Shown one piece after another: positions 1 through 64,000 of a stretch of DNA of 64,000 nucleotides. Origin of the DNA: an uncultured Chloroflexia bacterium (GTDB lineage Bacteria; Chloroflexota; Anaerolineae; Anaerolineales; Villigracilaceae); the NCBI GenBank assembly GCA_963746745.1, contig CAVVCL010000005.1:28733-92732 (forward strand), written 5' to 3'. Position 1 is the stretch's first letter; every line of letters begins with the position of its first letter. A program made the position numbers and the translations under genes. The notes under the pieces are model-generated. The model searched no databases. It worked only from the letters and a program-made list of their open reading frames with translations, and was not told the origin of the DNA.

Positions 1-680
1 GTGGCCTCGATCAGTTTGCCGGTGTCTTGATCCGAGAGTTCTACACGCTGATTCTGTGCAAAGAGGGCCCGGACTTCTTCCGGTTGGAACGTGAGATCGG
101 AGAAGTCCAGACCGCCTACCTCGTCTCGAGCCACGAGCAGGGGTATATCGGGGATCTCCGGCAGCGTCCGCGAGACCAGCACGAGGTGGCAGCTCTCGTC
201 CATCAACTGGACGAATCGGTTGATGAAGGCCTGGATGGATGGCACGCCGTCGAGGAACTGGAAATCATCCAGCACGAGCACGAAGTGTTCGGGAATCTCA
301 TCGTGGATTTCGTTGACCAGGGTGACCAGCAGAGATTCCCGGCCCTCCTCGAAGCTGGTCAGGCCGTTCAAGACCGAGCGCGCCCGCCCGCCGAAGTGCG
401 GGAATCGCTCTGCGATTGCTGCGATCAGGTAGGAGATGAAGCGCTGGGGGTCGCTATCGAGTGCATCCAGCGCCAGCCAGCAAAAAGTAAGTTCGCTTTG
501 ATGCGCCAGGTCGATCAGCAGCGAAGTCTTGCCGTAGCCCGCGGGCGCCGACACGATGATCAGTCGTCGATCAAGCCGTCCGTACAGGATATCCAACAGC
601 CGGGCACGGCTCAGCAGCTCGGGCCGCCGCGCCGGCATGATGACTTTCGTCTTGCTTATGGTTATGTCAGGTGCTGCCAT
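1..680 (-). CDS. MalT-like STAND NTPase domain of a putative transcriptional regulator (partial; continues beyond the left edge)
   Basis: Not in the ORF track because no stop lies in the window. Reverse-strand translation from ATG (680-678) gives MAAPDITISKTKVIMPARRPELLSRARLLDILYGRLDRRLIIVSAPAGYGKTSLLIDLA...HFVLVLDDFQFLD. Walker A (GYGKTS) and Walker B-like (VLVLDD) occur in the order seen in MalT/LuxR-type large ATPases. Confidence 0.7.
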   Translation of the reverse strand, partial: MAAPDITISKTKVIMPARRPELLSRARLLDILYGRLDRRLIIVSAPAGYGKTSLLIDLAHQSELTFCWLALDALDSDPQRFISYLIAAIAERFPHFGGRARSVLNGLTSFEEGRESLLVTLVNEIHDEIPEHFVLVLDDFQFLDGVPSIQAFINRFVQLMDESCHLVLVSRTLPEIPDIPLLVARDEVGGLDFSDLTFQPEEVRALFAQNQRVELSDQDTGKLIEA

Positions 681-751
681 TCCTCAACCCGTTCACGGGA
701 TTCTATTCTACTTGCCGCGCCGGCCGGGGGCATTGCGATCTCGATGCGACC

Positions 752-1567
752 TCAGAATTGGCGCAGGCTCGCTTGAATCTGTGCGTGAATGCCCGGGGCG
801 GCGGCGATGATCGATTGCGGGGCGGTCAGATAGTCTGGCCCGTTCCGCGCGTTGGTGACGATGGCGCCGGCTTCTTCAGCGATCAATCCGCCCGCGGCGA
901 CGTCCCAGGCGCTGAGGGAAATTTCCCAAAAGCCGTCGAAGCGGCCCGCTGCCACCCAGCACGCGTCGAGGGCCGCTGATCCAAGCCGGCGCACACCTTG
1001 CGTCAGTTTCGCCAGGTGTACGAAGTTATCGAAATTGTCCCGTTCCGTGTCCCACGCGTCGTATGGAAAACCCGTCACCAGCAGGCTCTTGCGGAGCTCC
1101 GTGGTATCGGCAGCGTGGATCGATGCCCCATTGAGCCGCGCGCCCTTGCCCCGCTCGGCGCTGAACATCTCGTCGCGCATCGGGTCGTAGACTACCCCGA
1201 GGCGGACGCGGCCCTGGTACGCGCAGGCAATCGAAACGGAGAAGATGGGAATGCGATGGGCATAGTTCACGGTGCCATCCAATGGATCCACAAACCAGGA
1301 ACGCTCCTGATCTCCTTCCGTGAGCCCCCGTTCCTCCGCCATGATCGTCCCGCCGGGCCAGCGCCTGCCGATCTCTTCCAGAAGAAAGTTCTCTGAGGCA
1401 CGGTCCATCTCTGTCACTGGATCGATAACCCCCTTGTACTCGACCGTGTGAACCCGGTCGAACCCATCACGAAGCATGGCGCCCGCGCTGCGCGCCATCG
1501 ATTCAATGTCTGCAAGCAATGGTTGCGGCTTTGCCTGCATTCCGAGTTGTTTGTCGTCTCTAATCAT
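752..1567 (-). CDS. Inositol monophosphatase family protein (SuhB/IMPase-like)
   Basis: ORF 752..1663. WFVDPLDGTVNY and LVTGFPYD motifs fit the IMPase fold. Start moved to ATG 1567 (MIRDDKQ), which overlaps the upstream stop; ATG 1540 is also possible. Confidence 0.85.
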   Translation of the reverse strand: MIRDDKQLGMQAKPQPLLADIESMARSAGAMLRDGFDRVHTVEYKGVIDPVTEMDRASENFLLEEIGRRWPGGTIMAEERGLTEGDQERSWFVDPLDGTVNYAHRIPIFSVSIACAYQGRVRLGVVYDPMRDEMFSAERGKGARLNGASIHAADTTELRKSLLVTGFPYDAWDTERDNFDNFVHLAKLTQGVRRLGSAALDACWVAAGRFDGFWEISLSAWDVAAGGLIAEEAGAIVTNARNGPDYLTAPQSIIAAAPGIHAQIQASLRQF

Positions 1568-2462
1568 CTTCCCAGATTCTCTTTCCCAGGGCTGATAACA
1601 CAAATTCCACGGCCAGGGCGGCGGTCCGGTTCTCCACATCGAGGATCGGATTGACCTCCACAATGTCCATGCCGATCAGTCTGCCGGTCGCACCCACCAA
1701 TTCGCAGGCAACGTGCCCCTCGCGCTGGCTCAACCCGGCGGCGACCGGGGTGCCGACCCCAGGCGCGTAGAGCGGGTCGAGCGCGTCCATATCGAACGAC
1801 AGATAGAGGCCATCCACGTCCTTCGATACTCTGGCGATTGCCTCTTCGACGGCTCCGCTCATCCCCAGGCGATCGATCTGCTCCATGCCCATGACTGTCA
1901 CGCCGGCCGCTCGTAGATTCGCCTTCTCGCCCGCATCGAGGTCGCGGGCGCCAATCACGGCAACGTGTCGGGGATCCACCGCCGCGGCCGGCTCCTCCCA
2001 GAGGCGCGTGAGCCGCTTGTCGCCCAGACCGCATAGCGCGGCCAGCGGCATCCCGTGGATGTTACCGGACGGTGTTGTCTTGTCTGTGTTGAAGTCGGCA
2101 TGCGCATCGATCCAGATGAGCGCAAGGTGCTTGTTCCTGGCCGCACCCCGCACCGATCCGAGGGACAGACTGTGGTCCCCGCCCAACACCAGCGGAAAAT
2201 GGCCGTTCTGGACGGCTGTCGCAACCGCGCCAGCGGCACGTCGCGCCATGGGGACGATGCAATCGATGTACTTGAGCTTCGGGTCGTCGATGGAGCACGT
2301 CTCGGCGATCGGGACCTCGATGTTCCCCTTGTCCGCCACGGCTAGGCCCAGCATTTCCACCTTCTCCCGCAGGTGGGCATACCGAATGGCGCTCGGTCCC
2401 ATGTCCACGCCCCGTCGATCCGCACCGAGGTCGATGGGCACGCCGATGATATCAATTTGCAT
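1560..2462 (-). CDS. rocF: Arginase (ureohydrolase family)
   Basis: ORF 1560..2501. MQIDIIGVPIDLGADRRGVDMGPSAIRY, GGDHSLSLG, IWIDAHADFNT and SFDMDALDP are the Mn-binding ureohydrolase motifs. Start set at ATG 2462, preceded by AGGAG. Confidence 0.85.
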   Translation of the reverse strand: MQIDIIGVPIDLGADRRGVDMGPSAIRYAHLREKVEMLGLAVADKGNIEVPIAETCSIDDPKLKYIDCIVPMARRAAGAVATAVQNGHFPLVLGGDHSLSLGSVRGAARNKHLALIWIDAHADFNTDKTTPSGNIHGMPLAALCGLGDKRLTRLWEEPAAAVDPRHVAVIGARDLDAGEKANLRAAGVTVMGMEQIDRLGMSGAVEEAIARVSKDVDGLYLSFDMDALDPLYAPGVGTPVAAGLSQREGHVACELVGATGRLIGMDIVEVNPILDVENRTAALAVEFVLSALGKRIWEDD

Positions 2463-2491
2463 TTCTGCTCCTGAAAGAGAAAGTTCTCCCC

Positions 2492-2500
2492 ATTCTATCA
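2492..2500 (-). promoter_or_regulatory. Extended -10-like element TGATAGAAT upstream of the arginase gene
   Basis: Reverse strand reads TGATAGAAT about 30 nt upstream of ATG 2462. The same 9-mer recurs upstream of the MFS gene (6913-6921), and GATAGAAT precedes both DinB 5' fragments. Confidence 0.3.
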
Positions 2501-2539
2501 AAGCTCCCCGTCGACCCCAGCCGCGACAATGTCTACATG

Positions 2540-2555
2540 AAGGCTACACACTTCT
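2540..2555 (+). promoter_or_regulatory. Shared 16-nt motif AAGGCTACACACTTCT, 59 nt upstream of the cytochrome b561 start
   Basis: Near-identical copy AAGGCTACACATTTCT at 6979-6994, 60 nt upstream of ATG 7054. Here it overlaps the perfect inverted repeat ACTTCTG-TCAG-CAGAAGT (2549-2566). Confidence 0.3.
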
Positions 2556-2613
2556 GTCAGCAGAAGTTCATCTGTGATCCATATACTGCACATCCAAAGG
2601 AGCCCGCCACTTC

Positions 2614-3357
2614 ATGACTGAGAATGCTTCATCTCTCCCCGCGAGTCCCGCCCCCAAGCGATATCATCCGGCACTCGTTGCGTTGCATTGGTTGATATTC
2701 ATATTGATCTTCGCCACTGCCTATTTCGTCCTGGTCGCTGGTGGCGAAGGCCGCCGCCAGGCCAGCCTGACCATAGCGGGCCTTCCGTCCATCGGGATCC
2801 ACATGATCCTGGGACTTCTCGTCCTTGTCCTGCTGATCGTTCGACTTGTGGTCCGTCTGACGACCCGGCACCCTGACTGGGCCACGGCCGGCAACCGTTT
2901 CCTCGACCTCATGGGTGCGCTTACTCACTGGGGCTTGTATATCTTCACATTTGCGATAACGATCACCGGCCTGATCCTTGCTATCCAGACTAATCGCCTC
3001 AACCGTGTCTTCAACCCATCCAGCGCATTTGCAGGGGGCTTTGCGGCCCGGCAGTCACAAGCTGGGCAGGTACCGCCCGCTGGCGGTTTTCAGCCTGGAC
3101 AATTGCCCCCTGCCGCCGGATCGCAGCCCGGTCAGCCTTCGCAATTGGGACAATTCCCGCGCGGGGGCGATCGACCGGGGGGCTTCGAGGGAGGCTTCCG
3201 AGAGGGCGGCGGATTCTCTCTCGGCGCTTTCCACGGCCTGAGCTGGGCGCTGTTGCTACTCCTGCTGGTAGTACACGTCGGTGCGGCCTTGTATCACCAA
3301 TTTCTGCGCAAGGACGGTCTGTTCGGAAGAATGTGGTTCGGCAAGCGCTATGCGTGA
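2614..3357 (+). CDS. Cytochrome b561 family membrane protein with a Gly/Pro/Gln-rich insert
   Basis: ORF 2614..3357. N-terminal RYHPALVALHWLIFILIF is typical of bacterial cytochrome b561 (YceJ/CybB-like), with 4 hydrophobic helices. A low-complexity GGFQPGQLPPAAGSQPGQPSQ segment precedes the last helix. Confidence 0.75.
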   Translation: MTENASSLPASPAPKRYHPALVALHWLIFILIFATAYFVLVAGGEGRRQASLTIAGLPSIGIHMILGLLVLVLLIVRLVVRLTTRHPDWATAGNRFLDLMGALTHWGLYIFTFAITITGLILAIQTNRLNRVFNPSSAFAGGFAARQSQAGQVPPAGGFQPGQLPPAAGSQPGQPSQLGQFPRGGDRPGGFEGGFREGGGFSLGAFHGLSWALLLLLLVVHVGAALYHQFLRKDGLFGRMWFGKRYA

Positions 3358-3361
3358 AAGA

Positions 3362-3404
3362 ACCGGGACGAGATCTGATCTCGTCCCGGTTCCTTTTTTC
3401 TTTT
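3362..3404 (+). terminator. Rho-independent terminator
   Basis: ACCGGGACGAGA-TCTGA-TCTCGTCCCGGT perfect 12-bp stem followed by TCCTTTTTTCTTTT. It lies between convergent genes. Confidence 0.8.
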
Positions 3405-3422
3405 CGGTGTGCCTTTTTTGAC

Positions 3423-3614
3423 CTAGAGCAGTTTCAGCAGATGCAAGACATATAGCAGGACGGCGACGACCAGGACAACCCCGCAGCCGCGGAAGATGAT
3501 GTGCAGCAAGTGGCCGAACAACCGCAAGATGGCCCCTGCCAGCACCACCACCGCCAGCAAGATCAGCAGCCAGCCTACCAGACTCAGGTTGATCGACGAC
3601 AGATCAAACGGCAT
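3423..3614 (-). CDS. Small hydrophobic membrane protein (2 predicted helices), function unknown
   Basis: ORF 3423..3614, 63 aa, almost entirely hydrophobic (LVGWLLILLAVVVLAGAIL and GVVLVVAVLLYVLHLL). Confidence 0.5.
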   Translation of the reverse strand: MPFDLSSINLSLVGWLLILLAVVVLAGAILRLFGHLLHIIFRGCGVVLVVAVLLYVLHLLKLL

Positions 3615-3631
3615 AGCCCGAGTTCCCGTTC

Positions 3632-4907
3632 TCAGTCGACCTGATCATAACCCGTATTCACGGCATACACGCGCCCGCGTTTGATCACCGTGCGCGCGAG
3701 ATTGGTCCCGAATCGATATCCCACGTGGCGGTAGTCCGGCGCGTCCAGAACCAGTAGATCGGCCAGCTTGCCCTCCTCCAGCGAACCGATGCTGTCGGCC
3801 CGGCGGATGGCGTGGGCCGCGTTGATCGTGGCCGCCGCGATGGCTTGTGCAGGTGTCAGACCCATGAAGCGGCAGGCCAGGGCGATCACGAACTGCATCG
3901 AACTCATTCCATGCGGTGCCTGGATTGCAGTCCGTAGCCAGGGCCAGCAGTCCGCCAGCTTCCAGGATTCTGCGCGCCGGCGTGTACTCGTGCTCTCCGA
4001 GGCCGAACGGCGTGCACGGCAGCGCCACGGCCACTGTCTCCGACTTGGCCAGCGCCGCAATGTCCGCACCCGAGGTCTTGACCAGGTGGTCGGCGGAAGC
4101 CGCCCCCAACTCGGCCGCCAGCGTGGCCCCGCCGAGGTTGTCGAATTCGTCCGCATGGATCTTAAGGGGGAAACCGAGTTCACGTGCCTTTGACAAGATC
4201 TCCCGTGATTGCGCCAAATTGAAAGCTCGATCCTCGCAGAACACGTCCACGAATGGCAGGGCACGTGCACTCGCGTGCGTCTGCCACCATTCGCGGACGC
4301 CGGGCAGCATCGTGCGGCACAACAGGTCCGTATAACCCTGCGGATCAGCGCTGAATTCTGGCGCGATCGCATGGGCGCCCAGGTAGGTGGGTGCCAGGTC
4401 GATCGGCAGTTCTGCGTCGAGTGCCAGCAGCGCCTCCAACAGCCGCAGTTCCGCCCCGGCTTCCAGGCCATAGCCCGTTTTTGCCTCGACGGTGGTTGTT
4501 CCGTGGGCGAACATGCGTTGCAGCCGCGGGCGGGTTTGGTCCATCAATGTCTGAATCGACGCTCCGCGCGTGAGTTTCAATGTTGACAGAATGCCGCCGC
4601 CGGCCGCCAGGATGTCGAGGTACTTCGCTCCCTCCAGCCGCATCTCGAATTCCATGGCGCGGTCGCCCACCCAGATCACATGCGTGTGCGGGTCGACCAG
4701 CCCGGGCATCACCACGCATCCGCTTGCATCCAGTTCCGGCTCCTGTCCGTATGCACCGCGCAGATCGCGCGTGGTCCCCACCGCCGCGATCTTCTCGCCG
4801 CGGATCAGCACGGCGCCATCCTCGATGATGCCCAGCGTGCCGAGCGCCTTGCCGCGCTGCGGACCGCCTGCGAGCGTCAGCAGCTGTGTCGCCGAGTGGA
4901 TCAGCAT
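3632..4907 (-). pseudogene. hutI: Imidazolonepropionase, frame-disrupted (1-nt shift near 3905-3915) or assembly indel
   Basis: N-terminal 330 aa lie in the frame of ORF 3645..4979 (MLIHSATQLLTL..., PGLVDPHTHV, KIHADEF, ATDCNPGTAW). The C-terminal 90 aa lie in the frame of ORF 3632..4471 (SSMQFVIALACRFMGLTPAQAIAAATINAAHAIRRADSIGSLEEGKLADLLVLDAPDY). Start taken at ATG 4907. Confidence 0.85.
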
Positions 4908-5007
4908 GCCGGCGCCTTGGCGGTCGTTGCGAGGAGCGTGATCTTCCCGACGTGGCAATCTCCTCCGCCCCGCAGCCAATCTCTCTGACCATCGCTGTTT
5001 GCCGTCG

Positions 5008-5616
5008 TCATTTCTCCGCCGTGGCCCACATGTTCATCATCAACTCGAAGTATCCAAACTTCAGCTTCTTCATTTCAAAGCCGGCCTGCCCGAAGTGCCA
5101 GCCGATCAGCGGCAGCGTATAGGCAAACGCGTGCTCGTGGATCTCCTCGGCGCTGACCAGGTTGAGCTGCGCCATCAGGTGGAGCAAGCCGTCTGCCCAG
5201 GCGGCTGGCGTCGTCAGCACGACGATCCCACGGGGCCGCAACACACGGCGGCATTCTGTGAAAAGTGCGGCCATGCTGTCTGGATTGAGATGCTCGACGA
5301 CGGCCAGCAGCGATACGGCATCGAAGTAATCGTTTTCAAAGGGCAGTCGCGGTTCACGATTGAGATCCAGTTCAAAGAACTCGATCTGGTTGCCTGTGAC
5401 CGCCTCCTTTGGCATGGGAAGCTGATCGACTGCGAATTTCTCTTTGAACGCGGTATGCGCCAGGAAATACGGAAACGATCCGCAGCCGATGTCCAGGATG
5501 CGGCCGTCTCTCAGAGACGGCGGGATCAGGCGATTGGCGCGGTTGGTGCGCAGGCGCGCCAGAGTTGGTTCCAGCCACCCCTTGCCGCGCGTGTATTGGG
5601 TCGATTTCGGGGCCAT
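5008..5616 (-). CDS. Class I SAM-dependent methyltransferase
   Basis: ORF 5008..5616. ILDIGCGSFPYF (motif I) and RVLRPRGIVVLTTP (post-II region). Confidence 0.8.
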   Translation of the reverse strand: MAPKSTQYTRGKGWLEPTLARLRTNRANRLIPPSLRDGRILDIGCGSFPYFLAHTAFKEKFAVDQLPMPKEAVTGNQIEFFELDLNREPRLPFENDYFDAVSLLAVVEHLNPDSMAALFTECRRVLRPRGIVVLTTPAAWADGLLHLMAQLNLVSAEEIHEHAFAYTLPLIGWHFGQAGFEMKKLKFGYFELMMNMWATAEK

Positions 5617-5653
5617 CGATTCAATTCTGGGTGCGATGAATTGTCCGATTATA

Positions 5654-6850
5654 TCAGCCGGTCGCGTGGGGGCGTCGCAGTCGCGCCACCAGCCACGGCA
5701 GGATCGTGATCTTGCGCTGCATCTCCGCCAGCGCCAGCAAGGCGAAGACGTTGAAGACCACCGCCGTCGCCGTGATCATCGGGAAACCCAGCTTGGCATA
5801 GATGAACGTCGAGAGCAGCGCCCCCAGGGACCGCCCAATTCCAAAGCCCATGGCGTTGAGTGCGATCGCGGTTGCCCTGGAGGATGGCACCACCTCGGTC
5901 ATCATCGGCAGCTGGCTCACGACCAGGTACTCGAAGGAGATATAGAAAAGGAACAGACCAACCAGCGCGCCGACTTCCGTCCGGCCGATCCAGGGTAGCA
6001 GCAGAGATGCCAGGATGTTGCCCGCAAGACCCACGGCGACGGCTCGCGGCTTGCCAAGCCGATCTGTCACCGTGGCGACCAGACTTTCGCCTCCCAGCTC
6101 CGCCAAACCAATCACGGCGGAGGCGCCGGCCAGGGCGGCGATCTGCAGCCCGAACGAGTTTGCCAGCCAAACCCCGAAGTTCAGGTTGACCGCTTCATTT
6201 GCGGCGCTGGCCCACAACCCGATCAAGACACCCGCCACCGCAGGGATCGAGGTCAACACTTCGTGGACATTTCGCAGCGGCGACTCGGGCGCCGCGGTCG
6301 GCCCGTCGTGCGGGATCGTGCGCCACACGGCGACGAACATGAACACTCCCAGCGCCGCCAGCACCGGAAAAGGCGCGCTCCAGCCAAAGTGCGCGATCAA
6401 GAAGCCCATGGCGGGCACGCCCGCAATGAATGCAGCGGACCAGGCGAGTTCCGTGATCGCAACAGCCGTGCCGCGTTGCGTGTATGGGACGCGATCCCCG
6501 AAGTAAGCATGCACGGCCGGATCGAACAGGGATTTGCTGAGAATGGCCAGGACAAGCGCCGCTGAAAACGTGATCAGGTTTGGGCGGACGGCAACCGCAC
6601 CAACCCCCAGCGTGAAGAGCACGACCCCGGCCAGCATTCCGACCTTGCGCCCCCGCACGTCTGCGATGGGTGCCAGGATCGGACCAAAGATGCCCACCGC
6701 GTTGCGGCCGGTCAGGGCCAGCGACATCGCCGTGACATTGACGCCCAGGCCCCCGGCGAACACCGTCAGGAACGGGTACACCATTCGGTGCATGGTGTTC
6801 AGGATCACCCGCAGCAGTGCTATGACGATGAGTTGGGTTCTGACTCTCAT
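5654..6850 (-). CDS. MFS transporter
   Basis: ORF 5654..6850, 398 aa, about 12 hydrophobic segments. The loop motif DVRGRKVGM after TM2 is typical of the MFS. Confidence 0.8.
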   Translation of the reverse strand: MRVRTQLIVIALLRVILNTMHRMVYPFLTVFAGGLGVNVTAMSLALTGRNAVGIFGPILAPIADVRGRKVGMLAGVVLFTLGVGAVAVRPNLITFSAALVLAILSKSLFDPAVHAYFGDRVPYTQRGTAVAITELAWSAAFIAGVPAMGFLIAHFGWSAPFPVLAALGVFMFVAVWRTIPHDGPTAAPESPLRNVHEVLTSIPAVAGVLIGLWASAANEAVNLNFGVWLANSFGLQIAALAGASAVIGLAELGGESLVATVTDRLGKPRAVAVGLAGNILASLLLPWIGRTEVGALVGLFLFYISFEYLVVSQLPMMTEVVPSSRATAIALNAMGFGIGRSLGALLSTFIYAKLGFPMITATAVVFNVFALLALAEMQRKITILPWLVARLRRPHATG

Positions 6851-6912
6851 GGCTTCTCGCCGATCAGCGTTGGGCCCCGCCTGGTGCCCCCGCTCGTCCC
6901 ACGTGCCGCTGA

Positions 6913-6921
6913 ATTCTATCA
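6913..6921 (-). promoter_or_regulatory. Extended -10-like element TGATAGAAT upstream of the MFS gene
   Basis: Reverse strand reads CTGATAGAATTC, 63 nt upstream of ATG 6850. Same 9-mer as at 2492-2500. Confidence 0.3.
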
Positions 6922-6978
6922 GGGAGGCTCCGGTCCCCGCCTCGATCCCTCACCGGCGCAACGGGTCACGGGCACACA

Positions 6979-6994
6979 AAGGCTACACATTTCT
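6979..6994 (+). promoter_or_regulatory. Second copy of the shared motif AAGGCTACACATTTCT
   Basis: Positioned 60 nt upstream of ATG 7054, mirroring 2540-2555 relative to ATG 2614. Confidence 0.3.
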
Positions 6995-7053
6995 TTAACC
7001 ATTATCTTGCAATCCGGCCTTATCATGAAACCGTTCAACAAAGGAGATGTGGA

Positions 7054-7571
7054 ATGAGCAAAACTTGGAAATGGATTCTCGGCATTTTGGCCGTGCTTGT
7101 TATTGTTGGGGTCGTGGTCGGTGCCGTCTTCATGTGGCGGAATTATGCGCCCATGGCCCTCGGCAGTCGCGTAACCCGCATGCGGCAATACGCGCAGCCG
7201 GCGCCTGGCACCCCCGCCGTGCAGCCGCGCCCGGCGCGCAGGTGGCCCCCAATAATCAGAAACGTCCGGGTACTCCGTACGGATTTGGCCGGGGTGACCG
7301 CGGTTTCTTTTACGGCCGCGGCGAAGGCATGCCCATGATGGGCAGTCGCGGTTTCCGGAATTTCGGCGGCATGATGCCGTTCGGCATCGGCTTCCTCATC
7401 CTGGGCGGGCTGCTGCACCTGATCATCCCGCTGGGGATACTGGTGCTGGTGGCGATCCTCTTCTATTGGCTGGGAAGGCGCGCTGGTGCCTCGTACGCCG
7501 CCAGAACGGCGCCATCCAACCCGACAACGCCTGAACCACCGCGACCCGGACGTCGCGTGGCGAAGAGCTAG
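7054..7571 (+). pseudogene. Gly/Arg/Met-rich bitopic membrane protein, apparently frame-disrupted around 7200-7245 (or two small ORFs)
   Basis: Strong SD (AAAGGAGA) before ATG 7054. The N-terminal TM MSKTWKWILGILAVLVIVGVVVGAVFMW is in frame 1, then turns into Arg-rich nonsense. A plausible continuation (...APNNQKRPGTPYGFGRGDRGFFYGRGEGMPMMGSRGFRNFGGMMPFGIGFLILGGLLHLIIPLGILVLVAILFYWLG) lies in the frame of ORF 7047..7571. Confidence 0.5.
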
Positions 7572-7600
7572 CGACTCGGCAAACGCACAGTGAGTTCGTT

Positions 7601-7636
7601 AAAACGAGCAGGCCCGCCGGCCTGCTCGTTTTCTTT
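7601..7636 (+). terminator. Rho-independent terminator
   Basis: AAAACGAGCAGGC-CCGCCG-GCCTGCTCGTTTT followed by CTTT. Confidence 0.8.
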
Positions 7637-7803
7637 CCCGATCCCGGGCTATTTGCACAGGACTCTTCTCATCCTTTCATTGACGAATGGGACCAAGTAA
7701 GGAATAATCGGCTTCCACGTTCCCGGGAAGAACACAGGTTTCTTCCATGTCCATTGCGTCCTGCAGTGACCCGGGCTCTCGTTCGCTAAGAAGGAGTTGG
7801 GTT

Positions 7804-7992
7804 GTGACCAACGCCAGGAAACGCACCATTGGGTATGTGGCCGCTGTGATTTTGCTCGCTGCCGCGGCCACCGGCATCTTGGGATGGAGAAACCAGATTC
7901 AAAGGGCCCGCGCGTCGAATCCGATCGCGGCGCAAGCGACCTCGGTGGGGACCCAGGACGTTCCCATCATCATCGGTCCCATCCTCCGGTAG
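7804..7992 (+). CDS. Small membrane-anchored hypothetical protein (possibly a truncated remnant)
   Basis: GTG 7804 follows AAGGAG. VTNARKRTIGYVAAVILLAAAATGILGW is a signal-anchor, and only about 35 aa follow. I recognised no family. Confidence 0.25.
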   Translation: MTNARKRTIGYVAAVILLAAAATGILGWRNQIQRARASNPIAAQATSVGTQDVPIIIGPILR

Positions 7993-8167
7993 GCATCAAA
8001 GCATGATCGGCAATGCAACCTCCGGTGTGTGCGCGGTGAGAGTCCCGCTCCCCTTCCATTTTCGACGTGCCTTGGAATTCTGGAGGGGATTTGCTGGGGG
8101 GCCGGCGCGCGGGCTCGGGAAGCGCGGAACCTCGGCCGCAAAGACAGCGGTTATGATATCATCGTGT

Positions 8168-8183
8168 TAGAACATATATTCTA
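8168..8183. promoter_or_regulatory. Palindrome TAGAACATATATTCTA (GAAC-N4-(A)TTC, Cheo/LexA-box-like) 22 nt upstream of ATG 8205
   Basis: AT-rich inverted repeat in an otherwise GC-rich spacer. It differs by one position from the GAAC-N4-GTTC core. Confidence 0.3.
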
Positions 8184-8204
8184 GCCTTAGTGCAGGAGGA
8201 AACG

Positions 8205-9365
8205 ATGAGCCAACGAGTGCAGGTATACGTCGGGACCGCCAAAGGCGGCTTTGTCTTCGAGAGCGATCGCGGCCGCAAGAAATGGAAGCCCGGCGACATT
8301 CAGTTCAAGAGCTGGAACGTCATGCACATGCAGCTCGATCCTCGTGATCAGCGCCTGCATGCTGCGACCTCCCATTTCGTGTACGGCCCCACCACGCACT
8401 ACTCGGACGACTTCGGCGCAACATGGACCCAGGCCAGGGAGGTTCCCGCGCTTCCGCGGCCCTCGAAGTCGGGGCGGCCGATGAGCACCGTCGATGAGAT
8501 GTTTCGGTCCGAGAGCGGCGATGCTGTCCAGGATACTCCGGAGAAGATGATCCAGGTTTGGAACATCACCCCCGGTCGCCCCGGCGAACCTGGCGTGGTT
8601 TACGCCGGCGCACAGCCCGCCTCCCTCTTCATATCACGTGATCGCGGCGAAACCTGGTCCATAAACGAGCCTCTCTACGACCACCCGCATCGCGGCAAGT
8701 TCAACCCGGGTGCCGGCGGCCTTTGCCTGCATACGATCATTCTCGACCCGTCCAATCCGGACCGAATGTACATCGCCATCTCAGCCGGTGGCTGCTACCG
8801 AACGGACGACGGCGGGCAGACGTGGGCACCGCATAACAAGGGCATCCGCGCCAACTACAGTCCGGATCCCTATCCCGAATTCGGTCAGTGCGTACACAAG
8901 CTGGCCATGCATCCGTCGAACCCGGACGTGCTGTATCAACAGAGTCATGACGGCATGTACCGCACCGACAATGGTGCCAAGGAATGGATCGACATCGGAG
9001 AAGGCAAGCTCCCCACCCGCTGGGGCCTGCCCATCGTCGTGCATCCGACCGAGCCTCGCACAGTCTACATCGCGCCGGCGGAAAGTGATCAATACCGCAT
9101 GAGCATCGACGGCCAGTTCACCGTCTGGCGCAGTAAGGATGCTGGCGAATCCTGGGAGCCCCTGCGCAAAGGTCTGCCCGAGAATGCCCGGCTTCTCGTC
9201 CTGCGCGATGCCATGGCCACCGATAGCTTTGAAGATGCAGGCATCTACGCGGGTACCAACACCGGTCAGCTTTTCTACAGCCGCGATTCAGGCGACACTT
9301 GGGAACTGATGGCAGACTTTCTTCCCCCAATCCATTCGGTCGAAGCGGCCGTCGTCGAAATGTAG
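8205..9365 (+). CDS. BNR/Asp-box repeat protein (sialidase-fold / xyloglucanase-like beta-propeller)
   Basis: ORF 8190..9365. Five Asp-boxes: SRDRGETW, TDDGGQTW, TDNGAKEW, SKDAGESW, SRDSGDTW. Start moved to ATG 8205, 5 nt after AGGAGG. Confidence 0.8.
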   Translation: MSQRVQVYVGTAKGGFVFESDRGRKKWKPGDIQFKSWNVMHMQLDPRDQRLHAATSHFVYGPTTHYSDDFGATWTQAREVPALPRPSKSGRPMSTVDEMFRSESGDAVQDTPEKMIQVWNITPGRPGEPGVVYAGAQPASLFISRDRGETWSINEPLYDHPHRGKFNPGAGGLCLHTIILDPSNPDRMYIAISAGGCYRTDDGGQTWAPHNKGIRANYSPDPYPEFGQCVHKLAMHPSNPDVLYQQSHDGMYRTDNGAKEWIDIGEGKLPTRWGLPIVVHPTEPRTVYIAPAESDQYRMSIDGQFTVWRSKDAGESWEPLRKGLPENARLLVLRDAMATDSFEDAGIYAGTNTGQLFYSRDSGDTWELMADFLPPIHSVEAAVVEM

Positions 9366-9384
9366 GAGCGACCCTTTCGCACGA

Positions 9385-9432
9385 GGCGGCCTCGAGCCGC
9401 CAGCGTGCATCCTGGCGCCATGCGGCGCCAGG
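9385..9432. terminator. Two GC-rich hairpins between convergent genes (putative bidirectional terminators)
   Basis: GGCGGC-CTCGA-GCCGCC (9385-9401) and CCTGGCGCC-ATGC-GGCGCCAGG (9411-9432). There is no clear U-tract. Confidence 0.4.
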
Positions 9433-9454
9433 GCATCTTCGCCCGAAATCCTGC

Positions 9455-11125
9455 CTACCTCCTCAGCGCCCGATACTTGATCCGATGAGGGCTGATATCC
9501 TTCCCCAGCTTCTCCCGCATGTACGCTTCGTAGTCTGACCAGTTTCCCAAAAACAATCGCGCTTGCGAGTCGCCCTCGAACGCCAGGATGTGCGTGCAGA
9601 TGCGGTCCAGGAACCAGCGGTCATGGCTCACCACGACGGCCGTCCCCGCAAACTCCTCGAGCGCCTCTTCCAGCGCCCGCAGCGTGTTGACGTCCAGATC
9701 GTTGGTCGGCTCATCCAGCAACAGCACGTTCGCCCCCTCGGTCAGCGTCTTGGCCAGATGCACGCGGTTGCGTTCGCCGCCTGAGAGCGTTCCCACCTTC
9801 TTCTGCTGGTCCGTGCCCATGAAGTTGAACGAGGCGCAGTAGGCCCTCGAATTCATTTTGCGCTTGCCGAGCGTGATCTCGTCCTCTCCGCCGCTGATCT
9901 CCTGCCACACGCTCTTCTCGCTATCCAGCGACCGCGCCTGGTCCGCGTACGCCAGCTTGACGGTCTCGCCGGTCTTGATACTGCCGCTGTCGGGCTGCTC
10001 CTGACCGGTGATCATCTTGAGCAGCGTCGTCTTGCCCGCGCCGTTCGGTCCGATCACCCCGATGATCGAGCCCGGCGGGATCTGCGCCGAGAACGCCTCC
10101 ATCAGCAGATGGTCGTCGTACGCCTTCGTCACTTTGTCCAGTTCGAACACGATGTCCCCCAGCCGCGGCCCCGGTGGGATGTAGATTTCCAGGTCTTCCC
10201 GCCTGTCCTCCGTCTCCTGGCTCAACAACTTCTCGTAGGCCGTGACGCGCGCCTGTCCTTTGGCCTGCCGGGCCTTGGGTGACATGCGGATCCACTCCAG
10301 CTCCCGCTCCAGCGTCTTCTGCCGTTTGCTCTCGCTCTTTTCCTCCAGGGCGAGACGCTGCTGCTTCTGCTCCAGCCACGAGGAGTAGTTGCCTTTCCAC
10401 GGAATGCCGTAGCCGCGGTCCAGCTCCAGGATCCATCCGGCGACGTTGTCGAGGAAATATCGGTCGTGCGTCACAGCGATGACGGTGCCCTTGTACTCCC
10501 GCAGATGATGTTCCAGCCACGCCACGGACTCGGCGTCCAGGTGGTTGGTCGGCTCGTCCAGCAGCAGGATATCGGGTTCGGTCAGCAGCAGACGGGTCAG
10601 CGCCACGCGCCTGCGCTCGCCTCCGGATAGCACCTTGACGAGCGCATCCGCCGGCGGACAGCGCAGCGCGTCCATCGCCAGGTCCAGGTGGCTGTCGAGG
10701 TTCCAGGCATCGTGCTTGTCGAGCTGCTCCTGCAGTTTGGCTTGCTCGGCAACAAGGGAGTCGAAGTCCGCATCCGCTTCGCCGAAAGCCGCATTGACCT
10801 CATCGTAGCGCTCGAGCATGTCGACGATCGGTTGCACGCCCTCGCGCACCACCTCGATCACGGTCTTGCTCTCATCCAGCTTCGGCTCCTGCTCAAGCAG
10901 CCCGACGGTGTACCCCTTGGACATGGCGATCTCGCCGACGTAGTCCTTGTCCACACCCGCCATGATGCGCAGCAGCGTCGACTTGCCCGCGCCGTTCAGG
11001 CCCAGCACCCCGATCTTGGCGCCGTAATAGAAGCCCAGCGAAATATCGCGCAGCACCTGCTTGTTGGGCGGATGAATGCGCCCAACTTTCACCATCGAGT
11101 AGATTACTTGCGTATCAGAAGGCAT
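9455..11125 (-). CDS. ettA: Energy-dependent translational throttle protein EttA (ABC-F ATPase)
   Basis: ORF 9455..11125, 556 aa. N-terminus MPSDTQVIYSMVKVGRIHPPNKQVLRDISLGFYYGAKIGVLGLNGAGKSTLLRIMAG. Two ABC cassettes (GLNGAGKST/LSGGERRRV and GPNGAGKTT/LSGGERNRV) and no TM domain. Confidence 0.92.
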   Translation of the reverse strand: MPSDTQVIYSMVKVGRIHPPNKQVLRDISLGFYYGAKIGVLGLNGAGKSTLLRIMAGVDKDYVGEIAMSKGYTVGLLEQEPKLDESKTVIEVVREGVQPIVDMLERYDEVNAAFGEADADFDSLVAEQAKLQEQLDKHDAWNLDSHLDLAMDALRCPPADALVKVLSGGERRRVALTRLLLTEPDILLLDEPTNHLDAESVAWLEHHLREYKGTVIAVTHDRYFLDNVAGWILELDRGYGIPWKGNYSSWLEQKQQRLALEEKSESKRQKTLERELEWIRMSPKARQAKGQARVTAYEKLLSQETEDRREDLEIYIPPGPRLGDIVFELDKVTKAYDDHLLMEAFSAQIPPGSIIGVIGPNGAGKTTLLKMITGQEQPDSGSIKTGETVKLAYADQARSLDSEKSVWQEISGGEDEITLGKRKMNSRAYCASFNFMGTDQQKKVGTLSGGERNRVHLAKTLTEGANVLLLDEPTNDLDVNTLRALEEALEEFAGTAVVVSHDRWFLDRICTHILAFEGDSQARLFLGNWSDYEAYMREKLGKDISPHRIKYRALRR

Positions 11126-11143
11126 ACGAGGGATTCTACTCCC

Positions 11144-11211
11144 CGCCGACCTCCGGGGTCTCCAGGACCTCGGAGGTCTAGGTCTGGAGGTCTTACCGAC
11201 CTCGGAGGTCT
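11144..11211. repeat. Tandem 18-bp repeat array (about 4 units) with palindromic core GACCTCSGRGGTC
   Basis: Units CGCCGACCTCCGGGGTCT, CCAGGACCTCGGAGGTCT, a truncated AGGTCTGGAGGTCT, and TACCGACCTCGGAGGTCT. The array starts 19 nt upstream of the ettA start. It is followed (11212-11265) by ACACTACGCCGCCCGCGACACCCCCTTCGCGGCCGTGCCCGTCT, homologous to the 3' end of the DinB gene at 13499-13545. Confidence 0.8.
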
Positions 11212-11412
11212 ACACTACGCCGCCCGCGACACCCCCTTCGCGGCCGTGCCCGTCTACCTCGTCCGGCGTGAACCACGGTAAAATCAGATGCTCCAAGGGC
11301 GCGAAGCTGCGCCGCCCCACTTACAACTACGATCAGCTCGTATTGCTCCCTTAGCGGTCGGTGGATCGGGAAAGCCCTAGCTACATCACACCGCCCGCCT
11401 CAGGAGGGCGCA

Positions 11413-12636
11413 ATGCTGAGACCAAAGTCTCTCCCGCAAACAGGCCTCGTCTTTCTGTGTTGCGCGCTGTTGGCCGCCTGCGGCACGGCCAAGGGCGAAC
11501 CCGTCTCTACGTCGGTCCCGACCTTGGCCCCACAGATCCAGTCGCAGCACATCGTGGATCTGGTGGATCAGCATCTCATTACCGCCAACATCACCGGCAT
11601 CAGCATGGACGCGCTGGCGCTGCGAATTCAAAGCCTGTCCTCGCGGGCCCTGCAGGTGGAGATTCCCGCCGGCACGTTCTTCGTGGCCCGCAATCCACAA
11701 GTGCAGAATATGGTTGCCAGGCACCCCACCAGCGTCCTGATCCAGCCTTTAGAGAAGGTCGAACTCACGGTGGACGCGGCCTGCGCCAGCGTGCGGCGGG
11801 CTGAACCTGGCAGCACCGACACATTCGGCATTGTGCGGGCCTCTGAGGAACCCGACCTCGGCAAGATGATCGAGACGCTCAACAAGGCGGACGTGCCGTA
11901 TCCCGTGGAACAGGCGGCTATCTGGATCGTGACCGATGATGCCTCGTACGATGATCTGGGGATGCTCGTCGGCGGTTCGCCCTACGGCTCCGCGCTGATC
12001 GGCGAGAACCAAGCGGTGCGGGCCATGCAGTTGGTCAGCGACGCTGGGTTGGACATCACCCGGCACGCGATCTGGAGCGAGGCGGACACGCTGCGATCCA
12101 AGGTGACCGATGCGGACCTGACCGCCTGGCTGGATGCGCAGATGGCGCAGGCCCCGACGTCGACGCAATCCGCAGCGGCGCCCTCGACCTCCGGCGACGA
12201 CGGAGAACCGATCAGCCAATGGGCCATACGTGCCAAGGCGGACTATGAGTCGGTCCCGGGCTCGGCGGGGCAGGCGGCCGGCGCGCCCGACACCTCCGGC
12301 TGCGGGGATCAGCCAACCGCCTGGGCTACAGGCGACACCAATACGCGGGCCACGCTCACGCTTTGGTACACCCAGTCGGTCATTCCAAGCAGCATCGTGA
12401 TTCACCAAACCTACAATCCCGGCGCGATCATTTCTGTCAAGGTCCGGGATCAGTTTGTCGATAAATGGTACGAGGTCTACGATGGCAAGGCGACGCTCGC
12501 GCCGGATTGTCCGCTCCCGTTGTTGATCCAAGTGACCGACGTGCCGGGAGTCGTGAGCATGGTCGAGATCAGTGTGGATCAGAGCCTTGCATGGACGCAG
12601 ATTGACGCTGTCGAATTGATCGGTACCAGGCCGTAG
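11413..12636 (+). CDS. Lipoprotein of unknown function
   Basis: ORF 11413..12636. SD GGAGGG precedes the start. Lipobox LLAAC in MLRPKSLPQTGLVFLCCALLAACGTAKG. I recognised no catalytic motif. Confidence 0.7.
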   Translation: MLRPKSLPQTGLVFLCCALLAACGTAKGEPVSTSVPTLAPQIQSQHIVDLVDQHLITANITGISMDALALRIQSLSSRALQVEIPAGTFFVARNPQVQNMVARHPTSVLIQPLEKVELTVDAACASVRRAEPGSTDTFGIVRASEEPDLGKMIETLNKADVPYPVEQAAIWIVTDDASYDDLGMLVGGSPYGSALIGENQAVRAMQLVSDAGLDITRHAIWSEADTLRSKVTDADLTAWLDAQMAQAPTSTQSAAAPSTSGDDGEPISQWAIRAKADYESVPGSAGQAAGAPDTSGCGDQPTAWATGDTNTRATLTLWYTQSVIPSSIVIHQTYNPGAIISVKVRDQFVDKWYEVYDGKATLAPDCPLPLLIQVTDVPGVVSMVEISVDQSLAWTQIDAVELIGTRP

Positions 12637-12686
12637 TGTTGCAGCTATCACGGGCCGGCTCGCCGCGCATCGCAAGGAGGGGCTGA

Positions 12687-13385
12687 ATGGACACAGTGAA
12701 GAGGAATCCCGGAACGCATACTAAACCTGTCGCCGCGTGGCGATCGGCGTGTTGGGCGGTCGCGGTCGTCCTGGCTTTGATTCTAGCCGGATGCGCTGCC
12801 CGGCGGAGTCCACAGCAGGCAGCCGAACTGTCAAGCCCCGAGGCCGGAAGCAACGTACCGGCTGCGACGGCCGGAAGCGTTCGACCGGCCGGGCAGCCCG
12901 CAGACTACCCGGTCCCGCATAAGAAGATGCTGGTGTTCAAGAAGGCGCTCAGCCAGACCCAGTATGAGGTCTTGAACGCCTCGGTTGCCATGCCCGGCTA
13001 TGCTTCTGCGCCGATCATCCGGCAATACCAGCCGCCCCTCAGCATTCCGGCTGGCTCTGCCAGCGTGCCGGCCTACAATCCTGCCACGTCCGTGAGGGTG
13101 CCCGCGTTCGCCTACAGCCTGCCGGTCGTGGACTACGATCCGGTTGAATTCCCGCCGATGTACTTCCAGGGGCCCGGGATCCCGTATGCGAATCGGAACT
13201 ATGTTCCGCCGATTTCAAATCCCTATTCGAACTTTACCTCACCCACCTTCAACAACCCGCCGACGTTGTACCAGCCCCCGACGTTCTATAACCCGCCTAC
13301 GTTCTACCAGCCCCCGACCTTTTACAACCCACCGACCTTCTATAATCCACCCACGTTCTACAACCCGCCGTCCACCTGGCCGTAG
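12687..13385 (+). CDS. Proline-rich lipoprotein with C-terminal PPTFY(N/Q) hexapeptide repeats
   Basis: ORF 12687..13385. Lipobox LILAGC. C-terminus NPPTLYQPPTFYNPPTFYQPPTFYNPPTFYNPPTFYNPPSTWP. Confidence 0.7.
   Translation: MDTVKRNPGTHTKPVAAWRSACWAVAVVLALILAGCAARRSPQQAAELSSPEAGSNVPAATAGSVRPAGQPADYPVPHKKMLVFKKALSQTQYEVLNASVAMPGYASAPIIRQYQPPLSIPAGSASVPAYNPATSVRVPAFAYSLPVVDYDPVEFPPMYFQGPGIPYANRNYVPPISNPYSNFTSPTFNNPPTLYQPPTFYNPPTFYQPPTFYNPPTFYNPPTFYNPPSTWP
13257..13364 (+). repeat. Six in-frame 18-bp coding repeats (PPT(F/L)Y(N/Q))
   Basis: Period 18 nt. The units differ mainly at synonymous positions (CCC CCG ACG TTC TAT AAC / CCG CCT ACG TTC TAC CAG / CCA CCG ACC TTC TAT AAT ...). Confidence 0.9.
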
Positions 13386-13392
13386 CCTAGGG

Positions 13393-13498
13393 TAGACCTC
13401 GGAGGCCTTACCGACCTCGCACGTCTTTCCGACCTCCGACGTCTCACCTACCTCGCACGTCTTCCCGACCTCCGAGGTCTTACCGACCTCGGAGGTCT
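13393..13498. repeat. Tandem 18-bp repeat array (6 units) with palindromic core GACCTC-N-GAGGTC
   Basis: Unit starts fall at 13409, 13427, 13445, 13463 and 13481 (exact 18-nt period): TACCGACCTCGCACGTCT, TTCCGACCTCCGACGTCT, CACCTACCTCGCACGTCT, TCCCGACCTCCGAGGTCT, TACCGACCTCGGAGGTCT. The last unit plus ACACTACGC is identical to the end of the 11144-11211 array. Confidence 0.9.
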
Positions 13499-13501
13499 AC
13501 A

Positions 13502-14023
13502 CTACGCGGCCCGCCCTACCCACTTCGCGGCCTTGCCCGTCTGCTGTCCCAGGAACATGCGCAATTGCGATCCGTGCTCCTGCACATGTCTCAGATTGTA
13601 GAGCTGTAGCTCGGCGAAGGTCATCTCTCCCCATGGGAAACGGCACATCCGGCCGGCCTCTTCGTCTGACATCCCGCCAATGATCTTCTTGGACTTTTCC
13701 CGGCAGTATTCCAGGTAATTGAGCAATTCCTCGCGCGTGTACGTCCGCGGCAGGGACTCGCCGGCTTCCATCTCGGTCAGGTCAAAAGGCGCGGGCGGAG
13801 CAAAGCCCTCTTCTGTGCCAGTCACGTACAGGTCCAGCCAGAACAGCGCGTGATAGCCCAGGTACCAGAATTTGGCGAAACCGGCTGCCACCCATTGATC
13901 TGCCTGGTCACCCCAAAGGCTCTGCTCCCACAGTTCATCCGGGCAGTCGCGGATCGGCTCGCGCAGCATGTCGATCGCTGCTCCAAACTGGCGCCACAAC
14001 ATTTCATTCCCAATGATGCTCAT
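13502..14023 (-). CDS. DinB superfamily protein
   Basis: ORF 13502..14068; start set at ATG 14023 (MSIIGNEMLWRQFGAAIDMLREPIRDCPDELWEQ...). C-terminal ELQLYNLRHVQEHGSQL is the typical DinB-fold His-containing helix. Confidence 0.75.
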   Translation of the reverse strand: MSIIGNEMLWRQFGAAIDMLREPIRDCPDELWEQSLWGDQADQWVAAGFAKFWYLGYHALFWLDLYVTGTEEGFAPPAPFDLTEMEAGESLPRTYTREELLNYLEYCREKSKKIIGGMSDEEAGRMCRFPWGEMTFAELQLYNLRHVQEHGSQLRMFLGQQTGKAAKWVGRAA

Positions 14024-14286
14024 TGCACGGTTTCTCCAGCGTCCTTGCCAGGGGCACCATGTTCCCATCCCTCCCTAAATTCCGTGCTCTCCGGCATTTG
14101 GGGATCGCGGAGCATCCTGTAAGGAGGGACCGAGGGTGGGGCCTTGCGTGCCACCCATTGATCGGCCTGGTCGCCCCACAGACTCTGCTCCCACAGTTCA
14201 TCCGGGCAGTCGCGGATCGGCTCGCGCAGCATGTCGATCGCTGCTCCAAACTGGCGCCACAGCATATCAGCATCAATGATCGTCAT
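14020..14286 (-). pseudogene. Duplicated 5' fragment of a DinB-family gene fused to unrelated sequence
   Basis: ORF 14020..14286. The first 46 aa (MTIIDADMLWRQFGAAIDMLREPIRDCPDELWEQSLWGDQADQWVA) are near-identical to the neighbouring DinB N-terminus, then the sequence diverges. Its TGA overlaps the ATG of the intact gene (ATGA). GATAGAAT lies 7 nt upstream of its ATG. Confidence 0.7.
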
Positions 14287-14651
14287 TGTACGGATTCTAT
14301 CGCAGGCGCGGCAGAAAGCCCACGGCTATTGCCGCTGCGGCGTTGGCTGTCAGCGCTGTGGCAGTGTGCTTCCCCGATGCATTTGAGGTATGATTGCGTC
14401 TGCCTGAAGGCCGTTGTCCAGCCCGGATATTCCCAATTTGGGTGGGTGTGTCGTCGAGTATCTGTTTTCGCCATCGAGGCCGTACGTTTCAGGAAGGTTT
14501 GTCAGACCGGCCACGCGGCTCGTCTGAGACCAGCCCAATCATCCCCCACAAGTCTTCTGATTTCCTCCTCCACCGCACCTGGTGGCAAGGTCTCAGCTTC
14601 TCCACTTGCCTGAGTTTGTTGCAGCCGCTATCGCCCACAAGGAGATGAAGA

Positions 14652-15440
14652 ATGATACGCACAAGCACGGCCGACGCCTATGTGAATCCTGAAAAGCAGG
14701 ACGCGGCTCAGATCGCGGAAAGTCATCCGATTGGGAAGTCGATCGTTCTGCACTTGCTACCCGGGCTGTTGGCCCTGGCGCTGTTCAGCGTGCTGGCCCG
14801 TCCGATCGAAGGGTTGGGGTATCCATCGGCGATGCCATGGCTTATTACCGTCTTGTGCCTGGAGATTCCTTTTGAACTGGGCTATATGCTCTATGAAGGT
14901 CGGCGGAGGAATGGCCGCCTGTCTCTCGATGGCGTCATCGCGTATCGCCAGCATCTAAAGGTTGGGCAGATCGTCCTCTGGGCGTCTCTCATTTTCGTCG
15001 CCGTGCTGGTTCTATATGTGTTGTCCGGACCTGTAACACAAGCGCTTCAGACAACAGCCTTCGGCTGGGTTCCTGGTTGGTTTGTCTTTGATACGGGCTT
15101 GGAAGGTGGCGGGTTCACCCGGTCCGCATTGTTGATCGTCAATCTTGCCAGCGTATTGGTTTTTGTCGTCGGCGTTCCAATCGTCGAAGAAATGTACTTC
15201 CGTGGCTATCTTCTGCCCCGGATTTCGTATCTCGGCATGTGGGCCGTCCTGGTGAATGCCCTCCTGTTTGCGCTTTATCATTTCACCACACCCTGGGTAT
15301 TCGTCACGCGTGCGCTTATCACTTTGCCGTTGGCCTACGTGGCCTATCGAAAGCAGAACATCATTCCCGGCATTGTGGTGCATAGCATCGCCAACAGCGT
15401 CGACGTGGTGATGGGATTCCTGTACGTTGCTGGCATGTAG
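14652..15440 (+). CDS. CPBP family intramembrane glutamic endopeptidase (CAAX protease/Abi family)
   Basis: ORF 14652..15440. EEMYFRGYLLPR, FALYHF and HSIANS are the three conserved CPBP motifs. Multiple TM helices. SD AAGGAG. Confidence 0.85.
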   Translation: MIRTSTADAYVNPEKQDAAQIAESHPIGKSIVLHLLPGLLALALFSVLARPIEGLGYPSAMPWLITVLCLEIPFELGYMLYEGRRRNGRLSLDGVIAYRQHLKVGQIVLWASLIFVAVLVLYVLSGPVTQALQTTAFGWVPGWFVFDTGLEGGGFTRSALLIVNLASVLVFVVGVPIVEEMYFRGYLLPRISYLGMWAVLVNALLFALYHFTTPWVFVTRALITLPLAYVAYRKQNIIPGIVVHSIANSVDVVMGFLYVAGM

Positions 15441-15616
15441 TTCTGATATCCATCGCGGGCAGGGCATCGGCTGTTCTTTCAGAATGATGGAGAGGCGGCT
15501 GGAAATCCCCCGTAGCGCCCGGCGACAGGACGGGGTCTTCCAGCCGCTGCGTTCAGGGCTCAGGTCGTATGCGAGGCCCATCCGCCTCCTTTCATCACCC
15601 AGGATCCCCAAACATA

Positions 15617-15835
15617 CAGGCCGCCGCAGAGGCGGCCTTTGCTTCTACTCCGAGGCTCTCTCCCTCACTCGGACCGGCTGCAACTTCAGCGCCTCACACC
15701 CTGACGCCTACTTCTTCTTCTTGGCGCCCCGTCATGCAACCGCTGCCGCGTTGGCTGCCACCGCCGCGCGGATGAGCTGCTCAAAGGCCCCTACGTTGAT
15801 CTTCCCCCCTTCGTGGGTGTCGATTGCGCGCCGGC
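15617..15835. repeat. Decayed duplicate segments: hairpin plus desaturase 3'-end-like segment (15617-15700) joined to a DUF1801 3'-end-like segment (15708-15835)
   Basis: By eye, about 80% identical to 19984-20075 and 19480-19605 respectively. The reverse strand of 15715-15835 translates as RRAIDTHEGGKINVGAFEQLIRAAVAANAAAVA*, against GNVRRAIDFHEGEKINEAAFKQLIRAAVAANTAAVA in the full copy. Confidence 0.7.
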
Positions 15836-16041
15836 GAGCGGCGGATTAGAGCGGAACACAACGGGCGCCGACCCTTCAATCCGGCCGGCGCGCGACGGCC
15901 CGCGCCCTTTCCCGGCAGGATGACAATTATCCGGGTTGAGAGGGACGATTGTTCGAGAAAAAAAGGGATGAACATCAGATGTGGGCCAATCCATTCTTCA
16001 ATAAACTCCGGCCGTAAGAGTTTGTTCCGGGGAGGTCGGGC

Positions 16042-17248
16042 ATGAAGAAGTGTCTCAGAGGGCTCTGCACAGCTGCCGTAATATTGTCCGGAATGGTGTT
16101 GCTGATCCTGGTAGCCGCCGTCGTGGCATATCCGCCCGAGTATGTGTACCGTACCATTGCCTGGCAAGAGTCTGGACGCGTTCGATTGGCAGAAGTTTCC
16201 TTTCCATCCGCTTAAGGCTGCGCCGAGCGCGTTCCACTTCGCCTCCGCGCCCGACCCCCGCGTGAAGACACTGTTCGAGGAGCTGTCCGGTGCGCAGGAC
16301 TGGGACGTCTTCCTTGCGGCCAATCAGACCCAGGCATTTATCGTCATCCAGGATGGGTCCGTCCGGTACGAACAGTACTTCAACAACACCAAGCGGGACT
16401 CGATTGTGACCTCCTTTTCGGTCGCCAAGTCCTGGGTATCGGCACTGATCGGCACGGCAATTCAGGAGGGCTACATCAAAAGCGTCGACCAGCCCATCAC
16501 GGATTACCTGCCCGAGCTCGCGGCGCGTGATGCCCGGTTCGATCAGATCACCATCCGTCACCTTCTTCTGATGGCCTCGGGTCTGGAGTACCAGGAGTTC
16601 CGGCCTCTCCTGCTCAACAGCGACGACATCCTGACCACCTATTATCCCGACCAGCGCAAGATTTCGCTCGCGAACCCGCAAATAATCGATCGGCCGGGAG
16701 AGTATTTCCACTACAACAAGTACCATCCGCAATTGCTCGGAATGATTCTTGAGCGCGCCACCGGCATGACCGTGACCCAGTACTTGCAGACCCGGCTCTG
16801 GGACAAGCTGGGCATGGAATTCGACGGCTCGTGGTCCACCGATAGCAAGGCAAGCGACTTCGAGAAGATGGAGACCGGCGTGAATACCCGCGCCATCGAT
16901 TCCGCCAAGTTCGGCGCGCTCTTCCTCAATCGGGGGGAGTGGCACGGACAGCAGGTGATCGCGGCTGACTGGGTGGATGAATCCACCAGCCCCTTGCTGC
17001 CGCCCAACTATGGCGACTACTATGAAAGTTGGTTTGCGTCGCTCCCGGGGCGCGCCTACTACAAGTACATGTGGTGGGGCATGGCTCGCGAAAATGGCGA
17101 TTACGATTTCTCCGCCGAAGGCGACAAGGGTCAATACATCTACGTGTCGCCGAGCAAACATCTGGTCATCGTCCGCCACGGCATCCAGTACGGCATCTCC
17201 ACCGAGGAATGGATGGGACTGTTCTACGACTTCGCCAGCCGCTACTGA
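16042..17248 (+). pseudogene. Serine hydrolase (beta-lactamase/PBP-like family), N-terminal signal-anchor separated by a frameshift near 16171-16176 (or assembly indel)
   Basis: ORF 16142..17248 carries the SxxK motif (SVAKSW) and the class C beta-lactamase-related fold. ATG 16042 (SD GGAGG) encodes MKKCLRGLCTAAVILSGMVLLILVAAVVAYPPEYVYRTIAWQES in the -1 frame, which would join LDAFDWQKFPFHPL. Confidence 0.7.
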
Positions 17249-17269
17249 TCGATCAGTCGTGCGCAGGAG

Positions 17270-17428
17270 TCAAGCCTGGGCGTCGGCGCCCGCCACCCAT
17301 TGATCGGCCCGGTCACCCCACAGGCTCTGCTCCCACAGTTCATCCGGGCAGTCGCGTATTGGCTCGCTCAGCATGTCGATCGCTGCTCCGAACTGGCGCC
17401 ACAGCATCTCGTTGCTAATGATTGTCAT
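17270..17428 (-). pseudogene. Third copy of the DinB 5' fragment (52 codons)
   Basis: Below the ORF-track length cutoff. The reverse strand gives MTIISNEMLWRQFGAAIDMLSEPIRDCPDELWEQSLWGDRADQWVAGADAQA*. It breaks at the same point (after DQWVA) as the 14020..14286 fragment and shares its upstream GCCTGCGATAGAATCC sequence. Confidence 0.7.
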
Positions 17429-17546
17429 TGCATGGATTCTATCGCAGGCACGAATCTCAGGGCCATTGCGTTGAGAACGGGTTGTGCGTTCGTGACTTAC
17501 GCGGCCATACGGCCATGAGAAGACAGAGCAGGATTAGAATGACCGC

Positions 17547-18455
17547 GTGGACACTGACTTCCAGGCTCGGCTGGCAGCCTTCAAGTGGCTATCTAATCAA
17601 GTCAGCTTGCATGGCGATGTCCTGCCACGGTCGCTCCTGGAGTCCGGCTTCGAGTTCCAGGGTCAGCGAATACCCCTTGTCGCCCCGCAAGGGATATTCA
17701 AGCCCCAAGTACTTGATCTTCCGCTTTCAATCACCACCGCTCCAAAGGGTCCCTACGATGACTACTTTGGGAAAGACAACTTTCTGATTTATCGCTACCG
17801 CGGCACTGATCCCAATCATCGTGACAACGTCGGCTTACGCAAGGTGTTCGAGATGAAGCGCCCCCTTGTCTATTTTCACGGCATTGAGCCAGGGAAGTAC
17901 TTGGCCACTTGGCCTGTCTATATCATCGCCGATGACCAGGCTAACCTGGCCTTCCGAGTGGCGGTCGATGACGCGGTGCCCGCTTTTCAATACTCAGATG
18001 CGAGCACCTCACCTCAAATCGCCGAGGTCTCAGACGGAAGACATGCCTATTTGACCGGCACGATCAAGATTCGGCTGTATCAGCGCGCTTTTCGGGAACG
18101 CGTCATCGATGCCTACAATTCTCAATGTGCATTTTGCAGTCTGAAACATCGAGAGCTGCTGGATGCAGCGCACATCATTCCCGACACAGAAGCTGATAGC
18201 AGATCAACGATCGACAACGGACTTTCACTCTGTAAATTGCATCACGCCACCTTTGACGCCTTCATCCTCGGCGTAACGCCGGATTACATCATTCAGGTTC
18301 GTCAGGATGTTCTGGAAGAGGAAGACGGCCCAGTACTTCGGTATGCCCTGAAGGGGCTGCACAATGCCAGGCTCTTGTTGCCTTCTTCGAAGCGTAAGTG
18401 GCCCAGTCGGGATGCGCTGGAGTGGCGCTACAGCAAGTTTCGACTCGCGGCCTAA
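17547..18455 (+). CDS. HNH endonuclease (HNH_2-type C-terminal nuclease with an N-terminal putative DNA-recognition domain); candidate type IV restriction-like enzyme
   Basis: ORF 17547..18455 (GTG start). C-terminal RLYQRAFRERVIDAYNSQCAFCSLKHRELLDAAHIIPDTEADSRSTIDNGLSLCKLHHATFD is the HNH_2-type pattern. The N-terminal roughly 150 aa (YRYRGTDPNHRDNVGLRKVFEMKRPLVYFHGIEPGKYLATWPVYII) form a separate domain. Confidence 0.75.
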   Translation: MDTDFQARLAAFKWLSNQVSLHGDVLPRSLLESGFEFQGQRIPLVAPQGIFKPQVLDLPLSITTAPKGPYDDYFGKDNFLIYRYRGTDPNHRDNVGLRKVFEMKRPLVYFHGIEPGKYLATWPVYIIADDQANLAFRVAVDDAVPAFQYSDASTSPQIAEVSDGRHAYLTGTIKIRLYQRAFRERVIDAYNSQCAFCSLKHRELLDAAHIIPDTEADSRSTIDNGLSLCKLHHATFDAFILGVTPDYIIQVRQDVLEEEDGPVLRYALKGLHNARLLLPSSKRKWPSRDALEWRYSKFRLAA

Positions 18456-18581
18456 GCGCGGGCGGATGCCCGGAGAGCGTGTGAGGCTCGCAGATTGGGC
18501 CGAACGCTAGGCCAAACGGCGTAGAGGACTCTCAGACGGACGCACAAAACAGCGTACGTCCCCAGAACCAGGAGAGGCCAA

Positions 18582-19117
18582 ATGGAAGCCAAACATCCAA
18601 TCTTGATTTCCAAGGACACCAGGAAGGTCTACCACCTGCTCCGCCGGGAAGTCTTGGGCATCGACTACCGCTTGAGAATTCTCTTTCGTACGTACAAGTT
18701 CACGACCCGCGAGGACGGTTGACTTATTGAACGCAGAACCCTCCAGATTCTTCGTAACCTACCGGAATGACTTGCTGAATGCGATCGTGCACGCCATTGG
18801 TAAGTTGGTGGACCCAGCGAAGTCGCCCAACCAAAGCGACAATGCCAGCCTGCAACAACTGGTACGGAGCCCTGACCTTGGCAACGAGGCGAGCACTCAC
18901 CGCCGATTTGACCGATTGCTTGGCCGACATAAAATCCAAGACAAGCCGCCTGAAGAATTGGCGGAACAAATGGGGCTCGCACTGGGACCTCGACGTTGTG
19001 CTCGGTCACGCCCCACAACCTGCCACATCGTTGGCAGAGATCGCCCAAGTCCTTGCGGGCTTGCAAGACTTCCTCAACACCCAGCTGAAAGTCGCAAGCA
19101 AGACATATGAGCTTTGA
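18582..19117 (+). pseudogene. AbiU2-like HEPN-domain abortive-infection gene, split over three frames
   Basis: ATG 18582 (SD GGAGAGG) is followed by a stop at 18720. The reading continues in the +1 frame (EPSRFFVTYRNDLLNAIVHAIGKLVDPAKSPNQSDNASLQQLV). It then continues in the +2 frame (LTADLTDCLADIKSKTSRLKNWRNKWGSHWDLDVVLG...), which contains an Rx5H HEPN motif (RNKWGSH). G+C is low, about 45% in two hand-counted 60-nt lines. Confidence 0.55.
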
Positions 19118-19149
19118 AGCTTCGATCAAGGCTACAACGTGGGATATAA

Positions 19150-19353
19150 ATGGAGTTTGAAAAGCACTGCCAAGACCGCCAAGTGGAATATGCCTTTGAT
19201 GCGACAAGGTCCACCGAGGAGTCCTTACGCCAAGGCTCGGAATTTGCAAGCTTAAAGATCGACTTGCCGACTGATTATCCAAACATATCCTTTGTTCCCG
19301 ACGATACTGGCACGATTATTGATCTCGTAGAGCGAGCGAATTCTAAGCGCTGA
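19150..19353 (+). CDS. Small hypothetical protein (67 aa) in the low-G+C islet
   Basis: ORF 19150..19353. Acidic, non-repetitive composition. No recognised motif and only a weak SD. Confidence 0.3.
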   Translation: MEFEKHCQDRQVEYAFDATRSTEESLRQGSEFASLKIDLPTDYPNISFVPDDTGTIIDLVERANSKR

Positions 19354-19479
19354 GGCACGGGCCGCATCCTTCCGGTGTACCCTCAGGCGCAATCCTCCGT
19401 CCGGCCCCCGAATCACAAAGGCCCCGCCTCTCCGGCGGCCCAATAGTATCTACTCCCGACACCCATGAGGGGGCCGGGC

Positions 19480-19910
19480 TTACTTCTTCTTGGCCGCCCG
19501 TTGCGCGACCGCTGCGGTGTTGGCTGCCACCGCCGCGCGGATCAGCTGCTTGAACGCCGCTTCGTTGATCTTCTCCCCTTCGTGGAAGTCGATCGCACGC
19601 CGCACGTTCCCTCCAGGCTGGAATTGAAGAGCTTCTTCGGGTCTTTGATGGAGGCTCCGCGAAAGAAGGTGAGCTTCACGACCTCCTTGTACGATTCCCC
19701 TGTGCAGACGCCGCCGTCATGGGACCAGACCGGCGTCCCCGGCGATTTTGGCTTCTCCCATTTCCACTCCTCCTGGATGTCGGGGTCGGCATCGTGGATG
19801 AGCTCACGGACATGCGCGAGGGTCTTTCCTCTCCAATCCCCCAGCTCTTTAATCCGCTTGGTGATGTTCGCGGCAGCGGCCTTGCCATTCGGACTACTTG
19901 TCGGCTTCAT
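19480..19910 (-). pseudogene. DUF1801 (YdhG-like) domain protein with a 1-nt frameshift near 19607-19613 (GGG run) or assembly indel
   Basis: ORF 19542..19910 gives MKPTSSPNGKAAAANITKRIKELGDWRGKTLAHVRELIHDADPDIQEEWKWEKPKSPGTPVWSHDGGVCTGESYKEVVKLTFFRGASIKDPKKLFNSSLEG. The expected C-terminus NVRRAIDFHEGEKINEAAFKQLIRAAVAANTAAVAQRAAKKK* is in the adjacent frame and ends at TAA 19482-19480. Confidence 0.75.
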
Positions 19911-19986
19911 CTTCTCTCCGATCCTTCGTTTCGCCAGCCGGCTCTGGACCGGTAAGGGGGAGTGGCGCGCCCGGCGCTGCCACAGG

Positions 19987-20009
19987 AAGGCCGCCGGTGA
20001 GGCGGCCTT
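19987..20009. terminator. GC-rich hairpin downstream of the desaturase gene
   Basis: AAGGCCGCC-GGTGA-GGCGGCCTT, 5 nt beyond the desaturase stop. The T-tract lies on the plus-strand side (TGCTTTT). A paralogous copy sits at 15619-15640. Confidence 0.4.
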
Positions 20010-20014
20010 TGCTT

Positions 20015-21043
20015 TTACTTCGAGTCTCTGTCTTGCACCGGCACCGGCTGCAACTTCAGCGCCTCCCAGCCAACCAGCCTGCGATTGGCTTCGTCATACA
20101 CGCGCAGCCTCAGGCTTTTCAGGCTCGAGAGCAGCGTGACGGGTTTGACGTGAAATACCGGATTCTCCCGATAGGCTTTCGGCAGGTTGTAGCTGGGGAT
20201 CTTCGCGCCCAGGTGATGGATGTGGTGGAATCCGATATTGCCGCTGAACCATTGCAGCACCCCCGGCAGTTTGTAGAAAGAGCTGCCCTGCAGGCTGGCC
20301 TTGAAGTAGTCCCAGTTCTCGCCGCGCTCCCAGTACACGCCTTCGTAGTTGTGCTGGACGTAGAACAACCACACACCCACGCCGGCGCCGAAGAACAGCA
20401 CCAGCAGTTGGACGGTCAGGTACGCGCGCCAGCCGAAGGTCAGGACCATCCCCGTAATGATCGCCGCCAGCGCGGCATTCGTCCACCACACGCTGGCAAT
20501 ATCGCGTTTGCCTTTCAGGGGCGGGATGCGCTCGACGACCGCGAAGACCATCATCGGCCCGATCAGGAACATCGCGAACGGGTTGCGCATCACGCGGTAG
20601 GCGAACTTCTTCCACCACGGCGCTGCCAGATATTCCTGTACCGTCATTGTGTACACGTCGCCCGCGCCGCGTCGATCCAGGTCGCCGGCGGTCGCATGGT
20701 GGATGGCGTGGTAGTGTTTCCAGCGATAGTAGGGCGTGAACGTCAGGATGCCGGTCACGATCCCCAGCCAATCGTTCGCCCGCTGCGACTTGAAGAACGA
20801 GCCGTGGCCGCAATCGTGGAAGATGATGAACGTCCGCACCATGAAGCCGGCCGTCAGGATCGAAAGCGGCAGCGTCAGCCAGAACGACACCTCTGTGCTT
20901 CGCAGCGTCACGTAGAACAACACGAGATAGGGGACCAGTGAATTGACCGTCTGCCAGATGGCGCGCCGCAGGTCGGGACGCGCGTAGCGAGCTACGATCT
21001 GCTGCCAGGCTGCTTTTTGTTCTCCATAAGTTTGGTTTTCCAT
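20015..21043 (-). CDS. Membrane fatty acid desaturase
   Basis: ORF 20015..21073; start set at ATG 21043 (MENQTYGEQK). Three His boxes: HDCGHGS, HAIHHAT, HHIHHL. Confidence 0.88.
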   Translation of the reverse strand: MENQTYGEQKAAWQQIVARYARPDLRRAIWQTVNSLVPYLVLFYVTLRSTEVSFWLTLPLSILTAGFMVRTFIIFHDCGHGSFFKSQRANDWLGIVTGILTFTPYYRWKHYHAIHHATAGDLDRRGAGDVYTMTVQEYLAAPWWKKFAYRVMRNPFAMFLIGPMMVFAVVERIPPLKGKRDIASVWWTNAALAAIITGMVLTFGWRAYLTVQLLVLFFGAGVGVWLFYVQHNYEGVYWERGENWDYFKASLQGSSFYKLPGVLQWFSGNIGFHHIHHLGAKIPSYNLPKAYRENPVFHVKPVTLLSSLKSLRLRVYDEANRRLVGWEALKLQPVPVQDRDSK

Positions 21044-21107
21044 GGGGGACTCTCTCCGACCTCGATTGTACAACCGATATTGCCCTCCTGCGGGAGAGTT
21101 CGGCTCC

Positions 21108-21135
21108 TTGACAAATAGAACAAATGTGCTATATT
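21108..21135 (+). promoter_or_regulatory. Near-consensus sigma70-type hexamers TTGACA-16 nt-TATATT in an AT-rich patch (orientation and function uncertain)
   Basis: TTGACA at 21108-21113 and TATATT at 21130-21135 on the plus strand. The patch also holds the direct repeat ACAAAT-AGA-ACAAAT. It lies 65 nt upstream of the divergent desaturase start and faces an 800-nt repeat-rich spacer. Confidence 0.35.
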
Positions 21136-21353
21136 TGAGTTATGTGTCTGGCGCGATTTGTCATCAGAATCAATTTTGCGGGGCCGCGCAGTACCTCTAA
21201 CAGGACCCCAAGTCGGGCACGTTTCCAGTCGAATTGCGATGAGCAAAACGCGTCCACTGGTTGCACCCATTTCACACGCTGCATCCCTTCGCATGTACCG
21301 TCAACTTCCACCCGTGGATCCCAGAATCGTTCCTCGTTGTTTTCCCCGAGCAT
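21129..21353 (-). CDS. Possible small protein (74 aa) upstream of the desaturase; very uncertain
   Basis: Part of ORF 21129..21380, read from ATG 21353: MLGENNEERFWDPRVEVDGTCEGMQRVKWVQPVDAFCSSQFDWKRARLGVLLEVLRGPAKLILMTNRARHITQI. Composition is protein-like, unlike neighbouring shadow ORFs, but third-position G+C is low and I recognised no family. Confidence 0.2.
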   Translation of the reverse strand: MLGENNEERFWDPRVEVDGTCEGMQRVKWVQPVDAFCSSQFDWKRARLGVLLEVLRGPAKLILMTNRARHITQI

Positions 21354-21406
21354 GCATTGCGCCCTCGCGCAAGGCGGCATTCGGGCGAGGCGGCTTCGGG
21401 CCGCCC

Positions 21407-21570
21407 ATCGCCCATCCTTGTCGCCGAAGGCCCTGCAGCGTATTCTGCTGCAAGGGAAGATCCTGGCGATCGTTCCAGGGCCCCACGAGGCAAGGACAAG
21501 CCACCGGGCGCAGCCCTTGCCACGCAGGCAAGGGCCAAGTGAGCAAAGTGGTAGGCTCTTGCCCTACCAT
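21407..21570. repeat. Intergenic repeat copy A: element X (21407-21490) and hairpin element Y (21551-21570)
   Basis: X is ATCGCCCATCCTTGTCGCCGAAGGCCCTGCAGCGTATTCTGCTGCAAGGGAAGATCCTGGCGATCGT...CCACGAGGC, with an internal hairpin CCCTGCAGC-GTATTCT-GCTGCAAGGG. Y is GTAGGCTCTTGCCCTACCAT. Both recur at 23157-23290. Confidence 0.8.
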
Positions 21571-21939
21571 TGTCTGTCCTCGATCTTCATTCCCGCCTCG
21601 TGTCCTTTGTGTTGAGAATCCTCGGCAAACGGGGAATTGAACCTCATTTGAACCGCGTTCGCGCAAGGCGGCATTTGGGCGAGCGAGCATCAAGCGAGTA
21701 TCGCCCATGTCGGTCCCCCGAGGGAGCGATCCAGCCGCCATTTCTCCCATGCGCACCCCGCACCAGGAAGGTGCGGGGCCCCCAACCATCGCCTCCACCG
21801 CGCGGCCGCACCTTAACAACCGAACACTCAAAGGGAAACCTCCCGGACCCGCTGGCCCGCACGAGCCGCAACATGCCAATCCCCATGCCGCATTCCTCAA
21901 TCCATTGAGGAATCCCCCCGAATCCGGTATAAGGCTCCC

Positions 21940-23099
21940 ATGTCCCAACCCATCCGCGTCACCCAGATAGAGACCCCTGCCGGCCTCATCGACCTCGGCC
22001 GCGGCGATCCGCAGCTTGCGCTCCTGCCTCTCGACGTCGTGCGCCGGGCCGCGCAGGATCGGCTCTCGCAAGACGACAACGCCTTCCTTCAGTACGGCGC
22101 AGAGCAGGGGGATGGCTATTTCAGGCGGACGCTCGCCAAATTCCTGAGTGATGGCTGCGGCTTCGACGTCGACCCGGAGAACTCTCTTCATCACCTCCGG
22201 CATCTCATCGGCCCTGGACTTGCTGTGTACCCTGTTCACAAAACCGGGCGACACCGTTTTCGTCGAGGAGCCGACCTACTTCCTGGCCCTCCGCATCTTC
22301 GCGGATCATGGCCTGCAGGTGGCCTCAGTCCCTACGGATGAATCCGGGCCTCGTGATCGACGCCTTGCGCGACGCACTTGCACGGCAGCGCCCCAAGTTC
22401 CTCTACCTCATCCCCGCGTTCCAGAATCCGTCCGGCCACACCCTCACCGAGGAACGTCGGCAGCAGCTGCTTGCCCTGGCCCGTGAAACGGACCTGTTGC
22501 TGGTGGCCGACGAGGTCTACCAGTTCCTCAACTACAACGTCGAGCCGCCGCGCTGTTTCGGCGCCTACTGCAATGAGCCAAACGTCATTTCGTTGAGCTC
22601 GTTCTCCAAGATACTCGCGCCCGGCCTGCGCCTGGGTTGGCTCCAGGCACATCCGACCATCCTCAAGCGACTGGCAGGCAGTGGGTTGCTCGACAGCGGC
22701 GGAGGCATGAATCCGTTCACCTCGGCCATCGTGAGGAGCGTCATCGAGAGCGGGGACCTCAAACAGAATATCGCCCGCCTGCGTGAGGTCTACGCGGGCC
22801 GCATCCAGGCGACCGACGCGGCCCTGCAAGAGTACTTACCGGAGGCGGAATACAGGCTGCCGGCTGGCGGCTATTTCTTCTGGCTGCGCCTCCCCGGCAT
22901 CGACACACTCAAACTGCGTGAGCAGGCCGCGGCCCATCATGTGGATTTCCGCCCCGGCAGCTTGTTCACCAGCCATGGCGGATTACGCGAGTATCTGAGA
23001 CTCGGTATTTCTTTCTACGACACCGACGAGATCATCGATGGAGTGAGGCGCCTCGCCGAGTGCCTGCAGCGGGCCGCTAATCCACAATCGGCAATGTGA
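21940..23099 (+). pseudogene. PLP-dependent aminotransferase (class I/II), split over three frames (shifts near 22178-22184 and 22344-22350)
   Basis: ORF 21940..22341 supplies MSQPIRVTQIETPAGLIDLGRGDPQLALLP...DVDPEN. ORF 22148..22486 supplies LFITSGISSALDLLCTLFTKPGDTVFVEEPTYFLALRIFADHGLQVASVPTDESG. ORF 22308..23099 supplies LVIDALRDALARQRPKFLYLIPAFQNPSGHTL...SFSKILAPGLRLGW (PLP-lysine motif SFSK). Confidence 0.8.
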
Positions 23100-25288
23100 A
23101 ATCCCAATTCCTTAGGCTCTTCGGCAAGCGCCATTGACGCCGTAGCCCCAGGGCGCGTAGGCTCTTGCCCTACCATCGCCCATCCTTGTCGCCGAAGGCA
23201 CTGCAGCGTATTCCGTTGCAAGGGAAGATCCTGGCGTTCGTCAGGGCGCATCCCTGTCGAGTCCTGGGGACCTTCCAGGCGCCACGAGGCGCAGGGAAAT
23301 CTACGGATAATTCTTTCTGCCACGATCTCCGCGACATCCTTCACTTGCACCGTGCCGCCGTCCGCGGTCGCCGCATCGCTGAGCATCGTGATGCAGAATG
23401 GGCAGCCCACAGCCACGGTCGACGCTCCCGTTGCCTTGGCCTCCGCAAATCTGGCCTCGTTGACGCGCTCGCTGCCGGCCTCTTCTTCCTTCCACATCTG
23501 CGCGCCGCCGGCTCCGCAGCAGAATGACTTGGCGCCATGTCGCGGCATCTCGACGACTTCCACGCCTGCGGACTTCAAATCCTCGCGCGGCGCCTCGAAC
23601 ACGCCGTTCTGCCGCCCGAGGTAGCACGGATCGTGGAACGTGACCTTGTAGTTCTCGCCCGACGCCTGCATGCTGATCTTGCCCGCGCCGACCAGCTCGT
23701 TGATCAACTGCGTGTGGTGGATGACGGTGTAGTTGCCGCCAAATGCCGGGTACTCGTTCTTCAGCGTATTCAGGCAGTGCGGGCAGGTGGTCACGATGCG
23801 TTTGGGCTTGACCATGTTCAGGATTTCGACATTCGCCGACGCCAGCCCGAAGAAGATGTCCTCGCGTCCGGCCCGCCGCGCCGAATCACCGGTGCACTGC
23901 TCGTTCTGGCCGAGCACCGCGAAGTTCACGCCCGCGGCTTGCAGGATCTTGGCGAAAGCCTGGGCTGTCTTCTGGGCCCGGGCATCCGTGGCCGGCGCGC
24001 ATCCGACCCACCACAAGATGTCGGGTTCGGGGTTGGTGTCGACGGTCGGTACGTTCAAGCCCTCGGCCCACTTCATGCGGTCAGCCTGTGAGACGTTCCA
24101 CGGGTTGGAGTTGCGCTCCATGCCCTTGAAGGCGGCTTCCAACTGCTTCGGGAAGCTGCTCTCCATCATCGACAGGTTCCGGCGGATATCGAGGATGTCG
24201 CGCATCGGCTCGTTGCCCACCGGGCAGATGTCCACGCACGCCCCGCAGGATGTGCAGGCCCACACGGCCTCGTCGGAGATCAGCGTCTGGAGGGCCACAT
24301 CGGTCGCGCCGCCCTGGTTCAGGTGATAGCGCTTGTTGATCTCCAGCGCCGCCGGGCTCAGCACCTTTCCGGTGTTGTAAGCCGGGCAGACCTCCTGGCA
24401 GCGGAAGCACATGATGCAGGCGTAGCTGTCCATGATCTGTTCCCAGCCCAGGTCGCGCATCTTGGCCGCGCCGAACTGTTCGATGGACTGATCGTCCAGA
24501 TTGATGTAACTCATTTCCCCGATCGATCTCCGCTCCGGTTTCAAGGCGAAGTTGATCGGCGCGAAGAACAAGTGGATGTGCTTGGAGTAGGGGAAGTAGG
24601 GGAGGAAGGCCAGCACCGCGCCGAGCGACAGCCAGAACATGATGTGCTCGCCCACGATCATCCCGCCCGGCGCGGCGCCCGTCCACACGCTCGCCAACGC
24701 CGAGGCGATCGGCTGCCAGCTGTCGTGCAGGCCTTCGGCCGTCAGGTGGAACAACTCGCCCAGCAGCCTGGCGGAGTTATGCAGGAAGATGAATCCGGCC
24801 ACGATGGCCGAGTCCCGGGCGATGCCCAATCTGGCCTTGGGGACCAGAAGCGTCGACTGGCGCGTGGTCAGCGTCGCGGGCCTGAGAATGAATCGGCGGA
24901 TCTCCATCCCCACGATCCCGATCAGGATGGCGGCATCGGCGATGTCACCCAGCAGCCGATACACATTCCCGGCCGCACCGGTCTGATTCAAGATGCTGAA
25001 GCCCGTGTAGCCATAAACGAGGTCATTGACGTTGACGACCAGGAAGATGATGAAGCCCCAGCCGATCATGCCGTGCAGGATGCTCGGCCAGAGCCGCAGC
25101 TTGAAGACGGGCTGGAAGAGCCCAACCTTGGCGATCACGTCGCCAAGGCGCTTCCATGCCAGGCTCCACTGGACCTTCCCGTGGCCGCTTCCGATATTCT
25201 GCAGGATGCGTTGGACGCCCTGCCATGTTAGGTACAGCGACAGAAGTGTTGCGACAGCAAAGAGGATCTTTTCGACGATGGTAAGCAT
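23015..25288 (-). CDS. Membrane-bound Fe-S oxidoreductase (N-terminal NarI/DsrM-like helices fused to an HdrD/DsrK-like 2x[4Fe-4S] plus CCG-domain module)
   Basis: ORF 23015..25288, 757 aa, about 6 N-terminal TM helices. CIMCFRCQEVCP and CTSCGACVDICP cluster motifs; CCG motif (FCCGAGG). The last 90 aa or so read through repeat X/Y and overlap the convergent aminotransferase by 85 nt. Confidence 0.8.
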   Translation of the reverse strand: MLTIVEKILFAVATLLSLYLTWQGVQRILQNIGSGHGKVQWSLAWKRLGDVIAKVGLFQPVFKLRLWPSILHGMIGWGFIIFLVVNVNDLVYGYTGFSILNQTGAAGNVYRLLGDIADAAILIGIVGMEIRRFILRPATLTTRQSTLLVPKARLGIARDSAIVAGFIFLHNSARLLGELFHLTAEGLHDSWQPIASALASVWTGAAPGGMIVGEHIMFWLSLGAVLAFLPYFPYSKHIHLFFAPINFALKPERRSIGEMSYINLDDQSIEQFGAAKMRDLGWEQIMDSYACIMCFRCQEVCPAYNTGKVLSPAALEINKRYHLNQGGATDVALQTLISDEAVWACTSCGACVDICPVGNEPMRDILDIRRNLSMMESSFPKQLEAAFKGMERNSNPWNVSQADRMKWAEGLNVPTVDTNPEPDILWWVGCAPATDARAQKTAQAFAKILQAAGVNFAVLGQNEQCTGDSARRAGREDIFFGLASANVEILNMVKPKRIVTTCPHCLNTLKNEYPAFGGNYTVIHHTQLINELVGAGKISMQASGENYKVTFHDPCYLGRQNGVFEAPREDLKSAGVEVVEMPRHGAKSFCCGAGGAQMWKEEEAGSERVNEARFAEAKATGASTVAVGCPFCITMLSDAATADGGTVQVKDVAEIVAERIIRRFPCASWRLEGPQDSTGMRPDERQDLPLQRNTLQCLRRQGWAMVGQEPTRPGATASMALAEEPKELGFHIADCGLAARCRHSARRLTPSMISSVS
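23157..23290. repeat. Intergenic repeat copy B: hairpin element Y (23157-23174) directly abutting element X (23175-23290)
   Basis: Same X and Y sequences as 21407-21570, but permuted (Y then X). It lies inside the C-terminal tail of ORF 23015..25288. Confidence 0.8.
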
Positions 25289-25549
25289 GCATTCCTCCGT
25301 TTACAGTGTTGCCGTGCGAGCTGCGCGTCCCAGGGACGGTGCACCTCGTTGAGCTCCATCATGATGCCGGGCGCAGCCAATCAATTCCGCCTCAGACTGG
25401 ACCGTCCGGATGCTCAGCCGCGACCTTCCGTCAATCGTCATTGGCTGATGCCTGCCGTGACTCATAAGACCCACGGTGGCACAAAAAATGCGGAAGCCAT
25501 TTGCCTCCGCTCGTCTTTACACTATCGAATGCCGCCATCGGAATGTGCC

Positions 25550-27182
25550 CTACTGGCTGATATCGTTGACGTAGTCCTTGGCGGGCGCGCACACATCGGT
25601 AAAGTGTGTCGACAGTGTGTCCCATGTCAGCGAATGGTCGGCCGTCCAGGCATCGTTGACCACCAGCGACAGACATCCCGGACCGGCGTTGTAATTGACG
25701 AGCGTGAGCTTCCACAGGTCTTCGTACGAGGCAACGGCGGCCGGATCTTGCCCGACGGTGTTGTGGATCACCTGGGCCGTCTGATCGCAGCTGGCCAGCA
25801 GCGTATGTGCGAACACGCCGACGCTGAAATCCGCCCGGCTCAAGTCGATGCCCAGAGCGCAGTTGTCGCAACTGGCGTTGACGCTCGAAACCAGTGCTTC
25901 ACGCAGCAGTTTCTGCTGGTCAGCCTCTAAATGCAGATACCCCTTGCTGCAATCGTCGGCCGAGAGTACCAGCGGGCAGTAGGCGCTCGAAGAAGGACGG
26001 ATTCCACAGCAGGGTGGTGTCGGCGCCGTTTTCGGTCAACTGCCCCAGGCCCGAGTCGGCACTGGCCTTGAACACTCCCGGCCAGAACTGACTCTCACGC
26101 GCAAAGAGATTCTTGAGCAGCTGGGCGGGCACGCCGGTGTCCGTCGAAGTGTCAACTATCAGGCTGTCGAACTGGTTCTGCCATTGGTCCACTGCGCTGC
26201 GCGCCGCCTCCTGCCCGCAGGAGTTGGCGCCGCCTTCCGGCAGCAGGCCTCCATCCGGACACGTGCTGGCATCCACGGCGCCTTGCAGTATGAGGTTGGC
26301 GGACAGGTAGTTGTAGGGAATGTCGCTGCTGAGATCGGCGGGATCCGTGGGGGTGCTCAGCCAGGCGGGCGGCCCACCTACCGGTGGGAACACGTCCCAT
26401 GTGGCGGAACAGGATGCGTTGGGGACACCCCGCCATTAACTCGACAGCACGTCGACATAATACGAAGACTGGTCCGGATTGTTGACGTCGTCAAGCGCCA
26501 CGCGGACCTGTGCGCCGAACACCTGGCTGCTATCGCCGTAGCTCGACCACGCCCAGAATTGCACGTTGGCGCCGTCCCCATCCGTGGGTGATAGCTCAAG
26601 CTTGCAGGTGGCGTCGCACTTGAAGGGTGTGCTGTCCACGGTGCCCTCGATGCCCAGGATGTGTTCGTTGGGGAGCGGCTCTTCGCCCTGGAGCACAAGA
26701 ACAGGTGCGCTTTCGCAGATGCTCGTGCCAGCCCGCGACACGGGATCGCAGCCCTCCAGGGATATCGAGACTTGCGGCGCGGGCAGCGTCACGGTAATCT
26801 CGCGCTGCGATGGCTGGGTATCCACGAGGTAGAGGTAGTCGCCTTCGCAACGCTGCTTGCGTGCGGCTCCGTAGCAGGGAGGCTGCTCCGCGAAGTCGGA
26901 GGCCACGTTGGCATCACAGTTCTGATAGACGTCGTCCAACGTGGGCTGGCCTTCATGGTCTATGACGAGGGAGCACTCGACGGTGTTGTTGTCCCACGTG
27001 GCCATCCACCAGGTGTAGGCGGTGTAGTCCACCGTGATCGTTGCGATCCGGTCCGGACCCGGAGGGGCCTCGGGCTGCGCTGCCGCCGCTGGCTTGGCGG
27101 GCAATATCGCCTGCGCGCCCAATGCAAAGAGAAGCGCAGCGACAACGCTCGCGAAAGCCGTGCCGGATCGATTTGGCCTCAT
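25550..27182 (-). pseudogene. Secreted lytic-transglycosylase (SLT)-domain protein, interrupted by an in-frame TAA (26438-26436) and a frameshift near 25978-25990; could alternatively be two or three genes
   Basis: ORF 26436..27182 has a signal peptide (MRPNRSGTAFASVVAALLFALGAQA). The same frame continues after TAA into ORF 25920..26393 (ARESQFWPGVF, GLGQLTENG = SLT catalytic region). The C-terminal part (VNYNAGPG) lies in ORF 25550..25843, whose frame stays open upstream as far as AYCPLVLSADDCSKGYLHLEADQQ. Confidence 0.6.
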
Positions 27183-27263
27183 GGGACAGGGGTCAGCATC
27201 GGTGGGAGTCCGCCACTATTATAGTGGACTCCGTTTGTCTTGCAACTGCTGGTTGTATTGCAG

Positions 27264-27551
27264 CTACTTGCGTTTGGTGGCGCGCTTCCTGGCGGCGCCG
27301 CGTCCGGCTTTCTTCGCCGGCGGGGCCTTGGGCCTGGGAGCCGCCCGCTTCCGGGTCGAGGTCTGGGACTGCGCGACTTTGCTTTCGGCTTGCATCGCTT
27401 CGAGCGTGGTCAGATCTCGTTCAAGATTGCGGCGGCGCGCCAAAAAGCTGACGACATAGATGGCCATGAGCACGGCAAAGATCACATAGCCCGCGATCAT
27501 GTAGGAGGAGGTATCGGGAGTGGCGTCTTGCAGGAGCATGGCGTAGTGCAT
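27264..27551 (-). CDS. ccmD: CcmD-like haem exporter protein D with a long Lys/Arg/Ala-rich C-terminal tail
   Basis: ORF 27264..27551. Single TM followed by basic residues (SYMIAGYVIFAVLMAIYVVSFLARRRNLERDL), placed immediately after ccmC as in System I operons. Tail: KRAAPRPKAPPAKKAGRGAARKRATKRK. Confidence 0.6.
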   Translation of the reverse strand: MHYAMLLQDATPDTSSYMIAGYVIFAVLMAIYVVSFLARRRNLERDLTTLEAMQAESKVAQSQTSTRKRAAPRPKAPPAKKAGRGAARKRATKRK

Positions 27552-27615
27552 CTCTCTTATCCTTTGTGGTGCGCACCCCTCGAGGTCGTGGCCCCGACAG
27601 GGTGTAAGCCGATTA

Positions 27616-28314
27616 TCACTGCATGAGGCTGAGCTTGAGCTGTTCGACGCGGGCGGCCAACCGTCCCATCAGGATACGATTCCAGAAGAGGTCGATGAAG
27701 ATTATTGTGAAGGCAAACAGCGCGAAGAAGAAGGCCACCTGCATGCCGGGCACCATGGCAAAGGTGCCTTGCGCACTGGGATCTCCGCTGCCGATCACGA
27801 CAGGATGGATCGTGCGGAAGAGCCGAATTGCAAAAAACGTGATGGGAGCGCTGACCGCGCCGATGATGGTGTAGACGGCGCCGAAGCGGGCCCGGCGTCC
27901 CGGATCCTCTATGCCCTGACGCAGCATGAAGTAGGCGACATAGATCAGCTCGGTCACGGCGGCAGTCGTCAGCCGCGGGTCCCACGTCCACCAGGTGTTC
28001 CAGACGGGACGCGCCCAGATCGAGCCCAGCACGATCGTGATGAGGAAGAAGACCAGGCTGATTTCGATGGCCGCGATCTCGACGATATCCCACTTCTCGT
28101 CCCTCGTTGAAAGGTAGGCCACTCCGGCCACGCCGGCGGCAACAAAACCGAGCAGGGCGGTCCAGGCCGTGGCGATATGGAAATAGAAGACCCGCTGGAC
28201 CTGTCCCATGACGGCCTCTTCCGGTGCGTAGACGAGGGCCAGATACGCCGCGACGACGAGCAAAACGATCGCAACGATATCAAGCACTCTCAGAGAGGTT
28301 GGTTTGGCTTCCAT
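27616..28314 (-). CDS. ccmC: Haem exporter protein CcmC
   Basis: ORF 27616..28314. WWD motif region WARPVWNTWWTWDPRLT and conserved FYFHIA helix. Confidence 0.9.
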   Translation of the reverse strand: MEAKPTSLRVLDIVAIVLLVVAAYLALVYAPEEAVMGQVQRVFYFHIATAWTALLGFVAAGVAGVAYLSTRDEKWDIVEIAAIEISLVFFLITIVLGSIWARPVWNTWWTWDPRLTTAAVTELIYVAYFMLRQGIEDPGRRARFGAVYTIIGAVSAPITFFAIRLFRTIHPVVIGSGDPSAQGTFAMVPGMQVAFFFALFAFTIIFIDLFWNRILMGRLAARVEQLKLSLMQ

Positions 28315-28384
28315 ACGCGCTCCTTCAATGAAATCCCTGTCTATAAGACGGGCGAGCGAGTGTCAAGCACCCAGGTCTTTCGAG

Positions 28385-29101
28385 CTACTCCTCGACGACG
28401 TAGTCAAAAACCATGAATGCGATGGCCGTGAAGATCACATCATACACGATCAGAAGATTGACCCACGGGCGGATATTGATGAAATCCTCACCGGTCAGGA
28501 AGCCGCCGCTGGCCTTCACCGCCGCGATCAACACAGGGATCACGACCGGGAACAGCAGGATGGGCAGCAGCATGTCGCGGGTCCGCGATTGCACTGCCAT
28601 GGTGGACAGCAACGTTCCCACCACAATATACCCGATCGATCCGAGCAACAGGATGAGCAGCAGGCCGGGCCTGAGGAGGTTCACGTTGTACAGAAAGGAG
28701 TACACCGGCAGGACGATGGCCTCCACTATCAGCATGAAGGTCAGGTTGCTGAAGACCTTCCCAAAGTAGATCGCGGAGCGATCAACCGGCGCCAGCAGCA
28801 GGCCATCCAGCGAGCCTTGATCCTTCTCGAGGCTCATCGAGCGATTCAGGCCGAGCGTGCCGGCGAAGGCAAAGGTGACCCAAAGGACGCCGGCGGTCAC
28901 GGATTGGCGGGTTCGGATGTCCAATTCGAGGGCGAAATTGAAAATGAGGATGACAAGCAGAGAGAAAACCAGCATCGCCGAGAAGAGCTCGCGCGATCGA
29001 AACTCGGCAGCCAGGTCTTTCCACGTGATGGCGGCCACGGCGCGTCCAAAAGCCAGAATTGGGGATTCGCGCCTGGCTGGGACGGATGGACGGCGCGCCA
29101 T
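28385..29101 (-). CDS. ccmB: Haem exporter permease CcmB
   Basis: ORF 28385..29239; start set at ATG 29101, one nt after the ccmA stop. Six hydrophobic helices. Its position between ccmA and ccmC supports the call. Confidence 0.8.
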   Translation of the reverse strand: MARRPSVPARRESPILAFGRAVAAITWKDLAAEFRSRELFSAMLVFSLLVILIFNFALELDIRTRQSVTAGVLWVTFAFAGTLGLNRSMSLEKDQGSLDGLLLAPVDRSAIYFGKVFSNLTFMLIVEAIVLPVYSFLYNVNLLRPGLLLILLLGSIGYIVVGTLLSTMAVQSRTRDMLLPILLFPVVIPVLIAAVKASGGFLTGEDFINIRPWVNLLIVYDVIFTAIAFMVFDYVVEE

Positions 29102-29102
29102 G

Positions 29103-29813
29103 TCAGGCAGCCAGAGCCCGCTTGTAGAACGACAGCAAATTCCCTCTTCCCAGGCTCTTCCTGGTGACCGAGGCGACAATCCTGCCCCGCGAAAGAATGT
29201 CGAAGCGCGTTGCCAGCGCCTCAGAACGGGCGAGATCATGCGAAGTCATGAGCACCGTCCGCCCCTCGGCGGCAACCGAACGGAGCACGCCATCCAACAT
29301 CGTCGAGGCGTCCTGATCGAGGCCGGTGTGCGGCTCGTCGAAAAGCATGACATCAGGATTGTGCAGCACGGCACGCCCGATGGCCAGCCTCTGCTGCATG
29401 CCCCGTGAGAATGTGCGGACCAAGTCATGGCGCCGTGCTTGGAGGCCGATCAGCTCCAGCACCTCGGTGGTGCGCGCGCCCACATGCGCTATCCCGTAGA
29501 GTCGGCCGTAGAAATGTAAATTCTCTTCGGCCGTCAAATCGCCGTAGAGCAGAGGCACATGAGAGACTACCCCGAGACGGGCCCGCACCGCTGCCGCCTG
29601 GTGAGGCAAGCGCTGTCCCGCGACGCTTACCTCGCCCATCGATGGATGGGACAGTGAGGCGAGAATACGCAGAAAAGTTGTCTTGCCGGCGCCGTTGGGC
29701 CCCAACAGCGCCACGAACTCCCCTGGCTTCACATCAAGATCAACCCCGTTCAAGACGGTCTTTAACCCAAAACGCTTGACCAGTCGGCGTACCTTGATCA
29801 TCGTTGTGGCCAC
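29103..29813 (-). CDS. ccmA: Haem exporter ATP-binding protein CcmA (ABC ATPase)
   Basis: ORF 29103..29813. Walker A GPNGAGKTT, signature FSRGMQQRLAIG, Walker B VMLFDEP. Confidence 0.85.
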   Translation of the reverse strand: MATTMIKVRRLVKRFGLKTVLNGVDLDVKPGEFVALLGPNGAGKTTFLRILASLSHPSMGEVSVAGQRLPHQAAAVRARLGVVSHVPLLYGDLTAEENLHFYGRLYGIAHVGARTTEVLELIGLQARRHDLVRTFSRGMQQRLAIGRAVLHNPDVMLFDEPHTGLDQDASTMLDGVLRSVAAEGRTVLMTSHDLARSEALATRFDILSRGRIVASVTRKSLGRGNLLSFYKRALAA

Positions 29814-29946
29814 TGGTTGGGATATAGCCTTCGGGTGGCGCCTCAGTGGGGCCAGACGACGGCGCAGATGCCCGGGGCCGAGGCGCGGCGCGTTCCACGC
29901 TTGATGGAGGCCCGGGAGCAGGCCGCATGCACAATCGACGTTCTGC

Positions 29947-31774
29947 TCAGGACAGCTCCTTGAGGGTCTCTTTCAGCTCGTTGCGGCGTATTCTATAGGG
30001 CTTGTCCGCGATCTTGCCGGCTTGATGCAGATCATCCAGAGCCAGAATGGCATCCATGACCTCATCCGCCGTGGCGAATTCTGCTTCGGCGGGCGCAGCG
30101 GGCTGCCGCCTGCGCTCACGCACGTAGAGGAACAGACCGACGGCGATGAGCGCCGCGCCCAAGAATGCACCGCCGATCAGCCATCCTTGATGCGCGTCCA
30201 ATCCTGCCGCGGTGCTGGATCTCGGTTGACCGCTGACCGAAAAAGCCAGCGTGTCGCCGGCCTTCAAGTCACTGGCAGAGAACTCTTCATAGTTGTTGCT
30301 CTGGATTACCTGAAGGCCCCGGGCCTCCAGTTGGCTGCCCTGGACTTTGATGCCCTCAGGGACCAACAAGATCAACGACGGCATGTCGATTGTAAGCGGC
30401 TGATTGATGTCGACCTTCTTGTCGTACGGCAGGTTGAAGAAAGCAACGATGGAGTATGGCTTATCGCTGGGTACAACTGCCACGCCCGGGTCCGCGGAAA
30501 CGAAGGGTGCGCTGTCCTGTCCTGCTTCGTAGCCCTGATTCGTTGCCCCCGCTGGCAGCTTGATGAACGGAATCGTTGCATTGTCCGTGGAGATCACAAC
30601 GGAGTTATTGCTCGCATTCGTGAAGGCGAAGATCTCGAGCACCTGGACCGTGCCGGCGGTGGTGAAGTCCGTGTAGAGGTGCACCTGGTCGAGCCTGAGC
30701 AGGCTTACATCCGTGCTGGCTTCATATAGTTTGAGGGGCGGCAACGCGACCTTGGTCGAATCGGCTGTTGCGGCCGCGAAGTCAGAGCGATAGGCAATGC
30801 CGCCGTAATCCACTTCGGCAAGGAAAATCCGATTCACAGGCATGCCGACGTCCTCAAACGAGTACGTGCCGTCTGGAGAGACGGTCCCGGAGAGGGAGAG
30901 GACCTCCTGGGGTCCCGAAGTCTGGTCCGGTGCATGGTCGTAGCCGTGCAGTGTGACCGTTAGATCCGCAGCCTGGCTGCCGCTTGGCAGCTCGACGTTC
31001 CCCGTCACTTCTCCCACTCCGCCAGCTACGGCTGTTCCGGGCGCGGCCACCGGCGTCGTGCTTTCGGAGGAGGTCGTCTCTGCGGGCGTCGCGCCTGTTG
31101 AGGGCGTTGAGGCCGACGCCACTTGGGGTGCGGCAGAGAACGTCAGACTTCTCAAGTACTCGGCCACCGCCTTGGCATCATCGTCTGAAAGGCCTTTTCC
31201 TAAAGGCCGCCTGGCTTGGGGTGCCGCTCTCCAGGGCAGCCACGAGGCCTTCTTCCGAAAGCGCCGCCATCTTTTTCTGGTCGGAGAATGCTGCCGGGCA
31301 ATCCGGGCAGCCGTTCTGGACCAGTGCTTGCCCGCGTGCCAGGTCTCCGGATGGTACGTGGAGCGTGAGGGCGTAGGCTACGACGTCCCACCGCTGCTGG
31401 TCACTGAGCGATCCGGCGAATGGTGGCATAAACCTGTCCATGTTGCCTTGCGAGACCGTTTTGAACCAGTCGGCTGGTGCGGCCGCGCCAGCTACTTGAG
31501 CCAAACCGAGGCCGGGGACCGTGACAGGCAGTTGCATGCTCTGTGGACCATCGCCCAGCCCCGTGCCACCGTGACACGGCATGCATTTGTCGGCAAAAAT
31601 GGCTGCGCCGTCTTGCAGGTCCGGTGCCGAGGCCGGGTATGCTGGGCCCAAGGTTGGCATGGGGCTTGGCGGGACGTAGTCCGGCGGGGGCGTAATGTCG
31701 GCTGCCAGCGTGAAACTGCAGCCAGCCAGAAGCATGGCGGAGAATACCAGAATCGCCGTGGAACGCAACTTCAT
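29947..31774 (-). pseudogene. Lipoprotein with a c-type cytochrome domain fused to a large extracytoplasmic domain, TM helix and cytoplasmic tail; split by a 1-nt shift in an A4/T4 run at 31195-31198 (or assembly indel)
   Basis: ORF 31178..31828 (start ATG 31774) reads MKLRSTAILVFSAMLLAGCS..., with CMPCH and MPPF. A second cytochrome-c-like domain follows with degenerate CPDCP. Its last helix GLSDDDAKAVAEYLRSL is in the frame of ORF 29947..31167, whose annotated 'M' is an internal GTG. TM WLIGGAFLGAALIAVGLFLYV lies near the C-terminus. Confidence 0.65.
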
Positions 31775-31797
31775 CTTTGCCTCAATGCCTGAAAGAT

Positions 31798-32320
31798 CTA
31801 CGGTAGAGCCCTGCCGCAGTTTGGACAAAACTTGTCTGTGACCAGCACCGGCCTCCCACAGCGCGGGCAGAATCCGGCGGATTTTTCGTGGCGACCGGCG
31901 CGCCGCGCGGCCAGCATCAATTCAATCCGGTCGTCGTCGAGCGGAACCCCAGTGCGGGACGAATCGCTTCGCCTGGCCGCGGCCGCCTGCTCAATGCGAG
32001 AGCTTGCATCCGTAACCGGGCCCGATCGCGGCATAGGATCAGGTTCCAGGTCATCGAGCCTGCGAAGGATGTCGGCGCCGGTCTGGAGGAGCGCCGCGCG
32101 CTGTGGCGGGTAGTCTTCCTGCGGGATCTTGCCAAGTTTGAAATCAAAATCCAGCTCCTGCAGCGCGTTTATGACGCGATCGCGCTCCGCCATCAGCGAG
32201 GATGCCTCGCGGGACTCCTGGGAAATCACCTGCCGGCACGTCACCCATAAGCGGCGCGGCGAGGAATAACCCCACGCCCAGAAGCAGGGCGAATAGCAGC
32301 AGGATGGCTCCCAGGTCCAT
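31798..32320 (-). pseudogene. Membrane-anchored zinc-ribbon protein (N-terminal region CcmI-like), frameshift near 32238-32250 (or assembly indel)
   Basis: ATG 32320 after AGGAGGG encodes the TM MDLGAILLLFALLLGVGLFLAAPLMG. ORF 31798..32244 in the next frame continues QVISQESREASSLMAERDRVINALQELDFDFKLGKIPQEDYPPQRAALLQTGADILRRLD and ends with FCPRCGRPVLVTDKFCPNCG. Confidence 0.6.
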
Positions 32321-32328
32321 TTTCCCTC

Positions 32329-32904
32329 CTACTTCAGCAGCGGATCAATGATCGACTGGATTTGGTCCGCCGAAGCAAACGGTCCTATCTGCACGTACCT
32401 GAGGATCCCCGACTGATCCACGAAATAGGTTTCCGGGACACCCTGAATACGAAACATCTGTGAGATCGTGGTGCCCACATCCGGGCCATTGGGATACTGA
32501 ATGCCGAATTTTTCCATGTAGGCCCGGGCCTCGGGTTCGGTATCCACATAGTCGATGCCCAGGAAGACCACCTTGCCGCTGCCCTGGTAGTTCGCCCAGG
32601 CAGACCGGAGGTCGGCGGCCTCTTGCTCGCATGGCTTGCACCATGACGCCCAGAAGTTGATTAGGAGCACCTTGCCGCGCAGGTCAGACAATTTCACCTG
32701 AGTTCGGCCGTCCATCTCGTAGCCGTTGAACAGAGCCAGGTTGAAATCGCGAATCTGGTCACCGGGTTGCGCCGTGCCCTTCTGCGAACGGTTGAGGGTG
32801 ACGGCCAGGATCACGAGCAGTCCGATGAGAACTGCCCAGATCGCGATCTGGGCCCAAAGCGGAACCCCGCGCCTCTTGGTGGGCACACTTGTCGTGTCAA
32901 ACAT
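32329..32904 (-). CDS. ccmG: Thiol:disulfide oxidoreductase of cytochrome c maturation (CcmG/DsbE/ResA, TlpA-like thioredoxin)
   Basis: ORF 32329..32904. N-terminal TM anchor, active site WASWCKPCEQE, ccm operon context. Confidence 0.85.
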   Translation of the reverse strand: MFDTTSVPTKRRGVPLWAQIAIWAVLIGLLVILAVTLNRSQKGTAQPGDQIRDFNLALFNGYEMDGRTQVKLSDLRGKVLLINFWASWCKPCEQEAADLRSAWANYQGSGKVVFLGIDYVDTEPEARAYMEKFGIQYPNGPDVGTTISQMFRIQGVPETYFVDQSGILRYVQIGPFASADQIQSIIDPLLK

Positions 32905-32982
32905 GCAACTCTCCAGAATTCCCCGCCGCGGATCCTATCGCAGCCACCGTGCTTCAGCAGCACCTGCAGAGACTCGGCGCGG

Positions 32983-33492
32983 CTACTTTCGTTTCTTCAA
33001 TTCGTCCTCGAGGCGGGCAACATACTCGTCGGCGGGCGCATCGGCCATGGTCTGATCCAAGTCACCGTCCGAGGCGTGTGCCGGCTGCGTCCAGGTCCTC
33101 AGGGCCCGGAAGAGCAGGAATGCGCCCGCCAGGATAATGACGGGCGGCAGAACATAGACCAGCCAATTCAGCCCAGTACGCGGCGGCTCTGCGAGGACGC
33201 GGGCCCCGTACTGCTCGACGAAGTATTGTTTGATGCGGGCCTCGCTCCACCCCTCGCTGAGCTGCTGGCGAATCAGGTCGCGCCACTGGCGGCATGCTTC
33301 CGTCGGGCAGACATCCAGCGGAGTATTCTCGCAGACGGGGCAGTACAACTGATGGGCAATGTGGTTGACCTGGTCATCGCTCGGGATGACGGTCTGCGCC
33401 AGCGCGGGCAGCGGCGCCGCGGTACTCCATAGACCTCCGATCAGCGCGGCAAGAAGCAAGCCTGCGATGGCATATTGCTTTCTACCCTTCAT
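32983..33492 (-). CDS. ccmH: Cytochrome c-type biogenesis protein CcmH (NrfF/CycL-like)
   Basis: ORF 32983..33492. Signal peptide, LYCPVCENTPLDVC motif (LRCxxC equivalent), then QYGARVLAEPP and a C-terminal TM helix. Confidence 0.85.
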   Translation of the reverse strand: MKGRKQYAIAGLLLAALIGGLWSTAAPLPALAQTVIPSDDQVNHIAHQLYCPVCENTPLDVCPTEACRQWRDLIRQQLSEGWSEARIKQYFVEQYGARVLAEPPRTGLNWLVYVLPPVIILAGAFLLFRALRTWTQPAHASDGDLDQTMADAPADEYVARLEDELKKRK

Positions 33493-33546
33493 TTCGGGTG
33501 CACCTTGATTGACCCATCATAACCTTAAGAGCTCGCGGACCTGGGA

Positions 33547-35640
33547 TCAGTCGGCGGCGCTTGTCTCACTGCCCGGCGCATGCTCCGCCCGCCGAACGGT
33601 CCGGCGAACGGTCTCCGGGTCGCGGTCCGGCCAAGCGGCCACCAGGATGCCGAACAGAAACACGAAGGCGCCGATCCACATCCAATTGATCAAGGGATTG
33701 ACGAAGATCTTGAAAGTTGCGCCGTTGGCGGTCGCCGGCTGCCAATCCACCAGGATCACATACAGGTCATCCTTCAATGTGGAACGATCTCCCGGAATGG
33801 TCATGTTCTGCTGCGAATCGGGATAGTAATCGATGCGGGGGTGCAGCTCGCCGAGGTAGTTGCCGCCTGTATCGTAGACCCCAACCACGGCACGCGTCAC
33901 CTGCCGGCCGTCCGGCCCATTGAACTGTGCGATCGAATCGTATTTGACGCTGTAATCGCCCAGCCTGAGGGAACCGTCCACCGGAAGAGTGCCCTGGGTC
34001 TGAATCTGAAAGAACCCAATGCCCAAGATGCCGATGGCCATGAGCATCATGCTGATGTGGATGATGTAGCCGCCGTAGCGGCGACGATTTCGGCCTACCA
34101 GGGTCCAGAGCGCCACGGCGAAGTTCTCGTGCTGTGCCCGGCGGCGCGCCTGCGTGGCGCGCCAGAACTCCTGAAGCGTGACCAGCAGGACGAAGGTGAT
34201 CAGAAAGAAGCCAACCAGGGCAAGGCCGTTGCGCGTGTAGGTGGCATAGATGCCGGCCGTGACCAGCACAGCGATCAGCGCCGGCTTCCAGAGTGCCCGA
34301 CCCAGCGTCCGGATGGTGGAATGTCCCCAGGCAGAGAGCGGCGCAATGCCCATCAGAAGCATGAGGGTTGCAAAGAGGGGCGCCGTGGCTCGATTGTAGA
34401 AAGGCGGCCCGACGGTGACTTTCTGCCCGGTGATCAGTTCAGAGATCAAGGGGAAGATCACGCCCCAGAAGCAGACCACCAACACGCTCATGAAGAGCAG
34501 GTTGTTGAGCAGGAAGAGGGCTTCCCGCGAGAGAACTGACTTCATTTCGGTCTCGCTGCGCAAGGTGGGCCAGCGATAGATGACCAGGGCGATCGAAGTA
34601 ATGAAGGTCACTCCGATGAATGCGAAGAAGGCGGGCCCGATGGCGCTCTGCGCAAAGGCATGCACCGACGAGAGCACCCCGGAGCGCGTCAGGAATGTGC
34701 CGAAAATTACGAGCGCATACGTGAGAATCACGAGAATCATGTTCCAGTGCTTCAGCAGGCCGCGCTTCTCCTGAATCATCACCGAGTGCAGAAAAGCCGT
34801 GCCGGTCAACCATGGCATGAGGGCCGCGATCTCAACAGGGTCCCAGCCCCAGAAGCCTCCCCAACCGAGCACGTCATACGCCCAGCGGCTGCCGAGCACC
34901 AAGCCAAAGGAGAGGAAGAGCCAGGCCCAGAGCGTCCAACGGCGTGTCAGCCGGATCCATCGATCATCGCTTCGGCCGGTTATGAGGGCAGCCATCGCAA
35001 AAGCGTACGGTATGACGAACGAGACAAAGCCCAGGTACAGCATTGGCGGGTGGATGATCATGCCCGGATGCCGCAGCAGCGGATTCAATCCGTTCCCGTC
35101 CGAAGGGAAGAATGCCATGGCACCTGCTGGAGCGAACATGCTGGTGAGCACCTGCCCGTCCACCGTCTGCCAGTAGCGGGCAAAGGGATTCTCGTAGAAG
35201 ACGACGAGGCCGAGGAAGAAGGCCGTCGTGATGGCAGTGACAACGATCACCCAAGGGAGGAACTCCCGATCGCGGCTCCACTTCCGGAGGGTCACCAGGG
35301 AGGCGAAGGCCGACATCAGCCATGACCAAAACACCAGAGAGCCGGCCTGCCCGCCCCACCAAGCCGTTACCTTGAGATAGGTCGGCATGCTGCGACTGGT
35401 GACCTGGTAAACGAAAGAGACCTCAAAATGGTTTGTGACCAGCAAGTAGATCAAGCAGGCCGCGGCCAGAGTGATCAGAGGCCAGAGCAAGAGCATGGCG
35501 CGCCGGGCTGACTCGACCAGGCCGGCTGATTTGGTGCGATCTCCATAGATTGCCGCCGTCACGCTATAGAGCGCCACGAAGAAAGCTACGACTAAGATTC
35601 CATATCCAATTTCAGCGATCATGAGGGTCTCCTGCGCCAA
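33547..35640 (-). CDS. ccmF: Cytochrome c haem lyase subunit CcmF
   Basis: ORF 33547..35640, 697 aa polytopic. WWD-type region WGGFWGWDPVE and the conserved His-containing helices typical of CcmF/NrfE. Confidence 0.92.
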   Translation of the reverse strand: MAQETLMIAEIGYGILVVAFFVALYSVTAAIYGDRTKSAGLVESARRAMLLLWPLITLAAACLIYLLVTNHFEVSFVYQVTSRSMPTYLKVTAWWGGQAGSLVFWSWLMSAFASLVTLRKWSRDREFLPWVIVVTAITTAFFLGLVVFYENPFARYWQTVDGQVLTSMFAPAGAMAFFPSDGNGLNPLLRHPGMIIHPPMLYLGFVSFVIPYAFAMAALITGRSDDRWIRLTRRWTLWAWLFLSFGLVLGSRWAYDVLGWGGFWGWDPVEIAALMPWLTGTAFLHSVMIQEKRGLLKHWNMILVILTYALVIFGTFLTRSGVLSSVHAFAQSAIGPAFFAFIGVTFITSIALVIYRWPTLRSETEMKSVLSREALFLLNNLLFMSVLVVCFWGVIFPLISELITGQKVTVGPPFYNRATAPLFATLMLLMGIAPLSAWGHSTIRTLGRALWKPALIAVLVTAGIYATYTRNGLALVGFFLITFVLLVTLQEFWRATQARRRAQHENFAVALWTLVGRNRRRYGGYIIHISMMLMAIGILGIGFFQIQTQGTLPVDGSLRLGDYSVKYDSIAQFNGPDGRQVTRAVVGVYDTGGNYLGELHPRIDYYPDSQQNMTIPGDRSTLKDDLYVILVDWQPATANGATFKIFVNPLINWMWIGAFVFLFGILVAAWPDRDPETVRRTVRRAEHAPGSETSAAD

Positions 35641-35792
35641 GCTGTCATCAGGCGATGACGGCGGGGGCCGCGAGCCAAGCTTTCTCTACACTAAGACACA
35701 AACAACGGTCAGGCTTAATGATCATTGCGGTCGGGACGCCTTCTGGACTGCCCGTTGCCGCAGTCCGATCCGGCGATGGCCGGCGCGAGGAT

Positions 35793-35824
35793 GAGAAAAC
35801 CTGACGATACAAAGCGCCGTCAGG
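35793..35824 (-). terminator. Rho-independent terminator after ccmE
   Basis: Reverse strand reads CCTGACG-GCGCTTTGTAT-CGTCAGG followed by TTTTCTC. It lies in the 263-nt gap between ccmE and ccmF. Confidence 0.6.
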
Positions 35825-35903
35825 TCCGGTGTATCCAATGGCTTGATGGACTAAAACCGCAGAGCAACTTCAGCTCTCCAAGCTGCCGCCTTGCCCCACT
35901 CCA

Positions 35904-36389
35904 CTAGGAAGATCCGGCGGCCTGGCTGGGCACCGCCTCTTGATACTTGGTGGGGCATTTGAGCAGCAGTTCGTCAGCATGGAAGCTACCGTCTGCAAGC
36001 ACCTGGCCGGTCATAATGGCCTGGGCCTCGTCCTTTAGCAGATCGGGTTTCGGTCCCGAGTACACGACCTTCATCCGGTTGCGATTGGGGTCGATGACCG
36101 CGGCGTGCAGCACGGCCGCGAGGCCGCCTTCTGCCTCCACTTGCTGGTTATCGCCCGGCACGTGAGCGACCTCGAAAGTCAGGGTCAGCGACTGAGGATC
36201 ATATTGAATGGTATCTCCGACGACGGCGCCCGAGACCCGCAGATTTTTCCCGACAACACTCTGGCCTTGGGCCTTGAGTTCATCGATGGTCATGAAGTAC
36301 TCTGCATTGGCCTGCGTGGCGGAGACAATCAAGTAGACCACGGCTGCCAGGATCACAACCCCACCGATGATAAATTTGGAACGTCCCAT
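35904..36389 (-). CDS. ccmE: Haem chaperone CcmE, CxxxY variant
   Basis: ORF 35904..36389. N-terminal TM anchor and OB-fold region (NLRVSGAVVGDTI...). The haem-binding position reads LLKCPTKYQE, where canonical CcmE has LAKHDENY. Confidence 0.85.
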   Translation of the reverse strand: MGRSKFIIGGVVILAAVVYLIVSATQANAEYFMTIDELKAQGQSVVGKNLRVSGAVVGDTIQYDPQSLTLTFEVAHVPGDNQQVEAEGGLAAVLHAAVIDPNRNRMKVVYSGPKPDLLKDEAQAIMTGQVLADGSFHADELLLKCPTKYQEAVPSQAAGSS

Positions 36390-36539
36390 CCACTGCCTCC
36401 AGTACCGGTCGAGACCTCTTTGCTAGATTTTCCTAGTTTATGATTAGAGCAGGCTGAGAAGCCTGCGAACGAATGTCATGAGACCGGCCTGAATTTGGTC
36501 TCCGCGTGATCCCGCGACGAAGCAGATTGGCCGACGCCC

Positions 36540-37229
36540 CTATTCCAGCGATATCAGCCCCGTACGGAGGGCGAATTTTACCAGTTCGGTGCGCGAGTGC
36601 ATGTTGAGCCGGCTCATGATGCGTTCCCGGTGGCGGGCAATCGTCTTGGGGCTCAAGCCGAGCTGGCTTCCGATCTCCACGTTGCTCTCCCCGCGCGCCA
36701 CTAGTTCGAGCACCTGGCGCTCCCGCGGACTGAGTACCTCCAGTCCTTCGGGCTGCGCAGGCCGGGCCTGCGGCAGTGCCTCGCGCGCAGTGGAAGCCTC
36801 TGCCAGGCGTTGGTAGTCCTCGATCAGCCAGCGGGCGAGAGCGGGCTGAAGGTAGACGTGGCCTTCGGCAACGGCATGGATGGCCGCGACCAGTTCGTCT
36901 GCGGCCGCCTGCTTGGTCAGGTAGCCCGAGGCGCCCGCCGCAAGCATCTGCATGAAGTACTGCTTGTCATCGTGTATGGTCAGCGCCAGCACCTGTGCTT
37001 CGGGGCAGGCCTTCTTCAGTTGACGCGTGGCCTCCAGTCCGTCGACTCCCGGCATGCCGATATCCATAAGAACGATGGCTGGTCTGGTCTCGACAGCCCG
37101 TTCGACAGCTTCGATCCCATTGCGAGCTTCGGCGACCACAAGGAACTCGCCCTGAGACTCAAGAAAGGACCTCAGACCCGTGCGGACGATGTCGTGGTCG
37201 TCCACCAGCAGTAACCGGATCGGTTCCAT
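36540..37229 (-). CDS. NarL/LuxR-family response regulator (REC plus HTH), no adjacent kinase
   Basis: ORF 36540..37229. LLVDDHDIVR, phospho-acceptor region VLMDIGMPG, and the LuxR HTH LSPRERQVLELVARGESNVEIGSQLGLSPKTIARHRERI. Confidence 0.9.
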   Translation of the reverse strand: MEPIRLLLVDDHDIVRTGLRSFLESQGEFLVVAEARNGIEAVERAVETRPAIVLMDIGMPGVDGLEATRQLKKACPEAQVLALTIHDDKQYFMQMLAAGASGYLTKQAAADELVAAIHAVAEGHVYLQPALARWLIEDYQRLAEASTAREALPQARPAQPEGLEVLSPRERQVLELVARGESNVEIGSQLGLSPKTIARHRERIMSRLNMHSRTELVKFALRTGLISLE

Positions 37230-37577
37230 CTATGAGTAGCCCCTGAGGTAAGTACTTGGAAGATCCATCAAGTCTGGCCTCTGACGTCCGCGAAGGCATC
37301 CCGACTACCCTGGGCCTTGGGGGCGGCGCTGGGAGCCAAGCTTGGGCGAGCGCGGGACAAGATCGATTCGCCGTCTGCCAGCGAACTTGATCGCTGGCGT
37401 CGGCTGTTCACCTGCAAAAACAGGTCGCCTTCCAAGAAATCACCGGTGTCAATCGCAAGATCGAGGCGCCCAGCACGAAAACGCCGCAAGCGGCGGGCAT
37501 TTTCGACGGGATGGTGTCTCTTGGGTATTCTATCCCAAGGAGTTGCCCAGGCAACATGACAAGTATCACTATGCGGA

Positions 37578-37670
37578 GTGACAAGTGTCTAAGGGTGGAT
37601 TGCGCGGGCCACGCTTCGTGGCAAAATGGTGTAACTGGAGCCCCGTAACGCGCAATTCGTGACAAATGTC
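37578..37670. promoter_or_regulatory. Two copies of GTGACAA(G/A)TGTC (GACA-N2-TGTC palindromes), 81 nt apart, upstream of the decahaem cytochrome gene
   Basis: GTGACAAGTGTC at 37578-37589 and GTGACAAATGTC at 37659-37670, in the 605-nt spacer between the response regulator and ATG 37835. Confidence 0.35.
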
Positions 37671-37834
37671 ATGTGGTATTCACCCCATTCTCAGTCTTGT
37701 TTCATGTTACACTCACGTCCGGAATTTTGGAAAAATGCCGCCTTGGCGGCGAGGATTTGGCGAGACTGCCTTAGAAATACCTAATGTGGTGCGACATCAT
37801 GATCACCTCTACTCCCTGAAAGGAGAATGCACCC

Positions 37835-40054
37835 ATGTCGTTGAGGAAAATGCTTGTTCTTATTGGCGCATTGCTGCTAGGCGCCGTGATATTGGCGGCC
37901 TGCGGGGGAGGGCAAAGCACGTCAGCTCCCGCTGCGCCGGCGACGACGGCCGCGCCAGCCGCGCCCACATTGAACGTTCCGTTCAAGGACGAATTCCTGG
38001 CGTCCGGGCATGCCAACGCGACAGACGTACCCTTCACGCACTGGGATACGGCCAATCCCGCGGAGGTGCCGCCTGCCTGTGCGAGATGCCATACTTCGGC
38101 CGGCTACCAGGAGTTCGTGGCAACGGGCAAAGTCGCGGCCGCGATCAAGGCGCCTGCCGGCGCGTTCAATTGCGATACGTGCCACAACCCGGCCGCCATG
38201 GCGTTGACCTCGGTCACCTTCCCCTCGGGCAAGGTCGTTGAGACCTCCGAGGAAGGCGAAGCGCGCTGCATGACCTGCCATCAGGGTCGCGAGTCCAAGG
38301 TCAGCGTCGACAAGCAGATCAGCGACTTCAACGTTACAGACGTCGATGCCGTCGTGGCTCCGATGAAGGATGCAAGCGGCAATAACGTCGTCTTTGGTTT
38401 CCGCAACGTCCATTACTTCGCGGCAGGCGCCACGCTTTACGGTTCGCAGGCCGAAATGGGCTACGAGTACGATGGCAAGACATATGATCCGAAGTTCCGC
38501 CATGTGCCCGAGTTCGACACCTGCATTGCGTGCCATGACCAGCACGGCACCACGGTGCGCGTGGACAAGTGCGCCGAGTGCCACCAGGGCGTAAAGACCG
38601 TTGATGACCTGAAGAACAATCGCGAGAACGGCTCGTTGGTCGATTACAACGGCAACGGCGACACCAAAGAGGGCATCTACTACGAACTGAAGGGCCTGCA
38701 GGACACACTGCTTGGCTCCATCCAGATGTATGCCAAGGAAGTGGCGGGCACCGGTCTCGTCTACGATGCAACCACGTATCCGTACTGGTTCGCGGATGCC
38801 GATGGCGACGGCAATGCAGATCAGAAGGATGGCAGCCCGGTAGCTTACACGACCTGGACCGCACGCATGCTGAAGGCGGCTTACAACTACGGCGTGGTGG
38901 CTGGGGATCCCGGCGCGTTCGCGCACAATGCCAAGTACGACATCGAATTGATGTATGACTCGATCTCTGACCTCAACACCAAGCTTTCGACGCCCGTCGA
39001 CATGTCGAAGATGGCGCGCGATGATGCGGGTCACTTTGCCGGCGATACCGAGCCGTTCCGACATTGGGACAGCACGGGTGAGGTTCCGGCGGCATGCGCG
39101 AAGTGCCACAGCGCGACCGGCCTGCCGGAATTCATCCATAACGCGGGCACCGAAGTTGTGACCAAGTCCGGCGTACAGATCACCGGTGTGGTTGGTCAGC
39201 CGCCGGCGAATGGCTTCATGTGCTCGACCTGCCACGACGAGGCCAACTGGCCGAACCGCTACGCGGTGACGAGTGTGGCGTTCCCGTCGGGCGTGTCCTT
39301 GACCTTCAGCACCGAGAAGGATGCGGACGGCAATCTTGTGCCGGTCGACTCCAACCTGTGCATCGAATGCCACCAGGGCCGCGAATCCACTCTAACCGTC
39401 AACAACTACCTGGCTGGCAAGCCGGACGACACGATCGACGCGAAGATCAGCTTCAAGAACGTCCATTACTTCGCCGCTGGCGCGACACTCTTCGGCGATG
39501 CCGCCCAGGTGGCATATCAATATGAAGGGCAAACATACGCCGGGCAGAACACGGTGCACCCGCTCAATAAGTGCACCGACTGCCATGATGTTCACCAGCT
39601 GACGGTCAAGGTCGATGCCTGCAAGGGCTGCCACACCAATGTAACGGGCGTCGCGGACCTGGACAAGATCCGGGCCACGACCGACACCACGGACTGGAAT
39701 GGCAACGGCGACGTGACGGAGGGCATCTACTCCGAGATCGACGGCTTCCGACAGGCGCTATTCACCGCCATCCAGGCGTACGCCGAAAAGAACGGGACGC
39801 CCATCGTCTACGATGCGGCAACCTACCCATATTTCTTTGTGGACGCGGACAAGGACGGCAAACCCGATACCGGCGCCAATGGCCCGGTGGGCTACAACGC
39901 CTGGACCCCACGTCTGATGAAGGCGGCCTATAACTACCAGTATTCGATCAAGGACCCAGGCGCCTTTGCTCACAACCCACAGTACGTGATGCAGTTCCTG
40001 TACGACTCGACGAAGGATCTGGGAGGCGACGTCTCGAAGTTCACGAGACCATAG
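37835..40054 (+). CDS. Decahaem c-type cytochrome lipoprotein (internal 5+5 haem duplication)
   Basis: ORF 37835..40054. SD GGAGAA precedes the start. Lipobox VILAAC. Ten CxxCH motifs: CARCH, CDTCH, CMTCH, CIACH, CAECH, CAKCH, CSTCH, CIECH, CTDCH, CKGCH. Confidence 0.9.
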   Translation: MSLRKMLVLIGALLLGAVILAACGGGQSTSAPAAPATTAAPAAPTLNVPFKDEFLASGHANATDVPFTHWDTANPAEVPPACARCHTSAGYQEFVATGKVAAAIKAPAGAFNCDTCHNPAAMALTSVTFPSGKVVETSEEGEARCMTCHQGRESKVSVDKQISDFNVTDVDAVVAPMKDASGNNVVFGFRNVHYFAAGATLYGSQAEMGYEYDGKTYDPKFRHVPEFDTCIACHDQHGTTVRVDKCAECHQGVKTVDDLKNNRENGSLVDYNGNGDTKEGIYYELKGLQDTLLGSIQMYAKEVAGTGLVYDATTYPYWFADADGDGNADQKDGSPVAYTTWTARMLKAAYNYGVVAGDPGAFAHNAKYDIELMYDSISDLNTKLSTPVDMSKMARDDAGHFAGDTEPFRHWDSTGEVPAACAKCHSATGLPEFIHNAGTEVVTKSGVQITGVVGQPPANGFMCSTCHDEANWPNRYAVTSVAFPSGVSLTFSTEKDADGNLVPVDSNLCIECHQGRESTLTVNNYLAGKPDDTIDAKISFKNVHYFAAGATLFGDAAQVAYQYEGQTYAGQNTVHPLNKCTDCHDVHQLTVKVDACKGCHTNVTGVADLDKIRATTDTTDWNGNGDVTEGIYSEIDGFRQALFTAIQAYAEKNGTPIVYDAATYPYFFVDADKDGKPDTGANGPVGYNAWTPRLMKAAYNYQYSIKDPGAFAHNPQYVMQFLYDSTKDLGGDVSKFTRP

Positions 40055-40234
40055 TCACCGGGCTCTTGAAGATAAATGATGATGGCGGGCGCAATCGCGC
40101 CCGCCATCGCGTTGCCGAGAGAACCCGTCTTGAAATCGGACAACTCCGTATGTTTTCCTATATAATTGGCGGACCGGTCTTACGCGTGTAGAAGCACCGG
40201 TCGCCAACCAGGTCGCAAGAGACAGGAGCGCGCG

Positions 40235-41398
40235 ATGACTTTGTCGAAGGCCATACGATCTCGGCTCGGGCTGTTGGCCTTGGGCATGGGTCTCGTAGTG
40301 CTTTTGGCAATCGCACTTGCGATGCCAGCCGCGGCGGCCAGACCGGCCGCTTCCCCGGGGCAGGACAAACCCTCGAATGATTTCTGCCTGGGTTGTCACA
40401 GCCAGCAAGGGCTGAGCAAGACGCTGGGCAACAGCGAAGTACTCTCCCTGACAATCGCCCCGGAGGCTTTCAAGCATAGCGCTCACAACGATGCGAACAT
40501 CCAGTGCGTGGATTGCCACACGGACATCACGAGCTTCCCCCATCCGGCGTTCCAGGCGGAATCGCGTCGAGCAGTCACGCTTCGACTGTACCAGTCGTGC
40601 AAGAACTGCCACGCTGAACAGTACAGCCTGACGCTGGACAGCGTACACCAGCAAGCGCTGGCAGCCGGGGACTTCAATGCAGCCGTCTGCACGGACTGCC
40701 ATAATCCACATGTTCAGCAGCCGCTCACGGACCCGAAAACCGGTGCTCTGCTGCCTGATGCACGGCTCCAAATACCGGAGACCTGTGCTCGTTGCCACAG
40801 CGCCATCTACGACGTGTACAAAGGAAGCGTTCACGGCGCTGCCTTGACCAATGCAGGCAACCTGGATGTGCCGACATGCATTGACTGCCATGGGGTGCAC
40901 AATATCCAGAGTCCGACCACGGCGCGCTTCCGCAACGATGTGCCGCAGCTGTGCGCCAAGTGCCATACGAATGCGACGCTCATGGCGCGGTACGGCATCT
41001 CGACGAACGTCCTCAATACGTATGTGGCCGACTTCCACGGGACGACGGTCACACTGTTTGAGCAGGTGTCGCCTGATACCCCGACCAACAAGCCCGTATG
41101 CACCGACTGCCACGGCGTGCATGATATTTCGAACGTCGACAATCCAACTACCGGCATCGCCATCAAGCAGAATCTTCTGGTCAAGTGTCAGCGCTGCCAC
41201 CCGGGTGCGACCACGGCGAATTTCACCGATGCGTGGATGAGCCACTATGTGGCCAGCCCACAACACTTCCCGCTGGTCTACTACGTTGGGCTGTTCTACA
41301 AGATCTTCGTTCCGGCCGTGATCGGCGGGATGCTGATATTCGTCGTCAGTGATTTTGTCAGACGACGAATCGACAGCCGGAAAGGAGTGCAGCGCTAA
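40235..41398 (+). CDS. Nonahaem c-type cytochrome with signal peptide and C-terminal TM anchor
   Basis: ORF 40166..41398; start set at ATG 40235 (MTLSKAIRSRLGLLALGMGLVVLLAIALA). Nine CxxCH motifs: CLGCH, CVDCH, CKNCH, CTDCH, CARCH, CIDCH, CAKCH, CTDCH, CQRCH. C-terminal helix FVPAVIGGMLIFVVSDF. Confidence 0.9.
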   Translation: MTLSKAIRSRLGLLALGMGLVVLLAIALAMPAAAARPAASPGQDKPSNDFCLGCHSQQGLSKTLGNSEVLSLTIAPEAFKHSAHNDANIQCVDCHTDITSFPHPAFQAESRRAVTLRLYQSCKNCHAEQYSLTLDSVHQQALAAGDFNAAVCTDCHNPHVQQPLTDPKTGALLPDARLQIPETCARCHSAIYDVYKGSVHGAALTNAGNLDVPTCIDCHGVHNIQSPTTARFRNDVPQLCAKCHTNATLMARYGISTNVLNTYVADFHGTTVTLFEQVSPDTPTNKPVCTDCHGVHDISNVDNPTTGIAIKQNLLVKCQRCHPGATTANFTDAWMSHYVASPQHFPLVYYVGLFYKIFVPAVIGGMLIFVVSDFVRRRIDSRKGVQR

Positions 41399-42612
41399 TG
41401 GCAAGGAAGACCGCCGCCCCGGCCCCGGTTCGTCGATACGTGCGCTTTTCAGTGGTGGACCGCGTCGAGCACCTGCTGGTGCTGCTGTCCTTCACAACGC
41501 TGGCCATCACCGGCTTGGTGCAGAAGTTTGCGTTGAATGCAGTTTCAGTATTTGTCATTACAGTGTGGGGAGGGGTGGAGGCGGTGCGCGCCACCCATCA
41601 CGTCGCCGCCACAGTGCTGATGCTGGTGGTGATTGTCCACTTGGTTGAGGTTGGCTACAAGGCGTACGTCTTGCGGACGCCGTTTGCCATGCTCCCGGGT
41701 CTTCAAGATGTGAAAGACGCGTGGATGGCCTTCCGTTACAACATCGGCCTTGGCAAGTCGCGGCCGCAGATGGGGCGTTACAGTTTCGAGGAGAAGGCCG
41801 AGTACTGGGCGCTGGTGTGGGGCATCCTCATTATGGCGTTTACCGGGTTCATGATGTGGAATCCACTCGCCACGGTGAAGCTCTTTCCGGGAGACTTCAT
41901 TCCGGCGGCAAAGACGGCGCACGGGGCAGAAGCCATTCTTGCCGTGCTGGCCATCATCGTGTGGCACCTGTACGGCGTCCAGCTGAAACGCTTCAACAAG
42001 TCCATCTGGACGGGTCAATTGACCGAAGAGGAGATGCTGCACGAGCATCCGCTGGAGCTGGCCGATATTAAGGCGGGGCTGGCTCAAGCCGCCGCCCCGG
42101 CAAAGGTGCTTAAGAGGCGGCGGCTGATTTACTACCCTGTCGCCGGCATCCTTGCTGCGGCAATGCTTTTCGGAGTGTATGGATTCATCAACGGTGAGCA
42201 GACGGCCATTACCACGGTGCCGCCCCAAGTTGCCACGGTGCCGATCTACGTTCCGCAAACACCAACGCCTCTACCGCCTACGCAGACGCCTGCGCCTTCT
42301 GCAACAGCCGGGCCCACGGCCGAGACGACGGCCGCTCCGGCCGGAGTCGTGACGTGGGCTGAGGTGGGACCCGTGTTTGCCGCCAAGTGCAGCATGTGCC
42401 ACGGTGCGACGCTGGCGACGAACGGCCTGAGCTTCGCAACGTATGCCCAGGCGCTAAAAGGTGCGCAGGACGGGGCAGTCATCTTGCCGGGCGATGCGGC
42501 GAACAGCAAGCTGATTCAAATCCAGTCACAAGGCGGGCATCCGGGCCAGTTGACGGCTGAGGAGCTGGCCCTGGTGAGCGCCTGGATCAAGGCGGGCGCG
42601 GTCGAGCACTGA
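41398..42612 (+). CDS. FdnI/HydC-like b-type cytochrome (membrane) fused to a C-terminal monohaem PSCyt1-like cytochrome c domain
   Basis: ORF 41398..42612. Its ATG overlaps the preceding TAA (TAATG), with SD AAAGGAG 10 nt upstream. RFSVVDRVEHLLVLLSFTTLAITGLVQKF and later His-containing helices fit the cytochrome b561/FdnI family. A Pro/Thr linker is followed by FAAKCSMCHG...WIKAGA. Confidence 0.8.
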   Translation: MARKTAAPAPVRRYVRFSVVDRVEHLLVLLSFTTLAITGLVQKFALNAVSVFVITVWGGVEAVRATHHVAATVLMLVVIVHLVEVGYKAYVLRTPFAMLPGLQDVKDAWMAFRYNIGLGKSRPQMGRYSFEEKAEYWALVWGILIMAFTGFMMWNPLATVKLFPGDFIPAAKTAHGAEAILAVLAIIVWHLYGVQLKRFNKSIWTGQLTEEEMLHEHPLELADIKAGLAQAAAPAKVLKRRRLIYYPVAGILAAAMLFGVYGFINGEQTAITTVPPQVATVPIYVPQTPTPLPPTQTPAPSATAGPTAETTAAPAGVVTWAEVGPVFAAKCSMCHGATLATNGLSFATYAQALKGAQDGAVILPGDAANSKLIQIQSQGGHPGQLTAEELALVSAWIKAGAVEH

Positions 42613-42624
42613 GTTTCTGCGGGG

Positions 42625-44358
42625 ATGGCAAGGCGCGGCCAGTTTTCGGGGAGCGGCGCCACGAGGAGGTGGAGTGTGAAATTGTGGGCGGGAGTACGGA
42701 AGTTCCTGTTCCCGGCGCCGGGCTCGCCGGTGTGGATGTTGGTCTTGCCGTACAGCGTGCTGGGGGTCCTGACGGTGTTGCTTTTGGTGGGTGGCGTTTC
42801 CGCTTGGGAGTACAGCAATTCGCCGAAATTCTGCGGGACAACCTGCCATACGATGCCGCCGGAGAACGCCGCCTATCAACTCTCGCCGCACGCCAATGTG
42901 ACTTGCGAGGAGTGCCATATCGGGCGGGCATCCATCGGGGACGAATTGGTGAGGAAGAGCCAGGGCATCAAAGAGACCTGGGACACAATCTTCCATCTCT
43001 ATACGCTGCCCATCCACGCGCAAGCCTTGCGGCCGGCGCGTGAGACGTGTGAGAAATGTCATCAGCCGGAGACGTTCTCAGCCGACAGCATGGAGCAAAT
43101 CGTGCAGTACGCGTCCGACCGGGACAACACGGCTACAACGACGTACCTGCTCTTGAAGACCGGCGGGGGTTCGAAACGCCAGGGGTTGGGCAAGGGCATC
43201 CACTGGCATATCGTCAATCAAGTGCAGTACTACGCGACGGACGACCTGAGCCAGAATATCCCATACGTGCGCGTGACGAACGATGACGGCTCAACGACGG
43301 AGTACGTGGATGTGCAGTCGGGGTTCGATCCCAACTCGATCCAGCCGGGTCAACTGAGGACCGTGGACTGCCTCACCTGCCACAACCGCGTGACGCACAA
43401 CTTCATGCCTCCCGAAGAGTCGGTGAACCTGGCCATGAGCCGCGGGCTTATTGATCCATCGATCCCCGACATCCATCTGAAGGCCGTGGAGGTGTTGAGC
43501 ACGAAGTACGACACGCGCGATCAAGCGGTGCGGGCCATCGACGGACTTGACCGGTACTACCAGAATTCGCTCTACAAGGGGCACGAGGACAAGATCCAGG
43601 CAGCGATCAAGACAATTCAGGGCATTTACGATCACACGGTCTTCCTGGATCAGAAGATCGATTGGACGACCTACCCGAACAACCTGGGCCACATCACTTC
43701 TCCGGGCTGCTTCCGCTGTCACGACGGCAAGCACCTGGATTCCAACCAGCAGGCCATACGCCTCGAGTGCAACCTATGCCACTCCATCCCGGTTGTGGCA
43801 GGCGCCCAAGACTTTGTCGCCAACATCGAGATCAGCCGGGGCCCCGAGCCTGAATCCCATCGGAACCCGAATTGGATCGGCCTCCACAACCAGTCGATCG
43901 ATAGTTCTTGCGTGGCCTGTCACACGATGGCAGACCCCGGCGGAACAAGCAATACGTCCTTCTGCTCAAACAGCGCCTGCCACGGGACAGTCTTGACGTA
44001 CGCTGGTTTTGATGCGCCCAAGCTGCGCGAGGTTCTGCAAGCGCAGGTGCCCACCCCGGCGCCGACGCCTGTCCCTCAGCCCGTGGTCGGGAATCCGACG
44101 TATGATGCCAACGTCGCGGCGGTCATCGGCCCGACATGCGGAGTCTGCCACAACCAGGATACGCTGGCCGGCGGCATGGACTTGACGACATACGCTGGAA
44201 TGATGAAAGGCGGCAAGGACGGCGCGGTGATTGTTCCAGGAGATTCGGCGAGCAGCCTCCTGGTTCAAATCCAGAGCTCACAGCACTTCGCAAATCTTTC
44301 GCGCGCTGACCTTGAGCTGGTGAAGCAATGGATTGACGCCGGGGCGCCTGAGAAATAG
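42625..44358 (+). CDS. NapC/NirT-like membrane-anchored multihaem cytochrome with a C-terminal PSCyt1-like domain
   Basis: ORF 42625..44358; GTG 42676 after AGGAGG is the more likely start. One N-terminal TM. Seven CxxCH motifs (CEECH, CEKCH, CLTCH, CFRCH, CNLCH, CVACH, CGVCH) plus CGTTCH (Cx3CH) and CSNSACH (Cx4CH). Confidence 0.85.
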   Translation: MARRGQFSGSGATRRWSVKLWAGVRKFLFPAPGSPVWMLVLPYSVLGVLTVLLLVGGVSAWEYSNSPKFCGTTCHTMPPENAAYQLSPHANVTCEECHIGRASIGDELVRKSQGIKETWDTIFHLYTLPIHAQALRPARETCEKCHQPETFSADSMEQIVQYASDRDNTATTTYLLLKTGGGSKRQGLGKGIHWHIVNQVQYYATDDLSQNIPYVRVTNDDGSTTEYVDVQSGFDPNSIQPGQLRTVDCLTCHNRVTHNFMPPEESVNLAMSRGLIDPSIPDIHLKAVEVLSTKYDTRDQAVRAIDGLDRYYQNSLYKGHEDKIQAAIKTIQGIYDHTVFLDQKIDWTTYPNNLGHITSPGCFRCHDGKHLDSNQQAIRLECNLCHSIPVVAGAQDFVANIEISRGPEPESHRNPNWIGLHNQSIDSSCVACHTMADPGGTSNTSFCSNSACHGTVLTYAGFDAPKLREVLQAQVPTPAPTPVPQPVVGNPTYDANVAAVIGPTCGVCHNQDTLAGGMDLTTYAGMMKGGKDGAVIVPGDSASSLLVQIQSSQHFANLSRADLELVKQWIDAGAPEK

Positions 44359-44416
44359 GTCTGCGGACCATCGTGTGGGGCCGGGGTAGGCCCCTGCCCC
44401 TACCCACGGAGCAAAT

Positions 44417-44446
44417 AGGCCGATCCTTATGGATCGGCCTGTTTTT
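44417..44446. terminator. Rho-independent terminator between convergent operons
   Basis: AGGCCGATCC-TTAT-GGATCGGCCT followed by GTTTTTG. Confidence 0.8.
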
Positions 44447-44471
44447 GTTAGGTTGATGCGGGGGTGGGTGG

Positions 44472-45740
44472 TTAGGCTGGGACCGTCTCCCGTATGTCGG
44501 CTTTGACGGTCTCGGCCTCCTCCACGACGAATCGATGGTTTACCACGTTCAGGTAGCGAACTCCGAGAGAGAAACCCAGAAGTCCATAGGCGATCACACC
44601 CATGCCCGTGACGATCTCTATCAAGGACGGGGTATAGGAGGCATACGCCACGGCTTGGCCGGGAAGGTACGGCATGACGACGAGCAGGCCGGAGAGATTG
44701 GTGTCCCATCGGTACGCTACCACGCCGATGACAACCAGTGCCAATGCCAGCATCCTCCAGAACCGGTTGCGCCGCGTGTATGGGGTTAGCAGCAAGACCA
44801 TCGGGACGAGAGAGCCCAGCAGCATCTCCAGTATCCAGAAGTTGAAAGAGAGCGGCCCGCCAGTAAACAAGGCGAAACCCTCCGTACGACCCGGGTCGTA
44901 CGTGTAGTGCTGAACAAAGGCATCCCAGAAGCGGAAGTAGAGATACCCGACGAGCGCCCAAGCCACAAAGCGGGAAAGGCGTTCCAGGAGGAAGTCGTTC
45001 ACTTTCGCCCTGGGTGTCAACCTGGCGGCAAGCATCGAAGCAAACAACGTAAGGGATATGCCTCCGATGATGGCGGAGAACATGAACAGGACGGTCATTT
45101 CGGGCTTGTACCAGATGGGCCGGGCCTTCAGGACGCCGTAGACGCCGCCTAGGGAGGACTGGTGCAGCATCGAAAGGCCCAGCCCGACGATGGCCAGGTA
45201 GGGCGCGTAATGATGCACGCTATTCATCTTCGCCGCCAAGGCAGGAAAGCGTTTCTTCAGCCAACTCAAGCTTGCAAAGATCGGCATGGACTCGAACACC
45301 AGTACCGTCAGGTACAGCATGACGCACATGGTGACTTCCCAGAGCAGCGAGTGGTCGTTCCAGTACACGAGAGCATGCCAGAATCGATCCGGACGGCCGA
45401 TGTCAAGAAGGAGCGAGAGCATGGCCATCGTGTAGCCGATCAGCCCGACGAACGTGGCCGTGCGGGCGACCGGCTGATAGCGCTTGAGCCCGATGAGGTA
45501 GACAGCCGCGCACAAGGTGAAGGCACCAGCGCTCAAGGCGATCGAAGAAAGGTCGATTGTGATCCACAAACCCCAGGGCACCAAGTCCGAGAGGTTGGTG
45601 ATCCACAGCCCCTTTGAGAAAACCAGGAAGCCGCCTGCCAGCGCCGCGAGGAGCACGAGGCCGAGACCAGCGAGCCAGAGCGTCCAGCGCGAAATTGTCG
45701 GCAGCGGCAACCGGATGCGTTTGAGATTACCGATCATCAT
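44472..45740 (-). CDS. NrfD/PsrC/HmcC-family polytopic quinone-interacting membrane subunit
   Basis: ORF 44472..45740. VPWGLWITIDLSSIALSAG, DIGRPDRFWHALVYWN and LLWEVTMCV are typical NrfD-family helices. The start overlaps the upstream stop (ATGA). Confidence 0.85.
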   Translation of the reverse strand: MMIGNLKRIRLPLPTISRWTLWLAGLGLVLLAALAGGFLVFSKGLWITNLSDLVPWGLWITIDLSSIALSAGAFTLCAAVYLIGLKRYQPVARTATFVGLIGYTMAMLSLLLDIGRPDRFWHALVYWNDHSLLWEVTMCVMLYLTVLVFESMPIFASLSWLKKRFPALAAKMNSVHHYAPYLAIVGLGLSMLHQSSLGGVYGVLKARPIWYKPEMTVLFMFSAIIGGISLTLFASMLAARLTPRAKVNDFLLERLSRFVAWALVGYLYFRFWDAFVQHYTYDPGRTEGFALFTGGPLSFNFWILEMLLGSLVPMVLLLTPYTRRNRFWRMLALALVVIGVVAYRWDTNLSGLLVVMPYLPGQAVAYASYTPSLIEIVTGMGVIAYGLLGFSLGVRYLNVVNHRFVVEEAETVKADIRETVPA

Positions 45741-46510
45741 GCCTCCATCTTCTGCGGATCGGCGGCGATGTAGTAGACACGCGGACCCGTCCCGAGATCC
45801 TCGCGCAGACGGTAGGTTACGTTGTCCTTGAGAAGCTTGCTGACCTGCGAGTCGGGGTTGTTCACATCACCGAAGACACGGGCGCCAGTGGGGCACACCA
45901 CGACGCACGCCGGTGTCGCGTCGGCGTCAACTCCGGGTTCGAGCCCGAGTGCCAGGCCACGATCTATCCGCTGGTAGCAGAATGAGCATTTTTCGACGAC
46001 GCCACGCGGTCGGCGCGCAACTTCCGGCTGCCCCCACTTGGGAACGGCCGGATTGGGGCCGTCGAAGGCTTGCCAGTTGAAGGATCTGGCCTGGTAGGGG
46101 CATGCCGCTTCGCAGTATCGACAGCCAATGCAACGGTCGTAGTCCATCATCACAATCCCGTCATCCCGGTAGTAGGATGCCTTGACCGGACAGACATCGA
46201 CGCAGGGGGCGTCCTCACAGTTCATGCAAGGCCGCGGGAGGAAGACGCTCTTTCCCGCAACCTCGCCGGCCGGTGTGACGCGATTCCACTCGATTTCAGG
46301 GTTGATGTCATTGTGCGCCTGGCACGCGAGGGTGCAGTAGCCACAGCCGAGGCACTTGGACTGGTCGATGACCATCGCCCACTGGCGCGGCCCTGTGTTT
46401 GAATTTTCAGAGGCCTCGGCGCCATGAAGCACCCGCGTGGCCGTGGCAGCAGTGGCACCCACGGCGGCGAGTTTGAGAAAGTCGCGTCGGCCAAGTCTCT
46501 TAGTCATCAT
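45737..46510 (-). CDS. Tat-exported 4Fe-4S ferredoxin-type subunit (NrfC/DmsB/HmcB-like)
   Basis: ORF 45737..46510. Twin-arginine signal GRRDFLKLAAVGATAA. Cys clusters CLGCGYCTLAC, CMNCEDAPCVDVCP, CIGCRYCEAACP, CSFC...CVVVCP. Confidence 0.88.
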   Translation of the reverse strand: MMTKRLGRRDFLKLAAVGATAATATRVLHGAEASENSNTGPRQWAMVIDQSKCLGCGYCTLACQAHNDINPEIEWNRVTPAGEVAGKSVFLPRPCMNCEDAPCVDVCPVKASYYRDDGIVMMDYDRCIGCRYCEAACPYQARSFNWQAFDGPNPAVPKWGQPEVARRPRGVVEKCSFCYQRIDRGLALGLEPGVDADATPACVVVCPTGARVFGDVNNPDSQVSKLLKDNVTYRLREDLGTGPRVYYIAADPQKMEA

Positions 46511-47477
46511 CGCCTCCGCGCTCGCGTTTTGCGAGTTTGCTGTACCACTTTTCGAGCCAGGGTGCCATCACCATACCCGCTGCCAGTCCGATCAGGGCCG
46601 CCAGGCCGGCGTACCCCAACGGGCTTACGGGGCTGGGATGGGGCGCAAGGCCAGCCTGTTGGATCTGCGCCGGCTGGGAAACAGTCATTGCGGCGGCCGG
46701 ATTGGTACCCACTGCGGACGCCGCGCTGTGCATCTGGTCGGAATGGCACGCATTGCAGCTGTCCAGATTGGCTTTGAAAGAATGGTCCGGAATCGCATGC
46801 GCATCGGGCGGGGTCGTCTCGCTGTGATTCACGTGGCAGTTGATGCAAGTGACGCCCTGCTGCTGATGAATCGTGTACGGGAAGTTCATGCTCACGTCTT
46901 TGTGGCAGGTGACGCACAACTGAGAGGCGTCGGTGTATTGGGCGCTTCCATCCCGGGGTGTTACCACCTTGAGGGAGGCACTGTGCGGGTCGTGGCAGGT
47001 GGTGCAGTTCATGCCGCGCTGGTAGTGGGTGCTTCCCTGCCAATCCTGCCAATCAAATCGTGTGTCGCTGTGACAACGGGCACACAGATCGGGGGACCGA
47101 TCGACCGGCATCGGCTCTTTGGGATGGCCGGCGACCATGGGGCCGTGGCAGGCTTCACACGCGACGCCGTCCTCCTGCCAGGTGCCGGTCGCTGGATCGT
47201 AGTTTGTGGCATGGCAGACAAGGCAGGCGCCCGGCTGTCCCTGGCTGTTCCAATCCTTAAGGAATGCCGGATCAGTGGCAGCCTGGCCATGCGCGCCGTC
47301 TTTCCATGCTGTCGCAAACTCCGTGTGGCAGGCGACACACGGCGGTGATTGCGGCGCCGGTTGGGTGGGGGCCACCGGGGTTGGATCTTGTGCCCGCGCG
47401 ACGAGAAGGGTGGCGCCCGCCGCCGCCACCGCAAACAAAGCTGCAATCAGGAGTTGTTTGAAACGTCGAAGCATCAT
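46500..47477 (-). CDS. Octahaem c-type cytochrome with C-terminal TM anchor
   Basis: ORF 46500..47477. Signal peptide. Eight CxxCH motifs: CVACH, CLVCH, CEACH, CARCH, CTTCH, CVTCH, CINCH, CNACH. C-terminal helix GYAGLAALIGLAAGMVMAPW. Overlaps the next gene by 8-11 nt. Confidence 0.9.
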   Translation of the reverse strand: MMLRRFKQLLIAALFAVAAAGATLLVARAQDPTPVAPTQPAPQSPPCVACHTEFATAWKDGAHGQAATDPAFLKDWNSQGQPGACLVCHATNYDPATGTWQEDGVACEACHGPMVAGHPKEPMPVDRSPDLCARCHSDTRFDWQDWQGSTHYQRGMNCTTCHDPHSASLKVVTPRDGSAQYTDASQLCVTCHKDVSMNFPYTIHQQQGVTCINCHVNHSETTPPDAHAIPDHSFKANLDSCNACHSDQMHSAASAVGTNPAAAMTVSQPAQIQQAGLAPHPSPVSPLGYAGLAALIGLAAGMVMAPWLEKWYSKLAKRERGGDDD

Positions 47478-47498
47478 TGCATCTCCTCTGGGGCCCGA

Positions 47499-47825
47499 CT
47501 AGGCTTGGGCCGGCAAAGGCGCCCGAAGCAGCACCGGGCAGCCTAGACATTTTTCGTTCAAGTAGCCGCTGGGGAGGCGAAGTGCCTGCCAGCAAGGCAG
47601 CGGCGACTTGTAGCCCAAACATGCTTTCCGCTGTGCCGGGGCACAGCCCTGGGTATTCCAGCACTGGGGCTTTTCGACTTTGAGCGGAATGCTATCCGCC
47701 TCCGTCTGCCAGTGGCGGTCGAGGCTGCGCAAGCCGGTTACTACAAGCACGGTGAGCAGAATCGGAACGGCCAAGCGGAGAGCCAGGCCAACGAGAACAG
47801 CGAGAGCCGCGGTTGAACTATTCAT
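47499..47825 (-). CDS. Small membrane protein with a Cys-rich domain containing two Cys-Trp motifs
   Basis: ORF 47499..47879; start set at ATG 47825 after AGGAGG. TM ALAVLVGLALRLAVPILLTVLVVTGL, then KPQCWNTQGCAPAQRKACLGYKSPLPCWQALRLPSGYLNEKCLGCPV. Confidence 0.55.
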   Translation of the reverse strand: MNSSTAALAVLVGLALRLAVPILLTVLVVTGLRSLDRHWQTEADSIPLKVEKPQCWNTQGCAPAQRKACLGYKSPLPCWQALRLPSGYLNEKCLGCPVLLRAPLPAQA

Positions 47826-47835
47826 GATGTGCCTC

Positions 47836-47955
47836 CTACCGGTAGTATCCGATCCGCTGGCGCCTTTGAATCCATTCACCGATCAGCAGCAGTACGCCGA
47901 CGGGCAAGACGAGCCGCACTAAAACCAAAGCGAACATGATCTCGAAGGTGTTCAT
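47836..47955 (-). CDS. Very small membrane protein (39 aa), first gene of the octahaem/NrfCD operon
   Basis: Tail of ORF 47836..48348. ATG 47955 follows GGAGAA. MNTFEIMFALVLVRLVLPVGVLLLIGEWIQRRQRIGYYR. It ends 8 nt before the next gene's SD. Confidence 0.4.
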   Translation of the reverse strand: MNTFEIMFALVLVRLVLPVGVLLLIGEWIQRRQRIGYYR

Positions 47956-48379
47956 TGCATTCTCCAGTTCCTGCCCCGCATCCAGTCTTGTAGGGGAGCG
48001 CTTGGGTCGCGGTAGGAACGCTTGAAGTGTACGCTCCGGCACCTGCGCCGTAAATTCGGCAGCGCCCCCAACTTTCAGGCGGGCCGGTGCTGTGCGCGCC
48101 CCCTGAGCGCGTACTGCTCTTGCCCCATGGCGCCGTTGCGCGGTGGGGTATTCGCCCCATAAATCAGAACCTCCCGCCGACTTGCTTGGCGGGAGGCATA
48201 GGCTTGGTGAGTGAATGTGAAGGGGGTTCTGGCGGCCCGCCCTGATTCTGAAAGGAGATTCTCGGGCACGGAAAATATGCCGAAAGGCTGCAAAGCGCGG
48301 CTGAAGGGCGCCTACCTGCCTGAGGGGGAGCCAGCCGAAAGTCCTCACGCAGCACAGGCTGGCGTGCCCAGCGCACTTG

Positions 48380-49024
48380 TCAGGGTTTGATGATCCCCTT
48401 GCGGATGGCGTATCTGACCAATTCCGACCTGGAGTGTAGATTCAATTTTCGCATGATGTTTTCGCGGTGACGGTCCACCGTTTTTGGGCTGATCACCAGC
48501 GACACGGCGATCTCCTCGGTACTGGTGCCTTCGGCGAGATACGTCAACACCTCGCGCTCCCGCTCTGTCAGGCCATCCAAAGTCGCCTTTTCCTCGGCGG
48601 GGTGATCCTGATTCAAGAAGTCAGTCACCAATAGCTTGGCCAGGGACGGGTACAAGTAGACCTCGCCCGAGAAGGCCGCTCTAATGGCCCTCAGCAACTC
48701 CTCAGGCGCAGCGCGCTTCGGTACGTATCCGGAAGCTCCGGCCTCCAACATCTTGAAGAAATATTCTTCATCCTCGTGGATGGTCAGCGCCACAACCGAG
48801 ATGCTTGGAAAGCGCTTCTTGATTGCCCGTGTGGCTTCTATTCCTGAGAGATCGGGTAACCCGATATCCATCAGGATTACATCGGGGCGCACGGTCCCGG
48901 CCGCCTCTATTGCCTCCGCAGCGGTCCCGGCTTCCCCGACGATATCAACATCGTCTTCTGAGCCCAGGAGCATCTTCAAGCCAGAGCGAACGACGGCGTG
49001 GTCGTCAACCAGCAGCAGGCGCAT
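48380..49024 (-). CDS. NarL/LuxR-family response regulator
   Basis: ORF 48380..49204; start set at ATG 49024 (MRLLLVDDHAVVRSG), overlapping the kinase 3' end. Phospho-acceptor ILMDIGLPD. HTH LTEREREVLTYLAEGTSTEEIAVSLVISPKTVDRHRENI. Confidence 0.9.
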   Translation of the reverse strand: MRLLLVDDHAVVRSGLKMLLGSEDDVDIVGEAGTAAEAIEAAGTVRPDVILMDIGLPDLSGIEATRAIKKRFPSISVVALTIHEDEEYFFKMLEAGASGYVPKRAAPEELLRAIRAAFSGEVYLYPSLAKLLVTDFLNQDHPAEEKATLDGLTEREREVLTYLAEGTSTEEIAVSLVISPKTVDRHRENIMRKLNLHSRSELVRYAIRKGIIKP

Positions 49025-50444
49025 TGTCACGGGGATCCTCGACTTCATCACGATAGGGCACAAAGGCTTCAATGACGGTGCCGTCACCGGGTGTTGATCG
49101 GACTGTGACTGCACCACCGAGAAGCGCGGCACGCTCCTGCATGCCGGCGAGCCCCAGCGGCGGCCGCACGGACGACTGGGTCCGGCGCAGCTTTTCCAAG
49201 TCAAAGCCGCATCCGTCGTCGCGTATCACCAGGTGCACGCCTTTCTCGGCAAAGTCAAGCCCGATGCTGGCCTTGTGAGCGTCGGCATGCCTGATTACAT
49301 TATTGAGGGCTTCCTGGATGATGCGAAATGTTGCTATCTTCGCCGCGTCGCCAATGGGCTGCTCTTTCCCCTCGATATCCACAACGACTTTCAGTTGAGA
49401 CCGTTCTTCGATCCTGGACGCATACCAGCGCAGGGCTGCAGGCAACCCCAGGTCATCCAGGTGCGAGGGGCGCAAGTCGGCCATGAGGCGCTGAAGCTCT
49501 TTGAGGGAGTCAGCGGTCAAGGCCTGCAGTTCATGCAAGGTCGATGCAGCTTGTTCCGGGTCCCGTATTAATCGGCCCTCCAAGCCCCGCAGGCCCAGGC
49601 CAATCGCGGTGAGCGCCTGCCCGGTTTCGTCGTGCAAGTCGCGCGCCATGCGCTGACGTTCAGATTCCTGGGCAGCGACAACGCGGCGAAAGAGTTCGCC
49701 GCGCAGGGCCTCACGTTGCTGCGATTCTCTCAGCCGTTCACTCTGCAAGTCTGAGATCCTCTGTTCAGTCTCGACCTGGAACGCCCGCAGGAAGCGGATG
49801 ACGTAAACGGAGGCCGCGGCGGCCACCACGGCACGCAGGAACTGTACTGGAAAGCCAAATAGGCGCAGGAATAGGCCTTCATTGATGAAGTTAGACGGCG
49901 GCAGCGAGCTGGCGCGGGTGAAGCCCTGTCCCACGATGCCGTACCAGGCGAATGCAACGGCCGCCCACAAGGCATCCTGCCCGAAGCGCACGAGGCCCGC
50001 CTGCCGGAAGGCACGCTGCTGGGCAATCAAGCCGACGGAGGCGAGTATGCTGGCCGGAATAGCGAGAGAGTAGCGCGTCCACACATCCGTGGCGCCGTAG
50101 AGCGACGCCGGCGGAATGCTCGACTTGAGACTCATGAGGCCAAATACCCAAAGCGCCTCCAGTCCTAGCGGAATCATCAAGCTGACGCGTTGCGCGATTT
50201 CGTCCTTTGCCAGGAGGAATCCGCCGAACGCCGCCAGGGAAAGGAATGAGAACGCCAGGGTGGAAAGTCTGAGAATCTGCAGCCAGGATGCAACAGGGTG
50301 CCCGCTCCCCAGGCTGACAAACGTGTACATTTCGATCCACTCGTGCGCGGCATGCACGAGCCCAAAGCCTGCCAGCGGCCGCAAGGCCTTGCGGACGCGC
50401 TGGTCCGAGGACCGTCCCCCCTCGACCGCGACCAAGAGGCCCAT
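49005..50444 (-). CDS. Sensor histidine kinase (HisKA_3/NarX-LiaS class) with a polytopic N-terminal sensor
   Basis: ORF 49005..50444. H-box RMARDLHDETGQALTAI. ATPase boxes EALNNVIRHA, DDGCGFD, GLAGMQERA. Five to six N-terminal TM helices. The frame stays open a further 60 nt upstream with no ATG/GTG/TTG (see findings). Confidence 0.88.
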   Translation of the reverse strand: MGLLVAVEGGRSSDQRVRKALRPLAGFGLVHAAHEWIEMYTFVSLGSGHPVASWLQILRLSTLAFSFLSLAAFGGFLLAKDEIAQRVSLMIPLGLEALWVFGLMSLKSSIPPASLYGATDVWTRYSLAIPASILASVGLIAQQRAFRQAGLVRFGQDALWAAVAFAWYGIVGQGFTRASSLPPSNFINEGLFLRLFGFPVQFLRAVVAAAASVYVIRFLRAFQVETEQRISDLQSERLRESQQREALRGELFRRVVAAQESERQRMARDLHDETGQALTAIGLGLRGLEGRLIRDPEQAASTLHELQALTADSLKELQRLMADLRPSHLDDLGLPAALRWYASRIEERSQLKVVVDIEGKEQPIGDAAKIATFRIIQEALNNVIRHADAHKASIGLDFAEKGVHLVIRDDGCGFDLEKLRRTQSSVRPPLGLAGMQERAALLGGAVTVRSTPGDGTVIEAFVPYRDEVEDPRDNAPAAG

Positions 50445-50553
50445 GCTGAAGAAGGCAAGGCCGTAGAAGAAATAGACGGTCGCCGTGCTGAGGGTTTGCA
50501 GCGCCTATCCTTTCGCCTTGCCCCGCGGGGCGTAGGCCCCCCGTTTCAGTACG

Positions 50554-51456
50554 CTACTCGGGCTGCCTGAGCCTGGTCCCGCAGACGCGGCAGTATCGGT
50601 CATCCGGATGCGCGCGTGTGCCGCATTGATGGCAGTAGACCTCGTTACCGGGGCGCTCCCGCCGCTCCGACGCCCTGCGATGACGCCTTTCGCTGGCGAG
50701 AACGCGCCCGCGGCTTGATTGCCAGAAGTAGACAGATCCGCCGACGATCAGGGCCAGCCCGAGCATACCCAAGACATACGGAAGATAGTTGCTGAGCATG
50801 ACCCGACCCGGCGTGGCAGCTCCGAGCGGCTGCGATGGTTGGAGATCCTGCCTGGAGGCCGTAAGGCTATCGGTGGTCTTCGAATAGCTGAGCTGGAGCG
50901 GCACTTGCTGCTGCGCAGCCACCGCACCGAAATCGTTTGTCAAGTAGGGCGTCCCATCCGCACTCTGACTGGATTGCATTGGGGGATCAGAGCTTACATT
51001 GGTGGCATCGAGAGGCATGCGCGCACTGATCGCAAGGTCAGTCACGGGGTAGTCGCCGGGCCATACGTAGGAGAACTGACGCACGTTCCCCTCTCCGGAC
51101 AGCGGCTGATAATATTCAATGTGGTAGGTGGCAGCGGTCTGTATCTGGAGGGAGATCGTCTGCCAGCTGTCACCCAGGCTGGGACCCTGATAGTCGGTGT
51201 TAAGCAGGCTCCCGTCAACTGACTGCGAGGCGACTGCAACCAGGTTCGCTTCCTTTGGAAAGCGCAGAGAGATGCTGATTGGCAGCTTGGCGTCGGCCGG
51301 CAGCCTGAAATCGTAGATCACGAGCATGCTCGGCTGATCGTACTCGGGCCACAGCTGGATCTGAAGACTCGAGAGCGTAATTGGGGTCTGCGCGTGCGCG
51401 CGAATTGAAAAGAAGATCGTCCCCGTGAGTATGGCCAGTGCCAACCACTTCCGCAT
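50554..51456 (-). CDS. Secreted or bitopic protein with a C-terminal cytoplasmic zinc ribbon, function unknown
   Basis: ORF 50554..51468; start ATG 51456 after GGTGGAGG. Signal peptide MRKWLALAILTGTIFFSIRAHA. TM YVLGMLGLALIVGGSVYFW. C-terminus YCHQCGTRAHPDDRYCRVCGTRL. Confidence 0.65.
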   Translation of the reverse strand: MRKWLALAILTGTIFFSIRAHAQTPITLSSLQIQLWPEYDQPSMLVIYDFRLPADAKLPISISLRFPKEANLVAVASQSVDGSLLNTDYQGPSLGDSWQTISLQIQTAATYHIEYYQPLSGEGNVRQFSYVWPGDYPVTDLAISARMPLDATNVSSDPPMQSSQSADGTPYLTNDFGAVAAQQQVPLQLSYSKTTDSLTASRQDLQPSQPLGAATPGRVMLSNYLPYVLGMLGLALIVGGSVYFWQSSRGRVLASERRHRRASERRERPGNEVYCHQCGTRAHPDDRYCRVCGTRLRQPE

Positions 51457-51564
51457 GCACGCCTCCACCCGCGAGTGTGAATCTTACCATGGCAGAGGGT
51501 CGACACAGCTTGCACCAACAGGGTGCCGACGCCCGGCGTTCAGCAGAAGTTCGTCGTGGCGCGT

Positions 51565-52539
51565 TCAGGCGGGGGCGTGCGCGAAGCCGAGCACGCGTGT
51601 GGAGGGTGCAGCGGTATATTCGGCGAGAGCTTCGACCAATTGCCAGCAGGCTTGATTCATGGGTGTCGGAACATGATGTCGAATTCCGGCGCGCGTCACG
51701 GCGCCGCAGATTGCGTCGATCTCCGTCGGTGCACCTCGCTGCACGTCCTGGAACATGGATGAATGATTGGAGGCAGTCCGGAGGGCCACGTCTTCCACCA
51801 ACTTCACAGGGTCCCGGGCGACGAGCGGAACCCGCTCCGCCAACGCAACGGCCGCGGTTTCTCTTGCCAAAGCGCCCATCAAAGCTCTGGCGGATGGCCG
51901 CTCAAGCAGTTCCCCGTTTGGGACTCGCAAGAGGGCTGTCAAAGGATTGATCGCCGCATTGATGATCAGTTTGCTCCAAACCACCGAGCTTGGATCAGAG
52001 ACTGTGTCGATCCTGAAGCCTGCCGATTCCAGTGCTTGACGCAATGGACCGACGTCTGGATGCGCCTCCAGCGAGATCTTGCCCTCGCCGCCCGGTTTCA
52101 CAAGCCCCGGGCCGAGCAACGTCGCCCCCGTGGTTGTCGAACCCAGCAGCACACGATGCGAGCCAAGTCGGGCAGCCAGTATTTCTCGGTTGCCCAAGCC
52201 GTTCTGCAGAGTGACCGCCAGACCGTCCTGTGCCAGACACATTCCCAAATCATCAGCGGCCCGCCCGGTTTGCCATGACTTGACAAGCACCAGGGCGTAC
52301 TGATGCCTTGGGCAATCTGCGGGGTCATCGGCGGCGGTCACGAAGAAACGTTGGTCTTTTCCGTGTGTATCGAGCAACCTGGCTCCACCCTCGCGAAGCG
52401 CCTGCACGCCGTCTGACCAGCGTCCCAACATCGTGACGCCGTGGCCAGCCCGCGCCAAGCGTGCAGCGAACAATGTCGCAAGCGCGCCGGTCCCGATGAT
52501 CAGAATATTGTCGGAGGTGGACGATGCCGTTGGATTCAT
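51565..52539 (-). CDS. panE: 2-dehydropantoate 2-reductase
   Basis: ORF 51565..52962; start set at ATG 52539 (MNPTASSTSDNILIIGTGALATLFAARLARAGH = Rossmann GxGxxG). KLIINAAINPLTALL and SMFQDVQRGAPTEID are typical of ApbA/PanE. Follows panB. Confidence 0.85.
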   Translation of the reverse strand: MNPTASSTSDNILIIGTGALATLFAARLARAGHGVTMLGRWSDGVQALREGGARLLDTHGKDQRFFVTAADDPADCPRHQYALVLVKSWQTGRAADDLGMCLAQDGLAVTLQNGLGNREILAARLGSHRVLLGSTTTGATLLGPGLVKPGGEGKISLEAHPDVGPLRQALESAGFRIDTVSDPSSVVWSKLIINAAINPLTALLRVPNGELLERPSARALMGALARETAAVALAERVPLVARDPVKLVEDVALRTASNHSSMFQDVQRGAPTEIDAICGAVTRAGIRHHVPTPMNQACWQLVEALAEYTAAPSTRVLGFAHAPA

Positions 52540-52564
52540 GCGCTGATTGCTCCCCGGAGGCAGA

Positions 52565-53467
52565 TCAGCCTTCGAGGTCGCCCAAGAGCTGTTGCCACTC
52601 GGCCTCATCGATGTCCACTGAGTGCTGGAGTGCCGGGAAAGATCGGTCCTTGACGTCCTGGATGTACTCGCCGAAGGCCCGCTGCATTTCCCCGTGGAAA
52701 TCAGCGTACTTCTTGACAAACTTCGGCGTGAATCGATCAAAGAGTCCGAGCAGGTCGTGCGTGACCAGGACTTGGCCGTCACAGCCAACACCGGCACCGA
52801 TGCCAATCGTAGGGATGGACAACCGACGAGAGACGAGCTCAGCGAGGCGGGCAGGTACGGATTCCAGCACGATGCTGAAACAGCCCGCCTCCTCAAGAAG
52901 CAACGCGTCCTCCAGCAAGCGCCTGGCAGCACCAGCACTGCGGCCCTGCGGCCGGAAACCACCCAACTGGTTGACGGACTGCGGTGTGAGGCCGAGGTGT
53001 CCCATCACGGGGATGCCGGCACCCGTTATCGCCCGGATCGCATCCGCTCGCTCTCTTCCGCCTTCGAGCTTGACCGCCTCCATGCCGGCCTCCTGCAGAA
53101 AGCGTCCGGCATTCCGTACTGCGGATTCGGTGGAGGCCTGATATGACATGAACGGCATGTCGCCGATCAGCAATGCGAATTTGGCGCCTCGAGCCACGGC
53201 GCGCGAGTGATGGAGCATTTCGTCCATGGTCACGGGCAAGGTGTTTTGATAGCCCAGGACAACCATGCCCAAGGAGTCTCCGACCAGAATCGAATCAATG
53301 CCCGCCTGGTCCTCTGCCAGGGCGGTCGGGTAATCATAGGCAGTCAGCATCGTGATGACTTCGTGACGCTCCTTCTTCTGACGGAAGGTCGCCGTGGTCG
53401 TCTTCTTACGCGGTGGTGCGACGGGTTGAACTACGGTTGCACTGATTACAGGAGCAGTTGTTGACAT
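52565..53467 (-). CDS. panB: 3-methyl-2-oxobutanoate hydroxymethyltransferase
   Basis: ORF 52565..53578; start ATG 53467 after GGAGGG. ITMLTAYDYPTA, VGDSLGMVVLG, KLEGG. Confidence 0.92.
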   Translation of the reverse strand: MSTTAPVISATVVQPVAPPRKKTTTATFRQKKERHEVITMLTAYDYPTALAEDQAGIDSILVGDSLGMVVLGYQNTLPVTMDEMLHHSRAVARGAKFALLIGDMPFMSYQASTESAVRNAGRFLQEAGMEAVKLEGGRERADAIRAITGAGIPVMGHLGLTPQSVNQLGGFRPQGRSAGAARRLLEDALLLEEAGCFSIVLESVPARLAELVSRRLSIPTIGIGAGVGCDGQVLVTHDLLGLFDRFTPKFVKKYADFHGEMQRAFGEYIQDVKDRSFPALQHSVDIDEAEWQQLLGDLEG

Positions 53468-53593
53468 GGTACCCTCCAATAAAGGTAGGGGCCGTTGGTG
53501 CGGTCTCCCCCGATCGCCGCGGGACAGCCTGACTCTGATTGCGCCGTCGTGCTCGGTGCCCGATAGACCTCGATGCACGCGGCCTGCATATTA

Positions 53594-53622
53594 TTCCACA
53601 AAACGGTCTTTTCGCCTATAAT
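53594..53622 (+). promoter_or_regulatory. Sigma70-like promoter TTCCAC-17 nt-TATAAT upstream of ytxH
   Basis: -35 at 53594-53599 and -10 at 53617-53622, 89 nt upstream of ATG 53711. Confidence 0.4.
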
Positions 53623-53710
53623 GATTCAGACAGAAGCACTAGGCTGCGTTCGGCACCGGGTGGGTGGGAGTACTTGACCACAGCGAGGCGCCGCAGTTGA
53701 GGAGACCTGA

Positions 53711-53935
53711 ATGCGCCGTATGTTTGGCTTTTTGATAGGAATCTTGATTGGTGCACTTGTCGGTTCAACCGTGGCCCTGTTGCTGGCACCGGATTCGGGT
53801 GAGAAGTTACGCGCCGAGTTGCGCCTTCGGGGTGATGGCTTGCTCGTCGACGTTCGTGAGGCAGCAGAATCCCGACGCACGGAGTTGAATGATCAACTCG
53901 AGGCTCTGCGTGCACCGCGCGAAGGCGGTGCCTGA
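53711..53935 (+). CDS. YtxH domain-containing protein
   Basis: ORF 53711..53935. GFLIGILIGALVGSTVALLLAPDSGEKLRAEL is the YtxH signature N-terminus. Confidence 0.8.
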   Translation: MRRMFGFLIGILIGALVGSTVALLLAPDSGEKLRAELRLRGDGLLVDVREAAESRRTELNDQLEALRAPREGGA

Positions 53936-53959
53936 AGCTCCGCCTACTGCCTGGAAGTC

Positions 53960-55111
53960 TCAGGACTTTGAGATGATCCGCCGGTAGAAGCGATCTGCCT
54001 CGCTCATGCAGCGAGTGTACTCGGCACGTTGTAATATGATCTCGTAATTCCGACTTGCTGCCCGATGGCGCAGGTTTTTGTTTGCGAGGGCTTCCACGAT
54101 AGACTCGGCCAATCCCCGCACGTCCGTGGCGTCCGTTAGGAGGCCATTCTCACCGTCCGTAATCCATTCGCGAATGGACTCAAGATCTCCTGCGACCGGA
54201 AGGCAGCCGGAGGCCATTCCCTCAAGCAATGAGTTAGGTGTACCGTCATGCACGCTCGGTGACACGACGACCTGGGCACTCCTAAACAGGTCCGCCATTT
54301 CGGTGGCCGCCAACTGAGGCAGAAGCTTGACCGCCTCGTCGATGTGAAGCGCTTCAATCCATTTGAGCGCCTCACGGTTACCGGCAAGCGACGCACACAA
54401 GAATTGTGCATTCGGGAACGTCTTGAGGACCAGGGGAATTGCCTGAAAAAAGACGTCAGTTCGAACATAGGATCGGGCGCCGCGCGGATTGACCACGACG
54501 GGCACGTCCACCAAATCCGCAGGCGGGTGGAATAAATCGGTCCTCACACCGCCGTTACCGGGGAGGATGCACGTGGGCTTGGACGCGTCAAAGCCCCATT
54601 CTTTGGCAAGGCGGATATCGCGACGGCAGTCGGCATGCAGGGCCTGCGCGGCCTGCAACGTCCAGGATGCGTAGTGCCGCAGGAGGGGAGTAGATGGGGC
54701 GTGCAGGGTGAGGTCATTGCCCCAAATGGATACGAGCAGTGGAGTGCCATCGTAGGCGTCAGCGGCAAGCATCCCCTCATAAGGGATCCGCATGGCGTGG
54801 ACCAGTTCCGGGCGAACGTGGGCCGCGACCTCTCGCAGTCGGCGCGACGCATGCGCAACGGTGAGGGGGCCAAAGAGATCCCGGATGGCTCTTTGCAGGC
54901 GAACGTAGCGGGTTAGACCCGGGTCCGAACCTCGAGATCTGGTTCGTATCTTGCTGTAGGCGACCGGCGTAAAGTCAAGACCCTTTAGTGGGAGATCCGG
55001 GGAGCAGTCGAAAGTTGAGGCCAGGTAGACCTCATCGCCGCGTTCCGCAAAGTACCGAATCCAATTCAGCGCAATGGGGGATCGGCCATCCGCCACAAAC
55101 AGCAGGCGCAT
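53960..55111 (-). CDS. Glycosyltransferase, GT4-like (GT-B fold)
   Basis: ORF 53960..55462; start set at ATG 55111 (MRLLFVADGRSPIALNWIRYF). C-terminal SPSVHDGTPNSLLEGMASGCLPV matches the GT1/GT4 nucleotide-sugar-binding region. Confidence 0.8.
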   Translation of the reverse strand: MRLLFVADGRSPIALNWIRYFAERGDEVYLASTFDCSPDLPLKGLDFTPVAYSKIRTRSRGSDPGLTRYVRLQRAIRDLFGPLTVAHASRRLREVAAHVRPELVHAMRIPYEGMLAADAYDGTPLLVSIWGNDLTLHAPSTPLLRHYASWTLQAAQALHADCRRDIRLAKEWGFDASKPTCILPGNGGVRTDLFHPPADLVDVPVVVNPRGARSYVRTDVFFQAIPLVLKTFPNAQFLCASLAGNREALKWIEALHIDEAVKLLPQLAATEMADLFRSAQVVVSPSVHDGTPNSLLEGMASGCLPVAGDLESIREWITDGENGLLTDATDVRGLAESIVEALANKNLRHRAASRNYEIILQRAEYTRCMSEADRFYRRIISKS

Positions 55112-55234
55112 TCGGTCAATATACCAGAAGTTGCCCATGAAAGTCAGCCGTAGTATCATTGGTGGGCTCTGCCACGGGAACAGCGATGTTCGTGGGGAAG
55201 TCCGGCAGGCATTCTTCGCAGAAAGAGGACATGC

Positions 55235-56542
55235 ATGAAACAAATCTGCGTCGTGGGAGTGGGGTACGTGGGCCTCGTTACCGGGGCTTGCTTTGCCGAT
55301 CTCGGCAACAAAGTCGCCGCGCTCGACGTCGACGAGAAACGGATCGAGAACCTCAAGAACGGTATTATGCCGATCTACGAGCCGGGCTTGGATGAACTCG
55401 TCCGGCGCAACGTAGCAGCGGGCAGGCTCTCCTTCACCAGTTCTTACTCGGAGGCGCTGCAAGGTGCGGAGTTTGTTTTTATTGCCGTGGGGACACCCTC
55501 CGGCGCCAGCGGCGAAGCGGACCTGCAGTTTGTGGCATCGGCGGCGCGGTCCATCGCGCAGAACATGGCCGGCCCGCTCGTGATCATCAACAAGTCAACG
55601 GTACCCATCGGTACAGGGGACTGGGTGGCAGACATCGTGAAAGGTGCGCAGACCCGGGAAATTCCCTTTTCTGTCGTGTCCTGCCCGGAGTTCTTGCGGG
55701 AAGGATCGGCGATAGCAGACTTCACGAGCCCGCATCGCACGGTGATTGGGTCTTTACACCACGAGGCGGCGGAGAAGGTGGCGCAACTGCACCTGCCTCT
55801 GCGGGCGCCCATCGTAATCACCGACCTGCGGACGGCCGAGATGATCAAGTACGCGTCCAATGCCTTCCTGGCAACCAAGATTTCCTTCATGAATGAACTC
55901 GCGGATCTCTGCGATTGCGTTGGGGCAGATGTCAAAGAGGTAGCGGCGGGCATGGGGTACGACGCGCGGATCGGCAGGCACTTCCTGGATGCCGGACTGG
56001 GCTGGGGCGGTTCATGCTTTCCAAAGGACGTAAAAGCCCTGGCGTACATGGCCAAAGAAAAGGGCCTTACGCCGCGCATCCTGGATTCCGTTACCAAGGT
56101 CAACTACGACCGCAGGTCCGATGTTGTGGAACGCCTGTCCGAAATGCTTGGAGGGCTCACGGGCAAGACCATCGGTCTGCTGGGTCTGGCCTTCAAGCCC
56201 AATACCGACGACATGCGCGAGGCTCCATCGATTGATGTAGCACAGCAGCTCGTGCGGGCTGGCGCCAAAGTGCGCGGCTACGATCCCGTGGCCATGGACG
56301 TCGCGCGGCCGCTCTTGCCGGATGTCCAAATGTTCAAGGATCCCTACGAGATGGCGGCGGGATGCGATGGGCTTGTGGTCGTCACGGAATGGAATGAGTT
56401 CAAGCAGCTTGATCTGGATCAAGTCAGAGAGGCGCTCAAGCAGCCCGTCATCTTTGATGCGCGGAACATCTACGACCCCAAGCTGATGAAGGAAAAGGGA
56501 TTCACGTATCGAGCGATAGGGCGCGGCTCGCCCGCGTCCTGA
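55235..56542 (+). CDS. ugd: UDP-glucose 6-dehydrogenase
   Basis: ORF 55235..56542. [22 protein letters not shown], catalytic [24 protein letters not shown]. Confidence 0.92.
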
Positions 56543-56548
56543 AAACGG

Positions 56549-57472
56549 ATGTCTGAGCCGCCCGTCTGCGACTACGAGGATTCGGACTACCAGACCTCGT
56601 TTTGGGAACACGGGGGCCGCGAGTACGAGGACCGGGTTGAAGCCATCGCCCTGCGGCGGCTGTTACCAAGACGGGGCCACCTGATGCTCGAGGTCGGCGC
56701 CGGGGCCGGACGAAACACGGCGCGCTACGGGGGCTACGAACGTATCGTGCTGCTGGATTATTCGATGACCCAGCTGGAGCAGGCTCAGAACCGACTCGGC
56801 AAATCCAACAGGTATGTGTATGTGGCTGCAGATGCGTATCACCTGCCGTTCATAAATGGCTTGTTTGACGCGGCCACCATGATTCGTGTGCTGCATCACA
56901 TGGCGGACGCCCCGAGCGCGCTGGCCCAGGTTCGAAACGTGCTCGGGCCCGACAGCACTTTCATTCTGGAGTTCGCCAACAAGCGAAATGCCAAGTCCAT
57001 CCTGCGCTACTGGCTCGGGCGCCAGCCCTGGAATCCTTTCACCCCGGAGCCGGTGGAATTCGCAAGGCTCAACTTCGATTTTCACCCGATGGCGATACGC
57101 GGTTGGCTGTCTCGATTGGGTTTTAGGATCGACAAGACGCTGACGGTTTCGCATTTTCGGGCAGGTGTCCTCAAGCGGCTCGTTCCCGTTGGAATGCTGG
57201 TCTGGCTGGATTCGGTGCTTCAGTGGACCGGAGAGCTGTGGCAATTAACGCCCAGCGTGTTCACGCGTGCGCAACTCAGGGCCGGGGCATCGGAGCAGCC
57301 CCGGGTATCGGTGGAGCCAGTAGGCTACTTCAAATGCCCTTCATGCGGGCACACGCCTTTGATGGAGCGGGAGGGCTTTCTTGAATGCGGCAACTGCGGC
57401 AGACAATGGCCGGTAAAGGGAGACATTTTCGATTTTCGGCCGCCGCGGGAGGGGCTGACGCCCGTCCGCTAG
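56549..57472 (+). CDS. Class I SAM-dependent methyltransferase with a C-terminal zinc-ribbon (Trm112-like) tail
   Basis: ORF 56549..57472. LEVGAGAGRNT motif I. C-terminal FKCPSCGHTPL...LECGNCGRQWPVKGDIFDF. Confidence 0.8.
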   Translation: MSEPPVCDYEDSDYQTSFWEHGGREYEDRVEAIALRRLLPRRGHLMLEVGAGAGRNTARYGGYERIVLLDYSMTQLEQAQNRLGKSNRYVYVAADAYHLPFINGLFDAATMIRVLHHMADAPSALAQVRNVLGPDSTFILEFANKRNAKSILRYWLGRQPWNPFTPEPVEFARLNFDFHPMAIRGWLSRLGFRIDKTLTVSHFRAGVLKRLVPVGMLVWLDSVLQWTGELWQLTPSVFTRAQLRAGASEQPRVSVEPVGYFKCPSCGHTPLMEREGFLECGNCGRQWPVKGDIFDFRPPREGLTPVR

Positions 57473-57528
57473 ACGCAGGCTACTGGGCGCCGGCGCGCGT
57501 GCGCCCCGCCCGACGCATTCCCAAACCA

Positions 57529-58461
57529 ATGCAGTACTCCATCGTGATTCGCGCCTTCAACGAGGCCCAGCATATTGGGCGATTGCTCGAAGGCATTGCG
57601 CGACAGACCGTGGCGGACCCAGAAACCATCGTCGTGGACTCGGGCTCGACGGACGCGACCGTCGCCATCGCCGAACGGTACGGCGCCATGGTGGTCCACA
57701 TCCCGTCGTCAGAGTTCAGTTTTGGTCGTTCATTGAATATTGGGGTGCGGGCTGCCTCAAATGAGATCGTTGTGGTCGCAAGCGCCCACGTCTATCCAGT
57801 GTATGCGGATTGGATCAGGCACCTTCTGCAGCCCTTCGAGGATCCGCGAGTGGCAGTCGTCTACGGCAAGCAACGCGGTGGCGAGACGACGCTCTTTTCC
57901 GAACGTCAGGTCTTCCGGCAATGGTTTCCCGAGGTGGACGCGGTGCCTCCATTGGGGCCGTTCTGCAACAATGCGAACGCTGCCATACGCCGCAGCCTGT
58001 GGGAAAAGCACGAATACGACGAAACGCTTACCGGACTAGAAGATGTGGCCTGGGCCAAATGGGCCCAGGAGCAAGGCCATCACGTTCGCTACGCTCCTGA
58101 GGCCGAGGTCGTCCACGTGCACAACGAACGACCGCGCCTTGTCTACAATCGCTACCGACGCGAAGCCATGGCTTTCAAGCGTATCTTTGCGGAAGCCCAT
58201 TTCAGCGCCTATGATTTCCTGCGTCTTACAGTCGCGAACATCTGGAGTGACCTGCTCCAGGCCGCTCGCGAGAAACGGCCGTGGCGCTATCCCGTATCGA
58301 TCTTCTGGTTCAGAATAGCCCAGTTCTGGGGAACCTACCAAGGGTACCGGCAATCAGGCCCCTTGACTCAACAACTGCGCGGAACCTTCTACTATCCGGG
58401 GGGCCCCGATCAACCAGCAGCCGCCAAACGGCAAATAGCCCCCATTCGCTACGACGAATAG
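57529..58461 (+). CDS. Glycosyltransferase family 2
   Basis: ORF 57385..58461; start set at ATG 57529 (MQYSIVIRAFNEAQHIGRLLEGI). VVDSGSTDAT and the later acidic motif fit the GT-A fold. Confidence 0.85.
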   Translation: MQYSIVIRAFNEAQHIGRLLEGIARQTVADPETIVVDSGSTDATVAIAERYGAMVVHIPSSEFSFGRSLNIGVRAASNEIVVVASAHVYPVYADWIRHLLQPFEDPRVAVVYGKQRGGETTLFSERQVFRQWFPEVDAVPPLGPFCNNANAAIRRSLWEKHEYDETLTGLEDVAWAKWAQEQGHHVRYAPEAEVVHVHNERPRLVYNRYRREAMAFKRIFAEAHFSAYDFLRLTVANIWSDLLQAAREKRPWRYPVSIFWFRIAQFWGTYQGYRQSGPLTQQLRGTFYYPGGPDQPAAAKRQIAPIRYDE

Positions 58462-58493
58462 TTCCCCGCTGTGCTTGATTGCCAGTCCATCGC

Positions 58494-59612
58494 CTAACCC
58501 CCCAGCGCCTCGTTAAGCCAATCCAAAAAGCCTCTTTCCTTGGGCTGAACTTCTGTGCCCAAGCTGACGGCCAGCTGTTCAAAGAGCGCCTTCTGTTCCG
58601 ACGTCAGCTTGGCCGGTATCTCGACATTCACAATGACCAACTGGTCGCCCCGATGGTCCTTTCGTCGCAAGTGCGGAACTCCCTTGCCCTTCAGGCGCAA
58701 AACCTTGCCTGGCTGGGTAGCGGCCGGGATGCGCAGCTGCTCCTCGCCGTCAATCGTGGGCACCGCTACTTCCGCGCCAAGCGTGGCTTGCGCCAGATTG
58801 ATATTCAGATTCAGGATGAGATCGTCTTCGCGCCGCCGAAAGAACTCGTGAGGTTTCACCTCGAGCAGCAGAAAGAGACTTCCGTTCGGCCCGCCAAGGG
58901 TTCCTGCCTCGCCCTCGCCCGCAAGCCGGATCTGCGTTCCGTTATCAACGCCCGGCGGGATCTCGACGCGCTTGTGAATCTTCCTTCGCTCGCGGCCTGC
59001 GCCGCGGCACGTTCGGCATGGAGAGGAAACAACCTCTCCGCGGCCACCACAATTTGGACAGGTGCTTGATTGGACCATCTGTCCCAGAATCGTCTGCCGC
59101 ACCTGACGGACCTCGCCCTGACCGCCGCACGTCGGGCAGCGCGTAGGCGTGGTTCCAGGCTCCGCCCCTGAACCGCCGCAGCGCGAGCAAGTATCTTCCC
59201 GCTCGAAGTCGATTTCCTTCTCGACGCCAAAAACCGCTTCCTGGAACTCGAGGGCGACTCCCATCTGAAGATCCCGGCCGCGGCGAGGGGCGTTCCGTGT
59301 ACTCCGTCCCGTCGAGAAACCAAATTGCCCGAAGAGCTCGCTGAATATGTCCCCAAAATCCACCGTGTAATCGTGGAAGCCGCCCATGTTTCCAAGGCCG
59401 GCTTTGCCAAAGCGGTCGTAGCGGGCGCGCTTCTCCGGATCCGCCAAAACGCCGTAGGCCTCATTGATTTCCTTGAATCTCTCCTCGGCATCCGGCTCCT
59501 TGCTGACGTCGGGGTGGTATTGACGCGCCAGTTTTCGAAAGGCGGTCTTGATTTCACCCTCACCCGCATTCCGGTCAATTCCGAGGATCTCGTAGTAGTC
59601 GCGTTCAGACAT
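58494..59612 (-). CDS. dnaJ: Molecular chaperone DnaJ
   Basis: ORF 58494..59612. J-domain DYYEILGI...YHPD, G/F region, four CxxCxGxG zinc motifs. Confidence 0.95.
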   Translation of the reverse strand: MSERDYYEILGIDRNAGEGEIKTAFRKLARQYHPDVSKEPDAEERFKEINEAYGVLADPEKRARYDRFGKAGLGNMGGFHDYTVDFGDIFSELFGQFGFSTGRSTRNAPRRGRDLQMGVALEFQEAVFGVEKEIDFEREDTCSRCGGSGAEPGTTPTRCPTCGGQGEVRQVRQTILGQMVQSSTCPNCGGRGEVVSSPCRTCRGAGRERRKIHKRVEIPPGVDNGTQIRLAGEGEAGTLGGPNGSLFLLLEVKPHEFFRRREDDLILNLNINLAQATLGAEVAVPTIDGEEQLRIPAATQPGKVLRLKGKGVPHLRRKDHRGDQLVIVNVEIPAKLTSEQKALFEQLAVSLGTEVQPKERGFLDWLNEALGG

Positions 59613-59967
59613 GATCTATGCTGCCGTGCACTGAGGCATCAAGCTCCATCGTGGAATTCCCGGAAGGGAAAGCAGCAGGTCCGGAGCCAACATGATAGGG
59701 CACGCGAGACCTCGAGCTCTCCACTTCAGGATCGCCAGCCTTGCGCCCCATGAGGCGTTTGATCGAGAACGCAGTATTGGCTGGATTCACAATTCCCTCA
59801 TTGCGGGCCCCTTGGCCGACCAGTCGCTCGTGGTTCTTGTCGACTGCCACAACGGACGGCACCAAGCATTCCCCTTCCGATGACAGAATGACAACCGGCG
59901 TGCCGGCCCGCATTACCGCCGAGCCGGCGTTGGCCGTGCCCAGATCTATGCCAATACTCGTGCTCAT
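59605..59967 (-). pseudogene. dnaK: dnaK remnant: only the first 100 or so codons of an Hsp70
   Basis: ORF 59605..59967. SIGIDLGTANAGSAV...PSVVAV...LVGQGARNEGIVNPANTAFSIKRLMGRK...VPYHV aligns to the Hsp70 N-terminus, then degenerates and stops inside the dnaJ start. Only 355 nt separate it from dnaJ, where about 1.9 kb would be expected. Confidence 0.8.
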
Positions 59968-60050
59968 GGGGCCTCGCCAGCGCGGAACTCGGTGGCAAGT
60001 TTCAATATCGCGCGGGCGGTGCGCGACAGCCAGGCTGCCGACTCGAGCTG

Positions 60051-60638
60051 CTATTCCGCTATCTTGACTTGGGCGGCCCTTAAGACTCGTTCACCGAGCA
60101 TGTAGCCACTCTGGACCACCGCCACCACTCGGCCGCTCTCGACGCCGTGCACAGGCTCTTGCGAGATCGCTTCGTGGAAATTGGGGTCAAAGACGGCGCC
60201 TTCAACCTGCATGCGTTTGACGCCTTCAGCCTCCAGAATGGCCTGAAGCTTGCGTTGGATCAGTTCAATGCCACTGAACCAAGCATCCTCGGGCGGTCGA
60301 TTCTGCAGGGCGCGCTCCAAGTCATCCACGACCGGCAGGATCCGGCGGATCAGATCACCCTTCATTGATGCCTGGTCTGCTTCGCGGTCGCGCTCCACCC
60401 TTTTCTTGAAATTCTGGAACTCGGCCATTGCGCGTTGCCAGCCGTCGAGGTTTTCGGCCGACCTCGCTTCTGCCTCTGCCAGCCGGTCCTGGATGTCGTT
60501 GGTCTCGTGGCGGCGGCTCTCAGGCTCCGCGGGCGTTTCGGTAATGGATGGAGCAGAAACGTCGGGGTCTTCGATGGGAAGGTCCTGTTCGCCGCCGGTG
60601 TGTTGAGCTTGGTGCTTGTGATGCCTGTTCTCTGTCAT
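60051..60638 (-). CDS. grpE: Nucleotide exchange factor GrpE
   Basis: ORF 60051..60707; start set at ATG 60638. AEFQNFKKRVERDRE coiled-coil region and C-terminal FDPNFHEAISQEP. Confidence 0.9.
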   Translation of the reverse strand: MTENRHHKHQAQHTGGEQDLPIEDPDVSAPSITETPAEPESRRHETNDIQDRLAEAEARSAENLDGWQRAMAEFQNFKKRVERDREADQASMKGDLIRRILPVVDDLERALQNRPPEDAWFSGIELIQRKLQAILEAEGVKRMQVEGAVFDPNFHEAISQEPVHGVESGRVVAVVQSGYMLGERVLRAAQVKIAE

Positions 60639-60672
60639 GTAATTCTGCCAATAGGAGCGAATCTGTCGAGGC

Positions 60673-61710
60673 CTAGGTTCCGGCAATCTGTTCCTGGACG
60701 AGGTCACTCAGTAAGCCGGCTACAAAACGCACAGTCGGTATGGTTCTCGAATAGGACATGCGCATGGGACCCAGGACACCCAGAGTACCGGTGGCCAGCC
60801 CGGGTACACCGTAGCGCGCCAGTACCATAGAGCACTCGCTCAGATCTTCCGAACCGCCTTCGCCCCCAATCAAGACCTGGAGCCCGCCCACAGCGCTGTT
60901 CAGGGTGGTCCGGGCCAGAAGGGCCTGCAATGTCGAGCGCTGCTCCAGCAGCTTGAGCGCGCGCCGCACACTGTCGGACTCTGCGAATTCGGGTTCGGCA
61001 AGCATGTTGGTGAAACCGTCCGTGTAGATCTCGCCCGAGACACCCTCGGCTGTGCGTCGCAACTCGCCAAGGATGAGCGTCAGTATGTCTTGTTCCAGCA
61101 CATCGGGGCACGAAGGTACGGCGGCGATTTCGTCGAGGCTCAGGCCCGCAAGCGCCGTATTGAGTCGCGTCGCCGTCTGGCTCAGGCTCTCCTGGGATGC
61201 CGGCTCCGCAAGGGTCAGCAATTGCTGTGACACTTCGCCACCCACGAGGACAAGAACCATCAGGATTTGCCGGCCTTGCGTCGAAATCAACTCCACATGC
61301 TGAAACAGGGGCTTATCTGCTCGGGGTGCGGTGACCATTGAAGCGCCCTGCGACTGGTGCGCCAGAATGGAGGCTGCAAGATGCATCCACTGCTCCACAT
61401 CGGGTCGCGCCTCCCGAAACTGGAGGGATATCTTGTTCTCCACCGCCTGAGGCAGTGCCGCCTGATTCATCATGGCGCTTACGAAGTAGCGATACCCCTC
61501 TTCGGTGGGGACGCGGCCCGCAGAGGTGTGCGGCTGGCGCAAGTAACCCAATTCCGTCAAGGCTGACATTTCGTTGCGGATCGTAGCCGAGGAAAGGTCG
61601 AGCCGGTAGCGGTCCACGAGCCGCTTCGAGCCGACGGGCTGCGCCGCGTCGATATAGTCGCGGATAATCACAAGCAGCAAGGTCTTCTGGCGTTCAGTAA
61701 GCTCAGACAT
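60673..61710 (-). CDS. hrcA: Heat-inducible transcription repressor HrcA
   Basis: ORF 60673..61710. N-terminal winged helix LTERQKTLLLVIIRDYIDAAQPVGSKRL. Operon context with grpE and dnaJ, and a CIRCE element upstream. Confidence 0.92.
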   Translation of the reverse strand: MSELTERQKTLLLVIIRDYIDAAQPVGSKRLVDRYRLDLSSATIRNEMSALTELGYLRQPHTSAGRVPTEEGYRYFVSAMMNQAALPQAVENKISLQFREARPDVEQWMHLAASILAHQSQGASMVTAPRADKPLFQHVELISTQGRQILMVLVLVGGEVSQQLLTLAEPASQESLSQTATRLNTALAGLSLDEIAAVPSCPDVLEQDILTLILGELRRTAEGVSGEIYTDGFTNMLAEPEFAESDSVRRALKLLEQRSTLQALLARTTLNSAVGGLQVLIGGEGGSEDLSECSMVLARYGVPGLATGTLGVLGPMRMSYSRTIPTVRFVAGLLSDLVQEQIAGT

Positions 61711-61723
61711 GGTTCATCGCAAG

Positions 61724-61750
61724 TTGGCACTCTCGCTTGGAGAGTGCCAT
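61724..61750. promoter_or_regulatory. CIRCE-like operator (HrcA binding site)
   Basis: TTGGCACTC-TCGCTTGGA-GAGTGCCAT: a 9-nt spacer inverted repeat resembling TTAGCACTC-N9-GAGTGCTAA, 14 nt upstream of the hrcA ATG. Confidence 0.8.
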
Positions 61751-61763
61751 TGCTTGACCCAAA

Positions 61764-61793
61764 ATCATATCATGCGTGGAACAGGAGCGTCAA
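61764..61793 (-). promoter_or_regulatory. Putative sigma70-type promoter of the hrcA operon
   Basis: Reverse strand reads TTGACG-18 nt-TATGAT, immediately upstream of CIRCE. Confidence 0.4.
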
Positions 61794-61866
61794 TAAGAAG
61801 AACGTAAGAAAGGGCCGCGATTTGCCACGCACGCCCATGGGCCCTGCACCGACCTTCGGGCGCTGT

Positions 61867-64000
61867 TCATTGCGTGCTGGCTGGAGGAGCGGCAGGTCGC
61901 CAGGTCGGGTCGAAATCAATGCCCGGATCCGTCGTGACACGGGTGCGTTGCCCGCCATTCAGGGATGCATAGAAGATATCGCGATTCTCATCCGGGCCCT
62001 TGGCCTCGAACACGACCCACATTCCATCAGGAGACACCTCCGGATGCTCGACAGGGAGCGGCCCAATGTCCAGTCTCGTGCCACTCGCGCTGTCGCGCAT
62101 TTCGTAGAGGATGCTCATTATCCAGGGCAGGACTGGTCCTTCCGCGTTGCGCTCAGTGAACAAGACGGTCTTTCCATCGGGCGTCCAAGTGGGAGAGAAG
62201 TCCCAATACTGCTGACCGCCTCGCGAAATCGGCTGCTGACCCTGGCCCGCATCCGTCACGGTCCAGATCTGATATGTGTTGCCGCGTTTCTTGGCAAAGG
62301 CAATCTGATTCCCAAACGGCGACCACGCCGGCTGGCGAACCGCGGCGTAGTCGGCCGACGGCTCCGTGAGCCGCTTCACAGATTGATCCGTGAGATCCAT
62401 TACGTAGATCAAGGGGCGGCCGTCGCGCAAGGACGTGAAGGCAAGGCGCTGGCCGTCCGGCGACCAGGCGGGCTCCGAGTCGCCGCCTGGAGCGGTAGGA
62501 AGTGCCACCAGATTCGAGCCGTCGGCGTTTACCATGTAGAGAGCCGTGTCCTCAGGCGGCCCCTCGGAGATGTCGAGGGGGCGTCCTTCGGGGGAAACAT
62601 GACACGGCGAAACAAACACCAATCGCGCGCCGTCAGGCGACCACGATGGCTGACAGGCGCCGTCTGGGAGGTTTGTAATCGGGATGGCGGCCCCTCCGCT
62701 GAGATCGATCATATAGAGTTGGGGAATTCCCGAGCGGTCAGACGCAAATGCAATCTGGTGCAAAGTCTCTCCCGCCGGCGGGACGACTGATGACGCAACC
62801 GAACTCGCTTCAGGAGCCAGCGCGGCCGTCGGGGCGACCGTGCCGGAAGGGGTCGAAGATGCACGGAGCGTGGCAGTCGTGGTCGGACTCGCCGCGCCCC
62901 CCGGGGCCTCCTCCGGAGGCAGCACCAAGGCGGCAGGGACACGCGTTGAAGTCGGATTCAGTGGCCACGCCGGAATCATTGCCCGAAGGTTTTCCGGGAT
63001 GACCTCTGGCAGCAATATGACAATTCCAGCAAGAGCAACAATGAATGCAAACAGGAAGAAGAGCCAGGCCGGGCTCCGTCTGCGGCTTTGTGGGGCCGGA
63101 CCTGTCCTGTCCGCTGCGGCGTCCGAAACCGCGTTGGCGATTTTCAGCCCCGCAGCGGTTTCGGCTCCTTCTGCGGAAGGCATAAGGGCTGCCAGGGGCG
63201 CCGCGTCCGGCGGGGGCGCGACAGTGAATTCTCCGGTCGGGCGCTCGCCGCGCGCGGCGGCAGCCAGCAGCGCCCTCTTGAATTCCTGTGCAGTCTGAAA
63301 GCGGTCCGCCGGATCGACCGCCATGGCCTTCTCTATGGCGGCAGCCACACGACGCGAAACGCCGGGATTGCGCCGGCGCAGCGGGGTAAGCCGGACATTA
63401 TCCATGGCGCGCGCCAGACCGTCCTCAGGAATAACTCCCGAAAGGGCTGCGTAGAGCGTCGCACCAAGTGAATAGATGTCCGTGCGCGGTTCGGTGCGGG
63501 CCCCTCCGTACTGCTCAGGTGGAGAATACCCAGGGGTCATGGCTCGGGCGCCGGTTGTCGTTGCCTGCGGGCCCTGCACCAGTTTCACGAGACCAAAGTC
63601 GACCAGGAATATGGAACCATCGGGCGAGATCCGGACGTTGCCCGGCTTCAGGTCTCGATGCAGGATTGGCGGCTTGCGCGTGTGCAGGTATGTGAGCGCA
63701 TCGCACATGGCGGCACCGACCATGATTGCGTCGTCCTCTGTGACCGTCCCCAAGCGCTCCATGCGCTGGCGCAGGTCCTCTCCCTCGATGAAGTCCATCA
63801 CGAGGTACTGCCCCTGGTCGCCCACGGAAAAGTGATCGGAAACCCGCGGCAGATTCGCGTGCCGCAAGCCGGCGAGGATCACGGCCTCCAGCCGAAACTG
63901 CCGCGAGTACTCTTCGGTGGTGAAGAGATTTTCCTTGACGGCTACGTCGACGCCCAAATTCTCGTCCACGGCGCGGTAAACCGAACCCATGCCACCCTGA
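61867..64000 (-). CDS. Ser/Thr protein kinase with TM helix and C-terminal PD40/TolB-like beta-propeller repeats (partial; N-terminus beyond the right edge)
   Basis: ORF 61867..63990; the frame continues to 64000 (..QGGMGSVYRAV = end of the Gly-rich loop). HRDLKPGN, DFGLVK, GYSPPEQ. TM AWLFFLFAFIVALAGIVILL. Repeated PxWSPDG motifs (PSWSPDGARLVF, PAWSPDGQRLAF, PAWSPFGNQIAF, PTWTPDGKTVLF). Confidence 0.9.
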   Translation of the reverse strand, partial: QGGMGSVYRAVDENLGVDVAVKENLFTTEEYSRQFRLEAVILAGLRHANLPRVSDHFSVGDQGQYLVMDFIEGEDLRQRMERLGTVTEDDAIMVGAAMCDALTYLHTRKPPILHRDLKPGNVRISPDGSIFLVDFGLVKLVQGPQATTTGARAMTPGYSPPEQYGGARTEPRTDIYSLGATLYAALSGVIPEDGLARAMDNVRLTPLRRRNPGVSRRVAAAIEKAMAVDPADRFQTAQEFKRALLAAAARGERPTGEFTVAPPPDAAPLAALMPSAEGAETAAGLKIANAVSDAAADRTGPAPQSRRRSPAWLFFLFAFIVALAGIVILLPEVIPENLRAMIPAWPLNPTSTRVPAALVLPPEEAPGGAASPTTTATLRASSTPSGTVAPTAALAPEASSVASSVVPPAGETLHQIAFASDRSGIPQLYMIDLSGGAAIPITNLPDGACQPSWSPDGARLVFVSPCHVSPEGRPLDISEGPPEDTALYMVNADGSNLVALPTAPGGDSEPAWSPDGQRLAFTSLRDGRPLIYVMDLTDQSVKRLTEPSADYAAVRQPAWSPFGNQIAFAKKRGNTYQIWTVTDAGQGQQPISRGGQQYWDFSPTWTPDGKTVLFTERNAEGPVLPWIMSILYEMRDSASGTRLDIGPLPVEHPEVSPDGMWVVFEAKGPDENRDIFYASLNGGQRTRVTTDPGIDFDPTWRPAAPPASTQ

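Follow-up and report, generated by a model that had tools for sequence, protein, structure and literature searches.

What does a compact group of multihaem cytochrome genes do when three different quinone-interacting modules lie within it and no catalytic enzyme gene lies beside it? Such a group occupies part of the 64,000-nucleotide stretch of Villigracilaceae DNA analyzed here (the window), and we addressed the question with profile searches, homologue alignments, and comparisons of related loci.

Layout and conservation of the cluster

The initial annotation described two convergent operons encoding four multihaem cytochromes; the operons were borne out, and its coordinates and haem-motif counts (10, 9, 7 plus 2 variant, and 8 CxxCH) all held on re-checking (Table 1). 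So did its account of the surroundings: two NarL-type response regulators and one kinase (RR1, RR2, and HK2) flank the cytochrome genes, and Pfam matches confirm that a full System I maturation set precedes them (ccmC, ccmB, ccmA, a Zn-ribbon protein, a TlpA/CcmG-like protein, ccmH, ccmF, and ccmE). A c-type cytochrome gene inside the maturation cluster is broken by a frameshift. Base composition is even across the region (GC 0.59 to 0.62), arguing that the cluster DNA is native and not a compositional island. Profile searches of the window turned up neither molybdopterin nor NrfA, Dsr, HAO, or Nos genes in or adjoining the cluster, and the window contains no catalytic enzyme, in agreement with the claim that the island and its neighbors lack a catalytic subunit.

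Table 1. Features of the cytochrome cluster and its surroundings (positions in the window)
Feature	Position	Strand	Basis or remarks
System I cytochrome c maturation cluster	27616..36389	-	Pfam matches; cluster context, haem attachment
RR1, NarL/LuxR(GerE)-type response regulator	36540..37229	-	NCBIfam UvrY/NarL-type matches; divergent from decahaem gene
Palindrome TGACAAATGTCA	37660..37671		170 bp 5' of decahaem start codon
Plus-strand operon	37835-44358	+	Convergent with minus-strand operon
DECA, decahaem lipoprotein, 739 aa	37835..40054	+	10 CxxCH, signal peptide, lipobox LAAC (Cys23)
Perfect hairpin, 12-bp stem	40081..40108	+	Just 3' of decahaem gene; without T tract on + strand
Promoter-like site	40137-40166	+	3' of hairpin 40081..40108
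NONA, nonahaem c-type cytochrome	40235..41398	+	9 CxxCH, signal peptide, C-terminal TM anchor
CYTB561c, FdnI/HydC-type dihaem cytochrome b	41398..42612	+	PF01292 Ni_hydr_CYTB, 50.1 bits (cutoff 30.1)
ImcH-like nine-haem cytochrome, NapC/NirT-type	42625..44358	+	PF03264 NapC/NirT, 45.8 bits (cutoff 24.1)
Intrinsic-terminator-like hairpin, 10-bp stem, loop TTAT, then GTTTTTGTT	44417..44449	+	Direct sequence reading
Minus-strand operon	44472-50444	-	Convergent with plus-strand operon
NrfD-family integral membrane quinone-interacting subunit	44472..45740	-	PF03916, 117 bits; QrcD/HmcC/HybB-like subgroup
NrfC/PsrB/ActB2-type 4Fe-4S dicluster (FeS) protein, Tat-exported, 257 aa	45737..46510	-	Fer4_11, RRDFLK Tat motif
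OCTA, compact octahaem c-type cytochrome	46500..47477	-	8 CxxCH, signal peptide, C-terminal TM anchor
108-aa membrane protein, one TM helix, extracytoplasmic six-Cys domain	47499..47825	-	Sequence reading
39-aa single-TM protein gene	47836..47955	-	Own ribosome-binding site
RR2, NarL/LuxR-type response regulator	48380..49048	-	PF00072 and PF00196
HK2, HisKA_3/HATPase_c sensor kinase	49005..50444	-	Multi-TM N-terminal domain, no known family
Protein with signal peptide, extracytoplasmic domain, TM helix, and cytoplasmic zinc ribbon	50554..51468	-	Neighbor in 32% of loci

The gene cluster is real and is conserved across Anaerolineae (Chloroflexota). A relative of DECA is encoded in at least 539 species genomes. 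Of 44 species loci with good flanking sequence, 41 have one or more quinone modules no farther than 10 kb from the decahaem gene, and 32 have two or more. Gene order differs widely among these loci, and genomes differ in which modules they carry. The ccm gene order of the window is repeated in five loci (L001 to L005). In the window's clade the ccm genes sit beside the decahaem gene; across the 44 species loci, they lie within 10 kb of it in 27%. The zinc-ribbon membrane protein may be part of the system.

No reductase recurs within 10 kb of the decahaem gene across ~80 loci, and no non-cluster family occurs in more than 9 of them; the most recurrent families inspected (ABC transporter, DinG, kinase, regulator, and L,D-transpeptidase-like) include no reductases. 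The initial annotation had named a consistent link to a catalytic reductase as grounds for abandoning its view of the locus as an electron conduit; these loci do not refute that view. Its description of the conduit as self-contained is not supported, because the operon of a relative at ~90% nucleotide identity includes Rieske/cytochrome b as a fourth module, which the window lacks, and because the module set varies by genome. In relatives with 77 to 96% DECA identity, Rieske, cytochrome b, and a seven-haem c subunit are co-operonic; the Rieske/cytochrome b module is present in 18% of species loci. We found no homologue in a named cultured strain, and the searchable literature yielded neither a description nor an experimental study of the cluster, in keeping with the suggestion that the conduit may lack characterization in this lineage.

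The decahaem lipoprotein and three quinone modules

After its lipobox, DECA continues as a Pro/Ala/Thr-rich tether of ~25 aa followed by two tandem pentahaem modules (residues ~40 to 395 and ~396 to 739), which are 41% identical to each other (E 9e-91). A lipobox is found in 73 of 83 homologues, with the aligned lipobox Cys kept in 75, and the homologues' linker has a median length of 33 aa and is 76% P/A/T/S/G/E/Q. Across the 83 homologues, with identities down to 46%, the invariant non-motif His number exactly 10, and DECA contains no CxxCK or variant haem motif. Counting conserved His in sequence gives candidate distal ligands for 10 of 10 haems in DECA, 9 of 9 in NONA, and at least 8 of 8 in OCTA (15 to 83 homologues), and none of the three has a CxxCK motif; a conserved distal His for each of the ten DECA haems argues for a wire and not an enzyme. 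The pentahaem module occurs in one, two, three, or more copies within the family, and one of these forms is a lipoprotein fused to three Big_2 Ig-like domains, as expected for surface wires over enzymes. Calling the decahaem protein "surface-type," as was done initially, is not supported: it is a tethered lipoprotein whose similarity to OcwA and MtrC is weak. The MtrC-domain Pfam match is sub-threshold (26.3 versus 30 bits), and the best structural match, to OcwA of Thermincola and then to OmhA, is weak (E 0.2, TM 0.23/0.34; the AF2 model of DECA has a pLDDT of 84.8). OcwA is the cell-wall terminal reductase of this Gram-positive organism. In a structure search, the isolated pentahaem module had no match in the PDB.

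The first quinone module pairs NONA with CYTB561c. The NONA ORF opens at TTG 40166 (40166-41398), but the true start is probably ATG 40235, which yields 387 aa as in relatives (387 to 390 aa); nine distal His are conserved in 57 homologues. The NONA stop codon overlaps the start of the cytochrome b gene, and in 40 adjacent pairs NONA leads into the cytochrome b gene in every case and is fused to it in none. CYTB561c scores 47.9 bits against the FdnI model TIGR01583, below cutoff; it has about five TM helices by eye, with four regions clear in a hydropathy scan, conserved His at 25, 67, 81, 175, and 190, and a C-terminal extracytoplasmic monohaem PSCyt1 domain (PF07635, 29.5 bits). Together the two proteins are collinear with Geobacter CbcL (GSU0274), with nine haems followed by about six TM helices (1 + 5, by eye), although two genes encode here what one encodes in GSU0274. 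The pair is a split CbcL-like unit, of which NONA provides the haem part.

The second module, the ImcH-like protein, matches NrfH (PDB 2j7a_C, E 1.5e-8) and carries 7 CxxCH motifs plus CGTTCH and CSNSACH. Its order is one TM helix, CX3CH-x-M directly after, six CxxCH, CX4CH, and a C-terminal PSCyt1 monohaem domain; CX3CH-x-M is the NrfH-type haem 1 signature, and the Met two residues past the His is conserved. Since the CX3CH and CX4CH variants are kept in 40 to 41 of 41 homologues, they are real haem sites, giving this NapC-type protein nine haems. The motif offsets (+24, +72, +179, +292, +312, and +359) resemble those of Geobacter ImcH (GSU3259; +24, +73, +179, +296, +316, and +354), and both proteins have CX3CH beside the TM helix. 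The early analogy with Geobacter ImcH and CbcL is therefore upheld by the haem spacing of GSU3259 and by the 9-haem/6-TM layout of GSU0274, apart from the gene split. The C-terminal PSCyt1 domains of the ImcH-like protein and CYTB561c are 46% identical, and the C terminus of the Rieske-linked cytochrome of a relative is 33% identical to each.

In the third module, the NrfD subunit scores 215.7 bits against QrcD (cutoff 570), 157.8 against HmcC, and 145.7 against HybB; a hydropathy scan, too coarse for a helix count, shows about seven clear hydrophobic regions. The FeS protein scores 216.6 bits against DsrO (cutoff 200) and 195.9 against QrcC (cutoff 400), and matches ArrB (6cz7_B, E 3e-41), ACIII ActB (6f0k_B, E 8e-40), and PsrB (2vpw_B, E 1e-34) in the PDB. 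OCTA is dense in haem (41 aa per haem), reaches 65 bits against TIGR03508, below cutoff, and matches OcwA (E 1.4e-6) and 6r2q_A (333-aa chain, E 1.4e-5). We take 6R2Q to be the MtrCAB complex and its chain 6r2q_A to be MtrA; the label in the database table reads "cystathionine beta-synthase." OCTA is an MtrA/DmsE-like haem wire, and the trio is a minimal ACIII/Qrc-like core. Profile searches agree with the original count of three distinct quinone-interacting modules.

Regulators and transcription signals

In four loci (L008, L010, L013, and L014) the kinase HK1 lies between RR1 and the decahaem gene; this paralogous kinase is absent from L007 and from the window, where its absence leaves RR1 orphaned. 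RR2, which accompanies the decahaem gene in 59% of the 44 species loci, starts at ATG 49048 or 49024, the longer TTG ORF being probably spurious. The 108-aa six-Cys protein has no Pfam match; its homologues accompany the HK2-RR2 pair even where OCTA and the FeS and NrfD genes are missing (for example, in L005), and it may be a co-sensor. Genes of 40 aa occupy the position of the 39-aa gene in L004 and L005.

The palindrome TGACAAATGTCA has no other exact match in the window and is conserved in an alignment of upstream regions. Related loci totaling 1.5 Mb contain 33 TGACNWWNGTCA sites, of which 17 precede a decahaem homologue by <400 bp; the sites at L001 9834 and L058 9822 are also upstream of the decahaem gene by position, automatic assignment having given the nearer gene. 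We regard the palindrome as a candidate operator for a NarL-family regulator. The hairpin following the decahaem gene and the promoter-like site beyond it suggest that this gene may be transcribed apart from those downstream. The second hairpin, read by eye and not in the consensus-scan list, closes the plus-strand operon within the 113-bp convergent gap.

Direction and destination of electron flow

We lean, by a modest degree, toward a cluster that passes respiratory electrons outward to extracellular acceptors. Menaquinol would deliver electrons to one of three alternative quinol:cytochrome modules (split CbcL-like, ImcH-like NrfH-type, or minimal ACIII/Qrc-like NrfD plus FeS plus octahaem), picked by regulation, acceptor potential, or energy yield. 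From there, electrons would pass through haem wires or output domains to the decahaem lipoprotein; a common monohaem output domain ends the cytochrome b, the ImcH-like protein, and the Rieske/cytochrome b complex of relatives. Held on a flexible tether of ~25 to 50 residues in a presumably monoderm envelope, the decahaem would donate electrons to acceptors outside the cell or on the wall side, for example Fe(III)/Mn(IV) minerals, humics, electrodes, or partner cells. The NarL-type two-component proteins probably control expression via the palindrome upstream of its gene. We infer the order of transfer, the outward direction, the acceptor, and the regulator that binds the motif. By one report, Anaerolineales have neither a Gram-negative envelope nor porin-cytochrome complexes but are rich in multihaem cytochromes (PMC7399161), and the Chloroflexi isolate Ardenticatena maritima performs anodic and cathodic electron transfer (PMC5808234). 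We identified no dedicated wall- or S-layer-spanning component.

The strongest competitor, which we consider unlikely though worth serious attention, is a general respiratory hub in which tethered DECA, together with membrane-anchored NONA and OCTA, is a housekeeping carrier and not a route for extracellular export. A monoderm cell would lose soluble periplasmic cytochromes, hence a tethered carrier; any quinol oxidase, including Rieske/cytochrome b, would feed DECA, which would feed terminal oxidases or nitrite, NO, or N2O reductases encoded elsewhere. The Rieske/cytochrome b genes in the DECA operon of relatives, more typical of ordinary high-potential respiration, count toward such a hub and against outward transfer. 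The PSCyt1 output domain, which ends their c subunit as it does the other two modules, also favors the hub. The ubiquity of the decahaem and its frequent ccm adjacency could equally fit a housekeeping carrier, and at L002 the decahaem gene is accompanied only by ccm and the two-component system. However, oxidase genes, like reductase genes, recur nowhere within 10 kb in the ~80 loci; ten to fifteen haems, a variable module number, and Ig-domain fusions are odd for a simple shuttle; and many host metagenomes come from anoxic subsurface, digester, or sulfidic sites, judging by record titles.

Inward flow is improbable; the system may also be bidirectional. In this reading, electrons supplied from outside the cell by Fe(II), reduced humics, a cathode, or a syntrophic partner would reduce the quinone pool via NrfD/FeS/octahaem, as in Qrc, and via the b561 module, as in FdnI and the MtoC/MtrH types. 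The top score of the NrfD subunit is to QrcD, a menaquinone reductase; Qrc and CbcL/MtoC relatives are known to operate toward quinone reduction (PMC6295460), which counts against outward transfer; and A. maritima shows both cathodic and anodic current. Against inward flow, the sequence contains nothing that would set a direction, and Cyc2, Mto, other iron-oxidation markers, and carbon-fixation genes were not seen in the window.

Very unlikely is that DECA is itself an enzyme, a duplicated NrfA/OTR/OcwA-like pentahaem reductase of a soluble N- or S-oxyanion fed by three quinol dehydrogenases. OcwA reduces nitrite and hydroxylamine in vitro, and the weak Foldseek matches of DECA list OcwA and then NrfA structures; the Cytochrom_C552 Pfam model touches 6 of 32 family members, and a JGI record names one homologue "nitrite reductase cytochrome c552 subunit." Yet with one invariant non-motif His per haem in 83 sequences, no haem is obviously open, CxxCK and variant motifs are both absent, the isolated module has no significant NrfA match (E above 2, TM 0.17), and module copy number ranges from 1 to at least 3.

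We rejected the reading, to which we give almost no weight, that the trio is an ordinary Alternative Complex III, Qrc, Hmc, or DsrJOP locus with coincidental neighbors; the initial annotation had posed a standard Alternative Complex III or Qrc/Hmc locus as a challenge to its own reading. The FeS subunit does exceed the NCBIfam cutoff for DsrO, ActB is among its best PDB relatives, and QrcD is the top-scoring model for NrfD, but the FeS protein is only 257 aa without a molybdopterin-like ActB1 or QrcB domain, there is one NrfD-like subunit, ActD, ActE, ActF, HmcD-F, and DsrMK are absent, QrcD, QrcC, HmcC, HmcB, and DsrP scores fall far under curated cutoffs, the cytochrome has 8 haems versus 5, 6, 16, or 3, and the DECA, CbcL-like, and ImcH-like neighborhood recurs in shuffled orders and so is not coincidental.

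The ImcH and CbcL proteins of Geobacter are used with acceptors that differ in potential (PMC6295460; 10.1101/2021.04.15.440034). We read the locus as a native, lineage-wide respiratory cluster of Anaerolineae, in which no active site of an enzyme is evident and which links the quinone pool to c-type haems networked along the outer side of the cytoplasmic membrane; extracellular electron transfer through it might be tuned to acceptor potential.

Gene content of the cluster

Translation of the open reading frames (ORFs) reproduced exactly the haem-motif counts that the initial annotation had given for four multihaem cytochromes, including the two variant motifs of the NapC-type protein, and added one CxxCH in the cytochrome b, CYTB561c. 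Pfam and NCBIfam matches back three distinct quinone modules (cytochrome b, NapC/NirT-type, and NrfD with its FeS protein), as well as the two response regulators and single kinase said to flank them; the ccm genes also have matching profiles, and profile searches of the window found no catalytic gene in or beside the cluster, as had been claimed. The term "island" proved a misnomer: base composition is flat across the region, as expected of native DNA, and horizontal acquisition of an island is ruled out by flat GC and skew together with flanking synteny that is kept in relatives.

Features of the cytochrome cluster and its surroundings in the window
Feature	Position	Strand	Observations
FeS protein	23015-25288	-	757 aa; 4Fe-4S dicluster and two CCG domains
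ccm genes	27616-36389		Profile matches
ccm-cluster c-type cytochrome	29947-31828	-	Two ORFs; frame change near 31196-31203
Smaller zinc-ribbon protein	31798-32244	-	
RR1, response regulator	36540-37229	-	NarL/LuxR type
Palindrome, candidate operator	37660-37671		TGACAAATGTCA
DECA, decahaem lipoprotein	37835-40054	+	10 CxxCH
NONA, nonahaem cytochrome	40166-41398	+	9 CxxCH; start probably 40235
CYTB561c, cytochrome b	41398-42612	+	1 CxxCH; b561/FdnI-type, PF01292 50.1 bits; C-terminal PSCyt1 monohaem domain
NapC-type cytochrome	42625-44358	+	7 CxxCH, CGTTCH and CSNSACH; NapC/NirT/NrfH-type N-terminus, PF03264 45.8 bits (cutoff 24.1); NrfH PDB 2j7a_C, E 1.5e-8; PSCyt1 C-terminus
NRFD, NrfD-family membrane protein	44472-45740	-	117 bits
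FES, FeS protein	45737-46510	-	NrfC/PsrB-type; 257 aa; Tat signal RRDFLK
OCTA, octahaem cytochrome	46500-47477	-	8 CxxCH
Two small membrane proteins	47499-47955	-	39 aa and 108 aa
RR2, response regulator	48380-49048	-	NarL/LuxR type
HK2, kinase	49005-50444	-	HisKA_3
Larger zinc-ribbon protein	50554-51468	-	
Ser/Thr protein kinase	61867-63990	-	Fused to PD40/WD40-like beta-propeller repeats; unrelated to cluster

Several neighbouring genes deserve mention in their own right. In four related loci (L002-L005), the c-type cytochrome that is split in the window's ccm cluster is encoded by one gene, of 592-642 aa (608 aa in L003); another locus (L001) has two genes at this place, and the split in the window is either a sequencing/assembly error or a pseudogene. 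Zinc-ribbon proteins of two kinds recur with the cluster: the larger combines a signal peptide, an extracytoplasmic domain, a transmembrane (TM) helix, and a cytoplasmic zinc ribbon, and lies within 10 kb of DECA in 32% of species loci; the smaller is encoded within the ccm operon in the relatives examined, its L003 counterpart having no recorded zinc-ribbon Pfam match. The 757-aa FeS protein, encoded 2 kb upstream of the ccm cluster, resembles HdrD, TfrB, LdhH, and DsrK; its first ~280 residues match no family, and it could be a further membrane-associated redox module.

Quinone modules and a shared output domain

The NapC-type cytochrome has one TM helix at residues ~38-56, followed by a NapC/NirT-like region, and a CGTTCH (CX3CH) motif at residues 70-75, ~11 residues past the helix, that is kept in 40 of 41 homologues. 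A Met lies two residues past the His of this motif, a pattern that corresponds to the CxxCHxM signature of NrfH haem 1. Zhong and Shi defined ImcH homologues by N-terminal TM helices, an adjacent atypical CX3CH, and six CxxCH motifs (PMC6295460). Compared by motif offsets, the six-CxxCH spacing is shared: CxxCH motifs lie at +24, +72, +179, +292, +312, and +359 from the first motif here, and at +24, +73, +179, +296, +316, and +354 in Geobacter ImcH, GSU3259 (supplementary table, PMC6295460). GSU3259 has three TM helices, whereas the protein in the window has one and adds a CX4CH haem and a PSCyt1 domain, giving nine haem sites, all kept in 40 or 41 of 41 homologues. The ImcH family has 5 to 9 typical CxxCH motifs, and its non-Geobacter members are 31-49% identical to GSU3259; the one Chloroflexi homologue reported, from Anaerolinea thermophila, has a single TM helix, as does that of Intrasporangium (PMC6295460). 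Judged by its anchor, the CX3CH motif directly after it, and the haem spacing, the NapC-type protein is ImcH-like.

In Geobacter CbcL (GSU0274), nine haem motifs are followed by a six-helix TM region (PMC6295460). NONA ends in one TM helix, and its stop codon overlaps the start of CYTB561c, in which we count ~5 TM helices by eye (a hydropathy scan clearly resolves four, the third helix being unresolved). Concatenated, the two proteins show 9 CxxCH and then ~1 + 5 TM helices with Ni_hydr_CYTB present, which is the layout of CbcL with its HydC/FdnI-type dihaem b; TM offsets estimated by eye are ~+63, +102, +177, +217, and +285, versus +66, +114, +192, +226, and +304 in GSU0274. The haem-motif intervals agree less well (40, 31, 30, 32, 31, 25, 49, and 29 in NONA versus 23, 25, 23, 24, 29, 28, 43, and 28 in GSU0274): similarity is confined to the last two and to the distance to the TM helix. 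No NONA-cytochrome b gene fusion occurs among 40 adjacent Chloroflexota pairs, which are two genes in every case, and the pair, unlike CbcL, carries a PSCyt1 domain. Because the genes are never fused and the first six haem spacings differ, we regard the pair as CbcL-like and not as a strict member of that family: by analogy, NONA and CYTB561c would be a split unit working like CbcL. No CbcL homologue has been reported in Chloroflexi (PMC6295460). The Geobacter analogy drawn in the initial annotation is thus borne out by the ImcH features and by the CbcL layout of nine haems and ~6 TM helices, but it extends neither to a fused CbcL gene nor to CbcL haem spacing.

The minus-strand trio (NRFD, FES, and OCTA) shares with ACIII, Qrc, and NrfBCD a multihaem c subunit, a Tat-exported NrfC/PsrB-type FeS protein, an NrfD-family subunit, and translationally coupled genes; it differs in being a minimal three-subunit form with an eight-haem, C-terminally anchored, MtrA-like wire, and in falling under every curated equivalog cutoff except that of DsrO. 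The best solved relatives of FES in a PDB search are ArrB, the FeS part of ACIII ActB, and PsrB. For NRFD, the best models (QrcD, HmcC, and HybB) all score far under their cutoffs, and a sequence search of the PDB returned nothing useful. OCTA, with 41 residues per haem and a C-terminal anchor, resembles in PDB sequence searches OcwA and the 333-aa chain of 6r2q, presumably MtrA; it is a haem wire.

The initial annotation had named a standard complex as an alternative, and the trio lacks the defining features of each candidate. With regard to ACIII, FES aligns only to the C-terminal portion of ActB-type proteins (from ~residue 680-790), no Molybdopterin Pfam match corresponding to the ActB B1 domain was found in the window's cluster, and instead of an ActC/ActF pair, pentahaem ActA, and monohaem ActE there are one NrfD gene and an octahaem cytochrome, with no ActD, ActE, or ActF. 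Scores are too low for Qrc (QrcD, 215.7 versus a cutoff of 570; QrcC, 195.9 versus 400; no QrcB-like gene) and for Hmc (HmcC, 157.8 versus 550; HmcB, 74.4 versus 420; HmcA, ≤24 versus 400; no HmcD, HmcE, or HmcF in the cluster). FES does pass the DsrO model (216.6 versus a cutoff of 200), but DsrP reaches only 61 of 350, the cytochrome has eight haems where DsrJ is trihaem, and DsrM and DsrK are not adjacent. As for Nrf, no protein has a CxxCK motif, and NrfC (149 versus 378), NrfD (44.5 versus 348), and NrfH (59 versus 134) fall short. Since it has no molybdopterin-like domain, second NrfD-like subunit, NrfA, or DsrMK, the trio is not ACIII, Qrc, Hmc, Dsr, or Nrf.

CYTB561c and the ImcH-like protein are 46% identical in their C-terminal monohaem domains, and both domains show 33% identity to the C-terminus of a Rieske-linked seven-haem cytochrome of a relative. 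In relatives, a Rieske/cytochrome b complex sits between the cytochrome b561 and ImcH-like genes. In locus L007, ~90% identical to the window in nucleotide sequence, a 3.4-kb block (14770-18190) encoding a Rieske protein, a cytochrome b, and a 715-aa protein in which a cytochrome b C-terminal domain is fused to seven c haems takes the place of 143 unrelated bases in the window (42601-42743); the sister species differ here by one cleanly gained or lost cassette. As many as four distinct quinol oxidases thereby share a terminal domain, which suggests a common docking partner. The description of the cluster as self-contained needs correction accordingly: close relatives carry the Rieske/cytochrome b complex as a fourth module, and the window holds one sample of a cassette system, not a fixed unit.

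The decahaem lipoprotein and its neighbourhood

DECA has a lipobox in 73 of 83 homologues (the aligned lipobox Cys is kept in 75) and a Pro/Ala/Thr-rich tether with a median of 33 residues. It is made of two copies of a pentahaem module of ~345 residues, 41% identical to each other (E 9e-91), and 83 distinct homologues, down to 46% identity, share exactly ten invariant His outside the haem motifs, five per module. Conserved distal His number nine in NONA and at least eight in OCTA, and CxxCK is absent from the translated cytochromes of the cluster. Given an invariant His per haem and no CxxCK, every haem can be bis-His, which argues for DECA, NONA, and OCTA being suited to electron transfer and not catalysis.

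An AlphaFold model of DECA (pLDDT 84.8) has only weak Foldseek neighbours: the best is OcwA of Thermincola (6i5b; E 0.2, probability 0.94, TM 0.23/0.34, 13% identity), followed by OmhA (6qvm) and then NrfA. A single pentahaem module, modelled separately, gave no Foldseek match better than E 2 and no clear relationship to NrfA or MtrC, and a phmmer search of the PDB with DECA returned nothing relevant. The MtrC/MtrF domain II/IV model, PF22113, scores 26.3 bits on the N-terminal half, under its cutoff of 30, although it matches 16 of 32 DECA relatives at E ≤ 0.01 and reaches 54 bits in P0121; the OmcA/MtrC model, TIGR03507, has no match in DECA, which therefore falls outside that family as modelled. 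Any relationship between DECA and MtrC/OmcA would be remote at best.

A search of 1.84 billion representative proteins found the pentahaem module in 1231 clusters, in one, two, three, or more copies per protein; one lipoprotein of 1284 aa, for example, carries 15 haems and three Big_2 Ig-like domains. Such variation in repeat number, like fusion to Ig domains, is as expected for surface wires. In one protein of 1439 aa (P0264), a lone pentahaem module forms the C-terminal part, after an archaeal-type ATPase domain, TPR repeats, a TM region, and a PnrA/Bmp-like binding domain; this architecture suggests that the module also serves redox sensing or signalling.

Close relatives of DECA number in the thousands in metagenomes, the few named ones being labelled Anaerolineales or Chloroflexi. 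When one genome per species was scanned, at least 539 species proved to have relatives; the best 80 are all labelled Chloroflexota (mostly Anaerolineae) except for one unclassified "bacterium" MAG. DECA-related proteins of ~1030 aa occur in Candidatus Abyssubacteria, where the homologue examined lies at a contig end, which makes its neighbourhood uninformative. With DECA from a MAG labelled "Anaerolinea thermophila" as the query, the best 120 matches were all metagenomic, and none came from a named cultured strain. As a candidate counterpart we considered ARMA_0580, the surface cytochrome of the iron-reducing Chloroflexi isolate Ardenticatena maritima, and rejected it: it is a different protein, with 430 aa and 7 haems, and the largest cytochrome in that genome has 7 haems (PMC5808234).

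We mapped 86 loci with the window proteins and a relative's Rieske/cytochrome b genes, and found the same small set of modules around DECA repeatedly, in varied order and orientation. In the 44 species loci flanked by at least 8 kb to either side, modules within 10 kb of DECA were the NapC-type cytochrome (66%), the nonahaem and cytochrome b pair (61%), the HK-RR2 pair (59%), NrfD/FeS with or without the octahaem cytochrome (50%), ccm (27%), and Rieske/cytochrome b (18%); at least one quinone module lies in this range in 41 loci and at least two in 32. That the neighbourhood is reshuffled yet persistent is strong evidence that DECA and the modules are functionally associated.

The initial annotation had also raised a catalytic reductase, linked to the cluster in relatives, as an alternative. 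Clustering of 485 unassigned ORFs from ~80 loci, in search of such an enzyme, found no recurrent reductase near DECA: extra families occur in at most nine loci each, and the commonest ones examined (an ABC transporter, DinG, a kinase, an XRE/cupin regulator, and an L,D-transpeptidase-like protein) are not reductases, so that a linked reductase is ruled out as a recurrent feature of these loci. In a more distant genome (L088; 1-3262 and 10001-13204), a three-module 1067-aa DECA relative lies 6 kb from a Psr/Phs-like molybdopterin oxidoreductase, which comes with FeS and NrfD subunits and has a rhodanese and further multihaem cytochromes nearby; this single case is the only enzyme linkage seen.

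Control and proposed function

The palindrome TGACAAATGTCA, 170 bp upstream of DECA, is the sole exact match in the window and is conserved in aligned DECA upstream regions. The 1.5 Mb of related loci contain 33 TGACNWWNGTCA sites, of which 17 precede a DECA homologue by <400 bp, some of them in loci of ~50% identity. No second copy of TGACAAATGTCA precedes the minus-strand operon, the only other near-match being within a coding region. Because its GAC-N4-GTC core resembles NarL-family boxes such as that of DosR, RR1 or RR2 is the likely binder of this candidate operator. A hairpin with a 12-bp stem and then a promoter-like site lie 3' of DECA, which may be transcribed alone, as would fit loci in which DECA stands by itself; a hairpin and T tract end the plus-strand operon. 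In four related loci (L008, L010, L013, and L014), a kinase ~35% identical to HK2 over its full length, HK1, lies between RR1 and DECA; it is absent from the window (37230-37834) and from L007, i.e., lost in both, leaving RR1 an orphan there. The two small membrane-protein genes preceding the octahaem gene accompany the HK-RR2 pair, also where the NrfD module is missing; the 108-aa protein has an extracytoplasmic six-Cys domain (C-x5-C-x7-C-x8-C-x14-C-x2-C), and the two proteins may be a redox or metal co-sensor.

Topology signals (Sec signal peptides, the Tat motif, the lipobox, and an odd number of TM helices before each PSCyt1 domain) indicate that the FeS protein and every c-type haem lie on the outer side of the cytoplasmic membrane. 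Electrons would pass from menaquinol to one of the three modules, then to anchored wires or output domains, to tethered DECA, and on to an acceptor. NrfH-type modules oxidize quinol at the outer face and are electroneutral, FdnI-type modules have a transmembrane dihaem b, and NrfD-type modules are possibly ion translocating; judged by their families, the three should differ in energy yield. The same logic has been proposed for ImcH and CbcL in Geobacter (PMC6295460; 10.1101/2021.04.15.440034). Anaerolineales are reported to be without a Gram-negative envelope and porin-cytochrome complexes (PMC7399161); membrane-tethered DECA could for that reason be the terminal reductase. We lean slightly toward outward extracellular electron transfer as the function of the cluster.

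The alternative that survives best, that the cluster is a housekeeping respiratory hub, seems to us unlikely but worth keeping in mind; if correct, it would illustrate what takes the place of soluble periplasmic cytochromes in a monoderm lineage. An inward flow of electrons through the same chain is improbable. That DECA is itself catalytic is very doubtful in view of its ten invariant His, and that the trio is a standard known complex can be dismissed, the defining features being absent.

Several known systems can be compared with the cluster. As with ImcH, CbcL, and the NrfCD-type Cbc complexes of Geobacter sulfurreducens, alternative entry modules coexist in one organism with no enzyme attached. 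Here, however, the modules are clustered with the presumed acceptor, whereas beside imcH no mtrAB/mtoAB-type conduit genes were found (PMC6295460), and the host of our cluster is presumably a monoderm member of the Chloroflexota with no porin-cytochrome conduit. OcwA of Thermincola potens and OmhA of Carboxydothermus ferrireducens share with our cluster a monoderm envelope, with multihaem cytochromes at the membrane or wall and not at an outer membrane; OcwA is also the best, though weak, structural match of DECA and the best PDB sequence match of NONA and OCTA. It has nine haems, some of them His-only, whereas DECA is a tandem pentahaem repeat with all haems apparently bis-His, and we know of no ImcH-like, CbcL-like, or NrfCD-type cluster described beside OcwA. 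Like Shewanella MtrC, OmcA, and MtrF, DECA is a lipoprotein of ~700 aa with ten haems (in DECA apparently all bis-His) in two pentahaem units, and as in the CymA-fed system it would be supplied by a NapC/NirT-family quinol dehydrogenase. Unlike MtrC/MtrF, it shows no sign of beta-barrel domains I/III in its predicted secondary structure; no MtrAB porin-cytochrome partner is present here, and Foldseek gave no PDB MtrC match for DECA.

A wider proposal is one we advance tentatively, and which is possible rather than probable: the DECA family and four interchangeable quinol-oxidase cassettes (ImcH-like, split CbcL-like, NrfCD-octahaem, and Rieske/cytochrome b), converging via a common monohaem output domain, would be the core extracellular electron transfer machinery of Anaerolineae, a monoderm system that evolved independently of Mtr, Pcc, and OcwA, with even a Q-cycle bc complex wired directly to an extracellular terminal reductase and the cassette complement setting the range of acceptor potentials open to a species. 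On this proposal, electroactivity would extend to hundreds of species in one of the most abundant and least understood groups of sediments, soils, and digesters, and annotation pipelines would have overlooked it.

Parts of the system have been glimpsed before. Multihaem cytochromes are plentiful in Anaerolineae, and extracellular electron transfer via the large ones has been speculated upon (PMC7399161 among others); "a decaheme" and "octaheme ... operons with DMSO reductase family subunits" were reported in the Anaerolineae genome RBG-9. MtrC/OmcA-family c-type cytochromes were reported absent from five Anaerolineae genome bins and strain UNI-1, probably because annotations give the DECA family no name beyond "hypothetical" or "cytochrome c3 family". 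Our literature search found no published description of the cluster, the DECA family, the split CbcL-like pair, the shared output domain, or the operator. The suggestion that the conduit had not been characterised in this lineage thus fits the cluster as a whole; of its pieces, the A. thermophila ImcH homologue and the RBG-9 cytochromes had been mentioned before.

The energy metabolism of Anaerolineae, which rank with the most abundant bacteria of anoxic sediments, soils, aquifers, and anaerobic digesters, is for the most part guesswork. The chemistry of the cluster looks ordinary; the system is widespread and unannotated. Its gene set is now defined: a decahaem lipoprotein, up to four quinone modules with a common output domain, a two-component system, and a candidate operator. 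If the function is confirmed, the potential-tiered inner-membrane entry points of Geobacter would extend to a monoderm phylum, modular pentahaem wires would form a new structural family, and metagenomic surveys of iron and electrode respiration, which currently lack marker genes for it, would gain them.

Follow-up and report, generated by a model that had tools for sequence, protein, structure and literature searches.

A CbcL-like pair of overlapping genes for a nonahaem cytochrome c and an FdnI-type cytochrome b in Anaerolineales

Two overlapping cytochrome genes

The stretch of DNA that we analysed (the window, 64,000 nucleotides, in whose positions all coordinates are given) comes from the genome of a soil member of the Anaerolineales (Chloroflexota) and carries two adjacent genes on the forward strand, as are all features described here. 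The product of gene A (40235-41398, 387 amino acids) is a nonahaem cytochrome of the c type that has a membrane helix at its C terminus, and that of gene B (41398-42612, 404 amino acids) is a dihaem cytochrome b of the FdnI/HydC type, extended by a fifth helix and, past a linker, by a monohaem c domain. In the sequence, an AGGAG motif resembling a Shine-Dalgarno site is found at 40224-40228, 6 nucleotides 5' of the ATG of gene A, and the homologues of A are also approximately 387 amino acids long, which supports the chosen start codon. The first 36 residues of A (40235-40342), a signal peptide or N-terminal anchor as predicted from hydropathy, consist of a basic n-region, then a hydrophobic core and then PAAAA; the AlphaFold model has a helix at residues 5 to 28 and a low-confidence stretch thereafter. 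The nine-haem domain occupies 40379-41245 (residues 49 to 337), with CxxCH motifs at residues 51, 91, 122, 152, 184, 215, 240, 289 and 318. Every one of the 18 cysteines in A belongs to such a motif, and reading the translation for motifs revealed no haem motif beyond these nine, CxxCK included. Nine distal histidines (H84, H103, H138, H159, H200, H222, H268, H296 and H337) were invariant among 55 A homologues, and the AlphaFold model had a pLDDT of about 90 across residues 50 to 260. The membrane helix lies at 41270-41350 (about residues 346 to 372, in a hydrophobic stretch that reaches to about residue 375; residues 346 to 382 in the AlphaFold model). It includes an invariant G364-G365 pair and no histidine, and it is followed by RRRIDSRK in a basic cytoplasmic tail.

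In gene B, the only CxxCH motif is at residue 331. Pfam assigned residues 16 to 199 to PF01292 (prokaryotic cytochrome b561/Ni-hydrogenase cytochrome b; E 3.6e-13) and residues 331 to 374 to PF07635 (PSCyt1). The cytochrome b domain (41437-42075, residues 14 to 226) was delimited from the AlphaFold model, the phmmer alignment to FdnI and conservation, and its four helices were modelled at residues 19 to 43, 60 to 91, 130 to 154 and 167 to 191. Conservation and mapping to CbcL gave H25 (41470), H67 (41596), H175 (41920) and H190 (41965) as the candidate b-haem ligands; among 120 B homologues, H67 was present in 119 and the other three in all, and H68, H81 (41638) and H217 were further invariant histidines. 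The fifth membrane helix, the counterpart of CbcL helix 6, lies at 42115-42195 (approximately residues 240 to 266 by hydropathy, 235 to 270 in the AlphaFold model) and brings the chain back to the outer face. Since a domain with covalently bound haem past helix 5 must lie outside, the N terminus of B should be cytoplasmic, as in FdnI, and this agrees with the basic cytoplasmic tail of A. A flexible linker rich in Pro, Thr and Ala (42202-42342, residues 269 to 315), recognised by its composition and a pLDDT below 50, leads to the tethered PSCyt1-like monohaem c domain (42343-42609), which was defined by PF07635 and by invariant columns. Residues C331, C334 and H335 of this domain are invariant, as is H381 at the place expected for the sixth ligand, and its pLDDT was 80 to 90. 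The AlphaFold model of the whole of B was of moderate confidence only (pLDDT 70, pTM 0.50); its best Foldseek match in the PDB was FdnI (1kqf_C, E 3e-4, TM 0.67 on the target), followed by the Hyd-1 cytochrome b.

The two reading frames are different and meet in the sequence TAATG (41396-41400), in which the last base of the A stop codon (TAA, 41396-41398) is the first base of the B start codon (ATG, 41398-41400), and a Shine-Dalgarno sequence for gene B (AAGGAG, 41382-41387) is located inside gene A. The earlier note had described a protein with exactly nine CxxCH motifs and its own C-terminal helix, followed by an FdnI-like cytochrome b with this same overlap and a Shine-Dalgarno sequence inside the upstream gene, and each of these descriptions held when checked by motif reading, hydropathy, the PF01292 and Foldseek matches and the sequence itself. 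A comparable purine-rich motif occurred at the same place as AAGGAG in five related loci. Readable DNA upstream of B was available for six loci (the window, L123, L124, L125, L126 and L129), and a nine-haem A-like gene was directly upstream of B in all six. Codons of the two genes overlapped in five of them, as TAATG also in L123, L124 and L125 and as ATGA in L126, and 4 nucleotides separated the genes in L129. The A/B pair with its start/stop overlap is conserved across Anaerolineales metagenome contigs. At an E value threshold of 1e-5, over 2,700 proteins resembling B and over 6,400 resembling A were present in the public protein collection; with such numbers, and with the overlap recurring in relatives, we dismissed a chance pattern. 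Additionally, 17 pairs of A and B homologues had equal longest-contig sizes on record, which we counted in favour of an A-B partnership, and natural A-B fusions were found in P0272 (in the same gene-cluster context), P0311, P0328, P0362 and P0381. The sequence was present in soil metagenome DNA runs only, with none found among RNA runs, and our literature search found no description of the pair in Chloroflexota.

Relationship of the pair to CbcL

In Geobacter sulfurreducens, CbcL (GSU0274) consists of an N-terminal nine-haem domain (residues 30 to 279) followed by six helices (PMC9129911, PMC6295460). Published Geobacter work has found it to be required for low-potential extracellular acceptors, and its nine c haems are bis-His, with a potential of -194 mV, and reduce PpcA. 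The protein has been grouped in one family with MtoC and MtrH of Fe(II)-oxidising bacteria (PMC6295460). In our comparisons it was represented by orthologues from Trichlorobacter thiogenes, Geomonas propionica and Oryzomonas japonica, species that PMC9129911 lists as having CbcL homologues. Text fragments of the supplementary alignment in that paper were used as a query, and from this garbled text we obtained three C-terminal fragments that led to usable loci. A CbcL-family HMM was built from 79 fused nonahaem CbcL-type proteins. A sequence search of the PDB found no solved CbcL-like protein.

The joined sequences of A and B aligned as one collinear segment with proteins of cultured Desulfuromonadia, namely, the CbcL orthologue of O. 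japonica (206 bits, E 1e-60, 613 columns), that of T. thiogenes (173 bits) and a CbcL-like protein of Desulfuromonas thiophila (178 bits, E 9e-52, 582 columns). Against the CbcL-family HMM, A scored 158 bits, compared with 45, 17 and 17 bits for the other multihaem proteins of the window, and B scored 114.5 bits at model positions 321 to 568, compared with only 50 bits against the general Pfam family. Alignment of profiles with hhalign gave probabilities of 100% for A (E 1e-46) and 99.8% for B (E 6e-30), and in the reciprocal search the A and B family HMMs recovered CbcL open reading frames. All nine CxxCH motifs of A were in register with those of the 79 CbcL-type proteins, where the haem columns of A are likewise invariant His or Cys. 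Eight of the distal histidines that are invariant in CbcL aligned exactly with those of A, and the ninth, CbcL H277, was one position off H337. The candidate ligands H25, H67, H175 and H190 of B correspond to H355, H397, H515 and H530 of CbcL, which were invariant in all 79 proteins. The single helix of A and the five of B add up to six, in the same order as in CbcL. By HMM and hhalign, gene A as a whole (40235-41398) corresponds to the periplasmic domain of CbcL together with helix 1, and residues 1 to 270 of B correspond to helices 2 to 6.

Most of what the earlier note had proposed about CbcL or asked to have checked is borne out by these results, namely, that the nonahaem protein resembles the CbcL c domain, that B has four b-haem histidines, that the pair holds the CbcL parts list in two polypeptides and that CbcL lacks the C-terminal monohaem domain, the orthologues stopping just after helix 6. 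However, the note had also set the c-domain-first order apart from CbcL, and this was wrong; the nine-haem domain of CbcL is N-terminal too, so that gene order is no difference and the pair corresponds to CbcL cut in the loop after helix 1. The interpretation of the pair as a putative "split CbcL" is therefore supported. Homology shows the predicted B protein to be a four-helix dihaem cytochrome b of the FdnI/HydC type and the predicted A protein to be a nine-haem c domain, all bis-histidine, on the outer membrane face. By the same homology, the single C-terminal helix of A is the predicted equivalent of CbcL helix 1, and the A/B boundary falls where a cytoplasmic loop of CbcL joins helix 1 to helix 2.

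We also considered five haem-free open reading frames in Desulfobacterota MAGs as natural splits of CbcL and rejected them, as four were frameshifts and one had an in-frame stop codon and an inserted segment. Disruptions of CbcL genes in MAGs were located at L001, L006, L052, L076 and L101.

Neighbouring genes and the function of the pair

The gene upstream of A encodes a 739-amino-acid decahaem lipoprotein (37835-40054) with ten CxxCH motifs, a LAAC lipobox and two internal repeats. It is syntenic upstream of the pair in L123, L125 and L127, and in the B-like protein P0269 a domain homologous to it is fused at the C terminus; the decahaem lipoprotein is likely the electron partner of the A/B pair. 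A scan for promoters and terminators gave matches at chance level, among them one promoter-like site at 40137-40166, and a palindrome was seen 3' of the upstream gene. An NrfH/ImcH-like membrane cytochrome (42625-44358) begins 12 nucleotides after B; it matches the Pfam and NCBIfam NapC/NirT and NrfH families and NrfH itself (2j7a_C, E 1.5e-8). This protein has a single helix followed by CX3CH at residue 70, six CxxCH motifs at residues 94 to 429 and a C-terminal PSCyt1 monohaem domain as in B, the two domains being 46% identical. Over 395 columns it shares 34% identity (E 2e-69) with a three-helix CX3CH cytochrome from a Desulfuromonadia-like genome (L002), but it has one helix, not three, as reported for the Anaerolinea thermophila homologue (PMC6295460). 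Cytochrome c maturation genes and an NrfD/Fe-S/multihaem module are also cluster neighbours. In relatives, a Rieske/cytochrome b complex sits between B and the NrfH-like gene and also bears a PSCyt1 domain, so that two or three different complexes encoded in one gene cluster carry this monohaem module. Those genes between 29.9 and 53.0 kb that we examined included no catalytic genes for formate dehydrogenase or hydrogenase, and neither FdnG/FdnH nor hydrogenase genes turned up in the syntenic loci.

Judged from sequence, the most likely function of the pair would be that of a two-subunit quinol:multihaem-cytochrome oxidoreductase, and we consider it probable that A and B each provide one subunit of a membrane-bound cytochrome bc complex of this kind, which belongs to the CbcL family and has no Fe-S, flavin or molybdopterin partner. 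The signal peptide would export A until its C-terminal helix halted it in the membrane, where this helix may pack on B as the FdnH helix does on FdnI in formate dehydrogenase-N, and the stop/start overlap would keep the two subunits in step. By analogy with FdnI and with the proposal for Geobacter CbcL, quinol would be oxidised near the haem b on the cytoplasmic side, and electrons would cross the membrane by way of the two b haems, continue along the nine c haems and leave for extracytoplasmic acceptors. The monohaem domain of B, on a tether of approximately 45 residues, would most likely work as an electron carrier that stays attached to the complex; it may join the complexes to a common partner such as the decahaem lipoprotein and would stand in for the soluble cytochromes that CbcL uses in the Geobacter periplasm. 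Anaerolineales are not known to have an outer membrane. A more tentative and rather unlikely extension is a fully membrane-tethered network, in which the bis-His PSCyt1 modules of the CbcL-like complex, the ImcH-like cytochrome and, in relatives, the Rieske/cytochrome b complex would all deliver electrons to one decahaem lipoprotein, and in which the "switch-off" of CbcL would be missing. With no histidine in helix 1, the variant would lack this proposed potential-dependent switch. The Rieske/cytochrome b complex within the cluster of relatives also means that the cluster may serve ordinary respiration rather than extracellular electron transfer.

The same complex could instead work in reverse and reduce quinone with electrons from outside, supplied by Fe(II), reduced humics or a partner cell. 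A role of this type has been proposed for MtoC and MtrH, the CbcL-family members of iron oxidisers (PMC6295460), quinone reduction is normal for FdnI-type cytochromes b, and in relatives the pair adjoins the Rieske/cytochrome b complex. However, all ten c haems appear to be bis-His, a coordination that in CbcL goes with low potentials (-194 mV) and fits the oxidation of quinol with electrons passing to low-potential acceptors; the sequence as such is compatible with electron flow in either direction, and we regard the reverse direction as unlikely. It is far less probable that A is a catalytic multihaem enzyme akin to nitrite reductase or hydroxylamine oxidoreductase, for which B is merely the quinone-linked membrane anchor. 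Some public annotations do name A homologues [quoted passage not shown] A has weak matches to Pfam Cytochrom_C552, and hydroxylamine oxidoreductases were the sole PDB matches of the A model in Foldseek, but the Pfam score was 16.5 bits against a family cut-off of 24.1 and the structural matches were nonsignificant (best E 0.013, TM about 0.3). The CxxCK motif is absent, the nearest relatives are the electron transfer domains of CbcL, and conserved distal histidines for all nine haems would leave no open coordination site.

Database names would also make B a formate dehydrogenase gamma subunit or a hydrogenase cytochrome b that lies next to A without functional meaning: homologues are called "cytochrome b subunit of formate dehydrogenase" in their sources, and the top NCBIfam match of B was TIGR01583 (formate dehydrogenase subunit gamma). 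That match reached 47.9 bits, far under the cut-off of 115.85, whereas the CbcL profile fits B much better than the general Pfam family does; none of the enzyme genes that such a subunit would serve were seen in the conserved cluster, and natural fusions and stop/start coupling bind B to A. This reading is thus highly improbable. Even less credence can be given to an artefact in which a frameshift or assembly error split a single CbcL-like gene. Frameshifted CbcL genes are indeed known in MAGs (at the five loci named above), but the two-gene layout recurs in independent assemblies at 38 to 90% identity with products of approximately 387 and 403 to 404 amino acids, the overlapping stop/start codons and the ribosome-binding site recur with it, and the N terminus of B, MARK, is conserved as a start.

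Overall, the pair represents a known type of respiratory module in a variant form rather than a novel type of system. CbcL is among the few identified routes by which electrons pass from the quinone pool to the cell exterior in metal-respiring bacteria; it has no solved structure, and its proposed redox gating is unexplained. The widespread two-subunit version takes the CbcL family into Chloroflexota, where a 2018 survey of the fused protein found no homologue (PMC6295460), and screens for extracellular electron transfer that look for fused CbcL alone may therefore undercount. It also adds a candidate quinol oxidase for those Anaerolineales that abound in soils and sediments and about whose respiration little is known. 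In the pair, CbcL is naturally dissected into a b subunit and an exported subunit that carries the nine haems and the anchor, which makes separate expression and study possible. For the hand-off from b to c haems and for gating, nature has supplied two experiments, the missing helix 1 histidine and the addition of a tethered haem domain. If the tethered network were real, the variant without the helix 1 histidine would be a ready-made test of the CbcL switch-off hypothesis.

Comparison with known systems

The b subunit fold and histidine pattern of B are shared with FdnI and with the HyaC/HydC cytochromes b of NiFe hydrogenases. In the phmmer alignment, H18, H57 and H155 of Escherichia coli FdnI (PDB 1KQF) matched H25, H67 and H175 of B, and FdnI H169 was one position from H190. 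The two histidines of the last b helix are spaced by 15 residues in both B and CbcL and by 14 in FdnI. FdnH contributes a single C-terminal membrane helix (1KQF), and A likewise adds one to its partner. In contrast to FdnI and HyaC/HydC, the partner of B is a nine-haem cytochrome rather than an Fe-S protein with a molybdoenzyme, and B goes on into a fifth helix and a domain of the c type. Membrane-tethered cytochromes c occur in organisms without a soluble periplasmic pool, for example, as cytochrome c_y or, in Gram-positive bacteria, as cytochrome c domains in fusion with bc complexes or oxidases. The small monohaem domain of B resembles these in lying at the membrane surface on a flexible Pro/Thr/Ala-rich tether, but it is PSCyt1-like, has a conserved histidine where a methionine ligand is usual, and is attached to a CbcL-type cytochrome b.

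In CbcBA of G. sulfurreducens (GSU0593-0594), a quinol oxidase encoded by two genes, a dihaem cytochrome b is combined with a multihaem c-type cytochrome on another chain. CbcBA thereby provides a known precedent for a "split" bc-type cytochrome, and its c subunit has a C-terminal membrane helix like that of A. CbcB and CbcL are without sequence homology, and CbcA has seven haems and a helix that gives the fourth b-haem histidine (Joshi et al.). Compared by description, the A/B pair differs in that all four histidines lie within B and the A helix contains none. A pair of c and b genes in L001 showed no similarity to B (E 0.2).

The closest likeness is to CbcL, with which the pair shares an exported N-terminal domain with nine CxxCH motifs in matching order and spacing and conserved distal histidines, then a helix, a cytoplasmic loop and an FdnI/HydC-type cytochrome b of four helices in which the four histidines correspond, an extra final helix and the absence of Fe-S, flavin and molybdopterin subunits. 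Unlike CbcL, the pair consists of two polypeptides, divided between the counterparts of helices 1 and 2, its identity to CbcL is merely 24 to 29%, and its host belongs to Chloroflexota. B continues into the linker and the PSCyt1 domain, where CbcL orthologues have ended. A has G365 in place of the helix 1 histidine (H310 in L019) that was invariant in all 79 CbcL-type proteins and that belongs to the five-histidine redox-gating idea for CbcL (Joshi et al.). CbcL H535 is replaced by Q195 in B, which has its own invariant H68, H81 and H217. With these two histidines absent and others present in B, the ligation of haem b or the quinone site may differ from that of CbcL.

Genes A and B compared with CbcL

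Gene A (40235-41398, forward strand) encodes a nonahaem cytochrome of 387 amino acids from its ATG, which is preceded by AGGAG at 40224-40228. All 18 cysteines lie inside nine CxxCH motifs, no CxxxCH or CxxCK motif was found in a motif scan of the protein, and a signal-like N terminus is followed, at the other end, by one hydrophobic helix and the basic tail RRRIDSRKGVQR. Gene B (41398-42612, forward strand, 404 amino acids) is read in a different frame, and its ATG overlaps the stop codon TAA of gene A by one nucleotide, forming the TAATG at 41396-41400; the AAGGAG serving B, at 41382-41387, lies within gene A. Pfam placed B residues 16-199 in PF01292 (prokaryotic cytochrome b561/Ni-hydrogenase cytochrome b, E 3.6e-13) and residues 331-374 in PSCyt1 (PF07635). 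The earlier note, a reading of the DNA alone, had described a nine-CxxCH protein with a C-terminal transmembrane helix, a TAATG overlap with its Shine-Dalgarno sequence in the upstream gene and an FdnI-like cytochrome b with a C-terminal monohaem domain, and all of these features, with their coordinates, were confirmed. The runs containing the sequence were of soil metagenome DNA only.

CbcL of Geobacter sulfurreducens (GSU0274) is described as having nine haems in a periplasmic domain (residues 30-279), after which come six helices bearing a HydC/FdnI-like dihaem b domain (PMC9129911; PMC6295460; bioRxiv 10.1101/2021.04.15.440034). In place of GSU0274 itself we used orthologues from species in the homologue list of PMC9129911. 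The initial query was a set of fragments from the supplement of that paper, the text of which was garbled, and it matched three C-terminal CbcL-like fragments; one of these maps to a genome of Desulfuromonas thiophila with a frameshift in the gene, and reading through it gave a protein of 614 amino acids. The conserved peptide YWEKFDFxAVFWGM was then turned into a degenerate DNA pattern, with which species-representative genomes were scanned. At least 120 loci carried the pattern, among them Trichlorobacter thiogenes, Geomonas propionica, Oryzomonas japonica and Geomesophilobacter sediminis, which are all in the published homologue list (PMC9129911). Among the matches listed, nearly all came from Desulfuromonadia, Syntrophia or Myxococcota, and 80 of the 91 complete motif-bearing ORFs were nonahaem (610-716 amino acids).

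When A and B were joined, they aligned with the D. thiophila protein in one collinear segment from the first CxxCH through the end of the b domain (178 bits, E 9e-52, 26% identity, 582 columns), and they were likewise collinear with the orthologues of the cultured species O. japonica (206 bits, E 1e-60, 613 columns) and T. thiogenes (173 bits). A CbcL-type HMM built from 79 fused nonahaem proteins gave 158 bits for A and 114.5 bits for B (model positions 321-568). The other three multihaem cytochromes of the window scored 45, 17 and 17 bits; thus, the match of A is not generic CxxCH similarity. Reciprocally, A- and B-family HMMs searched against 4,116 ORFs of the Desulfobacterota loci found the CbcL ORFs with medians of 90 and 82 bits, respectively, and an unrelated eight-haem ORF scored 16 bits. 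Profile comparison with CbcL by hhalign gave a probability of 100% for A (E 1e-46) and 99.8% for B (E 6e-30). At the level of single columns, A keeps 27 of the 27 residues of the nine haem motifs and eight of the distal histidines invariant in CbcL, with the ninth shifted by one position (H337), while the b-haem ligands H355, H397, H515 and H530 of T. thiogenes correspond to H25, H67, H175 and H190 of B. On the last b helix, B and CbcL share a spacing of 15 residues between the two histidines, one more than the 14 of FdnI. The earlier note had made its interpretation of the pair as a split CbcL depend on similarity of the nonahaem protein to the CbcL c domain and on the conserved b-haem histidines. 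Both are present, with the haem motifs in register, and the interpretation therefore stands. As judged from these alignments, the pair equals a CbcL divided at a single point, the cytoplasmic loop joining helices 1 and 2, so that A represents the c domain plus helix 1 and B represents helices 2-6. The cut is topologically neutral: the signal peptide can direct export of A until its helix halts in the membrane, and B can be inserted with a cytoplasmic N terminus. The same note had been mistaken in listing a leading c domain as a difference, because the c domain also comes first in CbcL (PMC9129911; PMC6295460).

Several CbcL-type genes in the reference set depart from the standard form. Deposited assemblies contain frameshifted copies in D. 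thiophila (L001, 4697-6540) and in several long-read MAGs (L006, L052, L076 and L101), which yield haem-free ORFs that falsely pass for 'cytochrome b' and multihaem ORFs that are cut short. The CbcL gene of an uncultured Geobacter sp. MAG (L057, reverse strand, offsets 1880-4043) has one in-frame stop exactly past helix 1, at the site of the A/B split, followed by about 60 residues unrelated to CbcL (MKKFGEILVEAGVISTATLHRALERQ...); either a genuine insertion or a mistake in the assembly may explain this interruption. Enlarged haem domains, with 19 CxxCH motifs in L043 and L045, 15 in L055, L114 and L117 and 10 in the 1200-amino-acid protein of L080, occur in MAGs labelled Syntrophus, Desulfomonilia, Syntrophales, Bacteriovoracaceae and unclassified Deltaproteobacteria, and these counts fit the reported family range of 3-23.

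Conservation of the pair and alternative functions

At E 1e-5, more than 2,700 B-like and more than 6,400 A-like proteins were matched, and the named sources were Anaerolineales or Chloroflexota MAGs. Three long contigs with B homologues (53-74% identity) carry the same cluster of CcmE/F/H, a response regulator, a multihaem lipoprotein of about 730 amino acids, A and B, and past B it has a Rieske protein plus a fusion of cytochromes b and c, then a cytochrome of the NrfH-like kind and a divergent module of NrfD, Fe-S and multihaem proteins. The stop of A and the start of B overlap as TAATG in all three contigs and as ATGA in another locus (L126), and in a 38%-identical relative (L129) the nine-haem A-like gene ends 4 nt upstream of the B-like gene. 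For 17 A/B homologue pairs, the longest contig was reported with equal size for both members. An assembly artefact as the source of the split is excluded by this conserved two-gene layout in independent assemblies.

A HMMER scan of 1.84 billion representatives with the first 270 residues of B matched 1,893 clusters within an E threshold of 1e-3. Among the best 150 of these, the b domain came first in 140 and an N-terminal multihaem domain was fused in 10, half of which (5/10) had nine haems. The fused form P0272 shares 51% identity with B and has the same cluster context. Together with CbcL itself, these natural fusions provide 'Rosetta stone' evidence for joint action of A and B. The extension past helix 5 is variable, with 0, 1, 2 and at least 3 CxxCH motifs in 15, 10, 11 and 32 of 68 b-first representatives, respectively.

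In a phmmer search against the PDB, H18, H57 and H155 of Escherichia coli FdnI (1kqf_C) aligned with H25, H67 and H175 of B, and FdnI H169 lay one position off H190. Among 120 close B homologues, H25, H68, H81, H175, H190, H217, the haem c motif C331/C334/H335 and H381 were invariant, and H67 was kept in 119. An AlphaFold2 model of B (54 sequences) was of moderate confidence (mean pLDDT 70, pTM 0.50), with helices at 19-43, 60-91, 130-154, 167-191 and 235-270, a disordered stretch at 269-315 and a confident C-terminal domain (pLDDT 80-90). Its top Foldseek match in the PDB was FdnI (E 3e-4, probability 1.00, TM 0.67 on target), followed by the cytochrome b of E. coli hydrogenase-1. Because the covalent-haem domain must sit outside the membrane, B is predicted to have its N terminus inside, five helices and its C terminus outside, which is the FdnI topology plus one extra helix. 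H81 lies in helix 2, 14 residues past H67 and level with the cytoplasmic-side haem.

The best NCBIfam match of B, formate dehydrogenase subunit gamma, would make it part of a formate dehydrogenase or hydrogenase; this is argued against by the sub-threshold family score (47.9 bits against a cut-off of 115.85), by the much stronger match to CbcL and by the absence of catalytic genes from the cluster in the three syntenic contigs. Similarly, some annotations of A as a nitrite reductase would imply a catalytic multihaem enzyme, but such a role is unlikely given the conserved distal histidine on every haem and the lack of a CxxCK motif, and matches to the hydroxylamine oxidoreductase fold were weak (E 0.013, TM about 0.3).

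The surrounding cytochrome cluster

Upstream of A, a 739-amino-acid decahaem lipoprotein (37835-40054, forward strand) has an LAAC lipobox, an Ala/Pro/Thr-rich tether and two internal repeats, and it had no sequence match in the PDB. In one B-like cytochrome b (P0269; L126, 2607-5510), a homologue of this decahaem protein forms the C-terminal extension in place of the monohaem domain, a fusion that points to the lipoprotein as a physical partner of the pair. A GC-rich palindrome with a 12-bp stem (40081-40108) lies directly 3' of the lipoprotein gene, and a promoter-like CGGACA-18-TATAAT (40137-40166) lies 70 nt 5' of gene A; through these elements, which are consensus matches at chance frequency, A, B and the ImcH-like gene downstream may form their own transcription unit.

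That gene (42625-44358, forward strand) starts 12 nt 3' of B and encodes one membrane helix, an atypical CX3CH motif (FCGTTCH, residue 70) immediately past that helix, six CxxCH motifs and the PSCyt1 monohaem domain that B also has. At 34% identity over 395 columns (E 2e-69), its product matches a three-helix CX3CH cytochrome (L002, 7076-8524) that is found in a Desulfuromonadia-like locus about 660 nt downstream of the CbcL-like gene there. By its sequence it looks like an ImcH-type cytochrome, and homologues of both Geobacter quinol oxidases, CbcL and ImcH, thus appear to be neighbours. The monohaem domain of B shares 46% identity with the C-terminal domain of this neighbour and is related to that of the relatives' Rieske/cytochrome b fusion. 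A Rieske protein and a cytochrome b fused to several c-type domains are encoded between B and the NrfH/ImcH-like gene in L123 (11238-14505), L124 (12063-15355) and L125 (11238-14504); tblastn found no Rieske match in the window, where only the 12-nt gap (42612-42625) separates the two genes, and the Rieske/cytochrome b genes may have been deleted from this genome or relocated within it.

The divergent module (44472-47825, reverse strand), which adjoins the pair in relatives too, encodes an NrfD/QrcD-like membrane protein (44472-45740), a DsrO/QrcC-like Fe-S protein with a TAT signal (45737-46510), an eight-haem cytochrome (46500-47477) and a conserved 108-amino-acid protein without known function (47502-47825), and in its make-up it is similar to quinone modules of the Qrc/ACIII type. 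The cytochrome c maturation proteins CcmE and CcmF are encoded, along with two response regulators of the LuxR type (one accompanied by a HisKA_3 histidine kinase), at 33547-36389, 36540-37229 and 48380-50444 (reverse strand). The flanking position of Ccm genes and regulators, syntenic in relatives, suggests a self-contained, regulated cytochrome island.

Proposed electron path and comparison with known systems

Homology shows B as an FdnI-type dihaem cytochrome b that keeps all four ligands, A as an outer-face chain of nine haems, all predicted to be bis-His, with a one-helix anchor, and a tenth c haem tethered on B. Methionine is the usual ligand in PSCyt1-like monohaem domains at the place taken in B by the conserved H381, which suggests bis-His ligation. 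By analogy with FdnI and the proposals for CbcL, the quinone site would lie near the cytoplasmic-side haem, and electrons would traverse the membrane via the two b haems, enter the c-haem chain and exit to extracytoplasmic acceptors. The monohaem domain common to B, the NrfH/ImcH-like cytochrome and the relatives' Rieske/cytochrome b fusion is likely a common tethered carrier, which, from its anatomy and context, would link several quinol-oxidising complexes to shared partners. Such a carrier would fit an envelope that retains no pool of soluble cytochromes; the general view of Chloroflexota is that they have a single membrane. Electron flow could run either way, since MtoC and MtrH, from iron oxidisers, belong to the family as well (PMC6295460).

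Split b plus c quinol oxidases are already known in principle. A 2018 survey of CbcL/MtoC/MtrH found homologues in many phyla and none in Chloroflexi, each with between 3 and 23 haem motifs and with four to six helices (PMC6295460), and it appears to have recovered fused proteins only. The A/B pair, usually annotated as 'cytochrome c3 family protein' plus 'cytochrome b/b6 domain-containing protein', is widespread but unremarked: a literature search found no published description of it. To specialists in extracellular electron transfer it should be useful rather than astonishing.

Besides consisting of two polypeptides rather than one, the pair differs from CbcL at several positions. The helix-1 histidine of CbcL, invariant in 79 of 79 proteins, is G365 in A, and none of 55 A homologues has a histidine in the membrane helix. 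In CbcL this residue is one of five candidate b-haem ligands and the suggested basis of potential-dependent gating (Joshi et al.). Additionally, CbcL H535 is Gln in B, while H68, H81 and H217 of B (window positions 41599, 41638 and 42046) are invariant in the B family and unconserved in the CbcL profile; H81 might stand in for the missing helix-1 histidine or be part of a quinone site. Finally, B continues past its last helix with a Pro/Thr-rich linker and the PSCyt1-like monohaem domain, whereas CbcL has neither and stops directly past helix 6, as the earlier note had rightly held for the monohaem domain.
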